64,000 nt of DNA, taken from assembly GCA_964057225.1 (NCBI GenBank), contig OZ059898.1, positions 15,996,001 to 16,060,000 of the forward strand, in the 5' to 3' direction. This DNA is from Auanema rhodensis. Its lineage: Eukaryota; Animalia; Nematoda. A program made the position numbers and the translations under genes. The notes under the pieces were generated by a model that did not search any database, was not told the DNA's origin, and was given only the letters and a program-made list of their open reading frames with translations. Shown here piece after piece: positions 1-64,000 of this stretch. Within the stretch, counting starts at the first letter, position 1. Every line of letters starts with the position of its first letter.

Positions 1-83
1 TAAAAGTGTTTCATAACTGCAAATCTGAGATGCTTCATGAACATAAAAGTTGGAACAGAGTAAAATGAAGTTGCATCGACTTG

Positions 84-93
84 TTTTTAAAAA
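84..93 (-). terminator. Pol III oligo-T terminator (T5) 3 nt after the tRNA 3' end, part of a palindromic TTTTTAAAAA; present in nearly every unit
   Basis: Plus-strand aaaaa at 89-93 is TTTTT on the tRNA strand; the plus strand has its own T5 at 84-88. Confidence 0.85.
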
Positions 94-96
94 TTT

Positions 97-168
97 TGAC
101 CACTGAGCGGATCGAACGCCCAACCTTTCGATCTGGAGTCGAACGCGCTACCATTGCGCCAAGCAGTC
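97..168 (-). tRNA. tRNA-Trp(CCA), representative of about 143 copies (each lies at +16..+87 from the start of a spurious MFLKILTT ORF)
   Basis: Minus strand reads GACTGCT TG GCGC AATGGTA GCGC G TTCGA CTCCAGA TCGAA AGGTT GGGCG TTCGATC CGCTC AGTGGTC A: full cloverleaf, A box TGGCGCAATGG, B box GTTCGATCC, anticodon CCA (plus-strand tgg at 134-136), no intron. Matches the C. elegans-type tRNA-Trp as I recall it. Confidence 0.98.
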
Positions 169-188
169 ATATTAGGGTTGCTTCCAAA

Positions 189-248
189 GTGTTTCATAAC
201 TGCAAATCTGAGATGCTTCATGAACATAAAAGTTGGAACAGAGTAAAA
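189..248. repeat. 60-bp spacer subrepeat (representative monomer), 1-10 copies per tRNA unit
   Basis: gtgtttcataactgcaaatctgagatgcttcatgaacataaaagttggaacagagtaaaa; unit lengths of 183, 243, 303, 363, 423, 483 and 723 bp are seen. Confidence 0.97.
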
Positions 249-1799
249 GTGTTTCATAACTGCAAATCTGAGATGCTTCATGAACATAAAAGTTGGAACA
301 GAGTAAAAGTGTTTCATAACTGCAAATCTGAGATGCTTCATGAACATAAAAGTTGGAACAGAGTAAAAGTGTTTCATAACTGCAAATCTGAGATGCTTCA
401 TGAACATACAAGTTGGAACAGAGTAAAAGTGTTTCATAACTGCAAATCTGAGATGCTTCATGAACATAAAAGTTGGAACAGAGTAGAATGAAGTTGCATC
501 GACTTGTTTTTAAAAATTTTGACCACTGAGCGGATCGAACGCCCAACCTTTCGATCTGGAGTCGAACGCGCTACCATTGCGCCAAGCAGTCATATTAGGG
601 TTGCTTCCAAAGTGTTTCATAACTGCAAATCTGAGATGCTTCATGAACTTACAAGTTGGAACAGAGTAAAAGTGTTTCATAACTGCAAATCTGAGATGCT
701 TCATGAACATAAAAGTTGGAACAGAGTAAAAGTGTTTCATAACTGCAAATCTGAGATGCTTCATGAACATAAAAGTTGGAACAGAGTAAAATGAAGTTGC
801 ATCGACTTGTTTTTAAAAATTTTGACCACTGAGCGGATCGAACGCCCAACCTTTCGATCTGGAGTCGAACGCGCTACCATTGCGCCAAGCAGTCATATTA
901 GGGTTGCTTCCAAAGTGTTTCATAACTGCAAATCTGAGATGCTTCATGAACATACAAGTTGGAACAGAGTAAAAGTGTTTCATAACTGCAAATCTGAGAT
1001 GCTTCATGAACATAAAAGTTGGAACAGAGTAAAATGAAGTTGCATCGACTTGTTTTTAAAAATTTTGACCACTGAGCGGATCGAACGCCCAACCTTTCGA
1101 TCTGGAGTCGAACGCGCTACCATTGCGCCAAGCAGTCATATTAGGGTTGCTTCCAAAGTGTTTCATAACTGCAAATCTGAGATGCTTCATGAACATAAAA
1201 GTTGGAACAGAGTAAAAGTGTTTCATAACTGCAAATCTGAGATGCTTCATGAACATAAAAGTTGGAACAGAGTAAAAGTGTTTCATAACTGCAAATCTGA
1301 GATGCTTCATGAACATAAAAGTTGGAACAGAGTAAAAGTGTTTCATAACTGCAAATCTGAGATGCTTCATGAACATACAAGTTGGAACAGAGTAAAAGTG
1401 TTTCATAACTGCAAATCTGAGATGCTTCATGAACATAAAAGTTGGAACAGAGTAGAATGAAGTTGCATCGACTTGTTTTTAAAAATTTTGACCACTGAGC
1501 GGATCGAACGCCCAACCTTTCGATCTGGAGTCGAACGCGCTACCATTGCGCCAAGCAGTCATATTAGGGTTGCTTCCAAAGTGTTTCATAACTGCAAATC
1601 TGAGATGCTTCATGAACTTACAAGTTGGAACAGAGTAAAAGTGTTTCATAACTGCAAATCTGAGATGCTTCATGAACATAAAAGTTGGAACAGAGTAAAA
1701 GTGTTTCATAACTGCAAATCTGAGATGCTTCATGAAAATAAAAGTTGGAACAGAGTAAAAGTGTTTCATAACTACAAATCTGAGATGCTTCATGAACAT

Positions 1800-2136
1800 C
1801 GTTCCATTCGGAAATCAATACGTAGCAGGCGGGTTAGAATCAGACGACATGAGGCTGAGAGAGGACGACACGCCCTTCATATGGAACACAGACTTCAGCT
1901 TTGCCTTATGGAATGACTATGGATGGTTGGTCTTCCTTTCTTAGCTCTCTTTCACTTTATATCTTTATGTAGACTTATATAACTTATTGTAATCATGTAG
2001 ACATAATAAACCTTTCTTTCTCGAGTCTTATGTTTATCCATTATGCTCTTTATCTACCGCTACATCTGGAATACTATCACACTCATCTTGTAGGCTTTAT
2101 TGGTCTATAGGATCGACGTGAGAGCATAACGGAACG
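1800..2136 (+). repeat. 5' LTR of element 1
   Basis: Direct repeat of 4754-5090; contains aataaa near 2005. Confidence 0.95.
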
Positions 2137-2149
2137 TGGAGGTTCCACC
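2137..2149 (+). promoter_or_regulatory. Primer-binding site complementary to the tRNA-Gln 3' end
   Basis: TGGAGGTTCCACC directly after the LTR is the reverse complement of GGTGGAACCT-CCA, the animal tRNA-Gln acceptor end. Confidence 0.85.
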
Positions 2150-3479
2150 TCGAACATTTTATCTTGATTTCTTGACTATTTTCTCTTATATTTCGTTATT
2201 TTCCATATTTCATTGAATCTGAATTCTCTTATATCTCTAAACCATCTACTCCATGTCTTAACACAATACGGTGGGGCCAACAACGTTTAAAAGGGAACAG
2301 ATGCAAGGACCACTCCTTTTGGAGATGGATTTTATATTTTTTGAAACTGAAGTTATATTTTCCCGTTTGTTCACAATTTTCTGTCTGTCTGAACCCAACA
2401 ATTTTTATATCCTTGCTGTTAACATCGAATACTCTGTTACCCGAACTCGAAGCATTTTTGAGGACCCTAGGATGAATTAGTGAACAAATTCACCCAAGGA
2501 TAATTTTTATTGAGATTTATGCCCACACTTTCTCCTTTTAAGGATTGATTTTGGCTTCGAGGAAAGAATAGCCACGGTTATTTCTTTATTTTTTGTGGAT
2601 GAAACAATTTTGCGCACCAAATTGAGATTATTTCATATTTTGCGATCAGGACTATTTTATTTTGAGTTACATTTCTGTTCAGACAACTTTTTGCCATTAA
2701 CATCCAAAAATATTTTGATAACGCATTGAATTTACACGGGAAACCTCACCTAAATGGGAGGAATATTATGAAAAGTGAATTTTAAGATCGCTATAGTCCG
2801 AAAAATCCTGTACAATTTTACGAACTGAATTATTATTAGTGATTGTCTATCAGGTCGTGTTGGCTTAAGCATATCAGTTTGGATTTTCTCCCCTTACTAT
2901 ATGTCACCTTCCTCATACCGTTATTGTTGTTTTGAAGCATAAGACTCATTCCTAAACACCATAATTCTTTAAATATAGTTATTGTAATCTTTAGTCATCT
3001 ATTCCTAGCCATAATTTTAAAACTAGATTTCTGATCATGATGGGACTACGGTACTCATTCGTTTTCCAAATTGCTTCCTTAAAAAGTAATGCTATTACGA
3101 ATGTACATTACAAAAACCGCTAAAATCCTTTGAACATTTACCAAAGTCCATTTTCGTGGCATTTTCGATCACTCGTGAGTCCAAGAAGATCAGAATCGTC
3201 AGAAAAAGAAAAAAAAATGGGAATAAGGACTAATGAGATTGCTCAGGCATCAATCAAGTGAGCACTGAACATTTTCGAACATATACAAACTGGTTGAATT
3301 ATATACATTTAAGAATATTAAATTGGAAAGCGAACAAAGTCCAAATTTTCATACGGTAGTAGGCGGATCTCTGTTAAAGGCCACAACTTAGATTCATTCC
3401 TTAACGCCGACTATACAAACCAGTTACTCACAGCTTTCTCACCTCTTTTCCAAAATTCCTTATCCATAACACTCATTAA

Positions 3480-4057
3480 CGTCTCAAAATCCCCCACGTT
3501 ACTAAACACTCAAGGTTTTTCCAAACCAAGAGCACTACCAAAGTGGATAAGCGATTCCGATCAGCTGTACCTCTCAGTACACGAACTGATTTTGATCTGC
3601 GAGACTCAGCTCCACTCACCAGAAGCCGAGCTCGCGCACAGAGCACCGCTATAATCAACGACGAGCAGAAAGCCGAGCACAAAACCGAAAAATTCTTTAC
3701 TCCTCGTGCAGGCACTTATTCACCTACTGAACGATTAAGCGACGAGGATTACGTACCACCAGGAGGAGAAGAAACATCCATCATAGTGGAAGAACAAACA
3801 CCAGTTACTGCTAAGAAGTCAACAACGTTGAAGGAAACATGGTACAACTCAAGAATCCATTTGGAAAAATTCAAGACGTACACAAAGACAATCTCAAACT
3901 TTTGCGATCAAATACAACGACTTATGAAACGGACGACGACAGCGATATTGAGATCATAAAAGTCATAAATGGTAACGATAACTATGACTCTACTGAAGAA
4001 ACAGAACCAGAAGACCCATCGGACCAAAATTGGCTACCACCAAGAAGAAGACGATGA
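3480..4057 (+). pseudogene. Accessory ORF or ORF remnant of element 1, unknown function (two overlapping frames, 3543-3959 and 3839-4057)
   Basis: Peptides IPHVTKHSRFFQTKSTTKVDKRF and KFFTPRAGTYSP are conserved with element 2. No in-frame ATG; acidic tail ending PPRRRR lies in the second frame. Confidence 0.55.
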
Positions 4058-4753
4058 AAGAAATAATTTCGAGATTGATAAAATTATTGTAAAACTTTGT
4101 ATCAACTCTCTTTTAAAAAACCAGAGCTATTAATATTATTATATCATTGAAAAACTTGAGTTAGACGAGATGTAAGCTAATAATCAAAAAGCATTTCAGT
4201 TTCAAAGCATATATGATTATAAAACTTCATCAATTTCAAATAATTTCCCGTAAATAAAGAAGAAATGAAAGATAAGAGACATTATATTGCATATTCATCT
4301 GAGCAACAGTCCTTATCAAGTAGTTGATGATTCAATTCCGGAAATTATATGGGATTTAATTTAATTTTTTTTTATTATTACAATTCGCTTTGAATACGCT
4401 GAAGAAACATGCTAGCTCCATCGATAATATAGCATGACTCTCGTTTCTCTATACTCAAACAAGTTAGACATGCAGCGTCGTGCCTAAAAAGCTATTTTGC
4501 GCACTCTCGCTGACAAAATATAGCCTTGGTATTCTAAAAGATTGTTTTATTACTTAATATTCATGTATTTTCAAATAATTTTTATTGAATTCTTTTCAGA
4601 TACTATTGTTTAACATTATATTGTAATTTATCTTTACTATTTTTATGTTAACATTGTAATTTTTATTTTTAAAACTAAACCTTCTGCTACGATTGAAACA
4701 AGCCACATATTTTGCTATTCGCGGGGACGCGACATAAACTCGAAAAAATGGCA

Positions 4754-5090
4754 CGTTCCATTCGGAAATCAATACGTAGCAGGCGGGTTAGAATCAGACG
4801 ACATGAGGCTGAGAGAGGACGACACGCCCTTCATATGGAACACAGACTTCAGCTTTGCCTTATGGAATGACTATGGATGGTTGGTCTTCCTTTCTTAGCT
4901 CTCTTTCACTTTATATCTTTATGTAGACTTATATAACTTATTGTAATCATGTAGACATAATAAACCTTTCTTTCTCGAGTCTTATGTTTATCCATTATGC
5001 TCTTTATCTACCGCTACATCTGGAATACTATCACACTCATCTTGTAGGCTTTATTGGTCTATAGGATCGACGTGAGAGCATAACGGAACG
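4754..5090 (+). repeat. 3' LTR of element 1
   Basis: Direct repeat of 1800-2136, preceded by the hairpin TCGCG-GGGA-CGCGA (4719-4732) and a short purine-rich tract. Confidence 0.95.
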
Positions 5091-8000
5091 ACATAAAAGT
5101 TGGAACAGAGTAAAATGAAGTTGCATCGACTTGTTTTTAAAAATTTTGACCACTGAGCGGATCGAACGCCCAACCTTTCGATCTGGAGTCGAACGCGCTA
5201 CCATTGCGCCAAGCAGTCATATTAGGGTTGCTTCCAAAGTGTTTCATAACTGCAAATCTGAGATGCTTCATGAACATACAAGTTGGAACAGAGTAAAAGT
5301 GTTTCATAACTGCAAATCTGAGATGCTTCATGAACATAAAAGTTGGAACAGAGTAAAATGAAGTTGCATCGACTTGTTTTTAAAAATTTTGACCACTGAG
5401 CGGATCGAACGCCCAACCTTTCGATCTGGAGTCGAACGCGCTACCATTGCGCCAAGCAGTCATATTAGGGTTGCTTCCAAAGTGTTTCATAACTGCAAAT
5501 CTGAGATGCTTCATGAACATAAAAGTTGGAACAGAGTAAAAGTGTTTCATAACTGCAAATCTGAGATGCTTCATGAACATAAAAGTTGGAACAGAGTAAA
5601 AGTGTTTCATAACTGCAAATCTGAGATGCTTCATGAACATAAAAGTTGGAACAGAGTAAAAGTGTTTCATAACTGCTAATCTGAGATGCTTCATGAACAT
5701 ACAAGTTGGAACAGAGTAAAAGTGTTTCATAACTGCAAATCTGAGATGCTTCATGAACATAAAAGTTGGAACAGAGTAAAATGAAGTTGCATCGACTTGT
5801 TTTTAAAAATTTTGACCACTGAGCGGATCGAACGCCCAACCTTTCGATCTGGAGTCGAACGCGCTACCATTGCGCCAAGCAGTCATATTAGGGTTGCTTC
5901 CAAAGTGTTTCATAACTGCAAATCTGAGATGCTTCATGAACTTACAAGTTGGAACAGAGTAAAAGTGTTTCATAACTGCAAATCTGAGATGCTTCATGAA
6001 CATAAAAGTTGGAACAGAGTAAAAGTGTTTCATAACTGCAAATCTGAGATGCTTCATGAAAATAAAAGTTGGAACAGAGTAAAAGTGTTTCATAACTACA
6101 AATCTGAGATGCTTCATGAACATAAAAGTTGGAACAGAGTAAAATGAAGTTGCATCGACTTGTTTTTAAAAATTTTGAACACTGAGCGGATCGAACGCCC
6201 AACCTTTCGATCTGGAGTCGAACGCGCTACCATTGCGCCAAGCAGTCATATTAGGGTTGCTTCCAAAGTGTTTCATAACTGCAAATCTGAGATGCTTCAT
6301 GAACATACAAGTTGGAACAGAGTAAAAGTGTTTCATAACTGCAAATCTGAGATGCTTCATGAACATAAAAGTTGGAACAGAGTAAAATGAAGTTGCATCG
6401 ACTTGTTTTTAAAAATTTTGACCACTGAGCGGATCGAACGCCCAACCTTTCGATCTGGAGTCGAACGCGCTACCATTGCGCCAAGCAGTCATATTAGGGT
6501 TGCTTCCAAAGTGTTTCATAACTGCAAATCTGAGATGCTTCATGAACTTACAAGTTGGAACAGAGTAAAAGTGTTTCATAACTGCAAATCTGAGATGCTT
6601 CATGAACATAAAAGTTGGAACAGAGTAAAAGTGTTTCATAACTGCAAATCTGAGATGCTTCATGAAAATAAAAGTTGGAACAGAGTAAAAGTGTTTCATA
6701 ACTACAAATCTGAGATGCTTCATGAACATAAAAGTTGGAACAGAGTAATAGTGTTTCATAACTGCAAATCTGAGATGCTTCATGAACATAAAAGTTGGAA
6801 CAGAGTAAAATGAAGTTGCATCGACTTGTTTTTAAAAATTTTGACCACTGAGCGGATCGAACGCCCAACCTTTCGATCTGAAGTCGAACGCGCTACCATT
6901 GCGCCAAGCAGTCATATTAGGGTTGCTTCCAAAGTGTTTCATAACTGCAAATCTGAGATGCTTCATGAACATACAAGTTGGAACAGAGTAAAAGTGTTTC
7001 ATAACTGCAAATCTGAGATGCTTCATGAACATAAAAGTTGGAACAGAGTAAAATGAAGTTGCATCGACTTGTTTTTAAAAATTTTGACCACTGAGCGGAT
7101 CGAACGCCCAACCTTTCGATCTGGAGTCGAACGCGCTACCATTGCGCCAAGCAGTCATATTAGGGTTGCTTCCAAAGTGTTTCATAACTGCAAATCTGAG
7201 ATGCTTCATGAACATAAAAGTTGGAACAGAGTAAAAGTGTTTCATAACTGCAAATCTGAGATGCTTCATGAAAATAAAAGTTGGAACAGAGTAAAAGTGT
7301 TTCATAACTACAAATCTGAGATGCTTCATGAACATAAAAGTTGGAACAGAGTAAAAGTGTTTCATAACTGCAAATCTGAGATGCTTCATGAACATAAAAG
7401 TTGGAACAGAGTAAAATGAAGTTGCATCGACTTGTTTTTAAAAATTTTGACCACTGAGCGGATCGAACGCCCAACCTTTCGATCTGGAGTCGAACGCGCT
7501 ACCATTGCGCCAAGCAGTCATATTAGGGTTGCTTCCAAAGTGTTTCATAACTGCAAATCTGAGATGCTTCATGAACATACAAGTTGGAACAGAGTAAAAG
7601 TGTTTCATAACTGCAAATCTGAGATGCTTCATGAACATAAAAGTTGGAACAGAGTAAAATGAAGTTGCATCGACTTGTTTTTAAAAATTTTGACCACTGA
7701 GCGGATCGAACGCCCAACCTTTCGATCTGGAGTCGAACGCGCTACCATTGCGCCAAGCAGTCATATTAGGGTTGCTTCCAAAGTGTTTCATAACTGCAAA
7801 TCTGAGATGCTTCATGAACATAAAAGTTGGAACAGAGTAAAATGAAGTTGCATCGACTTGTTTTTAAAAATTTTGACCACTGAGCGGATCGAACGCCCAA
7901 CCTTTCGATCTGGAGTCGAACGCGCTACCATTGCGCCAAGCAGTCATATTAGGGTTGCTTCCAAAGTGTTTCATAACTGCAAATCTGAGATGCTTCATGA

Positions 8001-11000
8001 ACATAAAAGTTGGAACAGAGTAAAACTGTTTCATAACTGCAAATCTGAGATGCTTCATGAACATAAAAGTTGGAACAGAGTAAAAGTGTTTCATAACTGC
8101 AAATCTGAGATGCTTCATGAACATAAAAGTTGGAACAGAGTAAAAGTGTTTCATAACTGCAAATCTGAGATGCTTCATGAACATAAAAGTTGGAACAGAG
8201 TAAAAGTGTTTCATAACTGCAAATCTGAGATGCTTCATGAACATACAAGTTGGAACAGAGTAAAAGTGTTTCATAACTGCAAATCTGAGATGCTTCATGA
8301 ACATAAAAGTTGGAACAGAGTAAAATGAAGTTGCATCGACTTGTTTTTAAAAATTTTGACCACTGAGCGGATCGAACGCCCAACCTTTCGATCTGGAGTC
8401 GAACGCGCTACCATTGCGCCAAGCAGTCATATTAGGGTTGCTTCCAAAGTGTTTCATAACTGCAAATCTGAGATGCTTCATGAACTTACAAGTTGGAACA
8501 GAGTAAAAGTGTTTCATAACTGCAAATCTGAGATGCTTCATGAACATAAAAGTTGGAACAGAGTAAAAGTGTTTCATAACTGCAAATCTGAGATGCTTCA
8601 TGAAAATAAAAGTTGGAACAGAGTAAAAGTGTTTCATAACTACAAATCTGAGATGCTTCATGAACATAAGAGTTGGAACAGAGTAAAATGAAGTTGCATC
8701 GACTTGTTTTTAAAAATTTTGACCACTGAGCGGATCGAACGCCCAACCTTTCGATCTGGAGTCGAACGCGCTACCATTACGCCAAGCAGTCATATTAGGG
8801 TTGCTTCCAAAGTGTTTCATAACTGCAAATCTGAGATGCTTCATGAACATACAAGTTGGAACAGAGTAAAAGTGTTTCATAACTGCAAATCTGAGATGCT
8901 TCATGAACATAAAAGTTGGAACAGAGTAAAATGAAGTTGCATCGACTTGTTTTTAAAAATTTTGACCACTGAGCGGATCGAACGCCCAACCTTTCGATCT
9001 GGAGTCGAACGCGCTACCATTGCGCCAAGCAGTCATATTAGGGTTGCTTCCAAAGTGTTTCATAACTGCAAATCTGAGATGCTTCATGAACTTACAAGTT
9101 GGAATAGAGTAAAAGTGTTTCATAACTGCAAATCTGAGATGCTTCATGAACATAAAAGTTGGAACAGAGTAAAAGTGTTTCATAACTGCAAATCTGAGAT
9201 GCTTCATGAAAATAAAAGTTGGAACAGAGTAAAAGTGTTTCATAACTACAAATCTGAGATGCTTCATGAACATAAAAGTTGAAACAGAGTAAAAAGAAGT
9301 TGCATCGACTTGTTTTTAAAAATTTTGACCACTGAGCGGATCGAACGCCCAACCTTTCGATCTGGAGTCGAACGCGCTACCATTGCGCCAAGCAGTCATA
9401 TTAGGGTTGCTTCCAAAGTGTTTCATAACTGCAAATCTGAGATGCTTCATGAACATACAAGTTGGAACAGAGTAAAAGTGTTTCATAACTACAAATCTGA
9501 GATGCTTCATGAACATAAAAGTTGAAACAGAGTAAAATGAAGTTGCATCGACTTGTTTTTAAAAATTTTGACCACTGAGCGGATCGAACGCCCAACCTTT
9601 CGATCTGGAGTCGAACGCGCTACCATTGCGCCAAGCAGTCATATTAGGGTTGCTTCCAAAGTGTTTCATAACTGCAAATCTGAGATGCTTCATGAACATA
9701 CAAGTTGGAACAGAGTAAAAGTGTTTCATAACTACAAATCTGAGATGCTTCATGAACATAAAAGTTGAAACAGAGTAAAATGAAGTTGCATCGACTTGTT
9801 TTTAAAAATTTTGACCACTGAGCGGATCGAACGCCCAACCTTTCGATCTGGAGTCGAACGCGCTACCATTGCGCCAAGCAGTCATATTAGGGTTGCTTCC
9901 AAAGTGTTTCATAACTGCAAATCTGAGATGCTTCATGAACATAAAAGTTGGAACAGAGTAAAATGAAGTTGCATCGACTTGTTTTTAAAAATTTTGACCA
10001 CTGAGCGGATCGAACGCCCAACCTTTCGATCTGGAGTCGAACGCGCTACCATTGCGCCAAGCAGTCATATTAGGGTTGCTTCCAAAGTGTTTCATAACTG
10101 CAAATCTGAGATGCTTCATGAACATACAAGTTGGAACAGAGTAAAAGTGTTTCATAACTGCAAATCTGAGATGCTTCATGAACATAAAAGTTGGAACAGA
10201 GTAAAATGAAGTTGCATCGACTTGTTTTTAAAAATTTTGACCACTGAGCGGATCGAACGCCCAACCTTTCGATCTGGAGTCGAACGCGCTACCATTGCGC
10301 CAAGCAGTCATATTAGGGTTGCTTCCAAAGTGTTTCATAACTGCAAATCTGAGATGCTTCATGAACATAAAAGTTGGAACAGAGTAAAACTGTTTCATAA
10401 CTGCAAATCTGAGATGCTTCATGAACATAAAAGTTGGAACAGAGTAAAAGTGTTTCATAACTGCAAATCTGAGATGCTTCATGAACATACAAGTTGGAAC
10501 AGAGTAAAAGTGTTTCATAACTACAAATCTGAGATGCTTCATGAACATAAAAGTTGAAACAGAGTAAAATGAAGTTGCATCGACTTGTTTTTAAAAATTT
10601 TGACCACTGAGCGGATCGAACGCCCAACCTTTCGATCTGGAGTCGAACGCGCTACCATTGCGCCAAGCAGTCATATTAGGGTTGCTTCCAAAGTGTTTCA
10701 TAACTGCAAATCTGAGATGCTTCATGAACATACAAGTTGGAACAGAGTAAAAGTGTTTCATAACTACAAATCTGAGATGCTTCATGAACATAAAAGTTGA
10801 AACAGAGTAAAATGAAGTTGCATCGACTTGTTTTTAAAAATTTTGACCACTGAGCGGATCGAACGCCCAACCTTTCGATCTGGAGTCGAACGCGCTACCA
10901 TTGCGCCAAGCAGTCATATTAGGGTTGCTTCCAAAGTGTTTCATAACTGCAAATCTGAGATGCTTCATGAACATAAAAGTTGGAACAGAGTAAAATGAAG

Positions 11001-14000
11001 TTGCATCGACTTGTTTTTAAAAATTTTGACCACTGAGCGGATCGAACGCCCAACCTTTCGATCTGGAGTCGAACGCGCTACCATTGCGCCAAGCAGTCAT
11101 ATTAGGGTTGCTTCCAAAGTGTTTCATAACTGCAAATCTGAGATGCTTCATGAACATACAAGTTGGAACAGAGTAAAAGTGTTTCATAACTGCAAATCTG
11201 AGATGCTTCATGAACATAAAAGTTGGAACAGAGTAAAATGAAGTTGCATCGACTTGTTTTTAAAAATTTTGACCACTGAGCGGATCGAACGCCCAACCTT
11301 TCGATCTGGAGTCGAACGCGCTACCATTGCGCCAAGCAGTCATATTAGGGTTGCTTCCAAAGTGTTTCATAACTGCAAATCTGAGATGCTTCATGAACAT
11401 AAAAGTTGGAACAGAGTAAAACTGTTTCATAACTGCAAATCTGAGATGCTTCATGAACATAAAAGTTGGAACAGAGTAAAAGTGTTTCATAACTGCAAAT
11501 CTGAGATGCTTCATGAACATACAAGTTGGAACAGAGTAAAAGTGTTTCATAACTGCAAATCTGAGATGCTTCATGAACATAAAAGTTGGAACAGAGTAAA
11601 ATGAAGTTGCATCGACTTGTTTTTAAAAATTTTGACCACTGAGCGGATCGAACGCCCAACCTTTCGATCTGGAGTCGAACGCGCTACCATTGCGCCAAGC
11701 AGTCATATTAGGGTTGCTTCCAAAGTGTTTCATAACTGCAAATCTGAGATGCTTCATGAACATACAAGTTGGAACAGAGTAAAAGTGTTTCATAACTACA
11801 AATCTGAGATGCTTCATGAACATAAAAGTTGAAACAGAGTAAAATGAAGTTGCATCGACTTGTTTTTAAAAATTTTGACCACTGAGCGGATCGAACGCCC
11901 AACCTTTCGATCTGGAGTCGAACGCGCTACCATTGCGCCAAGCAGTCATATTAGGGTTGCTTCCAAAGTGTTTCATAACTGCAAATCTGAGATGCTTCAT
12001 GAACATAAAAGTTGGAACAGAGTAAAATGAAGTTGCATCGACTTGTTTTTAAAAATTTTGACCACTGAGCGGATCGAACGCCCAACCTTTCGATCTGGAG
12101 TCGAACGCGCTACCATTGCGCCAAGCAGTCATATTAGGGTTGCTTCCAAAGTGTTTCATAACTGCAAATCTGAGATGCTTCATGAACATACAAGTTGGAA
12201 CAGAGTAAAAGTGTTTCATAACTGCAAATCTGAGATGCTTCATGAACATAAAAGTTGGAACAGAGTAAAATGAAGTTGCATCGACTTGTTTTTAAAAATT
12301 TTGACCACTGAGCGGATCGAACGCCCAACCTTTCGATCTGGAGTCGAACGCGCTACCATTGCGCCAAGCAGTCATATTAGGGTTGCTTCCAAAGTGTTTC
12401 ATAACTGCAAATCTGAGATGCTTCATGAACATAAAAGTTGGAACAGAGTAAAACTGTTTCATAACTGCAAATCTGAGATGCTTCATGAACATAAAAGTTG
12501 GAACAGAGTAAAAGTGTTTCATAACTGCAAATCTGAGATGCTTCATGAACATACAAGTTGGAACAGAGTAAAAGTGTTTCATAACTGCAAATCTGAGATG
12601 CTTCATGAACATAAAAGTTGGAACAGAGTAAAATGAAGTTGCATCGACTTGTTTTTAAAAATTTTGACCACTGAGCGGATCGAACGCCCAACCTTTCGAT
12701 CTGGAGTCGAACGCGCTACCATTGCGCCAAGCAGTCATATTAGGGTTGCTTCCAAAGTGTTTCATAACTGCAAATCTGAGATGCTTCATGAACATAAAAG
12801 TTGGAACAGAGTAAAACTGTTTCATAACTGCAAATCTGAGATGCTTCATGAACATACAAGTTGGAACAGAGTAAAAGTGTTTCATAACTGCAAATCTGAG
12901 ATGCTTCATGAACATAAAAGTTGGAACAGAGTAAAAGTGTTTCATAACTGCAAATCTGAGATGCTTCATGAACATAAAAGTTGGAACAGAGTAAAATGAA
13001 GTTGCATCGACTTGTTTTTAAAAATTTTGACCACTGAGCGGATCGAACGCCCAACCTTTCGATCTGGAGTCGAACGCGCTACCATTGCGCCAAGCAGTCA
13101 TATTAGGGTTGCTTCCAAAGTGTTTCATAACTGCAAATCTGAGATGCTTCATGAACTTACAAGTTGGAACAGAGTAAAAGTGTTTCATAACTGCAAATCT
13201 GAGATGCTTCATGAACATAAAAGTTGGAACAGAGTAAAAGTGTTTCATAACTGCAAATCTGAGATGCTTCATGAAAATAAAAGTTGGAACAGAGTAAAAG
13301 TGTTTCATAACTACAAATCTGAGATGCTTCATGAACATAAAAGTTGGAACAGAGTAAAATGAAGTTGCATCGACTTGTTTTTAAAAATTTTGACCACTGA
13401 GCGGATCGAACGCCCAACCTCTCGATCTGGAGTCGAACGCGCTACCATTGCGCCAAGCAGTCATATTAGGGTTGCTTCCAAAGTGTTTCATAACTGCAAA
13501 TCTGAGATGCTTCATGAACATACAAGTTGGAACAGAGTAAAAGTGTTTCATAACTGCAAATCTGAGATGCTTCATGAACATAAAAGTTGGAACAGAGTAA
13601 AATGAAGTTGCATCGACTTGTTTTTAAAAATTTTGACCACTGAGCGGATCGAACGCCCAACCTTTCGAACTGGAGTCGAACGCGCTACCATTGCGCCAAG
13701 CAGTCATATTAGGGTTGCTTCCAAAGTGTTTCATAACTGCAAATCTGAGATGCTTCATGAACATAAAAGTTGGAACAGAGTAAAAGTGTTTCATAACTGC
13801 AAATCTGAGATGCTTCATGAACATAAAAGTTGGAACAGAGTAAAATGAAGTTGCATCGACTTGTTTTTAAAAATTTTGACCACTGAGCGGATCGAACGCC
13901 CAACCTTTCGATCTGGAGTCGAACGCGCTACCATTGCGCCAAGCAGTCATATTAGGGTTGCTTCCAAAGTGTTTCATAACTGCAAATCTGAGATGCTTCA

Positions 14001-17000
14001 TGAACATACAAGTTGGAACAGAGTAAAAGTGTTTCATAACTGCAAATCTGAGATGCTTCATGAACATAAAAGTTGGAACAGAGTAAAATGAAGTTGCATC
14101 GACTTGTTTTTAAAAATTTTGACCACTGAGCGGATCGAACGCCCAACCTTTCGAACTGGAGTCGAACGCGCTACCATTGCGCCAAGCAGTCATATTAGGG
14201 TTGCTTCCAAAGTGTTTCATAACTGCAAATCTGAGATGCTTCATGAACATAAAAGTTGGAACAGAGTAAAAGTGTTTCATAACTGCAAATCTGAGATGCT
14301 TCATGAACATAAAAGTTGGAACAGAGTAAAATGAAGTTGCATCGACTTGTTTTTAAAAATTTTGACCACTGAGCGGATCGAACGCCCAACCTTTCGATCT
14401 GGAGTCGAACGCGCTACCATTGCGCCAAGCAGTCATATTAGGGTTGCTTCCAAAGTGTTTCATAACTGCAAATCTGAGATGCTTCATGAACTTACAAGTT
14501 GGAACAGAGTAAAAGTGTTTCATAACTGCAAATCTGAGATGCTTCATGAACATAAAAGTTGGAACAGAGTAAAAGTGTTTCATAACTGCAAATCTGAGAT
14601 GCTTCATGAACATAAAAGTTGGAACAGAGTAAAATGAAGTTGCATCGACTTGTTTTTAAAAATTTTGACCACTGAGCGGATCGAACGCCCAACCTCTCGA
14701 TCTGGAGTCGAACGCGCTACCATTGCGCCAAGCAGTCATATTAGGGTTGCTTCCAAAGTGTTTCATAGCTGCAAATCTGAGATGCTTCATGAACATACAA
14801 GTTGGAACAGAGTAAAAGTGTTTCATAACTGCAAATCTGAGATGCTTCATGAACATAAAAGTTGGAACAGAGTAAAATGAAGTTGCATCGACTTGTTTTT
14901 AAAAATTTTGACCACTGAGCGGATCGAACGCCCAACCTCTCGATCTGGAGTCGAACGCGCTACCATTGCGCCAAGCAGTCATATTAGGGTTGCTTCCAAA
15001 GTGTTTCATAACTGCAAATCTGAGATGCTTCATGAACATACAAGTTGGAACAGAGTAAAAGTGTTTCATAACTGCAAATCTGAGATGCTTCATGAACATA
15101 AAAGTTGGAACAGAGTAAAATGAAGTTGCATCGACTTGTTTTTAAAAATTTTGACCACTGAGCGGATCGAACGCCCAACCTTTCGAACTGGAGTCGAACG
15201 CGCTACCATTGCGCCAAGCAGTCATATTAGGGTTGCTTCCAAAGTGTTTCATAACTGCAAATCTGAGATGCTTCATGAACATAAAAGTTGGAACAGAGTA
15301 AAATGAAGTTGCATCGACTTGTTTTTAAAAATTTTGACCACTGAGCGGATCGAACGCCCAACCTCTCGATCTGGAGTCGAACGCGCTACCATTGCGCCAA
15401 GCAGTCATATTAGGGTTGCTTCCAAAGTGTTTCATAACTGCAAATCTGAGATGCTTCATGAACATACAAGTTGGAACAGAGTAAAAGTGTTTCATAACTG
15501 CAAATCTGAGATGCTTCATGAACATAAAAGTTGGAACAGAGTAAAATGAAGTTGCATCGACTTGTTTTTAAAAATTTTGACCACTGAGCGGATCGAACGC
15601 CCAACCTTTCGAACTGGAGTCGAACGCGCTACCATTGCGCCAAGCAGTCATATTAGGGTTGCTTCCAAAGTGTTTCATAACTGCAAATCTGAGATGCTTC
15701 ATGAACATAAAAGTTGGAACAGAGTAAAAGTGTTTCATAACTGCAAATCTGAGATGCTTCATGAACATAAAAGTTGGAACAGAGTAAAATGAAGTTGCAT
15801 CGACTTGTTTTTAAAAATTTTGACCACTGAGCGGATCGAACGCCCAACCTTTCGATCTGGAGTCGAACGCGCTACCATTGCGCCAAGCAGTCATATTAGG
15901 GTTGCTTCCAAAGTGTTTCATAACTGCAAATCTGAGATGCTTCATGAACATAAAAGTTGGAACAGAGTAAAAGTGTTTCATAACTGCAAATCTGAGATGC
16001 TTCATGAACATAAAAGTTGGAACAGAGTAAAATGAAGTTGCATCGACTTGTTTTTAAAAATTTTGACCACTGAGCGGATCGAACGCCCAACCTTTCGATC
16101 TGGAGTCGAACGCGCTACCATTGCGCCAAGCAGTCATATTAGGGTTGCTTCCAAAGTGTTTCATAACTGCAAATCTGAGATGCTTCATGAACATAAAAGT
16201 TGGAACAGAGTAAAATGAAGTTGCATCGACTTGTTTTTAAAAATTTTGACCACTGAGCGGATCGACCGCCCAACCTTTCGATCTGGAGTCGAACGCGCTA
16301 CCATTGCGCCAAGCAGTCATATTAGGGTCGCTTCCAAAGTGTTTCATAACTGCAAATCTGTGATGCTTCATGAACATAAAAGATAGAACAGAGTAAAATG
16401 AAGTTGCATTGACTTGTTTTTAAAAATTTTGACCACTGAGCGGATCGAACGCCCAACCTTTCGATCTGGAGTCGAACGCGCTACCATTGCGCCAAGCAGT
16501 CATATTAGGGTTGCTTCCAAAGTGTTTCATAGCTGCAAATCTGAGATGCTTCATGAACATAAAAGTTCGAACAGAGTGAAATGAAGTTGCATCGACTTGT
16601 TTTTAAAAATTTTGACCACTGAGCGGATCGAACGCCCAACCTTTCGATCTGGAGTCGAACGCGCTACCATTGCGCCAAGCAGTCATTTCATAACTGCAAA
16701 TCTGAGATGCTTCATGAACATACAAGTTGGAACAGAGTAGAAGTGTTTCATAACTGCAAATCTGAGATGCTTCATGAACATAAAAGATAGAACAGAGTAA
16801 AATGAAGTTGCATCGACTTGTTTTTAAAAATTTTGACCACTGAGCGGATCGAACGCCCAACCTTTCGATCTGGAGTCGAACGCGCTACCATTGCGCCAAG
16901 CAGTCATATTAGGGTTGCTTCCAAAGTGTTTCATAACTGCAAATCTGAGATGCTTCATGAACATACAAGTTGGAACAGAGTAAAAGTGTTTCATAACTGC

Positions 17001-18258
17001 AAATCTGAGATGCTTCATGAACATACAAGTTGGAACACAGTAAAAGTGTTTCATAACTGCAAATCTGAGATGCTTCATGAACATAAAATTTGGAACAGAG
17101 TAAAATGAAGTTGCATCGACTTGTTTTTAAAAATTTTGACCACTGAGCGGATCGAACGCCCAACCTTTCGATCTGGAGTCGAACGCGCTACCATTGCGCC
17201 AAGCAGTCATATTAGGGTTGCTTCCAAAGTGTTTCATAACTGCAAATCTGATATGCTTCATGAACATAAAAGTTGGAACAGAGTAAAAGTGTTTCATAAC
17301 TGCAAATCTGAGATGCTTCATGAACATAAAAGTTCGAACAGAGTGAAATGAAGTTGCATCGACTTGTTTTTAAAAATTTTGACCACTGAGCGGATCGAAC
17401 GCCCAACCTTTCGATCTGGAGTCGAACGCGCTACCATTGCGCCAAGCAGTCATATTAGGGTTGCTTCCAAAGTGTTTCATAACTGCAAATCTGTGATGCT
17501 TCATGAACATAAAAGATAGAACAGAGTAAAATGAAGTTGAATCGACTTGTTTTTAAAAATTTTGACCACTGAGCGGATCGAACGCCCAACCTTTCGATCT
17601 GGAGTCGAACGCGCTACCATTGCGCCAAACAGTCATATTAGGGTCGCTTCCAAAGTGTTTCATAACTGCAAATCTGAGATGCTTCATAAACATACAAGTT
17701 GGAACATAGTAAAAGTGTTTCATAACTGCAAATCTGAGATGCTTCATGAACATACAAGTTGGAACAGAGTAAAAGTGTTTCATAACTGTAAATCTGAGAT
17801 GCTTCATGAACATAAAAGATAGAACAGAGTAAAATGAAGTTGCATCGACTTGTTTTTAAAAATTTTGACCACTGAGCGGATCGAACGCCCAACCTTTCGA
17901 TCTGGAGTCGAACGCGCTACCATTGCGCCAAGCAGTCATATTAGGGTTGCTTCCAAAGTGTTTCATAACTGCAAATCTGATATGCTTCATGAATATACAA
18001 GTTGGAACAGAGTAAAAGTGTTTCATAACTGCAAATCTGAGATGCTTCATGAACATAAAAGATAGAACAGAGTAAAATGAAGTTGCATTGACTTGTTTTT
18101 AAAAATTTTGACCACTGAGCGGATCGAACGCCCAACCTTTCGATCTGGAGTCGAACGCGCTACCATTGCGCCAAGCAGTCATATTAGGGTTGCTTCCAAA
18201 GTGTTTCATAGCTGCAAATCTGAGATGCTTCATGAACATAAAAGTTCGAACAGAGTGA
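5091..18258 (-). repeat. tRNA-Trp tandem array, segment B (about 49 tRNA copies)
   Basis: Same 123+60n units; first tRNA 5147-5218, last 18109-18180; 1032-bp higher-order repeat at about 9550-12650. Confidence 0.97.
6842..6913 (-). tRNA. tRNA-Trp variant with UCA anticodon (candidate opal suppressor), otherwise intact
   Basis: Plus strand has atctgaagtc instead of atctggagtc (tga at 6879-6881); the rest of the cloverleaf, A/B boxes and terminator equal the consensus. Confidence 0.85.
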
Positions 18259-18781
18259 CGTTCCATTCGGACTCCCCATAAATGTAGCTGAAGGGTTAGA
18301 GCCGGACGACCAGAGGACCGAGGAATGGCTCCGCATCAAACATAAAATGGAGATACACGAACCATTAAAATTATATCAAGATTTAGCCTATAAGCCAAAA
18401 CTCCTTCTCCATCGTACTCAACGATGGATTCGTATAATTTCCACAGGACTTAAGTCATGCCAGTGGGATTATAACGTTGGAAATCCATTTTTTTCTTTCT
18501 ATCTTTTCTTTTCTTTTGTTTCTAACCTTAAAATAAATGTCCAAAGGCCGCAAAAGTACAAAGGGGACGACATGAATAAAGTTTTTTTTAAAGATTCTAG
18601 AGCAGTAAGAAAACAAAATTAGAGGAAAGTGCAAGAGCGGATAAAAATAGTTTTTGCGAAGAGATAAACATCATTAACTATAATAAGCTTACGGTAGATA
18701 GGCGGAGTCAGATTCCTGGCCAGGATTTGAAAAACTCCCTCTCATTTACCCTCCGCATCGCCCAGCAAAGCATGACTATCC

Positions 18782-19207
18782 TATTGCTCCCGAATCTTTC
18801 TCTCTCCCAACACACATCTAAAAGAATCTAACGCACCTTGCGTCAACATCCCACATGTAGCTCACCATTCTCGGTTTTTCCAAACCAAAAGTCCTACAAA
18901 GGTGGCCAAAAGATTCTCATCGGCTTTCCGAGCCCTTTACCCGTCCGATATCAACAGTGACGCTACTGTCGCAAGTCGTACCGGAAGCCGTACCCGACTT
19001 CTCAGTGTTCAAATAGAAAAACCGCACCAACCAGACGAGAAGCCGAAGCCGCAAGTCGACAAATTCTATACTCCCCGAGAAGGCACATATTCACCTTCTG
19101 ACGACACCGACGAAGATCCGGACTTCATCATAGCCGACGACAGAAAAAACTTTATATACATTCTTTTCTTTTCTGTAAATTGTAAAATGAAAGTAACGGT
19201 GAATTAG
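18782..19207 (+). pseudogene. Accessory ORF remnant of element 2, homologous to 3480-3959
   Basis: IPHVAHHSRFFQTKSPTKVAKRF and KFYTPREGTYSP; open frame with no ATG before the conserved block. Confidence 0.55.
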
Positions 19208-19826
19208 AAAATTTTTGATGAGAGATTAAGGAAGTAAACAAACAAAAATAAGGAACAAGCAAAAATATAATAGAAATAAATGGCTACCGTAACCCTATAC
19301 GACCGATAGAGATATTATTTTGCGCTAAACTGAGCTCCATATGTATCTCCAAGAAGAGACGAACATTGGCAGGCGCCTAAGCCACACCCCATCTGAGTGG
19401 TAGCCTCCATTAGTACTCAAGGATTCATTCAGAGAGACACATGAAGACGAAAAAAATTAATAACTAAAAATCTTTATCCCCATTCATTAGGATACGAGTA
19501 ACCATATACGCAAAAAGTTGAATAATTCCTTATTATCTCACATAAATCACACATTCATGAAACAAAGAAATATTTTTATTACAGCACTGCAATGACTAAA
19601 TTTATTTTCTAATCCTCCGTTACAAAATAACATGAAACCTATTATTGTATTTAAATTCTATCTTAATACCATAAAGAAACCTATTAAAACTATTTAAATA
19701 TCTTTCTACATGTAGATTTTAAAACTTTTGAATTTTTTTTGTAAACTCCTATACTCTAAAACTCAGCTACATATACACTAAAAACTCTTTATATCGCGCG
19801 GACGCGAAAAATCTTTGAAAAGGTCA

Positions 19827-20171
19827 CGTTCCATTCGGACTCCCCATAAATGTAGCTGAAGGGTTAGAGCCGGACGACCAGAGGACCGAGGAATGGCTCC
19901 GCCTTCCCTCGTTCCCTTGGTCGGGAGTTCGCCTCTTAGCAAGCTCATGGACGGCTTGTAGTTTAGTCTTTATACTTATATTTATCTTATTGTATTGTAT
20001 CTTTATCTTTGTATATTATTGTTGTAGTTTCATGCCAATAAATCTTTCTCTCTTTTATCTTATGATTGACCTTATGCTCTTTATTCCTTACCGCTACACC
20101 AAGGAATACTATGCGCGTCATAGTATAAACTATGATGGTTTATATTATCGACGCAGGAGCATAACGGAACG
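19827..20171 (+). repeat. 3' LTR of element 2
   Basis: First 76 bp repeat 18259-18334; shares start, end and internal blocks (ttatgctctttat, taccgctaca, gaatactat) with the element 1 LTR; preceded by hairpin TCGCG-CGGA-CGCGA at 19794-19807. Confidence 0.9.
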
Positions 20172-23100
20172 GTGAAATGAAGTTGCATCGACTTGTTTTT
20201 AAAAATTTTGACCACTGAGCGGATCGAACGCCCAACCTTTCGATCTGGAGTCGAACGCGCTACCATTGCGCCAAGCAGTCATATTAGGGTTGCTTCCAAA
20301 GTGTTTCATAACTGCAAATCTGATATGCTTCATCAACATAAAAGTTGGAACAGAGTAAAAGTGTTTCATAACTGCAAATCTGAGATGCTTCATGAACATA
20401 AAAGTTCGAACAGAGTGAAATGAAGTTGCATCGACTTGTTTTTAAAAATTTTGACCACTGAGCGGATCGAACGCCCAACCTTTCGATCTGGAGTCGAACG
20501 CGCTACCATTGCGCCAAGCAGTCATATTAGGGTTGCTTCCAAAGTGTTTCATAACTGCAAATCTGATATGCTTCATGAACATAAAAGTTGGAACAGAGTA
20601 AAAGTGTTTCATAACTGCAAATCTGAGATGCTTCATAAACATACAAGTTGGAACAGAGTGAAAGTGTTTCATAACTGCAAATCTGTGATACTCCATGAAC
20701 ATAAAAGATAGAACAGAGTAAAATGAAGTTGCATCGACTTGTTTTTAAAAATTTTGACCACTGAGCGGATCGAACGCCCAACCTTTCGATCTGGAGTCGA
20801 ACGCGCTACCATTGCGCCAAGCAGTCATATTAGGGTTGCTTCCAAAGTGTTTCATAACTGCAAATCTGAGATGCTTCATGAACATACAAGTTGGAACAGA
20901 GTAAAAGTGTTTCATAACTGCAAATCTGAGATGCTTCATGAACATAAAAGATAGAACAGAGTAAAATGAAGTTGCATTGACTTGTTTTTAAAAATTTTGA
21001 CCACTGAGCGGATCGAACGCCCAACCTTTCGATCTGGAGTCGAACGCGCTACCATTGCGCCAAGCAGTCATATTAGGGTTGCTTCCAAAGTGTTTCATAG
21101 CTGCAAATCTGAGATGCTTCATGAACATAAAAGTTCGAACAGAGTGAAATGAAGTTGCATCGACTTGTTTTTAAAAATTTTGACCACTGAGCGGATCGAA
21201 CGCCCAACCTTTCGATCTGGAGTCGAACGCGCTACCATTGCGCCAAGCAGTCATATTAGGGTTGCTTCCAAAGTGTTTCATAACTGCAAATCTGAGATGC
21301 TTCATGAACATACAAGTTGGAACAGAGTAAAAGTGTTTCATAACTGCAAATCTGAGATGCTTCATGAACATACAAGTTGGAACACAGTAAAAGTGTTTCA
21401 TAACTGCAAATCTGAGATGCTTCATGAACATAAAATTTGGAACAGAGTAAAATGAAGTTGCATCGACTTGTTTTTAAAAATTTTGACCACTGAGCGGATC
21501 GAACGCCCAACCTTTCGATCTGGAGTCGAACGCGCTACCATTGCGCCAAGCAGTCATATTAGGGTCGCTTCCAAAGTGTTTCATAACTGCAAATCTGTGA
21601 TGCTTCATGAACATAAGAGATAGAACAGAGTAAAATGAAGTTGAATCGACTTGTTTTTAAAAATTTTGACCACTGAGCGGATCGAACGCCCAACCTTTCG
21701 ATCTGGAGTCGAACGCGCTACCATTGCGCCAAACAGTCATATTAGGGTCGCTTCCAAAGTGTTTCATAACTGCAAATCTGAGATGCTTCATAAACATACA
21801 AGTTGGAACATAGTTAAAGTGTTTCATAACTGCAAATCTGAGATGCTTCATGAACATACAAGTTGGAACAGAGTAAAAGTGTTTCATAACTGCAAATCTG
21901 AGATGCTTCATGAACATAAAATTTGGAACAGAGTAAAATGAAGTTGCATCGACTTGTTTTTAAAAATTTTGACCACTGAGCGGATCGAACGCCCAACCTT
22001 TCGATCTGGAGTCGAACGCGCTACCATTGCGCCAAGCAGTCATATTAGGGTTGCTTCCAAAGTGTTTCATAACTGCAAATCTGATATGCTTCATGAACAT
22101 AAAAGTTGGAACAGAGTAAAAGTGTTTCATAACTGCAAATCTGAGATGCTTCATAAACATACAAGTTGGAACAGAGTGAAAGTGTTTCATAACTGCAAAT
22201 CTGTGATACTCCATGAACATAAAATTTGGAACAGAGTAAAATGAAGTTGCATCGACTTGTTTTTAAAAATTTTGACCACTGAGCGGATCGAACGCCCAAC
22301 CTTTCGATCTGGAGTCGAACGCGCTACCATTGCGCCAAGCAGTCATATTAGGGTTGCTTCCAAAGTGTTTCATAACTGCAAATCTGAGATGCTTCATGAA
22401 CATACAAGTTGGAACAGAGTAGAAGTGTTTCATAACTGCAAATCTGAGATGCTTCATGAACATAAAAGATAGAACAGAGTAAAATGAAGTTGCATCGACT
22501 TGTTTTTAAAAATTTTGACCACTGAGCGGATCGAACGCCCAACCTTTCGATCTGGAGTCGAACGCGCTACCATTGCGCCAAGCAGTCATATTAGGGTCGC
22601 TTCCAAAGTGTTTCATAACTGCAAATCTGAGATGCTTCATAAACATACAAGTTGGAACAGAGTAAAAGTGTTTCATAACTGCAAATCTGAGATGCTTCAT
22701 GAACATACAAGTTGGAACACAGTAAAAGTGTTTCATAACTGCAAATCTGAGATGCTTCATGAACATAAAATTTGGAACAGAGTAAAATGAAGTTGCATCG
22801 ACTTGTTTTTAAAAATTTTGACCACTGAGCGGATCGAACGCCCAACCTTTCGATCTGGAGTCGAACGCGCTACCATTGCGCCAAGCAGTCATATTAGGGT
22901 CGATTCCAAAGTGTTTCATAACTGCAAATCTGAGATGCTTCATAAACATACAAGTTGGAACAGAGTGAAAGTGTTTCATAACTGCAAATCTGTGATGCTT
23001 CATGAACATAAAAGATAGAACAGAGTAAAATGAAGTTGCATCGACTTGTTTTTAAAAATTTTGACCACTGAGCGGATCGAACGCCCAACCTTTCGATCTG

Positions 23101-25200
23101 GAGTCGAACGCGCTACCATTGCGCCAAGCAGTCATATTAGGGTCGCTTCCAAAGTGTTTCATAACTGCAAATCTGAGATGCTTCATGAACATACAAGTTG
23201 GAACACAGTAAAAGTGTTTCATAACTGCAAATCTGAGATGCTTCATGAACATAAAATTTGGAACAGAGTAAAATGAAGTTGCATCGACTTTTTTTTAAAA
23301 TTTTGACCACTGAGCGGATCGAACGCCCAACCTTTCGATCTGGAGTCGAACGCGCTACCATTGCGCCAAGCAGTCATATTAGGGTCGCTTCCAAAGTGTT
23401 TCATAACTGCAAATCTGTGATGCTTCATGACCATAAAAGATAGAACAGAGTAAAATCAAGTTGCATCGACTTGTTTTTAAAAATTTTGACCACTGAGCGG
23501 ATCGAACGCCCAACCTTTCGATCTGGAGTCGAACGCGCTACCATTGCGCCAAGCAGTCATATTAGGGTCGATTCCAAAGTGTTTCATAACTGCAAATCTG
23601 AGATGCTTCATAAACATACAAGTTGGAACAGAGTGAAAGTGTTTCATAACTGCAAATCTGAGATGCTTCATAAACATACAAGTTGGAACAGAGTGAAAGT
23701 GTTTCATAACTGCAAATCTGTGATACTCCATGAACATAAAATTTGGAACAGAGTAAAATGAAGTTGCATCGACTTGTTTTTAAAAATTTTGACCACTGAG
23801 CGGATCGAACGCCCAACCTTTCGATCTGGAGTCGAACGCGCTACCATTGCGCCAAGCAGTCATATTAGGGTTGCTTCCAAAGTGTTTCATAACTGCAAAT
23901 CTGAGATGCTTCATGAACATACAAGTTGGAACAGAGTAGAAGTGTTTCATAACTGCAAATCTGAGATGCTTCATGAACATAAAAGATAGAACAGAGTAAA
24001 ATGAAGTTGCATCGACTTGTTTTTAAAAATTTTGACCACTGAGCGGATCGAACGCCCAACCTTTCGATCTGGAGTCGAACGCGCTACCATTGCGCCAAGC
24101 AGTCATATTAGGGTCGCTTCCAAAGTGTTTCATAACTGCAAATCTGAGATGCTTCATAAACATACAAGTTGGAACAGAGTAAAAGTGTTTCATAACTGCA
24201 AATCTGAGATGCTTCATGAACATACAAGTTGGAACACAGTAAAAGTGTTTCATAACTGCAAATCTGAGATGCTTCATGAACATAAAATTTGGAACAGAGT
24301 AAAATGAAGTTGCATCGACTTGTTTTTAAAAATTTTGACCACTGAGCGGATCGAACGCCCAACCTTTCGATCTGGAGTCGAACGCGCTACCATTGCGCCA
24401 AGCAGTCATATTAGGGTCGATTCCAAAGTGTTTCATAACTGCAAATCTGAGATGCTTCATAAACATACAAGTTGGAACAGAGTGAAAGTGTTTCATAACT
24501 GCAAATCTGTGATGCTTCATGAACATAAAAGATAGAACAGAGTAAAATGAAGTTGCATCGACTTGTTTTTAAAAATTTTGACCACTGAGCGGATCGAACG
24601 CCCAACCTTTCGATCTGGAGTCGAACGCGCTACCATTGCGCCAAGCAGTCATATTAGGGTCGCTTCCAAAGTGTTTCATAACTGCAAATCTGAGATGCTT
24701 CATAAACATACAAGTTGGAACAGAGTAAAAGTGTTTCATAACTGCAAATCTGAGATGCTTCATGAACATACAAGTTGGAACAGAGTAAAAGTGTTTCATA
24801 ACTGCAAATCTGAGATGCTTCATGAACATACAAGTTGGAACACAGTAAAAGTGTTTCATAACTGCAAATCTGAGATGCTTCATGAACATAAAATTTGGAA
24901 CAGAGTAAAATGAAGTTGCATCGACTTTTTTTTAAAATTTTGACCACTGAGCGGATCGAACGCCCAACCTTTCGATCTGGAGTCGAACGCGCTACCATTG
25001 CGCCAAGCAGTCATATTAGGGTCGCTTCCAAAGTGTTTCATAACTGCAAATCTGTGATGCTTCATGACCATAAAAGATAGAACAGAGTAAAATGAAGTTG
25101 CATCGACTTGTTTTTAAAAATTTTGACCACTGAGCGGATCGAACGCCCAACCTTTCGATCTGGAGTCGAACGCGCTACCATTGCGCCAAGCAGTCATATT
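20172..25200 (-). repeat. tRNA-Trp tandem array, segment C (about 20 tRNA copies)
   Basis: First tRNA 20209-20280, last 25124-25195; 1517-bp higher-order repeat (22257/23774, 22500/24017, 22803/24320). Confidence 0.97.
25124..25195 (-). tRNA. tRNA-Trp(CCA) whose 5' flank is replaced by the BEL/Pao LTR
   Basis: Consensus cloverleaf; the LTR begins 2-5 nt upstream of G1. Confidence 0.93.
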
Positions 25201-25639
25201 TGGACTATGTATCCAAGAGTTATTCCAGAGGAATAGTTGTAGTATTACACGTTCGACGTGATACAGGAGTTAATACCGTTTAGGAGTATTAACGGAGGCT
25301 GATACTCGAAGAGAGTATTATCAGGGTTGAACTTCGCAGATTTGAGTTTAAAAGGTTTATTAAATAAAGATGGTACAGTGGTAGAAAAGTTAGATTCGAA
25401 AGTGAAGGTTTCTTGGGTTTATATATGATTTAGCTTAAGGGTGATATTTGATATTTGAATAGAAAGGTCACGTTAATGTAAACTATAGAGGTGATAAAAG
25501 TTCAACATTCTTTGAGAATGTTGCGCAATAGGTTAATGATACAATTATTCGGTTAATAGATAATGGTTTAGTATTTCAGAAGAGTTATGTTTATATTGTA
25601 AATCATTATATTTTGTTAATAGTCAGGCATTTGCCGACA
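25201..25639 (-). repeat. 3' LTR of the BEL/Pao dimer
   Basis: Direct repeat of 33107-33545 and 41013-41451. Confidence 0.95.
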
Positions 25640-28600
25640 TTGCCGGGCGAGGGTTGCGCTTTGAATTTTTCAAACAGCAATAAGAGAGGATAGCTGGTAG
25701 AAGGAAAGGAGCGAGAAAGGAGAGGGCTGTGTATAAGATATATGAACATGCTGTGCCTGCAGCTACGACGGGTACGATCCATTTCCAATTATTCTGGATC
25801 ACTTCTATTAGAGGTTCCAAGTTGGGGAGATTCCAAGAGAGTCCAGATGTTCCATTATGTAGTTTGATCAGTTCTTCTGAAATTGTAGTGTCACTTATGT
25901 AGTGTAATCTGGTACTTAGCTGGATAAATTGCTTTGTTGCTCTTCCGCATGTTAGAGTACAATTTTCTTGTACTTTGGGTTCATTGAAGTATAGTTTTAT
26001 CGTTGTGGCGGGATTTTTGTCGGAGCATCGAATTATAGTAGAAAAGGAATCGCAGTTCAGTATTGCATTTAACTCGTCCTTTGTTTCACATGTCATGTTT
26101 AGCGTTGTTCCTTCTCTGCATTTATAACATCCTGTTATCATTTGAAAATCTGAAAAACAAGGATGTCTATTAGTGTATAGACTTTCGATGCTAAATTGCG
26201 GGTTTTGCATTGTGAGCGTTGATTCTTCCATTTTTGATAGAACTGTTATAGTTCCTGCTTCTTTTGTTATCCTATAATTCGTATTAATTTTTGGAAGCTC
26301 ATATTTTTTCAGTTCTCTTTGCGTCGCTGAATCGCAATTGCAAGAGAGCTGTGCTGCGGCCCCCAAACATGGGCAAGGCTTTCTTATGTGGCATGCATTA
26401 AACTTATCTGCCGCCATTCTTGCATTGCTGCATATAACAGCTGGTTTTATTTGCTCCGTTATCATGTAGTTGTTCGTCTCAGATGTTAAAAAAATTTTGT
26501 TGTACAGTTCCGTTGTTGCTTTTGCTGTGACTGACGAAATCTGTAATGATATTCCGTGAAACTCGTATTTTCGGTAGGGCTGTAGCAAAATGTCGTATTT
26601 TTGAGTGTTGTTGAGGTATATGATCGTTAATTTTGCTTGCACTTCTTGCTTCCATTGTATGCATTTGATCTCTTCGTATACTTCTTTGTTCTCTGGTTGA
26701 TAAGTTGGTCTAAATAAAATGCATCCTTCTATAGGAAGTCCACAGCTGTTGAATAGTCCTCCTCCGGCTCTGGTGCAGTAGGTTCTTCCAGGATTTTCGT
26801 ATGCAGAATATAGTTCGGATACAAATGTATCCTGTCGAATATCATCGCATCCGGTGCCCCAGGGGCAATGAGTTGTACCGGCGCATCTATGAGAGGAGTG
26901 AATGGTTAGGTTAGTTATTCTAGTGAATCCTTGCGAAACTTTTTGGCATGAAAATTTATGTTGAATTAGTTGAATTTCTAGTTTTCCTATAGTGGAGTTT
27001 TGATATTTGATGTAGGAGCAGAGAGAGTTTTGTAAGGGATTGAATGAAATTTCTTCGTTGGTTATTTTGGTGCAGTTTTGTATATCGTCGCAAAAGATTT
27101 CTATGTTTTTATGAGCGTGGGGGGATCCACAAGCTTGCGCCTGGCATATGAGAAAAAAGAGTGTGAATAGGAGGGAAGGGATGTACGAAATGGTGGGCTC
27201 GTTCTGTCGGCGGTATGTTCTTAGTCTTCTGTAGATTAGACCACAGCTAATGAATAAAAGAGCGCAGCCAATTAATGGCGTAAGTACTATAAGAATAGCT
27301 AAGATTGGATTACAGTGAGGATTGCCTATGATATGTAGGATGAATGGCGGTGGGAAGTCACATGGGTGAGGAAGTTTGCATGTTTGATTCTGAGTTGACT
27401 CCAAGTTGAAGCGTGAAACGGATGCTGTTTTTGGTAAAACTGAAATAGGTAGTGGGATTATTTCGGATTGGTGTGCAGAGAGATTATGGCAGCTGGAGTC
27501 GATGCATATTGTTGAGTGGTTTGGTTGTGCTGGAAATACCACTTGTGATGTTGAACACCTGATTATCGGTTGGGTCATAGCAACTGAAAATATTTGTATT
27601 AGCATCAGAAAACGAAAAATGTTCCTTAGCCGGTTCGGATTGGTTGGTGTGTGTGAAAGATGATTGACAGTTATTTCCTGTGATTCTCTTCCTTTGTCGA
27701 AATTGTCCTTGAGCTCGAGTGGGTAGAGTTTTTCAACTGGTTTCGTGAGTTCTTTGCCGTTTCCTAATTTAATTCTTGCGGATCTGAATATGTTATCCGA
27801 AGACGGTAGTAGGGCAGTAATGCGTGCCATTTGCCAGTTGCATCTGTTCAGGTTATCTTCTTCCACAAGGACCACCTCATTTAGCGTTGGGTGGTTAGAA
27901 CTTCTGTGCGTTTGTTTTGTGGATGCGTGGGCATTACGGAGACATAGAAGATATTCCTTGGACCACCGATCCCAGAATGATTCTGCTATAATTTCCACTT
28001 TCTGCAGATTTTCAAATGCTTCTTTATTCGTTTGTATTGGGTTTGGTTCATCCAAGGCTTGTCCCAATTGTTCTACGTTACCTCCTGGTACGAGAACGGG
28101 GCTGCCGTTATTCAAGAAATCTGCTGGTGTCAGGGGTCGGTCGTCTACATTATCTGAATTTGTATAGGTGATCGGTCTGGAATTTATTATTCCTTCGATC
28201 TTTATAATTGCCGTCGTTAGTTGGTCTTTGTTGACCAATTTAAGCTGCAATGATTTGTAGAGCGAAGTTTTTACTATCGCAACCAGTCGCTCCCATACTC
28301 CTCCAGTCCATGGGGCACTGGGAGTGTTAAAAATCCATGTAATGTGGTGTTTTTGTAAAAATTTTGTGAAACTTGTTCTATGTTCACTATCATAAGTTTC
28401 TAACATGTTAAGTATCTTAGCCGAGTGAACAAAATTGCTCCCATTGTCCGAACGGATAACGTCCGGTAATCCTCTGCGAGCTACGAATCTTATAAATGCA
28501 TTGAGGAATGTATTAGAGGTCATGTCGTTAATTGGTTCGAGGTGAACTGCCCGAACCGTTAGACATGTAAAGATTACTATATATATTTGTTCACTTTTTC

Positions 28601-31600
28601 TATATTTAATGGGTCCGATACAGTCTAGCCCCGTATGCTTAAATGGCATAGCTTTTGTAATTCGATCTTCTGGCAGAGGTGCCAGAAAATCTGTGGTGAA
28701 TGGGCGACTGAGTATTTTTTGACACGGGACGCACTTTTTTATAATTGATTTGCATACCTGCCTTGTTCCTGCCATGAAGAATTTTTGAAGAAATAGGCTG
28801 ATCATATGTGTAGTTCCCAGGTGTGCATTTTCTTTATGTATGGAAAGCAAAATTAGTTTACCTAAATCAGATTTTTTGGGTAGTAAAAAGGGGTACTTTG
28901 TGGATGCAGGCAATTTGGCGTTTAGCAAACGTGTTTGAATTATACGTAATCCGTTGTTATCCTTGGTGGTGCGAAATTGCTTTATTTCCGATTGTTTTAA
29001 TTTTTTCTGGGCCTCTTGTATGAGAAAGAGATCTGCGGTTTGGGATTGCTGCTTTTCCTTTTGCGCTCGTTGTAGCATGGTTGATGTTGGAGTTTTGTTT
29101 ATTTTCTGCAATAGTACTAGCGCGGCTTTAAATACCAAACCTGTGGTCCGTTGTAGTTTGGAGTACGAACTAAATCTTCCTGGTTGTATTATTGACTCGT
29201 ATGGTTGAATATCAGTAGATACGGGTAGAATGAGCATGGGGGGTTCGTCTTCGTCTATTGGAGTGGTGAGTTCCTTTATTGGTCTGTTGTCCATTTGTGA
29301 TAGCCATGGTGGAGAAAACAACCAGCGTTCCTTTAACAGATTTTGGTCTGTTGTCCCTCTAGTTCCAATGTCTGCTGGATTATGGTCGGTATCAACATAG
29401 TGGAAGTGTAGTGAAGCTTTTTGAGCTTCCAACCTTCTTCCTATTTCTTCAATGTTTTGCCGCATATTACTGATAAAAACGGGGACACTTTTTTTCGTTA
29501 TAAGCCAAGATAGAGCTATTTGGCTATCTGACGCAATGTTAATTGCCAGATTCGGCTCGTTCAAATTATTGTATACTGTTTCCGCGATTTTCATTCCCAT
29601 AAAAATTGCGGATAGTTCTAAGCGCGGGATGGTCAAAGTCCTATTTTTGGGGGCTAATTTTACTTTCCCCATTATGATTGGAGCTCTTTCTGTGCTGGTA
29701 GTTAAATAGGCGCATGCTGCAATAGCTTTTGTGCTTGCGTCTACAAAAACCCACAGTTCTTTCTTGTCTCTTTTGCTAGATAATTCCCGCGGAACTTCAA
29801 TGTTGAACGGCCCTATCTTTGTGCTGGCTTTGTTCCAATCGGCAACGAGATCCTCGGGGACTTGCTCCTTCCAATCGACATTGCTGTTCATTACTTGTCT
29901 TAAAATAATTTTATATGGAAGTAGGAGCGGTGCCGCTAGTCCTATGGGGTCATATATGCTGTGTAAACTACTCAACATATCTCGTTTAGTAAAGGACTGT
30001 TGCATACGCATTTGTCCTGTTAATACAAACGAATCTTTACTGGCGTTATATAGTACACCTAGTATTTTGGGATTTTTATCTGGGTGGTGATCTATCGCCG
30101 GAATTTCGTTGTTAAAATGGGATGAGTTACTAAAGTATTCTCTAACATTCATCGAAATTTGAGAGAATATTTTCTTTGAATCTTTATATAAATCGGTTAG
30201 TTCTTTTTGATCATTGGTTGTATAAAAAATATTATCTACATAAAGATATCTTAGGGTTTTTTCTACAAATGGTGAGGTGTGGCTATTCAAATACGCGTGT
30301 AACGACATGTTTAGTACAGCGGGGCTTGCCGTAATGCCAAAAGCTAACCTATTAAATCGAAATTCTATTATATTGTTTGGTGTAGGCGGCTTATTGACAT
30401 CTTTCAACCAAAGAAAGCGACAGAGATCTTTACAATCATTAGCTATGCGTATTTGTGTGAAAGCACCTTCAATATCACACATCAGAAAATACGATTTGGT
30501 ACGAATACCTATCAAGATATCGAGAATTTTGTTGGTGAAGCTCTCACCTGTTGAGGTTATGTCATTTAGAGAGAGTTGTCCTTTTTGTTTAGCAGATGCG
30601 TTAAAGACTATGCGAAGAGGCTTGGTTTTTTGGGGTTTCCACACACCGCGATGTGGCATATAATAAGTTCTGGTCGCCTCAACATCTGCCGGGACTAACT
30701 CTATTACGTTTTCTTTTAAATATTGTGAGAACGTTTCTTGATAGTATTTTTGTTGATTGGGGTCTTTTTGTAAGGATATTTGAAGACGATTAAGTGTTGC
30801 CAAAGCAAGATTACGGTTAGATTGAATATTTATGGCGTTTTTCTTTAGTGGGAGAGGGGCGGTTATGTAGCCGTTATCAAACGTAAGTAAAGTAGAATAT
30901 TCGTTATAGAATAGTTCTGATTTGTTCAAAGCTCCTTCATGTGGAGCAATGCCCAAACTATCTATTTCGAATAATTGTTTAATCATAACTTCCTCCGGTA
31001 TTTGAGGGTTTATGATTAAGGAATGGACGGCTATGGATTCATGGGTATTATTTGTTTTTCCATAAATACAGGGACCAAAGTGGGTGTGTTTAATTTTTAG
31101 ACCCGATGGTAATGAAATGGATGGCTCTTCAGTTATTACTGAATCATACCAATCCATACCTAACAAAATGTCGGGTGAGAATGTTTCCCCATTAATGAAT
31201 TGATTGGTGACGGAAATTTTGGTTTTTTCAAGAAATTCTCTATCCCGGATTTGTAGAGAACAGCATTTTAGGTTTCCGGTGAGTGGTTTTGGGGATGTCA
31301 GCAAAATTAGTTTAATTATTTTTCCATATGGGGTTTGCAAAATAGCTTCGACTGTTTTTGTTTCAAAAGTTTCTTTATTGCCCGAAAATCCGGTTGCTGT
31401 AATGTTTTGTGTTGCTAAGGTATTCAAGTTGCATGTCTCAGCTGTCTTTTGATGGATGAAGCTTTGAGTTGCTCCGGGGTCAAGAAATATGGTTTTAGTA
31501 TGATAAGTGTTTGTTAAAGGATTTAAGAGAGAGATTTGAGAAGTCATGAGGTAAGCGGGAGAAGGATGGAAAGATTTAGATATAGTGGTGCAATTCATGG

Positions 31601-32840
31601 ACGGTTTAGTAATTTTGATGGTTGGCTTAGGTAGGCATAAAGTATAATTATGCTCTTTTTTGCAGTTTCGGCAACTTTCGAATTTGCACTTACTGCTTGA
31701 GTGTGTTGGACTAAAGCAAATCCAACACCTATTTTTTCTCTTTATAATCTCTCTTCGTTCTTGGGGGGTGGTTATCGTGGGGCATTTTGTAGGGCGATGA
31801 CCCTGCTTATCGCAAAAAACGCAGGGTCGTTCTGATTTTTCTGAGGATTTGATGGGTTTTGAGAAAAAAGGCTGAGTTTGGTCTCGATACTGAGGTTCGG
31901 ATCGTTCTCGTCTTAAATAAGCCGAGGTTTCCTTTGAGTATGCTATACCCTCTATGTCCTTCAGAATTTGACTTATAGTATTTTCGCCGGGCGATCGCCA
32001 ACAGCGCATATCTATAATTTCTTCAGGAAATTTCTCAGATATCTCTGTGACCCAAGCTGGGTCTTCAGTATTGTATATATATTGAGATCTTGCTCTGTCG
32101 AGTTGGTCGAGCAAAGCTCGAATCTCATTAACTCGGGATCTCAAAGAGGTGGGGTCGGATTTTGCGACAGGTAATCTCCTGATATTACGGTATATGCGAA
32201 AGTCAACCGCTAATATCGGTTGATATGTGTTTTGTAAGGTTTCGATTATTTGGTGATAAAATTCGCCGTTTAAAGGCTTATTCTCGAGATGAACCCTGGC
32301 AGGTCCTTGTAGGGCTTCTGCCAAAAAAATGTTTTTCTGTTGTATATTTAGGCTAGGTTCATTGTGAATGAGGGTTTTGAATTGGTTCCAGAAGAGTGGA
32401 AATGTTAAGGAGTCTCCGTTAAATGTGGGAATCGAAAGTTGAGGTGTTTTAACGGAGAGACCAAAGCTAGTTCGCGTTGGTCTTTTATTCCGATCCGACT
32501 CTTGGTCGTCTTCGGAATCGGGGAGGGGTTGTTTTTTAGCTGTTTTGGTTTCTAGTTCCAAAATCAGGATGTTCGCTCTTGTTACTGTGTCAGCATGAAG
32601 CGTGGTTACCTCGTTTATTCTTCTGTTCAATTCAGAAAACGTAGGTTCGGGGAGAAGAGAAGCAAGAGTAGCGAGAGATGATTCTTCAGACCTAAGTTGT
32701 GTGAGAGATGTGTGTAGGCGTAGAAGCGAAATGTTTTCTTGGTTCTCAGTTTTAGTTTTTATGAGTAGTTTGGCTAGTTGCTCAAATTTGTCTGCGAAAT
32801 TGTGGAGTTTTTCATTGAAAACTTCTTCAGTACGGTCCAT
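25623..32840 (-). CDS. Gag-Pol-Env polyprotein (2405 aa), BEL/Pao, copy 1
   Basis: BEL Gag motif PTFNGDSLTFPLFW; three Zn knuckles (CVFCDKQGHRPTKC, CWICFSPTHSSSKC, CRNCKKEHNYTLC); protease LDPGATQSF; RT PLRIVFNAS, DIEGAF, YVDN; RNase H FVDAS, TIPRLEL, NPADIGTRG; integrase H-H-C-C plus LDCIGP, SDNGSNF, GGVWERLV; FWDRWSKEYL; C-terminal Cys-rich glycoprotein with signal and TM segments (about 27625-25623). The stop codon lies inside the 3' LTR. Confidence 0.97.
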   Translation of the reverse strand: MDRTEEVFNEKLHNFADKFEQLAKLLIKTKTENQENISLLRLHTSLTQLRSEESSLATLASLLPEPTFSELNRRINEVTTLHADTVTRANILILELETKTAKKQPLPDSEDDQESDRNKRPTRTSFGLSVKTPQLSIPTFNGDSLTFPLFWNQFKTLIHNEPSLNIQQKNIFLAEALQGPARVHLENKPLNGEFYHQIIETLQNTYQPILAVDFRIYRNIRRLPVAKSDPTSLRSRVNEIRALLDQLDRARSQYIYNTEDPAWVTEISEKFPEEIIDMRCWRSPGENTISQILKDIEGIAYSKETSAYLRRERSEPQYRDQTQPFFSKPIKSSEKSERPCVFCDKQGHRPTKCPTITTPQERREIIKRKNRCWICFSPTHSSSKCKFESCRNCKKEHNYTLCLPKPTIKITKPSMNCTTISKSFHPSPAYLMTSQISLLNPLTNTYHTKTIFLDPGATQSFIHQKTAETCNLNTLATQNITATGFSGNKETFETKTVEAILQTPYGKIIKLILLTSPKPLTGNLKCCSLQIRDREFLEKTKISVTNQFINGETFSPDILLGMDWYDSVITEEPSISLPSGLKIKHTHFGPCIYGKTNNTHESIAVHSLIINPQIPEEVMIKQLFEIDSLGIAPHEGALNKSELFYNEYSTLLTFDNGYITAPLPLKKNAINIQSNRNLALATLNRLQISLQKDPNQQKYYQETFSQYLKENVIELVPADVEATRTYYMPHRGVWKPQKTKPLRIVFNASAKQKGQLSLNDITSTGESFTNKILDILIGIRTKSYFLMCDIEGAFTQIRIANDCKDLCRFLWLKDVNKPPTPNNIIEFRFNRLAFGITASPAVLNMSLHAYLNSHTSPFVEKTLRYLYVDNIFYTTNDQKELTDLYKDSKKIFSQISMNVREYFSNSSHFNNEIPAIDHHPDKNPKILGVLYNASKDSFVLTGQMRMQQSFTKRDMLSSLHSIYDPIGLAAPLLLPYKIILRQVMNSNVDWKEQVPEDLVADWNKASTKIGPFNIEVPRELSSKRDKKELWVFVDASTKAIAACAYLTTSTERAPIIMGKVKLAPKNRTLTIPRLELSAIFMGMKIAETVYNNLNEPNLAINIASDSQIALSWLITKKSVPVFISNMRQNIEEIGRRLEAQKASLHFHYVDTDHNPADIGTRGTTDQNLLKERWLFSPPWLSQMDNRPIKELTTPIDEDEPPMLILPVSTDIQPYESIIQPGRFSSYSKLQRTTGLVFKAALVLLQKINKTPTSTMLQRAQKEKQQSQTADLFLIQEAQKKLKQSEIKQFRTTKDNNGLRIIQTRLLNAKLPASTKYPFLLPKKSDLGKLILLSIHKENAHLGTTHMISLFLQKFFMAGTRQVCKSIIKKCVPCQKILSRPFTTDFLAPLPEDRITKAMPFKHTGLDCIGPIKYRKSEQIYIVIFTCLTVRAVHLEPINDMTSNTFLNAFIRFVARRGLPDVIRSDNGSNFVHSAKILNMLETYDSEHRTSFTKFLQKHHITWIFNTPSAPWTGGVWERLVAIVKTSLYKSLQLKLVNKDQLTTAIIKIEGIINSRPITYTNSDNVDDRPLTPADFLNNGSPVLVPGGNVEQLGQALDEPNPIQTNKEAFENLQKVEIIAESFWDRWSKEYLLCLRNAHASTKQTHRSSNHPTLNEVVLVEEDNLNRCNWQMARITALLPSSDNIFRSARIKLGNGKELTKPVEKLYPLELKDNFDKGRESQEITVNHLSHTPTNPNRLRNIFRFLMLIQIFSVAMTQPIIRCSTSQVVFPAQPNHSTICIDSSCHNLSAHQSEIIPLPISVLPKTASVSRFNLESTQNQTCKLPHPCDFPPPFILHIIGNPHCNPILAILIVLTPLIGCALLFISCGLIYRRLRTYRRQNEPTISYIPSLLFTLFFLICQAQACGSPHAHKNIEIFCDDIQNCTKITNEEISFNPLQNSLCSYIKYQNSTIGKLEIQLIQHKFSCQKVSQGFTRITNLTIHSSHRCAGTTHCPWGTGCDDIRQDTFVSELYSAYENPGRTYCTRAGGGLFNSCGLPIEGCILFRPTYQPENKEVYEEIKCIQWKQEVQAKLTIIYLNNTQKYDILLQPYRKYEFHGISLQISSVTAKATTELYNKIFLTSETNNYMITEQIKPAVICSNARMAADKFNACHIRKPCPCLGAAAQLSCNCDSATQRELKKYELPKINTNYRITKEAGTITVLSKMEESTLTMQNPQFSIESLYTNRHPCFSDFQMITGCYKCREGTTLNMTCETKDELNAILNCDSFSTIIRCSDKNPATTIKLYFNEPKVQENCTLTCGRATKQFIQLSTRLHYISDTTISEELIKLHNGTSGLSWNLPNLEPLIEVIQNNWKWIVPVVAAGTACSYILYTALSFLAPFLLPAILSYCCLKNSKRNPRPAMSANA

Positions 32841-33090
32841 TGCTACCGTTTTTTGATTTTTTGATGCAAAATGTATGACTTTTGAATTTCTTAGTTGAAT
32901 TGTTGCAAAATGTGTTGGTAACTTTTTTGATTTTGAGATTGAGATAGAGATAGAGATTCAGATGAGATGAGATGAAGCAAAGAAGTTTAAAGAATGTGAT
33001 GATGAAGAAAAGTAAACAAAGGAACTGAGAAATAAAAAGTGAGAATAGAAAATTATACAAATAAGGTTTCTAACAATTGATACCTGATTT

Positions 33091-33103
33091 GGACGATGCA
33101 CCA
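33091..33103 (-). promoter_or_regulatory. PBS (tRNA-Gly GCC type), copy 1
   Basis: Minus strand TGGTGCATCGTCC, 3 nt from the LTR; complementary to ...CGATGCA-CCA of tRNA-Gly. Confidence 0.8.
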
Positions 33104-33106
33104 ATT

Positions 33107-33545
33107 TGGACTATGTATCCAAGAGTTATTCCAGAGGAATAGTTGTAGTATTACACGTTCGACGTGATACAGGAGTTAATACCGTTTAGGAGTATTAACG
33201 GAGGCTGATACTCGAAGAGAGTATTATCAGGGTTGAACTTCGCAGATTTGAGTTTAAAAGGTTTATTAAATAAAGATGGTACAGTGGTAGAAAAGTTAGA
33301 TTCGAAAGTGAAGGTTTCTTGGGTTTATATATGATTTAGCTTAAGGGTGATATTTGATATTTGAATAGAAAGGTCACGTTAATGTAAACTATAGAGGTGA
33401 TAAAAGTTCAACATTCTTTGAGAATGTTGCGCAATAGGTTAATGATACAATTATTCGGTTAATAGATAATGGTTTAGTATTTCAGAAGAGTTATGTTTAT
33501 ATTGTAAATCATTATATTTTGTTAATAGTCAGGCATTTGCCGACA
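33107..33545 (-). repeat. Shared middle LTR of the BEL/Pao dimer
   Basis: Followed by a PBS and preceded by the end of an ORF; no array sequence or TSD around it. Confidence 0.95.
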
Positions 33546-36500
33546 TTGCCGGGCGAGGGTTGCGCTTTGAATTTTTCAAACAGCAATAAGAGAGGATAGC
33601 TGGTAGAAGGAAAGGAGCGAGAAAGGAGAGGGCTGTGTATAAGATATATGAACATGCTGTGCCTGCAGCTACGACGGGTACGATCCATTTCCAATTATTC
33701 TGGATCACTTCTATTAGAGGTTCCAAGTTGGGGAGATTCCAAGAGAGTCCAGATGTTCCATTATGTAGTTTGATCAGTTCTTCTGAAATTGTAGTGTCAC
33801 TTATGTAGTGTAATCTGGTACTTAGCTGGATAAATTGCTTTGTTGCTCTTCCGCATGTTAGAGTACAATTTTCTTGTACTTTGGGTTCATTGAAGTATAG
33901 TTTTATCGTTGTGGCGGGATTTTTGTCGGAGCATCGAATTATAGTAGAAAAGGAATCGCAGTTCAGTATTGCATTTAACTCGTCCTTTGTTTCACATGTC
34001 ATGTTTAGCGTTGTTCCTTCTCTGCATTTATAACATCCTGTTATCATTTGAAAATCTGAAAAACAAGGATGTCTATTAGTGTATAGACTTTCGATGCTAA
34101 ATTGCGGGTTTTGCATTGTGAGCGTTGATTCTTCCATTTTTGATAGAACTGTTATAGTTCCTGCTTCTTTTGTTATCCTATAATTCGTATTAATTTTTGG
34201 AAGCTCATATTTTTTCAGTTCTCTTTGCGTCGCTGAATCGCAATTGCAAGAGAGCTGTGCTGCGGCCCCCAAACATGGGCAAGGCTTTCTTATGTGGCAT
34301 GCATTAAACTTATCTGCCGCCATTCTTGCATTGCTGCATATAACAGCTGGTTTTATTTGCTCCGTTATCATGTAGTTGTTCGTCTCAGATGTTAAAAAAA
34401 TTTTGTTGTACAGTTCCGTTGTTGCTTTTGCTGTGACTGACGAAATCTGTAATGATATTCCGTGAAACTCGTATTTTCGGTAGGGCTGTAGCAAAATGTC
34501 GTATTTTTGAGTGTTGTTGAGGTATATGATCGTTAATTTTGCTTGCACTTCTTGCTTCCATTGTATGCATTTGATCTCTTCGTATACTTCTTTGTTCTCT
34601 GGTTGATAAGTTGGTCTAAATAAAATGCATCCTTCTATAGGAAGTCCACAGCTGTTGAATAGTCCTCCTCCGGCTCTGGTGCAGTAGGTTCTTCCAGGAT
34701 TTTCGTATGCAGAATATAGTTCGGATACAAATGTATCCTGTCGAATATCATCGCATCCGGTGCCCCAGGGGCAATGAGTTGTACCGGCGCATCTATGAGA
34801 GGAGTGAATGGTTAGGTTAGTTATTCTAGTGAATCCTTGCGAAACTTTTTGGCATGAAAATTTATGTTGAATTAGTTGAATTTCTAGTTTTCCTATAGTG
34901 GAGTTTTGATATTTGATGTAGGAGCAGAGAGAGTTTTGTAAGGGATTGAATGAAATTTCTTCGTTGGTTATTTTGGTGCAGTTTTGTATATCGTCGCAAA
35001 AGATTTCTATGTTTTTATGAGCGTGGGGGGATCCACAAGCTTGCGCCTGGCATATGAGAAAAAAGAGTGTGAATAGGAGGGAAGGGATGTACGAAATGGT
35101 GGGCTCGTTCTGTCGGCGGTATGTTCTTAGTCTTCTGTAGATTAGACCACAGCTAATGAATAAAAGAGCGCAGCCAATTAATGGCGTAAGTACTATAAGA
35201 ATAGCTAAGATTGGATTACAGTGAGGATTGCCTATGATATGTAGGATGAATGGCGGTGGGAAGTCACATGGGTGAGGAAGTTTGCATGTTTGATTCTGAG
35301 TTGACTCCAAGTTGAAGCGTGAAACGGATGCTGTTTTTGGTAAAACTGAAATAGGTAGTGGGATTATTTCGGATTGGTGTGCAGAGAGATTATGGCAGCT
35401 GGAGTCGATGCATATTGTTGAGTGGTTTGGTTGTGCTGGAAATACCACTTGTGATGTTGAACACCTGATTATCGGTTGGGTCATAGCAACTGAAAATATT
35501 TGTATTAGCATCAGAAAACGAAAAATGTTCCTTAGCCGGTTCGGATTGGTTGGTGTGTGTGAAAGATGATTGACAGTTATTTCCTGTGATTCTCTTCCTT
35601 TGTCGAAATTGTCCTTGAGCTCGAGTGGGTAGAGTTTTTCAACTGGTTTCGTGAGTTCTTTGCCGTTTCCTAATTTAATTCTTGCGGATCTGAATATGTT
35701 ATCCGAAGACGGTAGTAGGGCAGTAATGCGTGCCATTTGCCAGTTGCATCTGTTCAGGTTATCTTCTTCCACAAGGACCACCTCATTTAGCGTTGGGTGG
35801 TTAGAACTTCTGTGCGTTTGTTTTGTGGATGCGTGGGCATTACGGAGACATAGAAGATATTCCTTGGACCACCGATCCCAGAATGATTCTGCTATAATTT
35901 CCACTTTCTGCAGATTTTCAAATGCTTCTTTATTCGTTTGTATTGGGTTTGGTTCATCCAAGGCTTGTCCCAATTGTTCTACGTTACCTCCTGGTACGAG
36001 AACGGGGCTGCCGTTATTCAAGAAATCTGCTGGTGTCAGGGGTCGGTCGTCTACATTATCTGAATTTGTATAGGTGATCGGTCTGGAATTTATTATTCCT
36101 TCGATCTTTATAATTGCCGTCGTTAGTTGGTCTTTGTTGACCAATTTAAGCTGCAATGATTTGTAGAGCGAAGTTTTTACTATCGCAACCAGTCGCTCCC
36201 ATACTCCTCCAGTCCATGGGGCACTGGGAGTGTTAAAAATCCATGTAATGTGGTGTTTTTGTAAAAATTTTGTGAAACTTGTTCTATGTTCACTATCATA
36301 AGTTTCTAACATGTTAAGTATCTTAGCCGAGTGAACAAAATTGCTCCCATTGTCCGAACGGATAACGTCCGGTAATCCTCTGCGAGCTACGAATCTTATA
36401 AATGCATTGAGGAATGTATTAGAGGTCATGTCGTTAATTGGTTCGAGGTGAACTGCCCGAACCGTTAGACATGTAAAGATTACTATATATATTTGTTCAC

Positions 36501-39500
36501 TTTTTCTATATTTAATGGGTCCGATACAGTCTAGCCCCGTATGCTTAAATGGCATAGCTTTTGTAATTCGATCTTCTGGCAGAGGTGCCAGAAAATCTGT
36601 GGTGAATGGGCGACTGAGTATTTTTTGACACGGGACGCACTTTTTTATAATTGATTTGCATACCTGCCTTGTTCCTGCCATGAAGAATTTTTGAAGAAAT
36701 AGGCTGATCATATGTGTAGTTCCCAGGTGTGCATTTTCTTTATGTATGGAAAGCAAAATTAGTTTACCTAAATCAGATTTTTTGGGTAGTAAAAAGGGGT
36801 ACTTTGTGGATGCAGGCAATTTGGCGTTTAGCAAACGTGTTTGAATTATACGTAATCCGTTGTTATCCTTGGTGGTGCGAAATTGCTTTATTTCCGATTG
36901 TTTTAATTTTTTCTGGGCCTCTTGTATGAGAAAGAGATCTGCGGTTTGGGATTGCTGCTTTTCCTTTTGCGCTCGTTGTAGCATGGTTGATGTTGGAGTT
37001 TTGTTTATTTTCTGCAATAGTACTAGCGCGGCTTTAAATACCAAACCTGTGGTCCGTTGTAGTTTGGAGTACGAACTAAATCTTCCTGGTTGTATTATTG
37101 ACTCGTATGGTTGAATATCAGTAGATACGGGTAGAATGAGCATGGGGGGTTCGTCTTCGTCTATTGGAGTGGTGAGTTCCTTTATTGGTCTGTTGTCCAT
37201 TTGTGATAGCCATGGTGGAGAAAACAACCAGCGTTCCTTTAACAGATTTTGGTCTGTTGTCCCTCTAGTTCCAATGTCTGCTGGATTATGGTCGGTATCA
37301 ACATAGTGGAAGTGTAGTGAAGCTTTTTGAGCTTCCAACCTTCTTCCTATTTCTTCAATGTTTTGCCGCATATTACTGATAAAAACGGGGACACTTTTTT
37401 TCGTTATAAGCCAAGATAGAGCTATTTGGCTATCTGACGCAATGTTAATTGCCAGATTCGGCTCGTTCAAATTATTGTATACTGTTTCCGCGATTTTCAT
37501 TCCCATAAAAATTGCGGATAGTTCTAAGCGCGGGATGGTCAAAGTCCTATTTTTGGGGGCTAATTTTACTTTCCCCATTATGATTGGAGCTCTTTCTGTG
37601 CTGGTAGTTAAATAGGCGCATGCTGCAATAGCTTTTGTGCTTGCGTCTACAAAAACCCACAGTTCTTTCTTGTCTCTTTTGCTAGATAATTCCCGCGGAA
37701 CTTCAATGTTGAACGGCCCTATCTTTGTGCTGGCTTTGTTCCAATCGGCAACGAGATCCTCGGGGACTTGCTCCTTCCAATCGACATTGCTGTTCATTAC
37801 TTGTCTTAAAATAATTTTATATGGAAGTAGGAGCGGTGCCGCTAGTCCTATGGGGTCATATATGCTGTGTAAACTACTCAACATATCTCGTTTAGTAAAG
37901 GACTGTTGCATACGCATTTGTCCTGTTAATACAAACGAATCTTTACTGGCGTTATATAGTACACCTAGTATTTTGGGATTTTTATCTGGGTGGTGATCTA
38001 TCGCCGGAATTTCGTTGTTAAAATGGGATGAGTTACTAAAGTATTCTCTAACATTCATCGAAATTTGAGAGAATATTTTCTTTGAATCTTTATATAAATC
38101 GGTTAGTTCTTTTTGATCATTGGTTGTATAAAAAATATTATCTACATAAAGATATCTTAGGGTTTTTTCTACAAATGGTGAGGTGTGGCTATTCAAATAC
38201 GCGTGTAACGACATGTTTAGTACAGCGGGGCTTGCCGTAATGCCAAAAGCTAACCTATTAAATCGAAATTCTATTATATTGTTTGGTGTAGGCGGCTTAT
38301 TGACATCTTTCAACCAAAGAAAGCGACAGAGATCTTTACAATCATTAGCTATGCGTATTTGTGTGAAAGCACCTTCAATATCACACATCAGAAAATACGA
38401 TTTGGTACGAATACCTATCAAGATATCGAGAATTTTGTTGGTGAAGCTCTCACCTGTTGAGGTTATGTCATTTAGAGAGAGTTGTCCTTTTTGTTTAGCA
38501 GATGCGTTAAAGACTATGCGAAGAGGCTTGGTTTTTTGGGGTTTCCACACACCGCGATGTGGCATATAATAAGTTCTGGTCGCCTCAACATCTGCCGGGA
38601 CTAACTCTATTACGTTTTCTTTTAAATATTGTGAGAACGTTTCTTGATAGTATTTTTGTTGATTGGGGTCTTTTTGTAAGGATATTTGAAGACGATTAAG
38701 TGTTGCCAAAGCAAGATTACGGTTAGATTGAATATTTATGGCGTTTTTCTTTAGTGGGAGAGGGGCGGTTATGTAGCCGTTATCAAACGTAAGTAAAGTA
38801 GAATATTCGTTATAGAATAGTTCTGATTTGTTCAAAGCTCCTTCATGTGGAGCAATGCCCAAACTATCTATTTCGAATAATTGTTTAATCATAACTTCCT
38901 CCGGTATTTGAGGGTTTATGATTAAGGAATGGACGGCTATGGATTCATGGGTATTATTTGTTTTTCCATAAATACAGGGACCAAAGTGGGTGTGTTTAAT
39001 TTTTAGACCCGATGGTAATGAAATGGATGGCTCTTCAGTTATTACTGAATCATACCAATCCATACCTAACAAAATGTCGGGTGAGAATGTTTCCCCATTA
39101 ATGAATTGATTGGTGACGGAAATTTTGGTTTTTTCAAGAAATTCTCTATCCCGGATTTGTAGAGAACAGCATTTTAGGTTTCCGGTGAGTGGTTTTGGGG
39201 ATGTCAGCAAAATTAGTTTAATTATTTTTCCATATGGGGTTTGCAAAATAGCTTCGACTGTTTTTGTTTCAAAAGTTTCTTTATTGCCCGAAAATCCGGT
39301 TGCTGTAATGTTTTGTGTTGCTAAGGTATTCAAGTTGCATGTCTCAGCTGTCTTTTGATGGATGAAGCTTTGAGTTGCTCCGGGGTCAAGAAATATGGTT
39401 TTAGTATGATAAGTGTTTGTTAAAGGATTTAAGAGAGAGATTTGAGAAGTCATGAGGTAAGCGGGAGAAGGATGGAAAGATTTAGATATAGTGGTGCAAT

Positions 39501-40746
39501 TCATGGACGGTTTAGTAATTTTGATGGTTGGCTTAGGTAGGCATAAAGTATAATTATGCTCTTTTTTGCAGTTTCGGCAACTTTCGAATTTGCACTTACT
39601 GCTTGAGTGTGTTGGACTAAAGCAAATCCAACACCTATTTTTTCTCTTTATAATCTCTCTTCGTTCTTGGGGGGTGGTTATCGTGGGGCATTTTGTAGGG
39701 CGATGACCCTGCTTATCGCAAAAAACGCAGGGTCGTTCTGATTTTTCTGAGGATTTGATGGGTTTTGAGAAAAAAGGCTGAGTTTGGTCTCGATACTGAG
39801 GTTCGGATCGTTCTCGTCTTAAATAAGCCGAGGTTTCCTTTGAGTATGCTATACCCTCTATGTCCTTCAGAATTTGACTTATAGTATTTTCGCCGGGCGA
39901 TCGCCAACAGCGCATATCTATAATTTCTTCAGGAAATTTCTCAGATATCTCTGTGACCCAAGCTGGGTCTTCAGTATTGTATATATATTGAGATCTTGCT
40001 CTGTCGAGTTGGTCGAGCAAAGCTCGAATCTCATTAACTCGGGATCTCAAAGAGGTGGGGTCGGATTTTGCGACAGGTAATCTCCTGATATTACGGTATA
40101 TGCGAAAGTCAACCGCTAATATCGGTTGATATGTGTTTTGTAAGGTTTCGATTATTTGGTGATAAAATTCGCCGTTTAAAGGCTTATTCTCGAGATGAAC
40201 CCTGGCAGGTCCTTGTAGGGCTTCTGCCAAAAAAATGTTTTTCTGTTGTATATTTAGGCTAGGTTCATTGTGAATGAGGGTTTTGAATTGGTTCCAGAAG
40301 AGTGGAAATGTTAAGGAGTCTCCGTTAAATGTGGGAATCGAAAGTTGAGGTGTTTTAACGGAGAGACCAAAGCTAGTTCGCGTTGGTCTTTTATTCCGAT
40401 CCGACTCTTGGTCGTCTTCGGAATCGGGGAGGGGTTGTTTTTTAGCTGTTTTGGTTTCTAGTTCCAAAATCAGGATGTTCGCTCTTGTTACTGTGTCAGC
40501 ATGAAGCGTGGTTACCTCGTTTATTCTTCTGTTCAATTCAGAAAACGTAGGTTCGGGGAGAAGAGAAGCAAGAGTAGCGAGAGATGATTCTTCAGACCTA
40601 AGTTGTGTGAGAGATGTGTGTAGGCGTAGAAGCGAAATGTTTTCTTGGTTCTCAGTTTTAGTTTTTATGAGTAGTTTGGCTAGTTGCTCAAATTTGTCTG
40701 CGAAATTGTGGAGTTTTTCATTGAAAACTTCTTCAGTACGGTCCAT
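33529..40746 (-). CDS. Gag-Pol-Env polyprotein (2405 aa), BEL/Pao, copy 2
   Basis: Translation looks identical to 25623-32840. Confidence 0.97.
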   Translation of the reverse strand: MDRTEEVFNEKLHNFADKFEQLAKLLIKTKTENQENISLLRLHTSLTQLRSEESSLATLASLLPEPTFSELNRRINEVTTLHADTVTRANILILELETKTAKKQPLPDSEDDQESDRNKRPTRTSFGLSVKTPQLSIPTFNGDSLTFPLFWNQFKTLIHNEPSLNIQQKNIFLAEALQGPARVHLENKPLNGEFYHQIIETLQNTYQPILAVDFRIYRNIRRLPVAKSDPTSLRSRVNEIRALLDQLDRARSQYIYNTEDPAWVTEISEKFPEEIIDMRCWRSPGENTISQILKDIEGIAYSKETSAYLRRERSEPQYRDQTQPFFSKPIKSSEKSERPCVFCDKQGHRPTKCPTITTPQERREIIKRKNRCWICFSPTHSSSKCKFESCRNCKKEHNYTLCLPKPTIKITKPSMNCTTISKSFHPSPAYLMTSQISLLNPLTNTYHTKTIFLDPGATQSFIHQKTAETCNLNTLATQNITATGFSGNKETFETKTVEAILQTPYGKIIKLILLTSPKPLTGNLKCCSLQIRDREFLEKTKISVTNQFINGETFSPDILLGMDWYDSVITEEPSISLPSGLKIKHTHFGPCIYGKTNNTHESIAVHSLIINPQIPEEVMIKQLFEIDSLGIAPHEGALNKSELFYNEYSTLLTFDNGYITAPLPLKKNAINIQSNRNLALATLNRLQISLQKDPNQQKYYQETFSQYLKENVIELVPADVEATRTYYMPHRGVWKPQKTKPLRIVFNASAKQKGQLSLNDITSTGESFTNKILDILIGIRTKSYFLMCDIEGAFTQIRIANDCKDLCRFLWLKDVNKPPTPNNIIEFRFNRLAFGITASPAVLNMSLHAYLNSHTSPFVEKTLRYLYVDNIFYTTNDQKELTDLYKDSKKIFSQISMNVREYFSNSSHFNNEIPAIDHHPDKNPKILGVLYNASKDSFVLTGQMRMQQSFTKRDMLSSLHSIYDPIGLAAPLLLPYKIILRQVMNSNVDWKEQVPEDLVADWNKASTKIGPFNIEVPRELSSKRDKKELWVFVDASTKAIAACAYLTTSTERAPIIMGKVKLAPKNRTLTIPRLELSAIFMGMKIAETVYNNLNEPNLAINIASDSQIALSWLITKKSVPVFISNMRQNIEEIGRRLEAQKASLHFHYVDTDHNPADIGTRGTTDQNLLKERWLFSPPWLSQMDNRPIKELTTPIDEDEPPMLILPVSTDIQPYESIIQPGRFSSYSKLQRTTGLVFKAALVLLQKINKTPTSTMLQRAQKEKQQSQTADLFLIQEAQKKLKQSEIKQFRTTKDNNGLRIIQTRLLNAKLPASTKYPFLLPKKSDLGKLILLSIHKENAHLGTTHMISLFLQKFFMAGTRQVCKSIIKKCVPCQKILSRPFTTDFLAPLPEDRITKAMPFKHTGLDCIGPIKYRKSEQIYIVIFTCLTVRAVHLEPINDMTSNTFLNAFIRFVARRGLPDVIRSDNGSNFVHSAKILNMLETYDSEHRTSFTKFLQKHHITWIFNTPSAPWTGGVWERLVAIVKTSLYKSLQLKLVNKDQLTTAIIKIEGIINSRPITYTNSDNVDDRPLTPADFLNNGSPVLVPGGNVEQLGQALDEPNPIQTNKEAFENLQKVEIIAESFWDRWSKEYLLCLRNAHASTKQTHRSSNHPTLNEVVLVEEDNLNRCNWQMARITALLPSSDNIFRSARIKLGNGKELTKPVEKLYPLELKDNFDKGRESQEITVNHLSHTPTNPNRLRNIFRFLMLIQIFSVAMTQPIIRCSTSQVVFPAQPNHSTICIDSSCHNLSAHQSEIIPLPISVLPKTASVSRFNLESTQNQTCKLPHPCDFPPPFILHIIGNPHCNPILAILIVLTPLIGCALLFISCGLIYRRLRTYRRQNEPTISYIPSLLFTLFFLICQAQACGSPHAHKNIEIFCDDIQNCTKITNEEISFNPLQNSLCSYIKYQNSTIGKLEIQLIQHKFSCQKVSQGFTRITNLTIHSSHRCAGTTHCPWGTGCDDIRQDTFVSELYSAYENPGRTYCTRAGGGLFNSCGLPIEGCILFRPTYQPENKEVYEEIKCIQWKQEVQAKLTIIYLNNTQKYDILLQPYRKYEFHGISLQISSVTAKATTELYNKIFLTSETNNYMITEQIKPAVICSNARMAADKFNACHIRKPCPCLGAAAQLSCNCDSATQRELKKYELPKINTNYRITKEAGTITVLSKMEESTLTMQNPQFSIESLYTNRHPCFSDFQMITGCYKCREGTTLNMTCETKDELNAILNCDSFSTIIRCSDKNPATTIKLYFNEPKVQENCTLTCGRATKQFIQLSTRLHYISDTTISEELIKLHNGTSGLSWNLPNLEPLIEVIQNNWKWIVPVVAAGTACSYILYTALSFLAPFLLPAILSYCCLKNSKRNPRPAMSANA

Positions 40747-40996
40747 TGCTACCGTTTTTTGATTTTTTGATGCAAAATGTATGACTTTTGAATTTCTTAG
40801 TTGAATTGTTGCAAAATGTGTTGGTAACTTTTTTGATTTTGAGATTGAGATAGAGATAGAGATTCAGATGAGATGAGATGAAGCAAAGAAGTTTAAAGAA
40901 TGTGATGATGAAGAAAAGTAAACAAAGGAACTGAGAAATAAAAAGTGAGAATAGAAAATAATACAAATAAGGTTTCTAACAATTGATACCTGATTT

Positions 40997-41009
40997 GGAC
41001 GATGCACCA
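40997..41009 (-). promoter_or_regulatory. PBS (tRNA-Gly GCC type), copy 2
   Basis: TGGTGCATCGTCC next to the 5' LTR. Confidence 0.8.
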
Positions 41010-41012
41010 ATT

Positions 41013-41451
41013 TGGACTATGTATCCAAGAGTTATTCCAGAGGAATAGTTGTAGTATTACACGTTCGACGTGATACAGGAGTTAATACCGTTTAGGAGTA
41101 TTAACGGAGGCTGATACTCGAAGAGAGTATTATCAGGGTTGAACTTCGCAGATTTGAGTTTAAAAGGTTTATTAAATAAAGATGGTACAGTGGTAGAAAA
41201 GTTAGATTCGAAAGTGAAGGTTTCTTGGGTTTATATATGATTTAGCTTAAGGGTGATATTTGATATTTGAATAGAAAGGTCACGTTAATGTAAACTATAG
41301 AGGTGATAAAAGTTCAACATTCTTTGAGAATGTTGCGCAATAGGTTAATGATACAATTATTCGGTTAATAGATAATGGTTTAGTATTTCAGAAGAGTTAT
41401 GTTTATATTGTAAATCATTATATTTTGTTAATAGTCAGGCATTTGCCGACA
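41013..41451 (-). repeat. 5' LTR of the BEL/Pao dimer
   Basis: Starts TGTCGGCAAATG on the minus strand; direct repeat of the other two LTRs. Confidence 0.95.
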
Positions 41452-44400
41452 TCATATTAGGGTCGATTCCAAAGTGTTTCATAACTGCAAATCTGAGATG
41501 CTTCATAAACATACAAGTTGGAACAGAGTGAAAGTGTTTCATAACTGCAAATCTGTGATGCTTCATGAACATAAAAGATAGAACAGAGTAAAATGAAGTT
41601 GCATCCACTTGTTTTTAAAAATTTTGACCACTGAGCGGATCGAACGCCCAACCTTTCGATCTGGAGTCGAACGCGCTACCATTTCGCCAAGCAGTCATAT
41701 TAGGGTCGCTTCCAAAGTGTTTCATAACTGCAAATCTGAGATGCTTCATAAACATACAAGTTGGAACAGAGTAAAAGTGTTTCATAACTGCAAATCTGAG
41801 ATGCTTCATGAACATACAAGTTGGAACACAGTAAAAGTGTTTCATAACTGCAAATCTGTGATGCTTCATGAACATAAAAGATAGAACAGAGTAAAATGAA
41901 GTTGCATCGACTTGTTTTTAAAAATTTTGACCACTGAGCGGATCGAACGCCCAACCTTTCGATCTGGAGTCGAACGCGCTACCATTGCGCCAAGCAGTCA
42001 TATTAGGGTCGCTTCCAAAGTGTTTCATAACTGCAAATCTGTGATGCTTCATGGACAAAAGTTGGAATAGAGTAAAATGAAGTTGCATCGACTTGTTTTT
42101 TAAAATTTTGACCACTGAGCGGATCGAACGCCCAACCTTTCGATCTGGAGTCGAACGCGCTACCATTGCGCCAAGCAGTCATATTAGGGTCGCTTCCAAA
42201 GTGTTTCATAACTGCAAATCTGTGATGCTTCATGAACATAAAATTTGGAACAGGGTAAAATGAAGTTGCATCGACTTGTTTTTAAAAATTTTGACCACTG
42301 AGCGGATCGAACGCCCAACCTTTCGATCTGGAGTCGAACGCGCTACCATTGCGCCAAGCAGTCATATTAGGGTCGCTTCCAAAGTGTTTCATAACTGCAA
42401 ATCTGTGATGCTTCATGAACATAAAATTTGGAACAGAGTAAAATGAAGTTGCATCGACTTGTTTTTAAAAATTTTGACCACTGAGCGGATCGAACGCCCA
42501 ACCTTTCGATCTGGAGTCGAACGCGCTACCATTGCGCCAAGCAGTCATATTAGGGTTGCTTCCAAAGTGTTTCATAACTGCAAATCTGATATGCTTCATG
42601 AACATAAAAGTTGGAACAGAGTAAAAGTGTTTCATAACTGCAAATCTGAGATGCTTCATAAACATACAAGTTGGAACAGAGTGAAAGTGTTTCATAACTG
42701 CAAATCTGTGATACTCCATGAACATAAAATTTGGAACAGAGTAAAATGAAGTTGCATCGACTTGTTTTTAAAAATTTTGACCACTGAGCGGATCGAACGC
42801 CCAACCTTTCGATCTGGAGTCGAACGCGCTACCATTGCGCCAAGCAGTCATATTAGGGTTGCTTCCAAAGTGTTTCATAACTGCAAATCTGAGATGCTTC
42901 ATGAACATACAAGTTGGAACAGAGTAGAAGTGTTTCATAACTGCAAATCTGAGATGCTTCATGAACATAAAAGATAGAACAGAGTAAAATGAAGTTGCAT
43001 CGACTTGTTTTTAAAAATTTTGACCACTGAGCGGATCGAACGCCCAACCTTTCGATCTGGAGTCGAACGCGCTACCATTGCGCCAAGCAGTCATATTAGG
43101 GTCGCTTCCAAAGTGTTTCATAACTGCAAATCTGAGATGCTTCATAAACATACAAGTTGGAACAGAGTAAAAGTGTTTCATAACTGCAAATCTGAGATGC
43201 TTCATGAACATACAAGTTGGAACACAGTAAAAGTGTTTCATAACTGCAAATCTGAGATGCTTCATGAACATAAAATTTGGAACAGAGTAAAATGAAGTTG
43301 CATCGACTTGTTTTTAAAAATTTTGACCACTGAGCGGATCGAACGCCCAACCTTTCGATCTGGAGTCGAACGCGCTACCATTGCGCCAAGCAGTCATATT
43401 AGGGTCGATTCCAAAGTGTTTCATAACTGCAAATCTGAGATGCTTCATAAACATACAAGTTGGAACAGAGTGAAAGTGTTTCATAACTGCAAATCTGTGA
43501 TGCTTCATGAACATAAAAGATAGAACAGAGTAAAATGAAGTTGCATCGACTTGTTTTTAAAAATTTTGACCACTGAGCGGATCGAACGCCCAACCTTTCG
43601 ATCTGGAGTCGAACGCGCTACCATTTCGCCAAGCAGTCATATTAGGGTCGCTTCCAAAGTGTTTCATAACTGCAAATCTGAGATGCTTCATAAACATACA
43701 AGTTGGAACAGAGTAAAAGTGTTTCATAACTGCAAATCTGAGATGCTTCATGAACATACAAGTTGGAACACAGTAAAAGTGTTTCATAACTGCAAATCTG
43801 TGATGCTTCATGAACATAAAAGATAGAACAGAGTAAAATGAAGTTGCATCGACTTGTTTTTAAAAATTTTGACCACTGAGCGGATCGAACGCCCAACCTT
43901 TCGATCTGGAGTCGAACGCGCTACCATTGCGCCAAGCAGTCATATTAGGGTCGCTTCCAAAGTGTTTCATAACTGCAAATCTGTGATGCTTCATGGACAA
44001 AAGTTGGAATAGAGTAAAATGAAGTTGCATCGACTTGTTTTTTAAAATTTTGACCACTGAGCGGATCGAACGCCCAACCTTTCGATCTGGAGTCGAACGC
44101 GCTACCATTGCGCCAAGCAGTCATATTAGGGTCGCTTCCAAAGTGTTTCATAACTGCAAATCTGTGATGCTTCATGAACATAAAATTTGGAACAGGGTAA
44201 AATGAAGTTGCATCGACTTGTTTTTAAAAATTTTGACCACTGAGCGGATCGAACGCCCAACCTTTCGATCTGGAGTCGAACGCGCTACCATTGCGCCAAG
44301 CAGTCATATTAGGGTCGCTTCCAAAGTGTTTCATAACTGCAAATCTGTGATGCTTCATGAACATAAAATTTGGAACAGAGTAAAATGAAGTTGCATCGAC

Positions 44401-47400
44401 TTGTTTTTAAAAATTTTGACCACTGAGCGGATCGAACGCCCAACCTTTCGATCTGGAGTCGAACGCGCTACCATTGCGCCAAGCAGTCATATTAGGGTTG
44501 CTTCCAAAGTGTTTCATAACTGCAAATCTGATATGCTTCATGAACATAAAAGTTGGAACAGAGTAAAAGTGTTTCATAACTGCAAATCTGAGATGCTTCA
44601 TAAACATACAAGTTGGAACAGAGTGAAAGTGTTTCATAACTGCAAATCTGTGATACTCCATGAACATAAAATTTGGAACAGAGTAAAATGAAGTTGCATC
44701 GACTTGTTTTTAAAAATTTTGACCACTGAGCGGATCGAACGCCCAACCTTTCGATCTGGAGTCGAACGCGCTACCATTGCGCCAAGCAGTCATATTAGGG
44801 TTGCTTCCAAAGTGTTTCATAACTGCAAATCTGAGATGCTTCATGAACATACAAGTTGGAACACAGTAAAAGTGTTTCATAACTGCAAATCTGAGATGCT
44901 TCATGAACATAAAAGATAGAACAGAGTAAAATGAAGTTGCATCGACTTGTTTTTAAAAATTTTGACCACTGAGCGGATCGAACGCCCAACCTTTCGATCT
45001 GGAGTCGAACGCGCTACCATTGCGCCAAGCAGTCATATTAGGGTCGATTCCAAAGTGTTTCATAACTGCAAATCTGAGATGCTTCATAAACATACAAGTT
45101 GGAACAGAGTGAAAGTGTTTCATAACTGCAAATCTGTGATGCTTCATGAACATAAAAGATAGAACAGAGTAAAATGAAGTTGCATCGACTTGTTTTTAAA
45201 AATTTTGACCACTGAGCGGATCGAACGCCCAACCTTTCGATCTGGAGTCGAACGCGCTACCATTGCGCCAAGCAGTCATATTAGGGTCGCTTCCAAAGTG
45301 TTTCATACCTGCAAATCTGAGATGCTTCATAAACATACAAGTTGGAACAGAGTAAAAGTGTTTCATAACTGCAAATCTGAGATGCTTCATGAACATACAA
45401 GTTGGAACAGAGTAAAAGTGTTTCATAACTGCAAATCTGAGATGCTTCATGAACATACAAGTTGGAACACAGTAAAAGTGTTTCATAACTGCAAATCTGA
45501 GATGCTTCATGAACATAAAATTTGGAACAGAGTAAAATGAAGTTGCATCGACTTTTTTTTAAAATTTTGACCACTGAGCGGATCGAACGACCAACCTTTC
45601 GATCTGGAGTCGAACGCGCTACCATTGCGCCAAGCAGTCATATTAGGGTCGCTTCCAAAGTGTTTCATAACTGCAAATCTGTGATGCTTCATGACCATAA
45701 AAGATAGAACAGAGTAAAATGAAGTTGCATCGACTTGTTTTTAAAAATTTTGACCACTGAGCGGATCGAACGCCCAACCTTTCGATCTGGAGTCGAACGC
45801 GCTACCATTGCGCCAAGCAGTCATATTAGGGTCGATTCCAAAGTGTTTCATAACTGCAAATCTGAGATGCTTCATAAACATACAAGTTGGAACAGAGTGA
45901 AAGTGTTTCATAACTGCAAATCTGTGATGCTTCATGAACATAAAAGATAGAACAGAGTAAAATGAAGTTGCATCGACTTGTTTTTAAAAATTTTGACCAC
46001 TGAGCGGATCGAACGCCCAACCTTTCGATCTGGAGTCGAACGCGCTACCATTTCGCCAAGCAGTCATATTAGGGTCGCTTCCAAAGTGTTTCATAACTGC
46101 AAATCTGAGATGCTTCATAAACATACAAGTTGGAACAGAGTAAAAGTGTTTCATAACTGCAAATCTGAGATGCTTCATGAACATAAAAGATAGAACAGAG
46201 TAAAATGAAGTTGCATCGACTTGTTTTTAAAAATTTTGACCACTGAGCGGATCGAACGCCCAACCTTTCGATCTGGAGTCGAACGCGCTACCATTGCGCC
46301 AAGCAGTCATATTAGGGTCGCTTCCAAAGTGTTTCATAACTGCAAATCTGTGATGCTTCATGGACAAAAGTTGGAATAGAGTAAAATGAAGTTGCATCGA
46401 CTTGTTTTTTAAAATTTTGACCACTGAGCGGATCGAACGCCCAACCTTTCGATCTGGAGTCGAACGCGCTATCATTGCGCCAAGCAGTCATATTAGGGTC
46501 GCTTCCAAAGTGTTTCATAACTGCAAATCTGTGATGCTTCATGAACATAAAAGATAGAACAGAGTAAAATGAAGTTGCATCGACTTGTTTTTAAAAATTT
46601 TGACCACTGAGCGGATCGAACGCCCAACCTTTCGATCTGGAGTCGAACGCGCTACCATTGCGCCAAGCAGTCATATTAGGGTCGCTTCCAAAGTGTTTCA
46701 TAACTGCAAATCTGAGATGCTTCATAAACATACAAGTTGGAACATAGTAAAAATGTTTCATATCTGCAAATCTGAGATGCTTCGTGAACATAAAAGTTGG
46801 AACAGAGTAAAATGAAGTTGCATCGACTTGTTTTTAAAAATTTTGACCACTGAGCGGATCGAACGCCCAACCTTTCGATCTGGAGTCGAACGCGCTACCA
46901 TTGCGCCAAGCAGTCATATTAGGGTCGCTTCCAAAGTGTTTCATAACTGCAAATCTGTGATGCTTCATGAACATAAAAGATAGAACAGAGTAAAATGAAG
47001 TTGCATCGACTTGTTTTCAAAAATTTTGACCACTGAGCGGATCGAACGCCCAACCTTTCGATCTGGAGTCGAACGCGCTACCATTGCGCCAAGCAGTCAT
47101 ATTAGGGTCGCTTCCAAAGTGTTTCATAACTGCAAATCTGAGATGCTTCATAAACATACAAGTTGGAACAGAGTAAAAGTGTTTCATAACTGCAAATCTG
47201 AGATGCTTCATGAACATAAAAGATAGAACAGAGTAAAATGAAGTTGCATCGACTTGTTTTTAAAAATTTTGACCACTGAGCGGATCGAACGCCCAACCTT
47301 TCGATCTGGAGTCGAACGCGCTACCATTGCGCCAAGCAGTCATATTAGGGTCGCTTCCAAAGTGTTTCATAACTGCAAATCTGTGATGCTTCATGGACAA

Positions 47401-50400
47401 AAGTTGGAATAGAGTAAAATGAAGTTGCATCGACTTGTTTTTAAAAATTTTGACCACTGAGCGGATCGAACGCCCAACCTTTCGATCTGGAGTCGAACGC
47501 GCTACCATTGCGCCAAGCAGTCATATTAGGGTTGCTTCCAAAGTGTTTCATAACTGCAAATCTGAGATGCTTCATGAACATAAAAGTTGGAACAGAGTAA
47601 AAGTGTTTCATAACTGCAAATCTGAGATGCTTCATAAACATACAAGTTGGAACAGAGTGAAAGTGTTTCATAACTGCAAATCTGTGATACTCCATGAACA
47701 TAAAAGATAGAACAGAGTAAAATGAAGTTGCATCGACTTGTTTTTAAAAATTTTGACCACTGAGCGGATCGAACGCCCAACCTTTCGATCTGGAGTCGAA
47801 CGCGCTACCATTGCGCCAAGCAGTCATATTAGGGTCGCTTCCAAAGTGCTTCATAACTGCAAATCTGAGATGCTTCATAAACATACAAGTTGGAACAGAG
47901 TAAAAGTGTTTCATAACTGCAAATCTGAGATGCTTCATGAACATACAAGTTGGAACACAGTAAAAGTGTTTCATAACTCAAATCTGAGATGCTTCATGAA
48001 CATAAAATTTGGAACAGAGTAAAATGAAGTTGCATCGACTTGTTTTTAAAAATTTTGACCACTGAGCGGATCGAACGCCCAACCTTTCGATCTGGAGTCG
48101 AACGCGCTACCATTGCGCCAAGCAGTCATATTAGGGTCGATTCCAAAGTGTTTCATAACTGCAAATCTGAGATGCTTCATAAACATACAAGTTGGAACAG
48201 AGTAAAAGTGTTTCATAACTGCAAATCTGAGATGCTTCATGAACATAAAAGATAGAACAGAGTAAAATGAAGTTGCATCGACTTGTTTTTAAAAATTTTG
48301 ACCACTGAGCGGATCGAACGCCCAACCTTTCGATCTGGAGTCGAACGCGCTACCATTGCGCCAAGCAGTCATATTAGGGTCGCTTCCAAAGTGTTTCATA
48401 ACTGCAAATCTGAGATGCTTCATAAACATTCAAGTTGGAACAGAGTAAAAGTGTTTCATAACTGCAAATCTGAGATGCTTCATGAACATACAAGTTCGAA
48501 CACAGTAAAAGTGTTTCATAACTGCAAATCTGAGATGCTTCATGAACATACAAGTTGGAACACAGTAAAAGTGTTTCATAACTGCGAATCTGTGATGCTT
48601 CATGAACATAAAAGATAGAACAGAGTAAAATGAAGTTGCATCGACTTGTTTTTAAAAATTTTGACCACTGAGCGGATCGAACGCCCAACCTTTCGATCTG
48701 GAGTCGAACGCGCTACCATTGCGCCAAGCAGTGATATTAGGGTTGCTTCCAAAGTGTTTCATAGCTGCAAATCTGAGATGCTTCATGAACATAAAAGTTC
48801 GAACAGAGTGAAATGAAGTTGCATCGACTTGTTTTTAAAAATTTTGACCACTGAGCGGATCGAACGCCCAACCTTTCGATCTGGAGTCGAACGCGCTACC
48901 ATTGCGCCAAGCAGTCATATTAGGGTTGCTTCCAAAGTGTTTCATAACTGCAAATCTGAGATGCTTCATGAACATACAAGTTGGAACAGAGTAGAAGTGT
49001 TTCATAACTGCAAATCTGAGATGCTTCATAAACATACAAGTTGGAACAGAGTGAAAGTGTTTCATAACTGCAAATCTGTGATACTCCATGAACATAAAAG
49101 ATAGAACAGAGTAAAATGAAGTTGCATCGACTTGTTTTTAAAAATTTTGACCACTGAGCGGATCGAACGCCCAACCTTTCGATCTGGAGTCGAACGCGCT
49201 ACCATTGCGCCAAGCAGTCATATTAGGGTCGCTTCCAAAGTGTTTCATAACTGCAAATCTGAGATGCTTCATAAACATACAAGTTGGAACAGAGTAAAAG
49301 TGTTTCATAACTGCAAATCTGAGATGCTTCATGAACATACAAGTTGGAACACAGTAAAAGTGTTTCATAACTGCAAATCTGAGATGCTTCATGAACATAA
49401 AATTTGGAACAGAGTAAAATGAAGTTGCATCGACTTGTTTTTAAAAATTTTGACCACTGAGCGGATCGAACGCCCAACCTTTCGATCTGGAGTCGAACGC
49501 GCTACCATTGCGCCAAGCAGTCATATTAGGGTCGATTCCAAAGTGTTTCATAACTGCAAATCTGAGATGCTTCATAAACATACAAGTTGGAACAGAGTGA
49601 AAGTGTTTCATAACTGCAAATCTGAGATGCTTCGTGAACATAAAAGTTGGAACAGAGTAAAATGAAGTTGCATCGACTTGTTTTTAAAAATTTTGACCAC
49701 TGAGCGGATCGAACGCCCAACCTTTCGATCTGGAGTCGAACGCGCTACCATTGCGCCAAGCAGTCATATTAGGGTTGCTTCCAAAGTGTTTCATAACTGC
49801 AAATCTGAGATGCTTCATGAACATAAAAGTTCGAACAGAGTGAAATGAAGTTGCATCGACTTGTTTTTAAAAATTTTGACCACTGAGCGGATCGAACGCC
49901 CAACCTTTCGATCTGGAGTCGAACGCGCTACCATTGCGCCAAGCAGTCATATTAGGGTTGCTTCCAAAGTGTTTCATAACTGCAAATCTGAGATGCTTCA
50001 TGAACATAAAAGTTGGAACAGAGTAAAAGTGTTTCATAACTGCAAATCTGAGATGCTTCATAAACATACAAGTTGGAACAGAGTGAAAGTGTTTCATAAC
50101 TGCAAATCTGTGATACTCCATGAACATAAAAGATAGAACAGAGTAAAATGAAGTTGCATCGACTTGTTTTTAAAAATTTTGACCACTGAGCGGATCGAAC
50201 GCCCAACCTTTCGATCTGGAGTCGAACGCGCTACCATTGCGCCAAGCAGTCATATTAGGGTCGCTTCCAAAGTGCTTCATAACTGCAAATCTGAGATGCT
50301 TCATAAACATACAAGTTGGAACAGAGTAAAAGTGTTTCATAACTGCAAATCTGAGATGCTTCATGAACATACAAGTTGGAACACAGTAAAAGTGTTTCAT

Positions 50401-53400
50401 AACTCAAATCTGAGATGCTTCATGAACATAAAATTTGGAACAGAGTAAAATGAAGTTGCATCGACTTGTTTTTAAAAATTTTGACCACTGAGCGGATCGA
50501 ACGCCCAACCTTTCGATCTGGAGTCGAACGCGCTACCATTGCGCCAAGCAGTCATATTAGGGTCGATTCCAAAGTGTTTCATAACTGCAAATCTGAGATG
50601 CTTCATAAACATACAAGTTGGAACAGAGTAAAAGTGTTTCATAACTGCAAATCTGAGATGCTTCATGAACATAAAAGATAGAACAGAGTAAAATGAAGTT
50701 GCATCGACTTGTTTTTAAAAATTTTGACCACTGAGCGGATCGAACGCCCAACCTTTCGATCTGGAGTCGAACGCGCTACCATTGCGCCAAGCAGTCATAT
50801 TAGGGTCGCTTCCAAAGTGTTTCATAACTGCAAATCTGAGATGCTTCATAAACATTCAAGTTGGAACAGAGTAAAAGTGTTTCATAACTGCAAATCTGAG
50901 ATGCTTCATGAACATACAAGTTCGAACACAGTAAAAGTGTTTCATAACTGCAAATCTGAGATGCTTCATGAACATACAAGTTGGAACACAGTAAAAGTGT
51001 TTCATAACTGCGAATCTGTGATGCTTCATGAACATAAAAGATAGAACAGAGTAAAATGAAGTTGCATCGACTTGTTTTTAAAAATTTTGACCACTGAGCG
51101 GATCGAACGCCCAACCTTTCGATCTGGAGTCGAACGCGCTACCATTGCGCCAAGCAGTCATATTAGGGTTGCTTCCAAAGTGTTTCATAGCTGCAAATCT
51201 GAGATGCTTCATGAACATAAAAGTTCGAACAGAGTGAAATGAAGTTGCATCGACTTGTTTTTAAAAATTTTGACCACTGAGCGGATCGAACGCCCAACCT
51301 TTCGATCTGGAGTCGAACGCGCTACCATTGCGCCAAGCAGTCATATTAGGGTTGCTTCCAAAGTGTTTCATAACTGCAAATCTGAGATGCTTCATGAACA
51401 TACAAGTTGGAACAGAGTAGAAGTGTTTCATAACTGCAAATCTGAGATGCTTCATAAACATACAAGTTGGAACAGAGTGAAAGTGTTTCATAACTGCAAA
51501 TCTGTGATACTCCATGAACATAAAAGATAGAACAGAGTAAAATGAAGTTGCATCGACTTGTTTTTAAAAATTTTGACCACTGAGCGGATCGAACGCCCAA
51601 CCTTTCGATCTGGAGTCGAACGCGCTACCATTGCGCCAAGCAGTCATATTAGGGTCGCTTCCAAAGTGTTTCATAACTGCAAATCTGAGATGCTTCATAA
51701 ACATACAAGTTGGAACAGAGTAAAAGTGTTTCATAACTGCAAATCTGAGATGCTTCATGAACATACAAGTTGGAACACAGTAAAAGTGTTTCATAACTGC
51801 AAATCTGAGATGCTTCATGAACATAAAATTTGGAACAGAGTAAAATGAAGTTGCATCGACTTGTTTTTAAAAATTTTGACCACTGAGCGGATCGAACGCC
51901 CAACGTTTCGATCTGGAGTCGAACGCGCTACCATTGCGCCAAGCAGTCATATTAGGGTCGATTCCAAAGTGTTTCATAACTGCAAATCTGAGATGCTTCA
52001 TAAACATACAAGTTGGAACAGAGTGAAAGTGTTTCATAACTGCAAATCTGTGATGCTTCATGAACATAAAAGATAGAACAGAGTAAAATGAAGTTGCATC
52101 GACTTGTTTTTAAAAATTTTGACCACTGAGCGGATCGAACGCCCAACCTTTCGATCTGGAGTCGAACGCGCTACCATTGCGCCAAGCAGTCATATTAGGG
52201 TCGCTTCCAAAGTGTTTCATAACTGCAAATCTGAGATGCTTCATAAAGATTCAAGTTGGAACAGAGTAAAAGTGTTTCATAACTGCAAATCTGAGATGCT
52301 TCATGGACAAAAGTTGGAATAGAGTAAAATGAAGTTGCATCGACTTGTTTTTAAAAATTTTGACCACTGAGCGGATCGTACGCCCAACCTTTCGATCTGG
52401 AGTCGAACGCGCTACCATTGCGCCAAGCAGTCACATTGGAGTTGTTTCCAAAGTGTGTCATAACTGCAAATCTGAGATGCATCATGAACATGAAAGATGG
52501 ATCAGAGTAAAAGTGTTTCATAACTGCAAATCTGTGATGCTTCATAAACAAACGTTGGAATAGAGTAAAATGAAGTTGCATCGACTTGTTTTTAAAAATT
52601 TTGACCACTAAGCGGATCGAACGCCCAATCTTTCGATCTGGAGTCGAACGCGCTACCATTGCGCCAAGCAGTCATATTAGGGTCGCTTCCAAAGTGTTTC
52701 ATAACTGCAAATCTGAGATGCTTCATAAACATACAAGTTGGAACAGAGTAAAAGTGTTTCATAACTGCAAATCTGAGATGCTTCATAAACATACAAGTTG
52801 GAACAGAGTGAAAGTGTTTCATAACTGCAAATCTGTGATACTCCATGAACATAAAAGATAGAACTGAGTAAAATGAAGTTGCATCGACTTGTTTTTAAAA
52901 ATTTTGACCACTGAGCGGATCGAACGCCCAACCTTTCGATCTGGAGTCGAACGCGCTACCATTGCGCCAAGCAGTCATGCTAGGGTTGCTTCCAAAGTGT
53001 TTCATAACTGCAAATCTGAGATGCTTCATGAACATACAAGTTGGAACAGAGTAGAAGTGTTTCATAACTGCAAATCTGAGATGCTTCATGAACATAAAAG
53101 ATAGAACAGAGTAAAATGAAGTTGCATCGACTTGTTTTTAAAAATTTTGACCACTGAGCGGATCGAACGCCCAACCTTTCGATCTGGAGTCGAACGCGCT
53201 ACCATTGCGCCAAGCAGTCACATTGGAGTTGTTTCCAAAGTGTGTCATAACTGCAAATCTGAGATGCATCATGAACATGAAAGATGGATCAGAGTAAAAG
53301 TGTTTCATAACTGCAAATCTGTGATGCTTCATAGACATACAAGTTGGAACAGAGTAAAAGTGTTTCATAGCTGCAAATCTGAGATGCTTCATGAACATAA

Positions 53401-54901
53401 AAGTTGGAATAGAGTAAAATGAAGTTGCATCGACTTGTTTTTAAAAATTTTGACCACTGAGCGGATCGAACGCCCAACCTTTCGATCTGGAGTCGAACGC
53501 GCTACCATTGCGCCAAGCAGTCACATTGGAGTTGTTTCCAAAGTGTGTCATAACTGCAAATCTGAGATGCATCATGAACATGAAAGATGGATCAGAGTAA
53601 AAGTGTTTCATAACTGCAAATCTGTGATGCTTCATAAACAAACGTTGGAATAGAGTAAAATGAATTTGCATCGACTTGTTTTTAAACATTTTGACCACTA
53701 AGCGGATCGAACGCCCAATCTTTCGATCTGGAGTCGAACGCGCTACCATTGCGCCAAGCAGTCATATTAGGGTCGCTTCCAAAGTGTTTCATAACTGCAA
53801 ATCTGAGATGCTTCATAAACATACAAGTTGGAACAGAGTAAAAGTGTTTCATAACTGCAAATCTGAGATGCTTCATGAACATGAAAGATGGAACAGAGTA
53901 AAATGAAGTTTCGTCGATTTGTTTTTAAAAATTTTGACCACTAAGCGGATCGAACGCCCAACCTTTCGATCTGGAGTCGAACACGCTACCATCGCGCCAA
54001 GCAGTCATATTAGGGTCGCTTCCAAAGTGTTTCATAACTGCAAATCTGAGATGCTTCATAAACATACAAGTTGGAACAGAGTAAAAGTGTTTCATAACTG
54101 CAAATCTGAGATGCTTCATGAACATAAAAGGTAGAACAGAGTAAAATGAAGTTGCATCGACTTGTTTTTAAAAATTTTGACCACTGAGCGGATCGAACGC
54201 CCAACCTTTCGATCTGGAGTCGAACGCGCTACCATTGCGCCAAGCAGTCATATTAGGGTTGCTTCCAAAGTGTTTCATAACTGCAAATCTGAGATGCTTC
54301 ATAAACATACAAGTTGGAACAGAGTAAAAGTGTTTCATAACTGCAAATCTGAGATGCTTCATAGACATACAAGTTGGAACAGAGTAAAAGTGTTTCATAG
54401 CTGCAAATCTGAGATGCTTCATGAACATAAAAGTTGGAACAGAGTAAAAGTGTTTCATAACTGCAAATCTGAGATGCTTCATGAACATAATAGATAGAAG
54501 AGAGTAAAATGAAGTTGCATCGACTTGTTTTTAAAAATTTTGAACACTGAGCGGATCGAACGCCCAACCTTTCGATCTGGAGTCGAACGCGCTACCATTG
54601 CGCCAAACAGTAATTTTAGGGTTGCTTCGAAAGTGTTTCATAACTGCAAATCTGAGATGCATCATGAACATGAAAGATGGAACAGAGTAAAAGTGTTTCA
54701 TAACTGCAAATCTGTGATGCTTCATAGACATACAAGTTGGAACAGAGTAAAAGTGTTTCATAGCTGCAAATCTGAGATGCTTCATGAACATAAAAGTTGG
54801 AACAGAGTAAAAGTGTTTCATAACTGCAAATCTGTGATGCTTCATGAACAAAAGTTGGAATATAGTAAAATGAAGTTGCATCGACTTGTTTTTAAAAATT
54901 T

Positions 54902-54974
54902 TGACCACTGAGCGGATCGAACGCCCAACCTTTCGATCTGAAGTCGAACGCGCTACCATTGCCCCTAAGCAGTC
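54902..54974 (-). pseudogene. tRNA-Trp-derived copy with UCA anticodon and damaged A box/D stem
   Basis: atctgaagtc anticodon change plus gcgccaagc to gcccctaagc (substitution and 1-nt insertion). Confidence 0.8.
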
Positions 54975-57076
54975 ATATTAGGGTTGCTTCGAAAGTGTTT
55001 CATAGCTGCAAATCTGAGATGCATCATGAACATGAAAGATGGAACAGAGTAAAAGTGTTTCATAACTGCAAATCTGTGATGCTTCATGAACAAAAGTTGG
55101 AATATAGTAAAATGAAGTTGCATCGACTTGTTTTTAAAAATTTTGAACACTGAGCGGATCGAACGCCCAACCTTTCGATCTGGAGTCGAACGCGCTACCA
55201 TTGCGCCAAACAGTAATTTTAGGGTTGCTTCGAAAGTGTTTCATAGCTGCAAATCTGAGATGCTTCATGAACATAAAAGTTGGAACAGAGTAAAAGTGTT
55301 TCATAACTGCAAATCTGAGATGCTTCATGAACATAAAAGTTGGAACAGAGTAAAAGTGTTTCATAACTGCAAATCTGAGATGCTTCATGAACATAAAAGT
55401 TGGAACAGAGTAAAAGTGTTTCATAACTGCAAATCTGAGATGCTTCATGAACATAAAAGTTGGAACAGAGTAAAAGTGTTTCATAACTGCAAATCTGAGA
55501 TGCTTCATGAACATAAAAGTTGGAACAGAGTAAAAGTGTTTCATAACTGCAAATCTGTGATGCTTCATGAACATAAAAGTTGGAACAGAGTAAAAGTGTT
55601 TCATAACTGCAAATCTGTGATGCTTCATGAACATAAAAGTTGGAACAGAGTAAAAGTGTTTCATAACTGCAAATCTGTGATGCTTCATGAACATAAAAGT
55701 TGAAACAGAGTAAAAGTTTTTCATTACTGCAAATCTGAGATGCTTCATGAAAATAAAAGTTGGAACAGAGTAAAAGTGTTTCATAACTGCAAATCTGAGA
55801 TGCTTGATGAACATAAAAATTGGAGCAGAGTAATATGAAGTTGCATCGACTTGTTTTTAAAAATTTTGACCACTGAGCGGATCGAACGCCCAACCTTTCG
55901 ATCTGGAGTCGAACGCGCTACCATTGCGCCAAGCAGTCATATTAGGGTTGCTTCCAAAGTGTTTCATAACTGCAAATCTGAGATGCTTCATAAACATAAA
56001 AGTTGGAACAGAGTAAAATGAAGTTGCATCGACTTGTTTTCAAAAATTTTGACCACTGAGCGGATCGAACGCCCAACCTTTCGATCTGGAGTCGAACGCG
56101 CTACCATTGCGCCAAGCAGTCATATTAGGGTTGCTTCCAAAGTGTTTCATAACTGCAAATCTGAGATGCTTCATGAACATAAAAGTGGGAACAGAGTAAA
56201 AGTGTTTCATAACTGCAAATCTGAGATGCTTGATGAACATAAAAGTTAGAACAGAGTAAAAGTGTTTCATAACTGCAAATCTGAGATGCTTGATGAACAT
56301 AAAAGTTAGAACAGAGTAAAATGAAGTTGCATCGACTTGTTTTTAAAAATTTTGACCACTGAGCGGATCGAACGCCCAACCTTTCGATCTGGAGTCGAAC
56401 GCGCTACCATTGCGCCAAGCAGTCATATTAGGGTTGCTTCCAAAGTGTTTCATAACTGCAAATCTGAGATGCTTCATAAACATACAAGTTGGAACAGAGT
56501 AAAAGTGTTTCATAACTGCAAATCTGAGATGCTTCATAGACATACAAGTTGGAACAGAGTAAAAGTGTTTCATAGCTGCAAATCTGAGATGCTTCATGAA
56601 CATAAAAGTTGGAACAGAGTAAAAGTGTTTCATAACTGCATATCTGAGATGCTTCATGAACATAATAGATAGAAGAGAGTAAAATGAAGTTGCATCGACT
56701 TGTTTTTAAAAATTTTGAACACTGAGCGGATCGAACGCCCAACCTTTCGATCTGGAGTCGAACGCGCTACCATTGCGCCAAACAGTAATTTTAGGGTTGC
56801 TTCGAAAGTGTTTCATAACTGCAAATCTGAGATGCATCATGAACATGAAAGATGGAACAGAGTAAAAGTGTTTCATAACTGCAAATCTGTGATGCTTCAT
56901 AGACATACAAGTTGGAACAGAGTAAAAGTGTTTCATAGCTGCAAATCTGAGATGCTTCATGAACATAAAAGTTGGAACAGAGTAAAAGTGTTTCATAACT
57001 GCAAATCTGTGATGCTTCATGAACAAAAGTTGGAATATAGTAAAATGAAGTTGCATCGACTTGTTTTTAAAAATTT

Positions 57077-57149
57077 TGACCACTGAGCGGATCGAACGCC
57101 CAACCTTTCGATCTGAAGTCGAACGCGCTACCATTGCCCCTAAGCAGTC
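57077..57149 (-). pseudogene. tRNA-Trp-derived copy with UCA anticodon and damaged A box/D stem (second 2175-bp repeat)
   Basis: Same two lesions as 54902-54974. Confidence 0.8.
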
Positions 57150-59251
57150 ATATTAGGGTTGCTTCGAAAGTGTTTCATAGCTGCAAATCTGAGATGCATC
57201 ATGAACATGAAAGATGGAACAGAGTAAAAGTGTTTCATAACTGCAAATCTGTGATGCTTCATGAACAAAAGTTGGAATATAGTAAAATGAAGTTGCATCG
57301 ACTTGTTTTTAAAAATTTTGAACACTGAGCGGATCGAACGCCCAACCTTTCGATCTGGAGTCGAACGCGCTACCATTGCGCCAAACAGTAATTTTAGGGT
57401 TGCTTCGAAAGTGTTTCATAGCTGCAAATCTGAGATGCTTCATGAACATAAAAGTTGGAACAGAGTAAAAGTGTTTCATAACTGCAAATCTGAGATGCTT
57501 CATGAACATAAAAGTTGGAACAGAGTAAAAGTGTTTCATAACTGCAAATCTGAGATGCTTCATGAACATAAAAGTTGGAACAGAGTAAAAGTGTTTCATA
57601 ACTGCAAATCTGAGATGCTTCATGAACATAAAAGTTGGAACAGAGTAAAAGTGTTTCATAACTGCAAATCTGAGATGCTTCATGAACATAAAAGTTGGAA
57701 CAGAGTAAAAGTGTTTCATAACTGCAAATCTGTGATGCTTCATGAACATAAAAGTTGGAACAGAGTAAAAGTGTTTCATAACTGCAAATCTGTGATGCTT
57801 CATGAACATAAAAGTTGGAACAGAGTAAAAGTGTTTCATAACTGCAAATCTGTGATGCTTCATGAACATAAAAGTTGAAACAGAGTAAAAGTTTTTCATT
57901 ACTGCAAATCTGAGATGCTTCATGAAAATAAAAGTTGGAACAGAGTAAAAGTGTTTCATAACTGCAAATCTGAGATGCTTGATGAACATAAAAATTGGAG
58001 CAGAGTAATATGAAGTTGCATCGACTTGTTTTTAAAAATTTTGACCACTGAGCGGATCGAACGCCCAACCTTTCGATCTGGAGTCGAACGCGCTACCATT
58101 GCGCCAAGCAGTCATATTAGGGTTGCTTCCAAAGTGTTTCATAACTGCAAATCTGAGATGCTTCATAAACATAAAAGTTGGAACAGAGTAAAATGAAGTT
58201 GCATCGACTTGTTTTCAAAAATTTTGACCACTGAGCGGATCGAACGCCCAACCTTTCGATCTGGAGTCGAACGCGCTACCATTGCGCCAAGCAGTCATAT
58301 TAGGGTTGCTTCCAAAGTGTTTCATAACTGCAAATCTGAGATGCTTCATGAACATAAAAGTGGGAACAGAGTAAAAGTGTTTCATAACTGCAAATCTGAG
58401 ATGCTTGATGAACATAAAAGTTAGAACAGAGTAAAAGTGTTTCATAACTGCAAATCTGAGATGCTTGATGAACATAAAAGTTAGAACAGAGTAAAATGAA
58501 GTTGCATCGACTTGTTTTTAAAAATTTTGACCACTGAGCGGATCGAACGCCCAACCTTTCGATCTGGAGTCGAACGCGCTACCATTGCGCCAAGCAGTCA
58601 TATTAGGGTTGCTTCCAAAGTGTTTCATAACTGCAAATCTGAGATGCTTCATAAACATACAAGTTGGAACAGAGTAAAAGTGTTTCATAACTGCAAATCT
58701 GAGATGCTTCATAGACATACAAGTTGGAACAGAGTAAAAGTGTTTCATAGCTGCAAATCTGAGATGCTTCATGAACATAAAAGTTGGAACAGAGTAAAAG
58801 TGTTTCATAACTGCATATCTGAGATGCTTCATGAACATAATAGATAGAAGAGAGTAAAATGAAGTTGCATCGACTTGTTTTTAAAAATTTTGAACACTGA
58901 GCGGATCGAACGCCCAACCTTTCGATCTGGAGTCGAACGCGCTACCATTGCGCCAAACAGTAATTTTAGGGTTGCTTCGAAAGTGTTTCATAACTGCAAA
59001 TCTGAGATGCATCATGAACATGAAAGATGGAACAGAGTAAAAGTGTTTCATAACTGCAAATCTGTGATGCTTCATAGACATACAAGTTGGAACAGAGTAA
59101 AAGTGTTTCATAGCTGCAAATCTGAGATGCTTCATGAACATAAAAGTTGGAACAGAGTAAAAGTGTTTCATAACTGCAAATCTGTGATGCTTCATGAACA
59201 AAAGTTGGAATATAGTAAAATGAAGTTGCATCGACTTGTTTTTAAAAATTT

Positions 59252-59324
59252 TGACCACTGAGCGGATCGAACGCCCAACCTTTCGATCTGAAGTCGAACG
59301 CGCTACCATTGCCCCTAAGCAGTC
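59252..59324 (-). pseudogene. tRNA-Trp-derived copy with UCA anticodon and damaged A box/D stem (third 2175-bp repeat)
   Basis: Same two lesions as 54902-54974. Confidence 0.8.
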
Positions 59325-60762
59325 ATATTAGGGTTGCTTCGAAAGTGTTTCATAGCTGCAAATCTGAGATGCATCATGAACATGAAAGATGGAACAGAGT
59401 AAAAGTGTTTCATAACTGCAAATCTGTGATGCTTCATGAACAAAAGTTGGAATATAGTAAAATGAAGTTGCATCGACTTGTTTTTAAAAATTTTGAACAC
59501 TGAGCGGATCGAACGCCCAACCTTTCGATCTGGAGTCGAACGCGCTACCATTGCGCCAAACAGTAATTTTAGGGTTGCTTCGAAAGTGTTTCATAGCTGC
59601 AAATCTGAGATGCTTCATGAACATAAAAGTTGGAACAGAGTAAAAGTGTTTCATAACTGCAAATCTGAGATGCTTCATGAACATAAAAGTTGGAACAGAG
59701 TAAAAGTGTTTCATAACTGCAAATCTGAGATGCTTCATGAACATAAAAGTTGGAACAGAGTAAAAGTGTTTCATAACTGCAAATCTGAGATGCTTCATGA
59801 ACATAAAAGTTGGAACAGAGTAAAAGTGTTTCATAACTGCAAATCTGAGATGCTTCATGAACATAAAAGTTGGAACAGAGTAAAAGTGTTTCATAACTGC
59901 AAATCTGTGATGCTTCATGAACATAAAAGTTGGAACAGAGTAAAAGTGTTTCATAACTGCAAATCTGTGATGCTTCATGAACATAAAAGTTGGAACAGAG
60001 TAAAAGTGTTTCATAACTGCAAATCTGTGATGCTTCATGAACATAAAAGTTGAAACAGAGTAAAAGTTTTTCATTACTGCAAATCTGAGATGCTTCATGA
60101 AAATAAAAGTTGGAACAGAGTAAAAGTGTTTCATAACTGCAAATCTGAGATGCTTGATGAACATAAAAATTGGAGCAGAGTAATATGAAGTTGCATCGAC
60201 TTGTTTTTAAAAATTTTGACCACTGAGCGGATCGAACGCCCAACCTTTCGATCTGGAGTCGAACGCGCTACCATTGCGCCAAGCAGTCATATTAGGGTTG
60301 CTTCCAAAGTGTTTCATAACTGCAAATCTGAGATGCTTCATAAACATAAAAGTTGGAACAGAGTAAAATGAAGTTGCATCGACTTGTTTTCAAAAATTTT
60401 GACCACTGAGCGGATCGAACGCCCAACCTTTCGATCTGGAGTCGAACGCGCTACCATTGCGCCAAGCAGTCATATTAGGGTTGCTTCCAAAGTGTTTCAT
60501 AACTGCAAATCTGAGATGCTTCATGAACATAAAAGTGGGAACAGAGTAAAAGTGTTTCATAACTGCAAATCTGAGATGCTTGATGAACATAAAAGTTAGA
60601 ACAGAGTAAAAGTGTTTCATAACTGCAAATCTGAGATGCTTGATGAACATAAAAGTTAGAACAGAGTAAAAGTGTTTCATAACTGCAAATCTGAGATGCT
60701 TGATGAACATAAAAGTTAGAACAGAGTAAAATGAAGTTGCATCGACTTGTTTTTAAAAATTT

Positions 60763-60834
60763 TGACCACTGAGCGGATCGAACGCCCAACCTTTCGATCT
60801 GGAGTCGAACGCGCTACCATTGCGCCAAGCAGTC
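60763..60834 (-). tRNA. Terminal tRNA-Trp(CCA) of the array
   Basis: Consensus cloverleaf; its 5' flank is a strongly diverged version of the spacer. Confidence 0.93.
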
Positions 60835-61211
60835 TTTAGGAATATTTCCAAAGTGTTTGATAACAGCAAAAATCAGATGGTTTATCAACAACACAAAAAA
60901 TGAAGTTAAATAAAATGAAGTTGTATCGATTTATTCTTCAAAATTCTGAGCTTATATTTTTTTGTAAATAATTTTGATGTTTGTTTCTTTCCTTCATTTT
61001 TTTTACTTTTCTTGCTTACTTGATGTCTTATCAAAGGTTGATATCTAACTGGCACTATAATCTATTCGAGAGTCTTATTTAAATACGGATCATCGTTGAG
61101 CAGACATTATTAATTGTTTCTTCTTTGTCAACGCTTTAATTTTTTTAATTTTCTGTACACAGGATTTACAGGAGTTTTACATAATATTATCATTATTCAC
61201 TCAGGTTTCAA

Positions 61212-64000
61212 ATGAATATGGGAATTAGATGGTTGACCATACTCAGCTGTATATTAGTGTTTCCAGAGGTTTCTTTATTAACTTTTTCTTCGCTTAATTT
61301 TCAAACTAGTATTATAAATATATATTGTTTGTTCAGATTATAACTTGTGTTTGTCCACCAGGTACAGTCGGAGATAATTGCGAAAATGGTAAATTTTTTA
61401 AAATATTTTTTCAATTTTGAGGTTTATGTCTTCATTGTAATTGATTTATATGGTTTTTCTCCTTCTTCTTCACATTAACTTCACATCATTATGAATATTT
61501 CGGTTGATGACTTTTAATCTTCTTAGTTATACAATCCAAGAAAATATTCAAAACATATTTTCTCAAAAACATACCATTCATTGTCAAGCAAAACAATTTT
61601 TTTCATAATTAAAGTACTGTGTGACAAGTACTATGAGCCAATATCTCATTTCGGAACAGATAACTATGGAGAATTAATTTTTTTGGACACAAGGTAAAAG
61701 ACTTGAAATATAAATAATCAAATAAAAGTTTTTTATTCAGTGAAGCGTGTGATGAATTCAAATTAGATTTGGATGGGTATTTGGAAGATATTTTCATCTG
61801 GATTTCATTCACTGATTCAAAAGCTAATCCACAACTTGAAATGCATAGTGTTGATGAGGGTCAAATTAAAAAATGTTTCGTATAAAAATTAAAATTTTTG
61901 TAGGTCGAGTCATAGATTCCTGTGATGATAATGCAATTTCTGATAAAGAACGTTTACAGAAATATTGTAATCCAAATCATTCACTACGAGGTTCATATAT
62001 CGTTAAGGTTAAGTCAGATACACAAGGGTACTATTATATTACTGTTAGTTATACAATATATTTTTATTTTAACTTATTAAGATCATGTGTCTTACAAGTG
62101 AGGGGACAAACTTTATTAGTTGCTGATGGAGGCTTTGTTGCTGACCCTCATGACGATCATTTACAATATTTTAGTAAAATTCTTCCGAACGAAGGAATTT
62201 CCAAATTTCCTGAAGCTGTAAATGAATTAAAATATCACATATCTTCATATCTTTTTACAGGATATACCAGCATATTTTGCTTTTGCTGTTAAGGACGAAA
62301 TATTTCCAACTCAACCTCTGAGTGTAAACTTCTATAGAGGGAATGAGTTACAACATCATTCAGTATTGAAAACTAGGTTATTACAGTTGTATACCAGATT
62401 ATCAGTAAATTAAGTCATTTATTAGATATGGATGTGGTTTTCCACATATTACAAATGATTCATTTACATGTTCAGATACTACATCAACATATTATGCTCA
62501 AATAATTGGTTTGTTTCATATTAATTTGATTTTAAATTTCTATATATTTATATTTAAGGTATTGAAAGCAATGGTTATAAATGGAATCGAATTTATAAAT
62601 TTGGTTGCGAATCATTAACAACTCCTCCACCTACAGGTAGTTTCCATTTACTAATACGATAACATTTAATTCTTATCTCTTATAATCCTTGTTATCTTAT
62701 TAAGCTTCTGATACTCCACCCGTTATTTTGGAATGTTTCAATAACGGAACATTAGTTGATAATGTATGTAAATATAATTATAATTAGTTATTTCATTAAT
62801 TAATAGGTTTGTGAATGTACAAAATATTTCGAAGGAAACAATTGTGAATGGCCAAATTGTTTGAATGGGGGAACATTGAATCAAGGCAATGAACAATGCT
62901 ACTGTGCTATAGGTTATTCGGGAACTCATTGTGAAACTGGTGACTTGTTCAAGTTAAAACTCAAAGAAAAAAACTTTAATATTTGTAGTTAAATGTACGG
63001 AACAATCAACTGACACGTTTGAAGATAATTTCAAAATTCTAGCATTTGTTATTCGTTCCTCACGAAGTATGGCTTCACAGATTTCCCAGGTACTTCAATC
63101 AAATGGTCAACGCTTTTTGTTTCAATATCTAAACAATATATAGATTTTACAAGCAGCCAATCTAATATCAAACTTATATGAAACGGAATATCCTAATTAT
63201 ATCAATCAATATGTTTTAACAATTGTTTCTAAACAAGGTTTACTTGACTAGAAAGAGCTTAAAATAAATTTAAATTCAGACGTTCAATCATCAGAAATAT
63301 ATTATAATTCAAATAATTTTGTCCAAGCTATTCAAAATATAACTTTTCCTGATGATGATGATGGTTGTGATGATGCATTATTTGCTGGAATTGAACAAAC
63401 GTTGGATAATCCGGCGTTTCTTAAATATCAAGTAAACTTATTATTCATTTAAAAATATTTTCAATATATAACATAAGAATTCACCTATTTTTGTCTTCAC
63501 TGATGGAACAGCAAGTGATTCTCTAATTTCTGAACAGTATGTTCTTCAACAATCTAGCGACACACGTGCTCAGGTATCAGTATACAGCAATTTATATTAT
63601 TATTATATTCTTTTTAATAGATTTTCTTTATTCTTTCTGAGTCATCATCAGAAAACTGTTTTATTCGTATAACTGATAATCAGTATCTCAGCATGTTTAC
63701 ATTAGCTGGATTTACACAAGGATTAGCCATCAAAACTGATTCTAACTCTCTAGCTAACGTAAGGAAAGAATAAAGAAAATGCCCCAAAGTTTATATTTTA
63801 GACAACATATTCAATTGCTTCCATTCTTTATCGTTCTTCTTCTATTATTTCAAACGATTTCCCTGATTGTCACTCAAAATCAACAATAGATTCATTCTAT
63901 ATCGATGCTAGTGCTACATCTTTCTATATTGCCGCAACTGGAGGTATTTATTTCTAATATAATTAAAAATTAGAAACATATATTGTTTAAGACAAATTAT
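61212..64000 (+). CDS. Multi-exon secreted protein with EGF-like, MD-type and vWA domains (nematode irg-7-like family); 3' end outside the window
   Basis: Hand-spliced GT-AG exons 61212-61268 (MNMGIRWLTILSCILVFPE, signal-like), 61337-61388 (IITCVCPPGTVGDNCEN), 61615-61693 and 61741-61859 join in frame. Later exons give CVLQVRGQT..GGFVADPHDD, RYGCGF, CECTKYFEGNNCEWPNCLNGG..CYCAIGYSGTHCE, LAFVIRSSRSM and SPIFVFTDG. Most introns are about 45-70 bp. Family assignment is from motif recall. Confidence 0.8.

What the first reader, a model, noticed from the sequence alone, without database searches (positions are those of the whole stretch)
1..60950. Satellite-like array of about 143 near-identical tRNA-Trp genes with variable-number 60-bp spacers
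Seen: one tRNA species, one orientation, units of 123+60n bp (n=1-10), most copies with intact A/B boxes and terminator, and the array continues left of the window. Known: Trp is among the rarest amino acids and animals usually have few, dispersed tRNA-Trp genes; tRNA genes interleaved with short tandem repeats are best known from Entamoeba. Inference: copy number far exceeds translational need, so this may be a structural or germline locus (heterochromatin or pairing domain, Pol III/condensin hub, tRNA-fragment source) rather than simple gene dosage. This is the best candidate for an undescribed system here.
Basis: partly seen in the sequence, partly recalled or inferred. Interest (0 to 1): 0.88.

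Follow-up and report, generated by a model that had tools for sequence, protein, structure and literature searches.

The report
Nematode tandem array of tRNA-Trp genes
The window holds a real head-to-tail array of 143 tryptophan-tRNA genes separated by variable numbers of a 60-bp repeat, probably from a nematode; the human hookworm Necator americanus has a similar array, so it is a striking but recognisable tandem tRNA-gene array.

Summary
There are 143 tRNA-Trp(CCA) genes, all on the minus strand, and 108 are identical. Units are 123+60n bp (n = 1-6 and 10). 142 copies keep a T4-5 terminator and 132 keep the consensus A/B boxes. The array runs off the left edge and ends at 60,834, followed by a decayed spacer relic.

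Three LTR retroelements with target-site duplications interrupt it. It also shows higher-order repeats and regional sub-variants, so it evolves like a satellite.

The tRNA differs by 1 nt from tRNA-Trp copies in a Necator americanus chromosome. That locus carries at least 95 tandem copies in 173-bp units with an unrelated spacer. In Necator the tRNA is about 18 times less variable than its spacer (0/72 vs 19/101 variable sites). In the window the contrast is weaker but in the same direction.

My best reading is an amplified family of Pol III tRNA-Trp genes in a clade V nematode. It is kept uniform by unequal crossing-over and gene conversion, with constraint on the tRNA. It resembles the tandem tRNA clusters of Entamoeba and Arabidopsis.

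My literature searches found no description of nematode tRNA-Trp arrays. I class it as a new member of a known kind, of moderate interest.

The parts
1..1799 (-). Array segment A: 5 tRNA-Trp units. The array continues beyond the left edge of the window.
97..168 (-). Example tRNA-Trp(CCA) gene, 72 nt, the majority sequence. It has G1-C72 and A73, box A region TGGCGCAATGG and box B region GTTCGATCC.
   Evidence: Rfam 60.6 bits; majority sequence; boxes
63..96 (-). 3' trailer (34 nt) of the example gene. The T5 Pol III terminator lies at +4 to +8 after the tRNA 3' end (plus-strand 89-93).
   Evidence: pi 0.0092
169..185 (-). 5' leader (17 nt) of the example gene.
   Evidence: pi 0.046
186..485 (.). 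Example spacer: five copies of the 60-bp minisatellite. Positions 1-36 of the 60-mer are nearly invariant; positions 37-60 carry the sub-variants.
1800..5090 (+). Insertion (a): non-autonomous LTR element with ends CGTTCC...GGAACG and 4-bp target-site duplication ACAT (1796-1799 and 5091-5094), inserted in a 60-mer.
5091..18258 (-). Array segment B (49 tRNA genes). It includes a 1032-bp four-unit higher-order repeat at 9415-12876 and the anticodon-UCA copy at 6842-6913.
18259..20171 (+). Insertion (b): related LTR element with a truncated left LTR and 4-bp duplication GTGA (18255-18258 and 20172-20175).
20172..25200 (-). Array segment C (20 tRNA genes).
25201..41451 (-). Insertion (c): BEL/Pao retrovirus-like element in tandem (LTR-internal-LTR-internal-LTR, period 7906 bp). 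The LTRs are at 25201-25639, 33107-33545 and 41013-41451. One 2405-aa gag-pol-env ORF is present twice (25623-32840 and 33529-40746). It is inserted 2-5 bp upstream of the tRNA at 25124-25195.
41452..60834 (-). Array segment D (69 tRNA genes). It includes a 2175-bp higher-order repeat x3 at 54024-60671 that carries the degenerate tRNA copies.
60835..60950 (-). Array edge: diverged relic of leader, one 60-mer and trailer, with no tRNA beyond it.
   Evidence: alignment z = 15 against shuffles

Best explanation
This is a tandemly amplified family of RNA polymerase III genes for cytoplasmic tRNA-Trp(CCA) in a nematode genome, probably clade V and close to the strongylids. Each unit is a complete gene: internal A and B boxes, a T5 terminator 4 nt past the 3' end, and a spacer made of 1-10 copies of a 60-bp minisatellite. 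The array grows, shrinks and stays uniform by unequal crossing-over and gene conversion at two nested levels: the 60-mer, and blocks of several units. It therefore behaves physically like a satellite, with higher-order repeats, regional sub-variants, a decayed edge and transposon insertions, while the tRNA sequence itself is held constant. I infer that it works as a high-copy supply of tRNA-Trp genes, analogous to 5S rDNA arrays (comparison from general knowledge). Possibly only part of it is transcribed, or only in particular tissues, as in the Arabidopsis tRNA clusters. Shown: the anatomy, the intact promoter and terminator elements, the homogenisation pattern, the related Necator array, and the lower variability of the tRNA. 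Inferred: transcription, the dosage role, and the selective reason for choosing Trp.
For: There are 143 copies above the Rfam gathering score, and 108 are identical. Terminators are present in 142 of 143 copies and consensus boxes in 132 of 143. G1-C72, A73 and the CCA anticodon fit a eukaryotic tRNA-Trp (identity rules from established knowledge). Higher-order repeats of 1032 bp and 2175 bp at 99.7-99.8% identity, together with regional spacer variants, show local unequal exchange. Three insertions with target-site duplications, and an empty-site paralogue at about 45.8 kb, show a real locus that has existed for some time. Necator americanus chromosome CM062681.1 carries 92 tRNA-Trp genes in 20 kb and 3 more in the 7 kb beyond it. 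The unit is 173 bp, the tRNA is 71/72 identical to the window's, and the spacer is unrelated (z = 1.3). In Necator, pi is 0.004 for the tRNA against 0.072 for the spacer, with 0/72 against 19/101 variable sites, p = 2.4e-5. In the window, pi is 0.009 for the tRNA against 0.040-0.051 for position-matched 60-mers and 0.046 for the leader. Non-singleton variable sites are 8/72 against 45/171, p = 0.01.
Against: No expression, Pol III occupancy or chromatin data exist here. In the window the tRNA is no less variable than its 34-nt trailer (pi 0.009 for both), and the contrast with leader plus trailer alone is not significant (p = 0.43). Positions 1-25 of the 60-mer are also almost invariant, so low diversity is not unique to the tRNA. 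Copies are not independent, so the p-values are rough. Selection on one copy among more than 100 should be very weak, so biased gene conversion or recent amplification could mimic constraint. No translational reason for so many Trp genes is evident. Similarity of the tRNA between species is expected anyway if each array arose separately from a conserved dispersed gene.
Confidence: 0.62

Rival explanations
1. It is a neutral or selfish satellite seeded by a tRNA-Trp gene. A single gene with its 183-bp surroundings was amplified by unequal exchange. Most copies are silenced in heterochromatin and contribute nothing, and their uniformity reflects recent amplification and homogenisation rather than selection.
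For: The locus shows satellite hallmarks: higher-order repeats, regional variants, a decayed edge, TE accumulation, and minimal units of 183 bp here and 173 bp in Necator. Singleton variants are as dense in the tRNA (about 8e-4 per site-copy) as in the 60-mers (about 7e-4), computed from the counts. Degenerate and anticodon-mutant copies persist. Arabidopsis tRNA clusters are transcriptionally silent in most tissues (PMC7544208).
Against: In Necator, 0/72 tRNA sites vary against 19/101 spacer sites at equal copy number. Common variants are depleted in the tRNA in the window. Terminators and boxes are kept in nearly all copies. The same isoacceptor is amplified in two species with unrelated spacers.
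Confidence: 0.25
2. The array is mainly a structural or germline chromatin element: a TFIIIC/condensin hub, an insulator, a pairing or heterochromatin domain, a germline-restricted sequence, or a dedicated source of tRNA fragments. It is not a supply of tRNA for translation.
For: Copy number is at least 143, against 12 dispersed genes in C. elegans. Arrays exist in two species. tRNA genes can act as boundary elements in other organisms, for example the human 1q23.3 tRNA repeat proposed as a boundary element (PMC4041453).
Against: Nothing in the sequence calls for it. B boxes alone would suffice for TFIIIC binding, yet whole tRNAs and their terminators are kept. No other motif is supported: the GTTTC piRNA-promoter core in the 60-mer lacks a properly placed YRNT and is expected by chance in about 11% of such units (my estimate; motif from PMC6436959).
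Confidence: 0.08
3. It is an assembly artefact: a short tRNA-Trp cluster over-expanded by a long-read assembler.
For: Some blocks are exact or nearly exact duplicates: 2175-bp copies 1 and 2 are identical, and the two 7906-bp retroelement copies differ at 1 base.
Against: Unit lengths and spacer variants are highly heterogeneous along the array. Three different insertions have clean target-site duplications. There is a decayed edge. An independent assembly of another species has the same kind of array. The exact copy number remains unverified.
Confidence: 0.03

Closest known systems
Necator americanus tRNA-Trp array (GCA_031761385.1, CM062681.1, about 34.388-34.411 Mb)
   Same: It is a homogeneous head-to-tail tRNA-Trp(CCA) array. 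The tRNA is 71/72 identical, with a T4 terminator a few nt downstream, at least 95 copies, a decaying edge, and the tRNA far less variable than the spacer.
   Different: The unit is a fixed ~173 bp with no internal 60-bp minisatellite. The spacer sequence is unrelated (z = 1.3). GC is 50% against about 39%. The array switches orientation at L023 about 11.8-12.0 kb. It is annotated only as hypothetical proteins, and I found no paper describing it.
Entamoeba tRNA gene arrays (PMC2652664)
   Same: Tandem array units carry tRNA genes with short tandem repeats filling the intergenic spacers, and the repeat number varies (abstract).
   Different: Entamoeba has 25 different array units with up to 5 tRNA genes each, some with 5S RNA, holding almost all tRNA genes and over 10% of the genome, and the repeats resemble microsatellites. 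Here there is one isoacceptor per unit and a 60-bp minisatellite. Whether other tRNAs are arrayed in this genome is unknown.
Arabidopsis clustered tRNA genes (Ser/Tyr cluster on chromosome 1; Cys cluster) (PMC2886086, PMC7544208, PMC12308677, PMC10701932)
   Same: These are extra tandem copies of ordinary tRNA genes with conserved Pol III elements, alongside dispersed copies. They expanded by tandem duplication. They are silent in most tissues but the Ser/Tyr cluster is switched on in specific cells, which is a model for a conditional dosage reserve.
   Different: This is a plant system whose silencing depends on DNA methylation. Copy numbers are lower (81 genes in 27 units; 4 Cys genes). There is no nested minisatellite spacer. 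Expression and chromatin state are unknown for the nematode array.
Daphnia magna Met-Trp-Gly array (L025)
   Same: It is a tandem tRNA array in an invertebrate that includes tRNA-Trp, and it is mis-annotated as a long hypothetical protein.
   Different: Its unit is heterogeneous at ~1.3 kb, with three tRNA genes in mixed orientation, and its Trp sequence differs.
C. elegans tRNA-Trp genes (sup-5, sup-7 and others; PMC4999229)
   Same: It is the same isoacceptor. Caenorhabditis loci translate to the same peptide across the tRNA.
   Different: C. elegans has twelve dispersed genes, seven of them inside introns, with no array.

Membership tests
Eukaryotic cytoplasmic tRNA-Trp gene (Pol III type 2 promoter) | Cloverleaf tRNA scoring above the Rfam RF00005 gathering threshold | tested here: met
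   143 hits at 44.7-62.2 bits against a cutoff of 29
Eukaryotic cytoplasmic tRNA-Trp gene (Pol III type 2 promoter) | Anticodon CCA | tested here: met
   139 of 143 copies; 4 copies have TCA
Eukaryotic cytoplasmic tRNA-Trp gene (Pol III type 2 promoter) | Internal A and B boxes, and a run of at least 4 T shortly downstream | tested here: met
   132 of 143 copies have the majority box sequences, and 142 of 143 have T4-5 at +4. The consensus box definitions come from established knowledge.
Eukaryotic cytoplasmic tRNA-Trp gene (Pol III type 2 promoter) | Eukaryote-type identity elements (G1-C72, discriminator A73) | tested here: met
   Read directly from the sequence. The rule comes from established knowledge of TrpRS recognition.
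Eukaryotic cytoplasmic tRNA-Trp gene (Pol III type 2 promoter) | Transcribed, processed and aminoacylated | not testable with these tools
   No RNA or ChIP data available
Tandem tRNA gene arrays of eukaryotes (Entamoeba / Arabidopsis type) | Head-to-tail repeat units, each containing tRNA gene(s) | tested here: met
Tandem tRNA gene arrays of eukaryotes (Entamoeba / Arabidopsis type) | Short tandem repeats of variable number in the spacers (Entamoeba feature) | tested here: met
   1-10 copies of a 60-bp repeat, which is longer than the microsatellite-like repeats of Entamoeba
Tandem tRNA gene arrays of eukaryotes (Entamoeba / Arabidopsis type) | Most tRNA genes of the genome arrayed, with several tRNA species per unit (Entamoeba feature) | tested here: inconclusive
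   The unit holds a single tRNA species, so that half is not met. The rest of the genome is not available.
Tandem tRNA gene arrays of eukaryotes (Entamoeba / Arabidopsis type) | Repressive chromatin and silencing of the clustered copies (Arabidopsis feature) | not testable with these tools
   No chromatin or expression data
Satellite DNA | Long tandem array with higher-order repeats, local homogenisation, diverged edges and TE insertions | tested here: met
Satellite DNA | No gene function; all positions evolve alike | tested here: inconclusive
   The tRNA is less variable than the spacers (p = 0.01 in the window, 2.4e-5 in Necator), but not less variable than its own trailer in the window.
tRNA-derived SINE | Dispersed copies with a tRNA-unrelated body, a 3' tail and target-site duplications | tested here: not met
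   The copies are strictly tandem full tRNA genes with terminators, with no tail and no per-copy duplications.

The most novel reading that the evidence does not exclude
Large tRNA-Trp-only arrays may be a conserved trait of strongylid-related nematodes, retained for something other than bulk translation. Possibilities are a Pol III/TFIIIC-bound chromosomal domain, or a dedicated source of tRNA-Trp-derived small RNAs. The tRNA would then be kept intact because the whole transcription unit is needed for that role.
Probability: 0.1. Interest if true: 0.75.

Novelty: new member of a known kind. Interest (0 to 1): 0.42.

Why it matters
Why eukaryotes keep many redundant tRNA genes is an open question. 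A single-isoacceptor array of more than 100 copies, for one of the rarest amino acids and present in at least two nematodes, is a clean natural case for testing dosage against silencing against chromatin roles. Nematode genetics and tRNA sequencing could be brought to bear on it. In practice, such arrays are currently annotated as hypothetical proteins (Necator RB195_003641, Daphnia OUZ56_010207), and they inflate tRNA counts and repeat statistics. They could also serve as high-copy species-specific markers, because the spacers differ completely between species.

Tried and rejected
1. Species identification failed.
- Exact look-ups of the retroelement polyprotein and of two array ORFs found nothing.
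- The 60-mer has no match in metagenome contigs, and the tRNA has no match in the bacterial and archaeal genome collection.
- The tRNA core matches 22 metagenome contigs, but those tRNAs differ by at least 7 of 72 nt and are single-copy genes of other eukaryotes.
- The retroelement is only about 40% identical to its best relatives, in Ancylostoma, Haemonchus and Necator. The host is therefore 'a clade V nematode, species unknown'.

2. Synteny with Necator: peptides from the right flank give no significant hit on the Necator array flank. This is inconclusive.

3. Targeting of tRNA genes by the BEL/Pao element: its insertion 2-5 bp upstream of a tRNA looked like Ty3-style targeting. However, it is a single event, with roughly 4% chance inside this array by my estimate, and a Necator relative (L027) has no tRNA nearby. 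Not supported.

4. piRNA promoter (Ruby motif) in the 60-mer: a GTTTC core is present, but there is no YRNT at my remembered spacing of ~40 nt downstream (the paper read gave no distance), and a 5-mer is expected by chance in about 11% of such units. Rejected as evidence.

5. Similarity between the window spacer and the Necator spacer: none (z = 1.3).

6. The minimum-free-energy fold of the unmodified tRNA is not a cloverleaf. This is common for tRNAs and I did not use it; the covariance-model score is the relevant test.

7. Other nematode arrays: the sense-frame peptide search of 1.84 billion representatives found only Necator with two nematode-type copies in one ORF. The antisense ORF search found only single-copy hits.

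8. Literature: seven searches found no description of nematode tRNA-Trp arrays.
Full report
OBSERVATION

ARAGORN finds 137 tRNA genes in the window, all on the minus strand. All are tRNA-Trp(CCA) except four that it labels SeC because the anticodon reads TCA. BLAST with one copy finds 143 full-length copies, all on the minus strand. Rfam's tRNA model gives 143 hits at or above the gathering score, at 44.7-62.2 bits against a cutoff of 29. 108 copies are identical.

Start-to-start spacings are 183, 243, 303, 363, 423, 483 and 723 bp, with a few variants 1-2 bp shorter. This is 123+60n with n = 1-6 and 10. The constant 123 bp is the 72-nt tRNA, a 34-nt 3' trailer and a 17-nt 5' leader. The rest is a 60-bp minisatellite.

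In 142 of 143 copies a T4-T5 run starts 4 nt after the tRNA 3' end. In 132 of 143 copies both box regions equal the majority sequence. The window begins inside a spacer, so the array continues to the left.

WHAT ELSE LIES IN THE INTERVAL

About 21.5 kb of the interval 1-60950 is not array. It consists of three insertions.
- Insertion (a), 1800-5090, is a non-autonomous LTR element with a 4-bp target-site duplication, ACAT.
- Insertion (b), 18259-20171, is a related element with a 4-bp duplication, GTGA.
- Insertion (c), 25201-41451, is a BEL/Pao retrovirus-like element present as LTR-internal-LTR-internal-LTR with a period of 7906 bp.

Details of insertion (c):
- Its three 439-bp LTRs are identical, and the two internal copies differ at one base.
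- Its single 2405-aa ORF carries DUF1759 (gag-like), Pao peptidase, reverse transcriptase, integrase, DUF5641 and a Phlebovirus G2-type envelope domain.
- Its closest relatives, at about 40% identity, are in Ancylostoma ceylanicum, Haemonchus contortus and Necator americanus.
- It sits 2-5 bp upstream of the tRNA at 25124-25195, with duplication TCAT or TCATATT.
- A near-identical uninterrupted paralogue of the insertion site lies at about 45.8 kb.

ARRAY DYNAMICS

The number of 60-mers per unit varies along the array, and recurring strings betray multi-unit duplications. A 1032-bp four-unit block is repeated at 9415-12876 (99.7% identity). A 2175-bp block is repeated three times at 54024-60671 (99.8% identity). 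The latter block carries the degenerate tRNA copies: six with three acceptor-stem changes, and three with a 1-nt insertion plus a TCA anticodon.

The left 16 kb is very uniform. The middle carries other leader and 60-mer variants. After the last tRNA (60763-60834) comes a diverged, tRNA-less copy of trailer, one 60-mer and leader. Its alignment scores z = 15 against shuffles. This suggests an ancestral unit with a single 60-mer (183 bp). All of this is the behaviour of a satellite evolving by unequal exchange with local homogenisation.

RELATED SEQUENCES

Gene callers sometimes translate such arrays, so I searched with a spurious ORF that runs through the tRNA. This found Necator americanus RB195_003641. 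Its locus is on chromosome CM062681.1 of GCA_031761385.1.
- It holds 92 tRNA-Trp genes in 20 kb, in ~173-bp units, with an orientation switch near the middle.
- 72 of 83 near-full copies are identical, and they differ from the window's tRNA at one base: C4 instead of U4.
- The spacer shows no similarity to the window's spacer (z = 1.3).
- One edge of the Necator array decays over about 7 kb, with three further copies. The other edge lies beyond the fetched DNA.

Loci in Caenorhabditis tropicalis and C. auriculariae encode the same or nearly the same tRNA peptide, but once only. An exhaustive peptide search of 1.84 billion representative proteins found no other nematode-type array. It did find multi-copy hits in Daphnia magna, a pipefish, a dandelion and a spider. 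The Daphnia locus is a 1.3-kb Met-Trp-Gly tandem unit.

The window's host is therefore very probably a clade V nematode. The species could not be identified.

IS THE tRNA CONSTRAINED?

In Necator, the tRNA has pi 0.004 and the spacer 0.072. Among 27 equal-length units, 0 of 72 tRNA sites vary against 19 of 101 spacer sites, p = 2.4e-5.

In the window the values of pi are as follows:

| Compartment | pi |
|---|---|
| tRNA | 0.0091 |
| 3' trailer | 0.0092 |
| 5' leader | 0.046 |
| Position-matched 60-mers | 0.040-0.051 |

Non-singleton variable sites are 8/72 in the tRNA against 45/171 in all once-per-unit non-tRNA sequence (p = 0.01). Against leader plus trailer alone the contrast is not significant (p = 0.43).

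Two further points limit this result. Singleton variants are about equally dense in the tRNA and the 60-mers. The first 25-36 positions of the 60-mer are also nearly invariant. Copies are not independent, so these p-values are approximate.

Taken together, the data favour maintained tRNA genes over a freely drifting satellite. The support is strong in Necator and moderate in the window.

MECHANISM

I commit to the following reading, at about 0.6 confidence. This is an amplified Pol III gene family for tRNA-Trp. It is homogenised by unequal crossing-over and gene conversion. The tRNA is held constant because array output, or at least array-level function, matters.

The nearest functional analogy is the Arabidopsis tandem tRNA clusters. 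They keep intact Pol III elements and are silent in most tissues (PMC7544208). Yet the Ser/Tyr cluster is switched on in particular root-cap cells, where its deletion altered the accumulation and stability of a glycoprotein rich in Ser, Tyr and Pro (PMC12308677). Whether the nematode array is expressed constitutively, conditionally or not at all is not shown. Why Trp is the amplified species is unexplained.

COMPARISON WITH KNOWN SYSTEMS

Tandem tRNA arrays are established in several eukaryotes:
- Entamoeba, with repeat-filled spacers (PMC2652664).
- Arabidopsis (PMC2886086, PMC10701932).
- Human 1q23.3 (PMC4041453).
- Several other eukaryotes surveyed in PMC2888827.

C. elegans, by contrast, has twelve dispersed tRNA-Trp genes (PMC4999229). 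The present case differs in three ways: it is a very large single-isoacceptor array, it is in nematodes, and it has a nested 60-bp variable-number spacer. It is also shared in kind with Necator.

Seven literature searches found no description of it. That is absence from the held library, not proof that it has never been described.

I rate it a new member of a known kind, with interest 0.42.

Noticed in passing
window 25201-41451 (ORFs 25623-32840 and 33529-40746, minus strand): A BEL/Pao retrovirus-like element that looks intact and very young. It has one 2405-aa gag-pol-env ORF with a phlebovirus G2-type envelope domain and three identical 439-bp LTRs, and it is present as a tandem dimer sharing the middle LTR. 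It is inserted 2-5 bp upstream of a tRNA 5' end, a position reminiscent of Ty3. A Necator relative has no tRNA next to it.
   Followed up: partly
window 1800-5090 and 18259-20171: Two related non-autonomous LTR elements with unusual termini (CGTTCC...GGAACG rather than TG...CA) and 4-bp target-site duplications. The second has a truncated left LTR. Their ORF (3543-3959) has no Pfam family.
   Followed up: partly
window 6842-6913; 54902-54974; 57077-57149; 59252-59324 (minus strand): Four copies have the anticodon changed from CCA to UCA, which would read the UGA stop codon. The copy at 6842 is otherwise perfect and has the highest Rfam score in the window (62.2 bits). The other three also carry a 1-nt insertion and a D-stem change.
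   Followed up: partly
window 186-245 and every 60-bp spacer unit (plus strand): The first ~36 bases of the 60-mer are almost invariant, while the last 24 carry nearly all the variation. The conserved half contains GTGTTTCA, which resembles the GTTTC core of nematode piRNA and snRNA promoters, but no YRNT lies at my remembered spacing of ~40 nt downstream (the paper read gave no distance). Probably chance.
   Followed up: partly
window 61340-61390 and 62807-62989 (plus strand): The AT-rich right flank (28% GC) contains cysteine-rich EGF-like exons, with a weak teneurin/laminin EGF match (E = 2e-4, below the Pfam threshold). A protein-coding gene therefore abuts the array.
   Followed up: partly
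L023 about 11800-12000 (Necator americanus CM062681.1): The Necator array switches from plus- to minus-strand tRNA genes at a junction that cuts through a tRNA copy. The two arms converge, and the minus arm is older and more decayed.
   Followed up: partly
L023 10001-10315 (Necator RB195_003641); L025 8001-19902 (Daphnia magna OUZ56_010207): Public annotations call 'hypothetical proteins' across tandem tRNA arrays, including a 1163-aa model in Daphnia over a Met-Trp-Gly 1.3-kb repeat. These gene models are spurious, but they give a handy way to find tRNA arrays through protein databases.
   Followed up: yes
window 767-1799 versus 5091-6123: The array blocks immediately left and right of insertion (a) are 99.8% identical to each other (offset 4324 bp). 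A simple insertion does not explain this. It probably reflects a multi-unit repeat pattern or an exchange event around the element.
   Followed up: no
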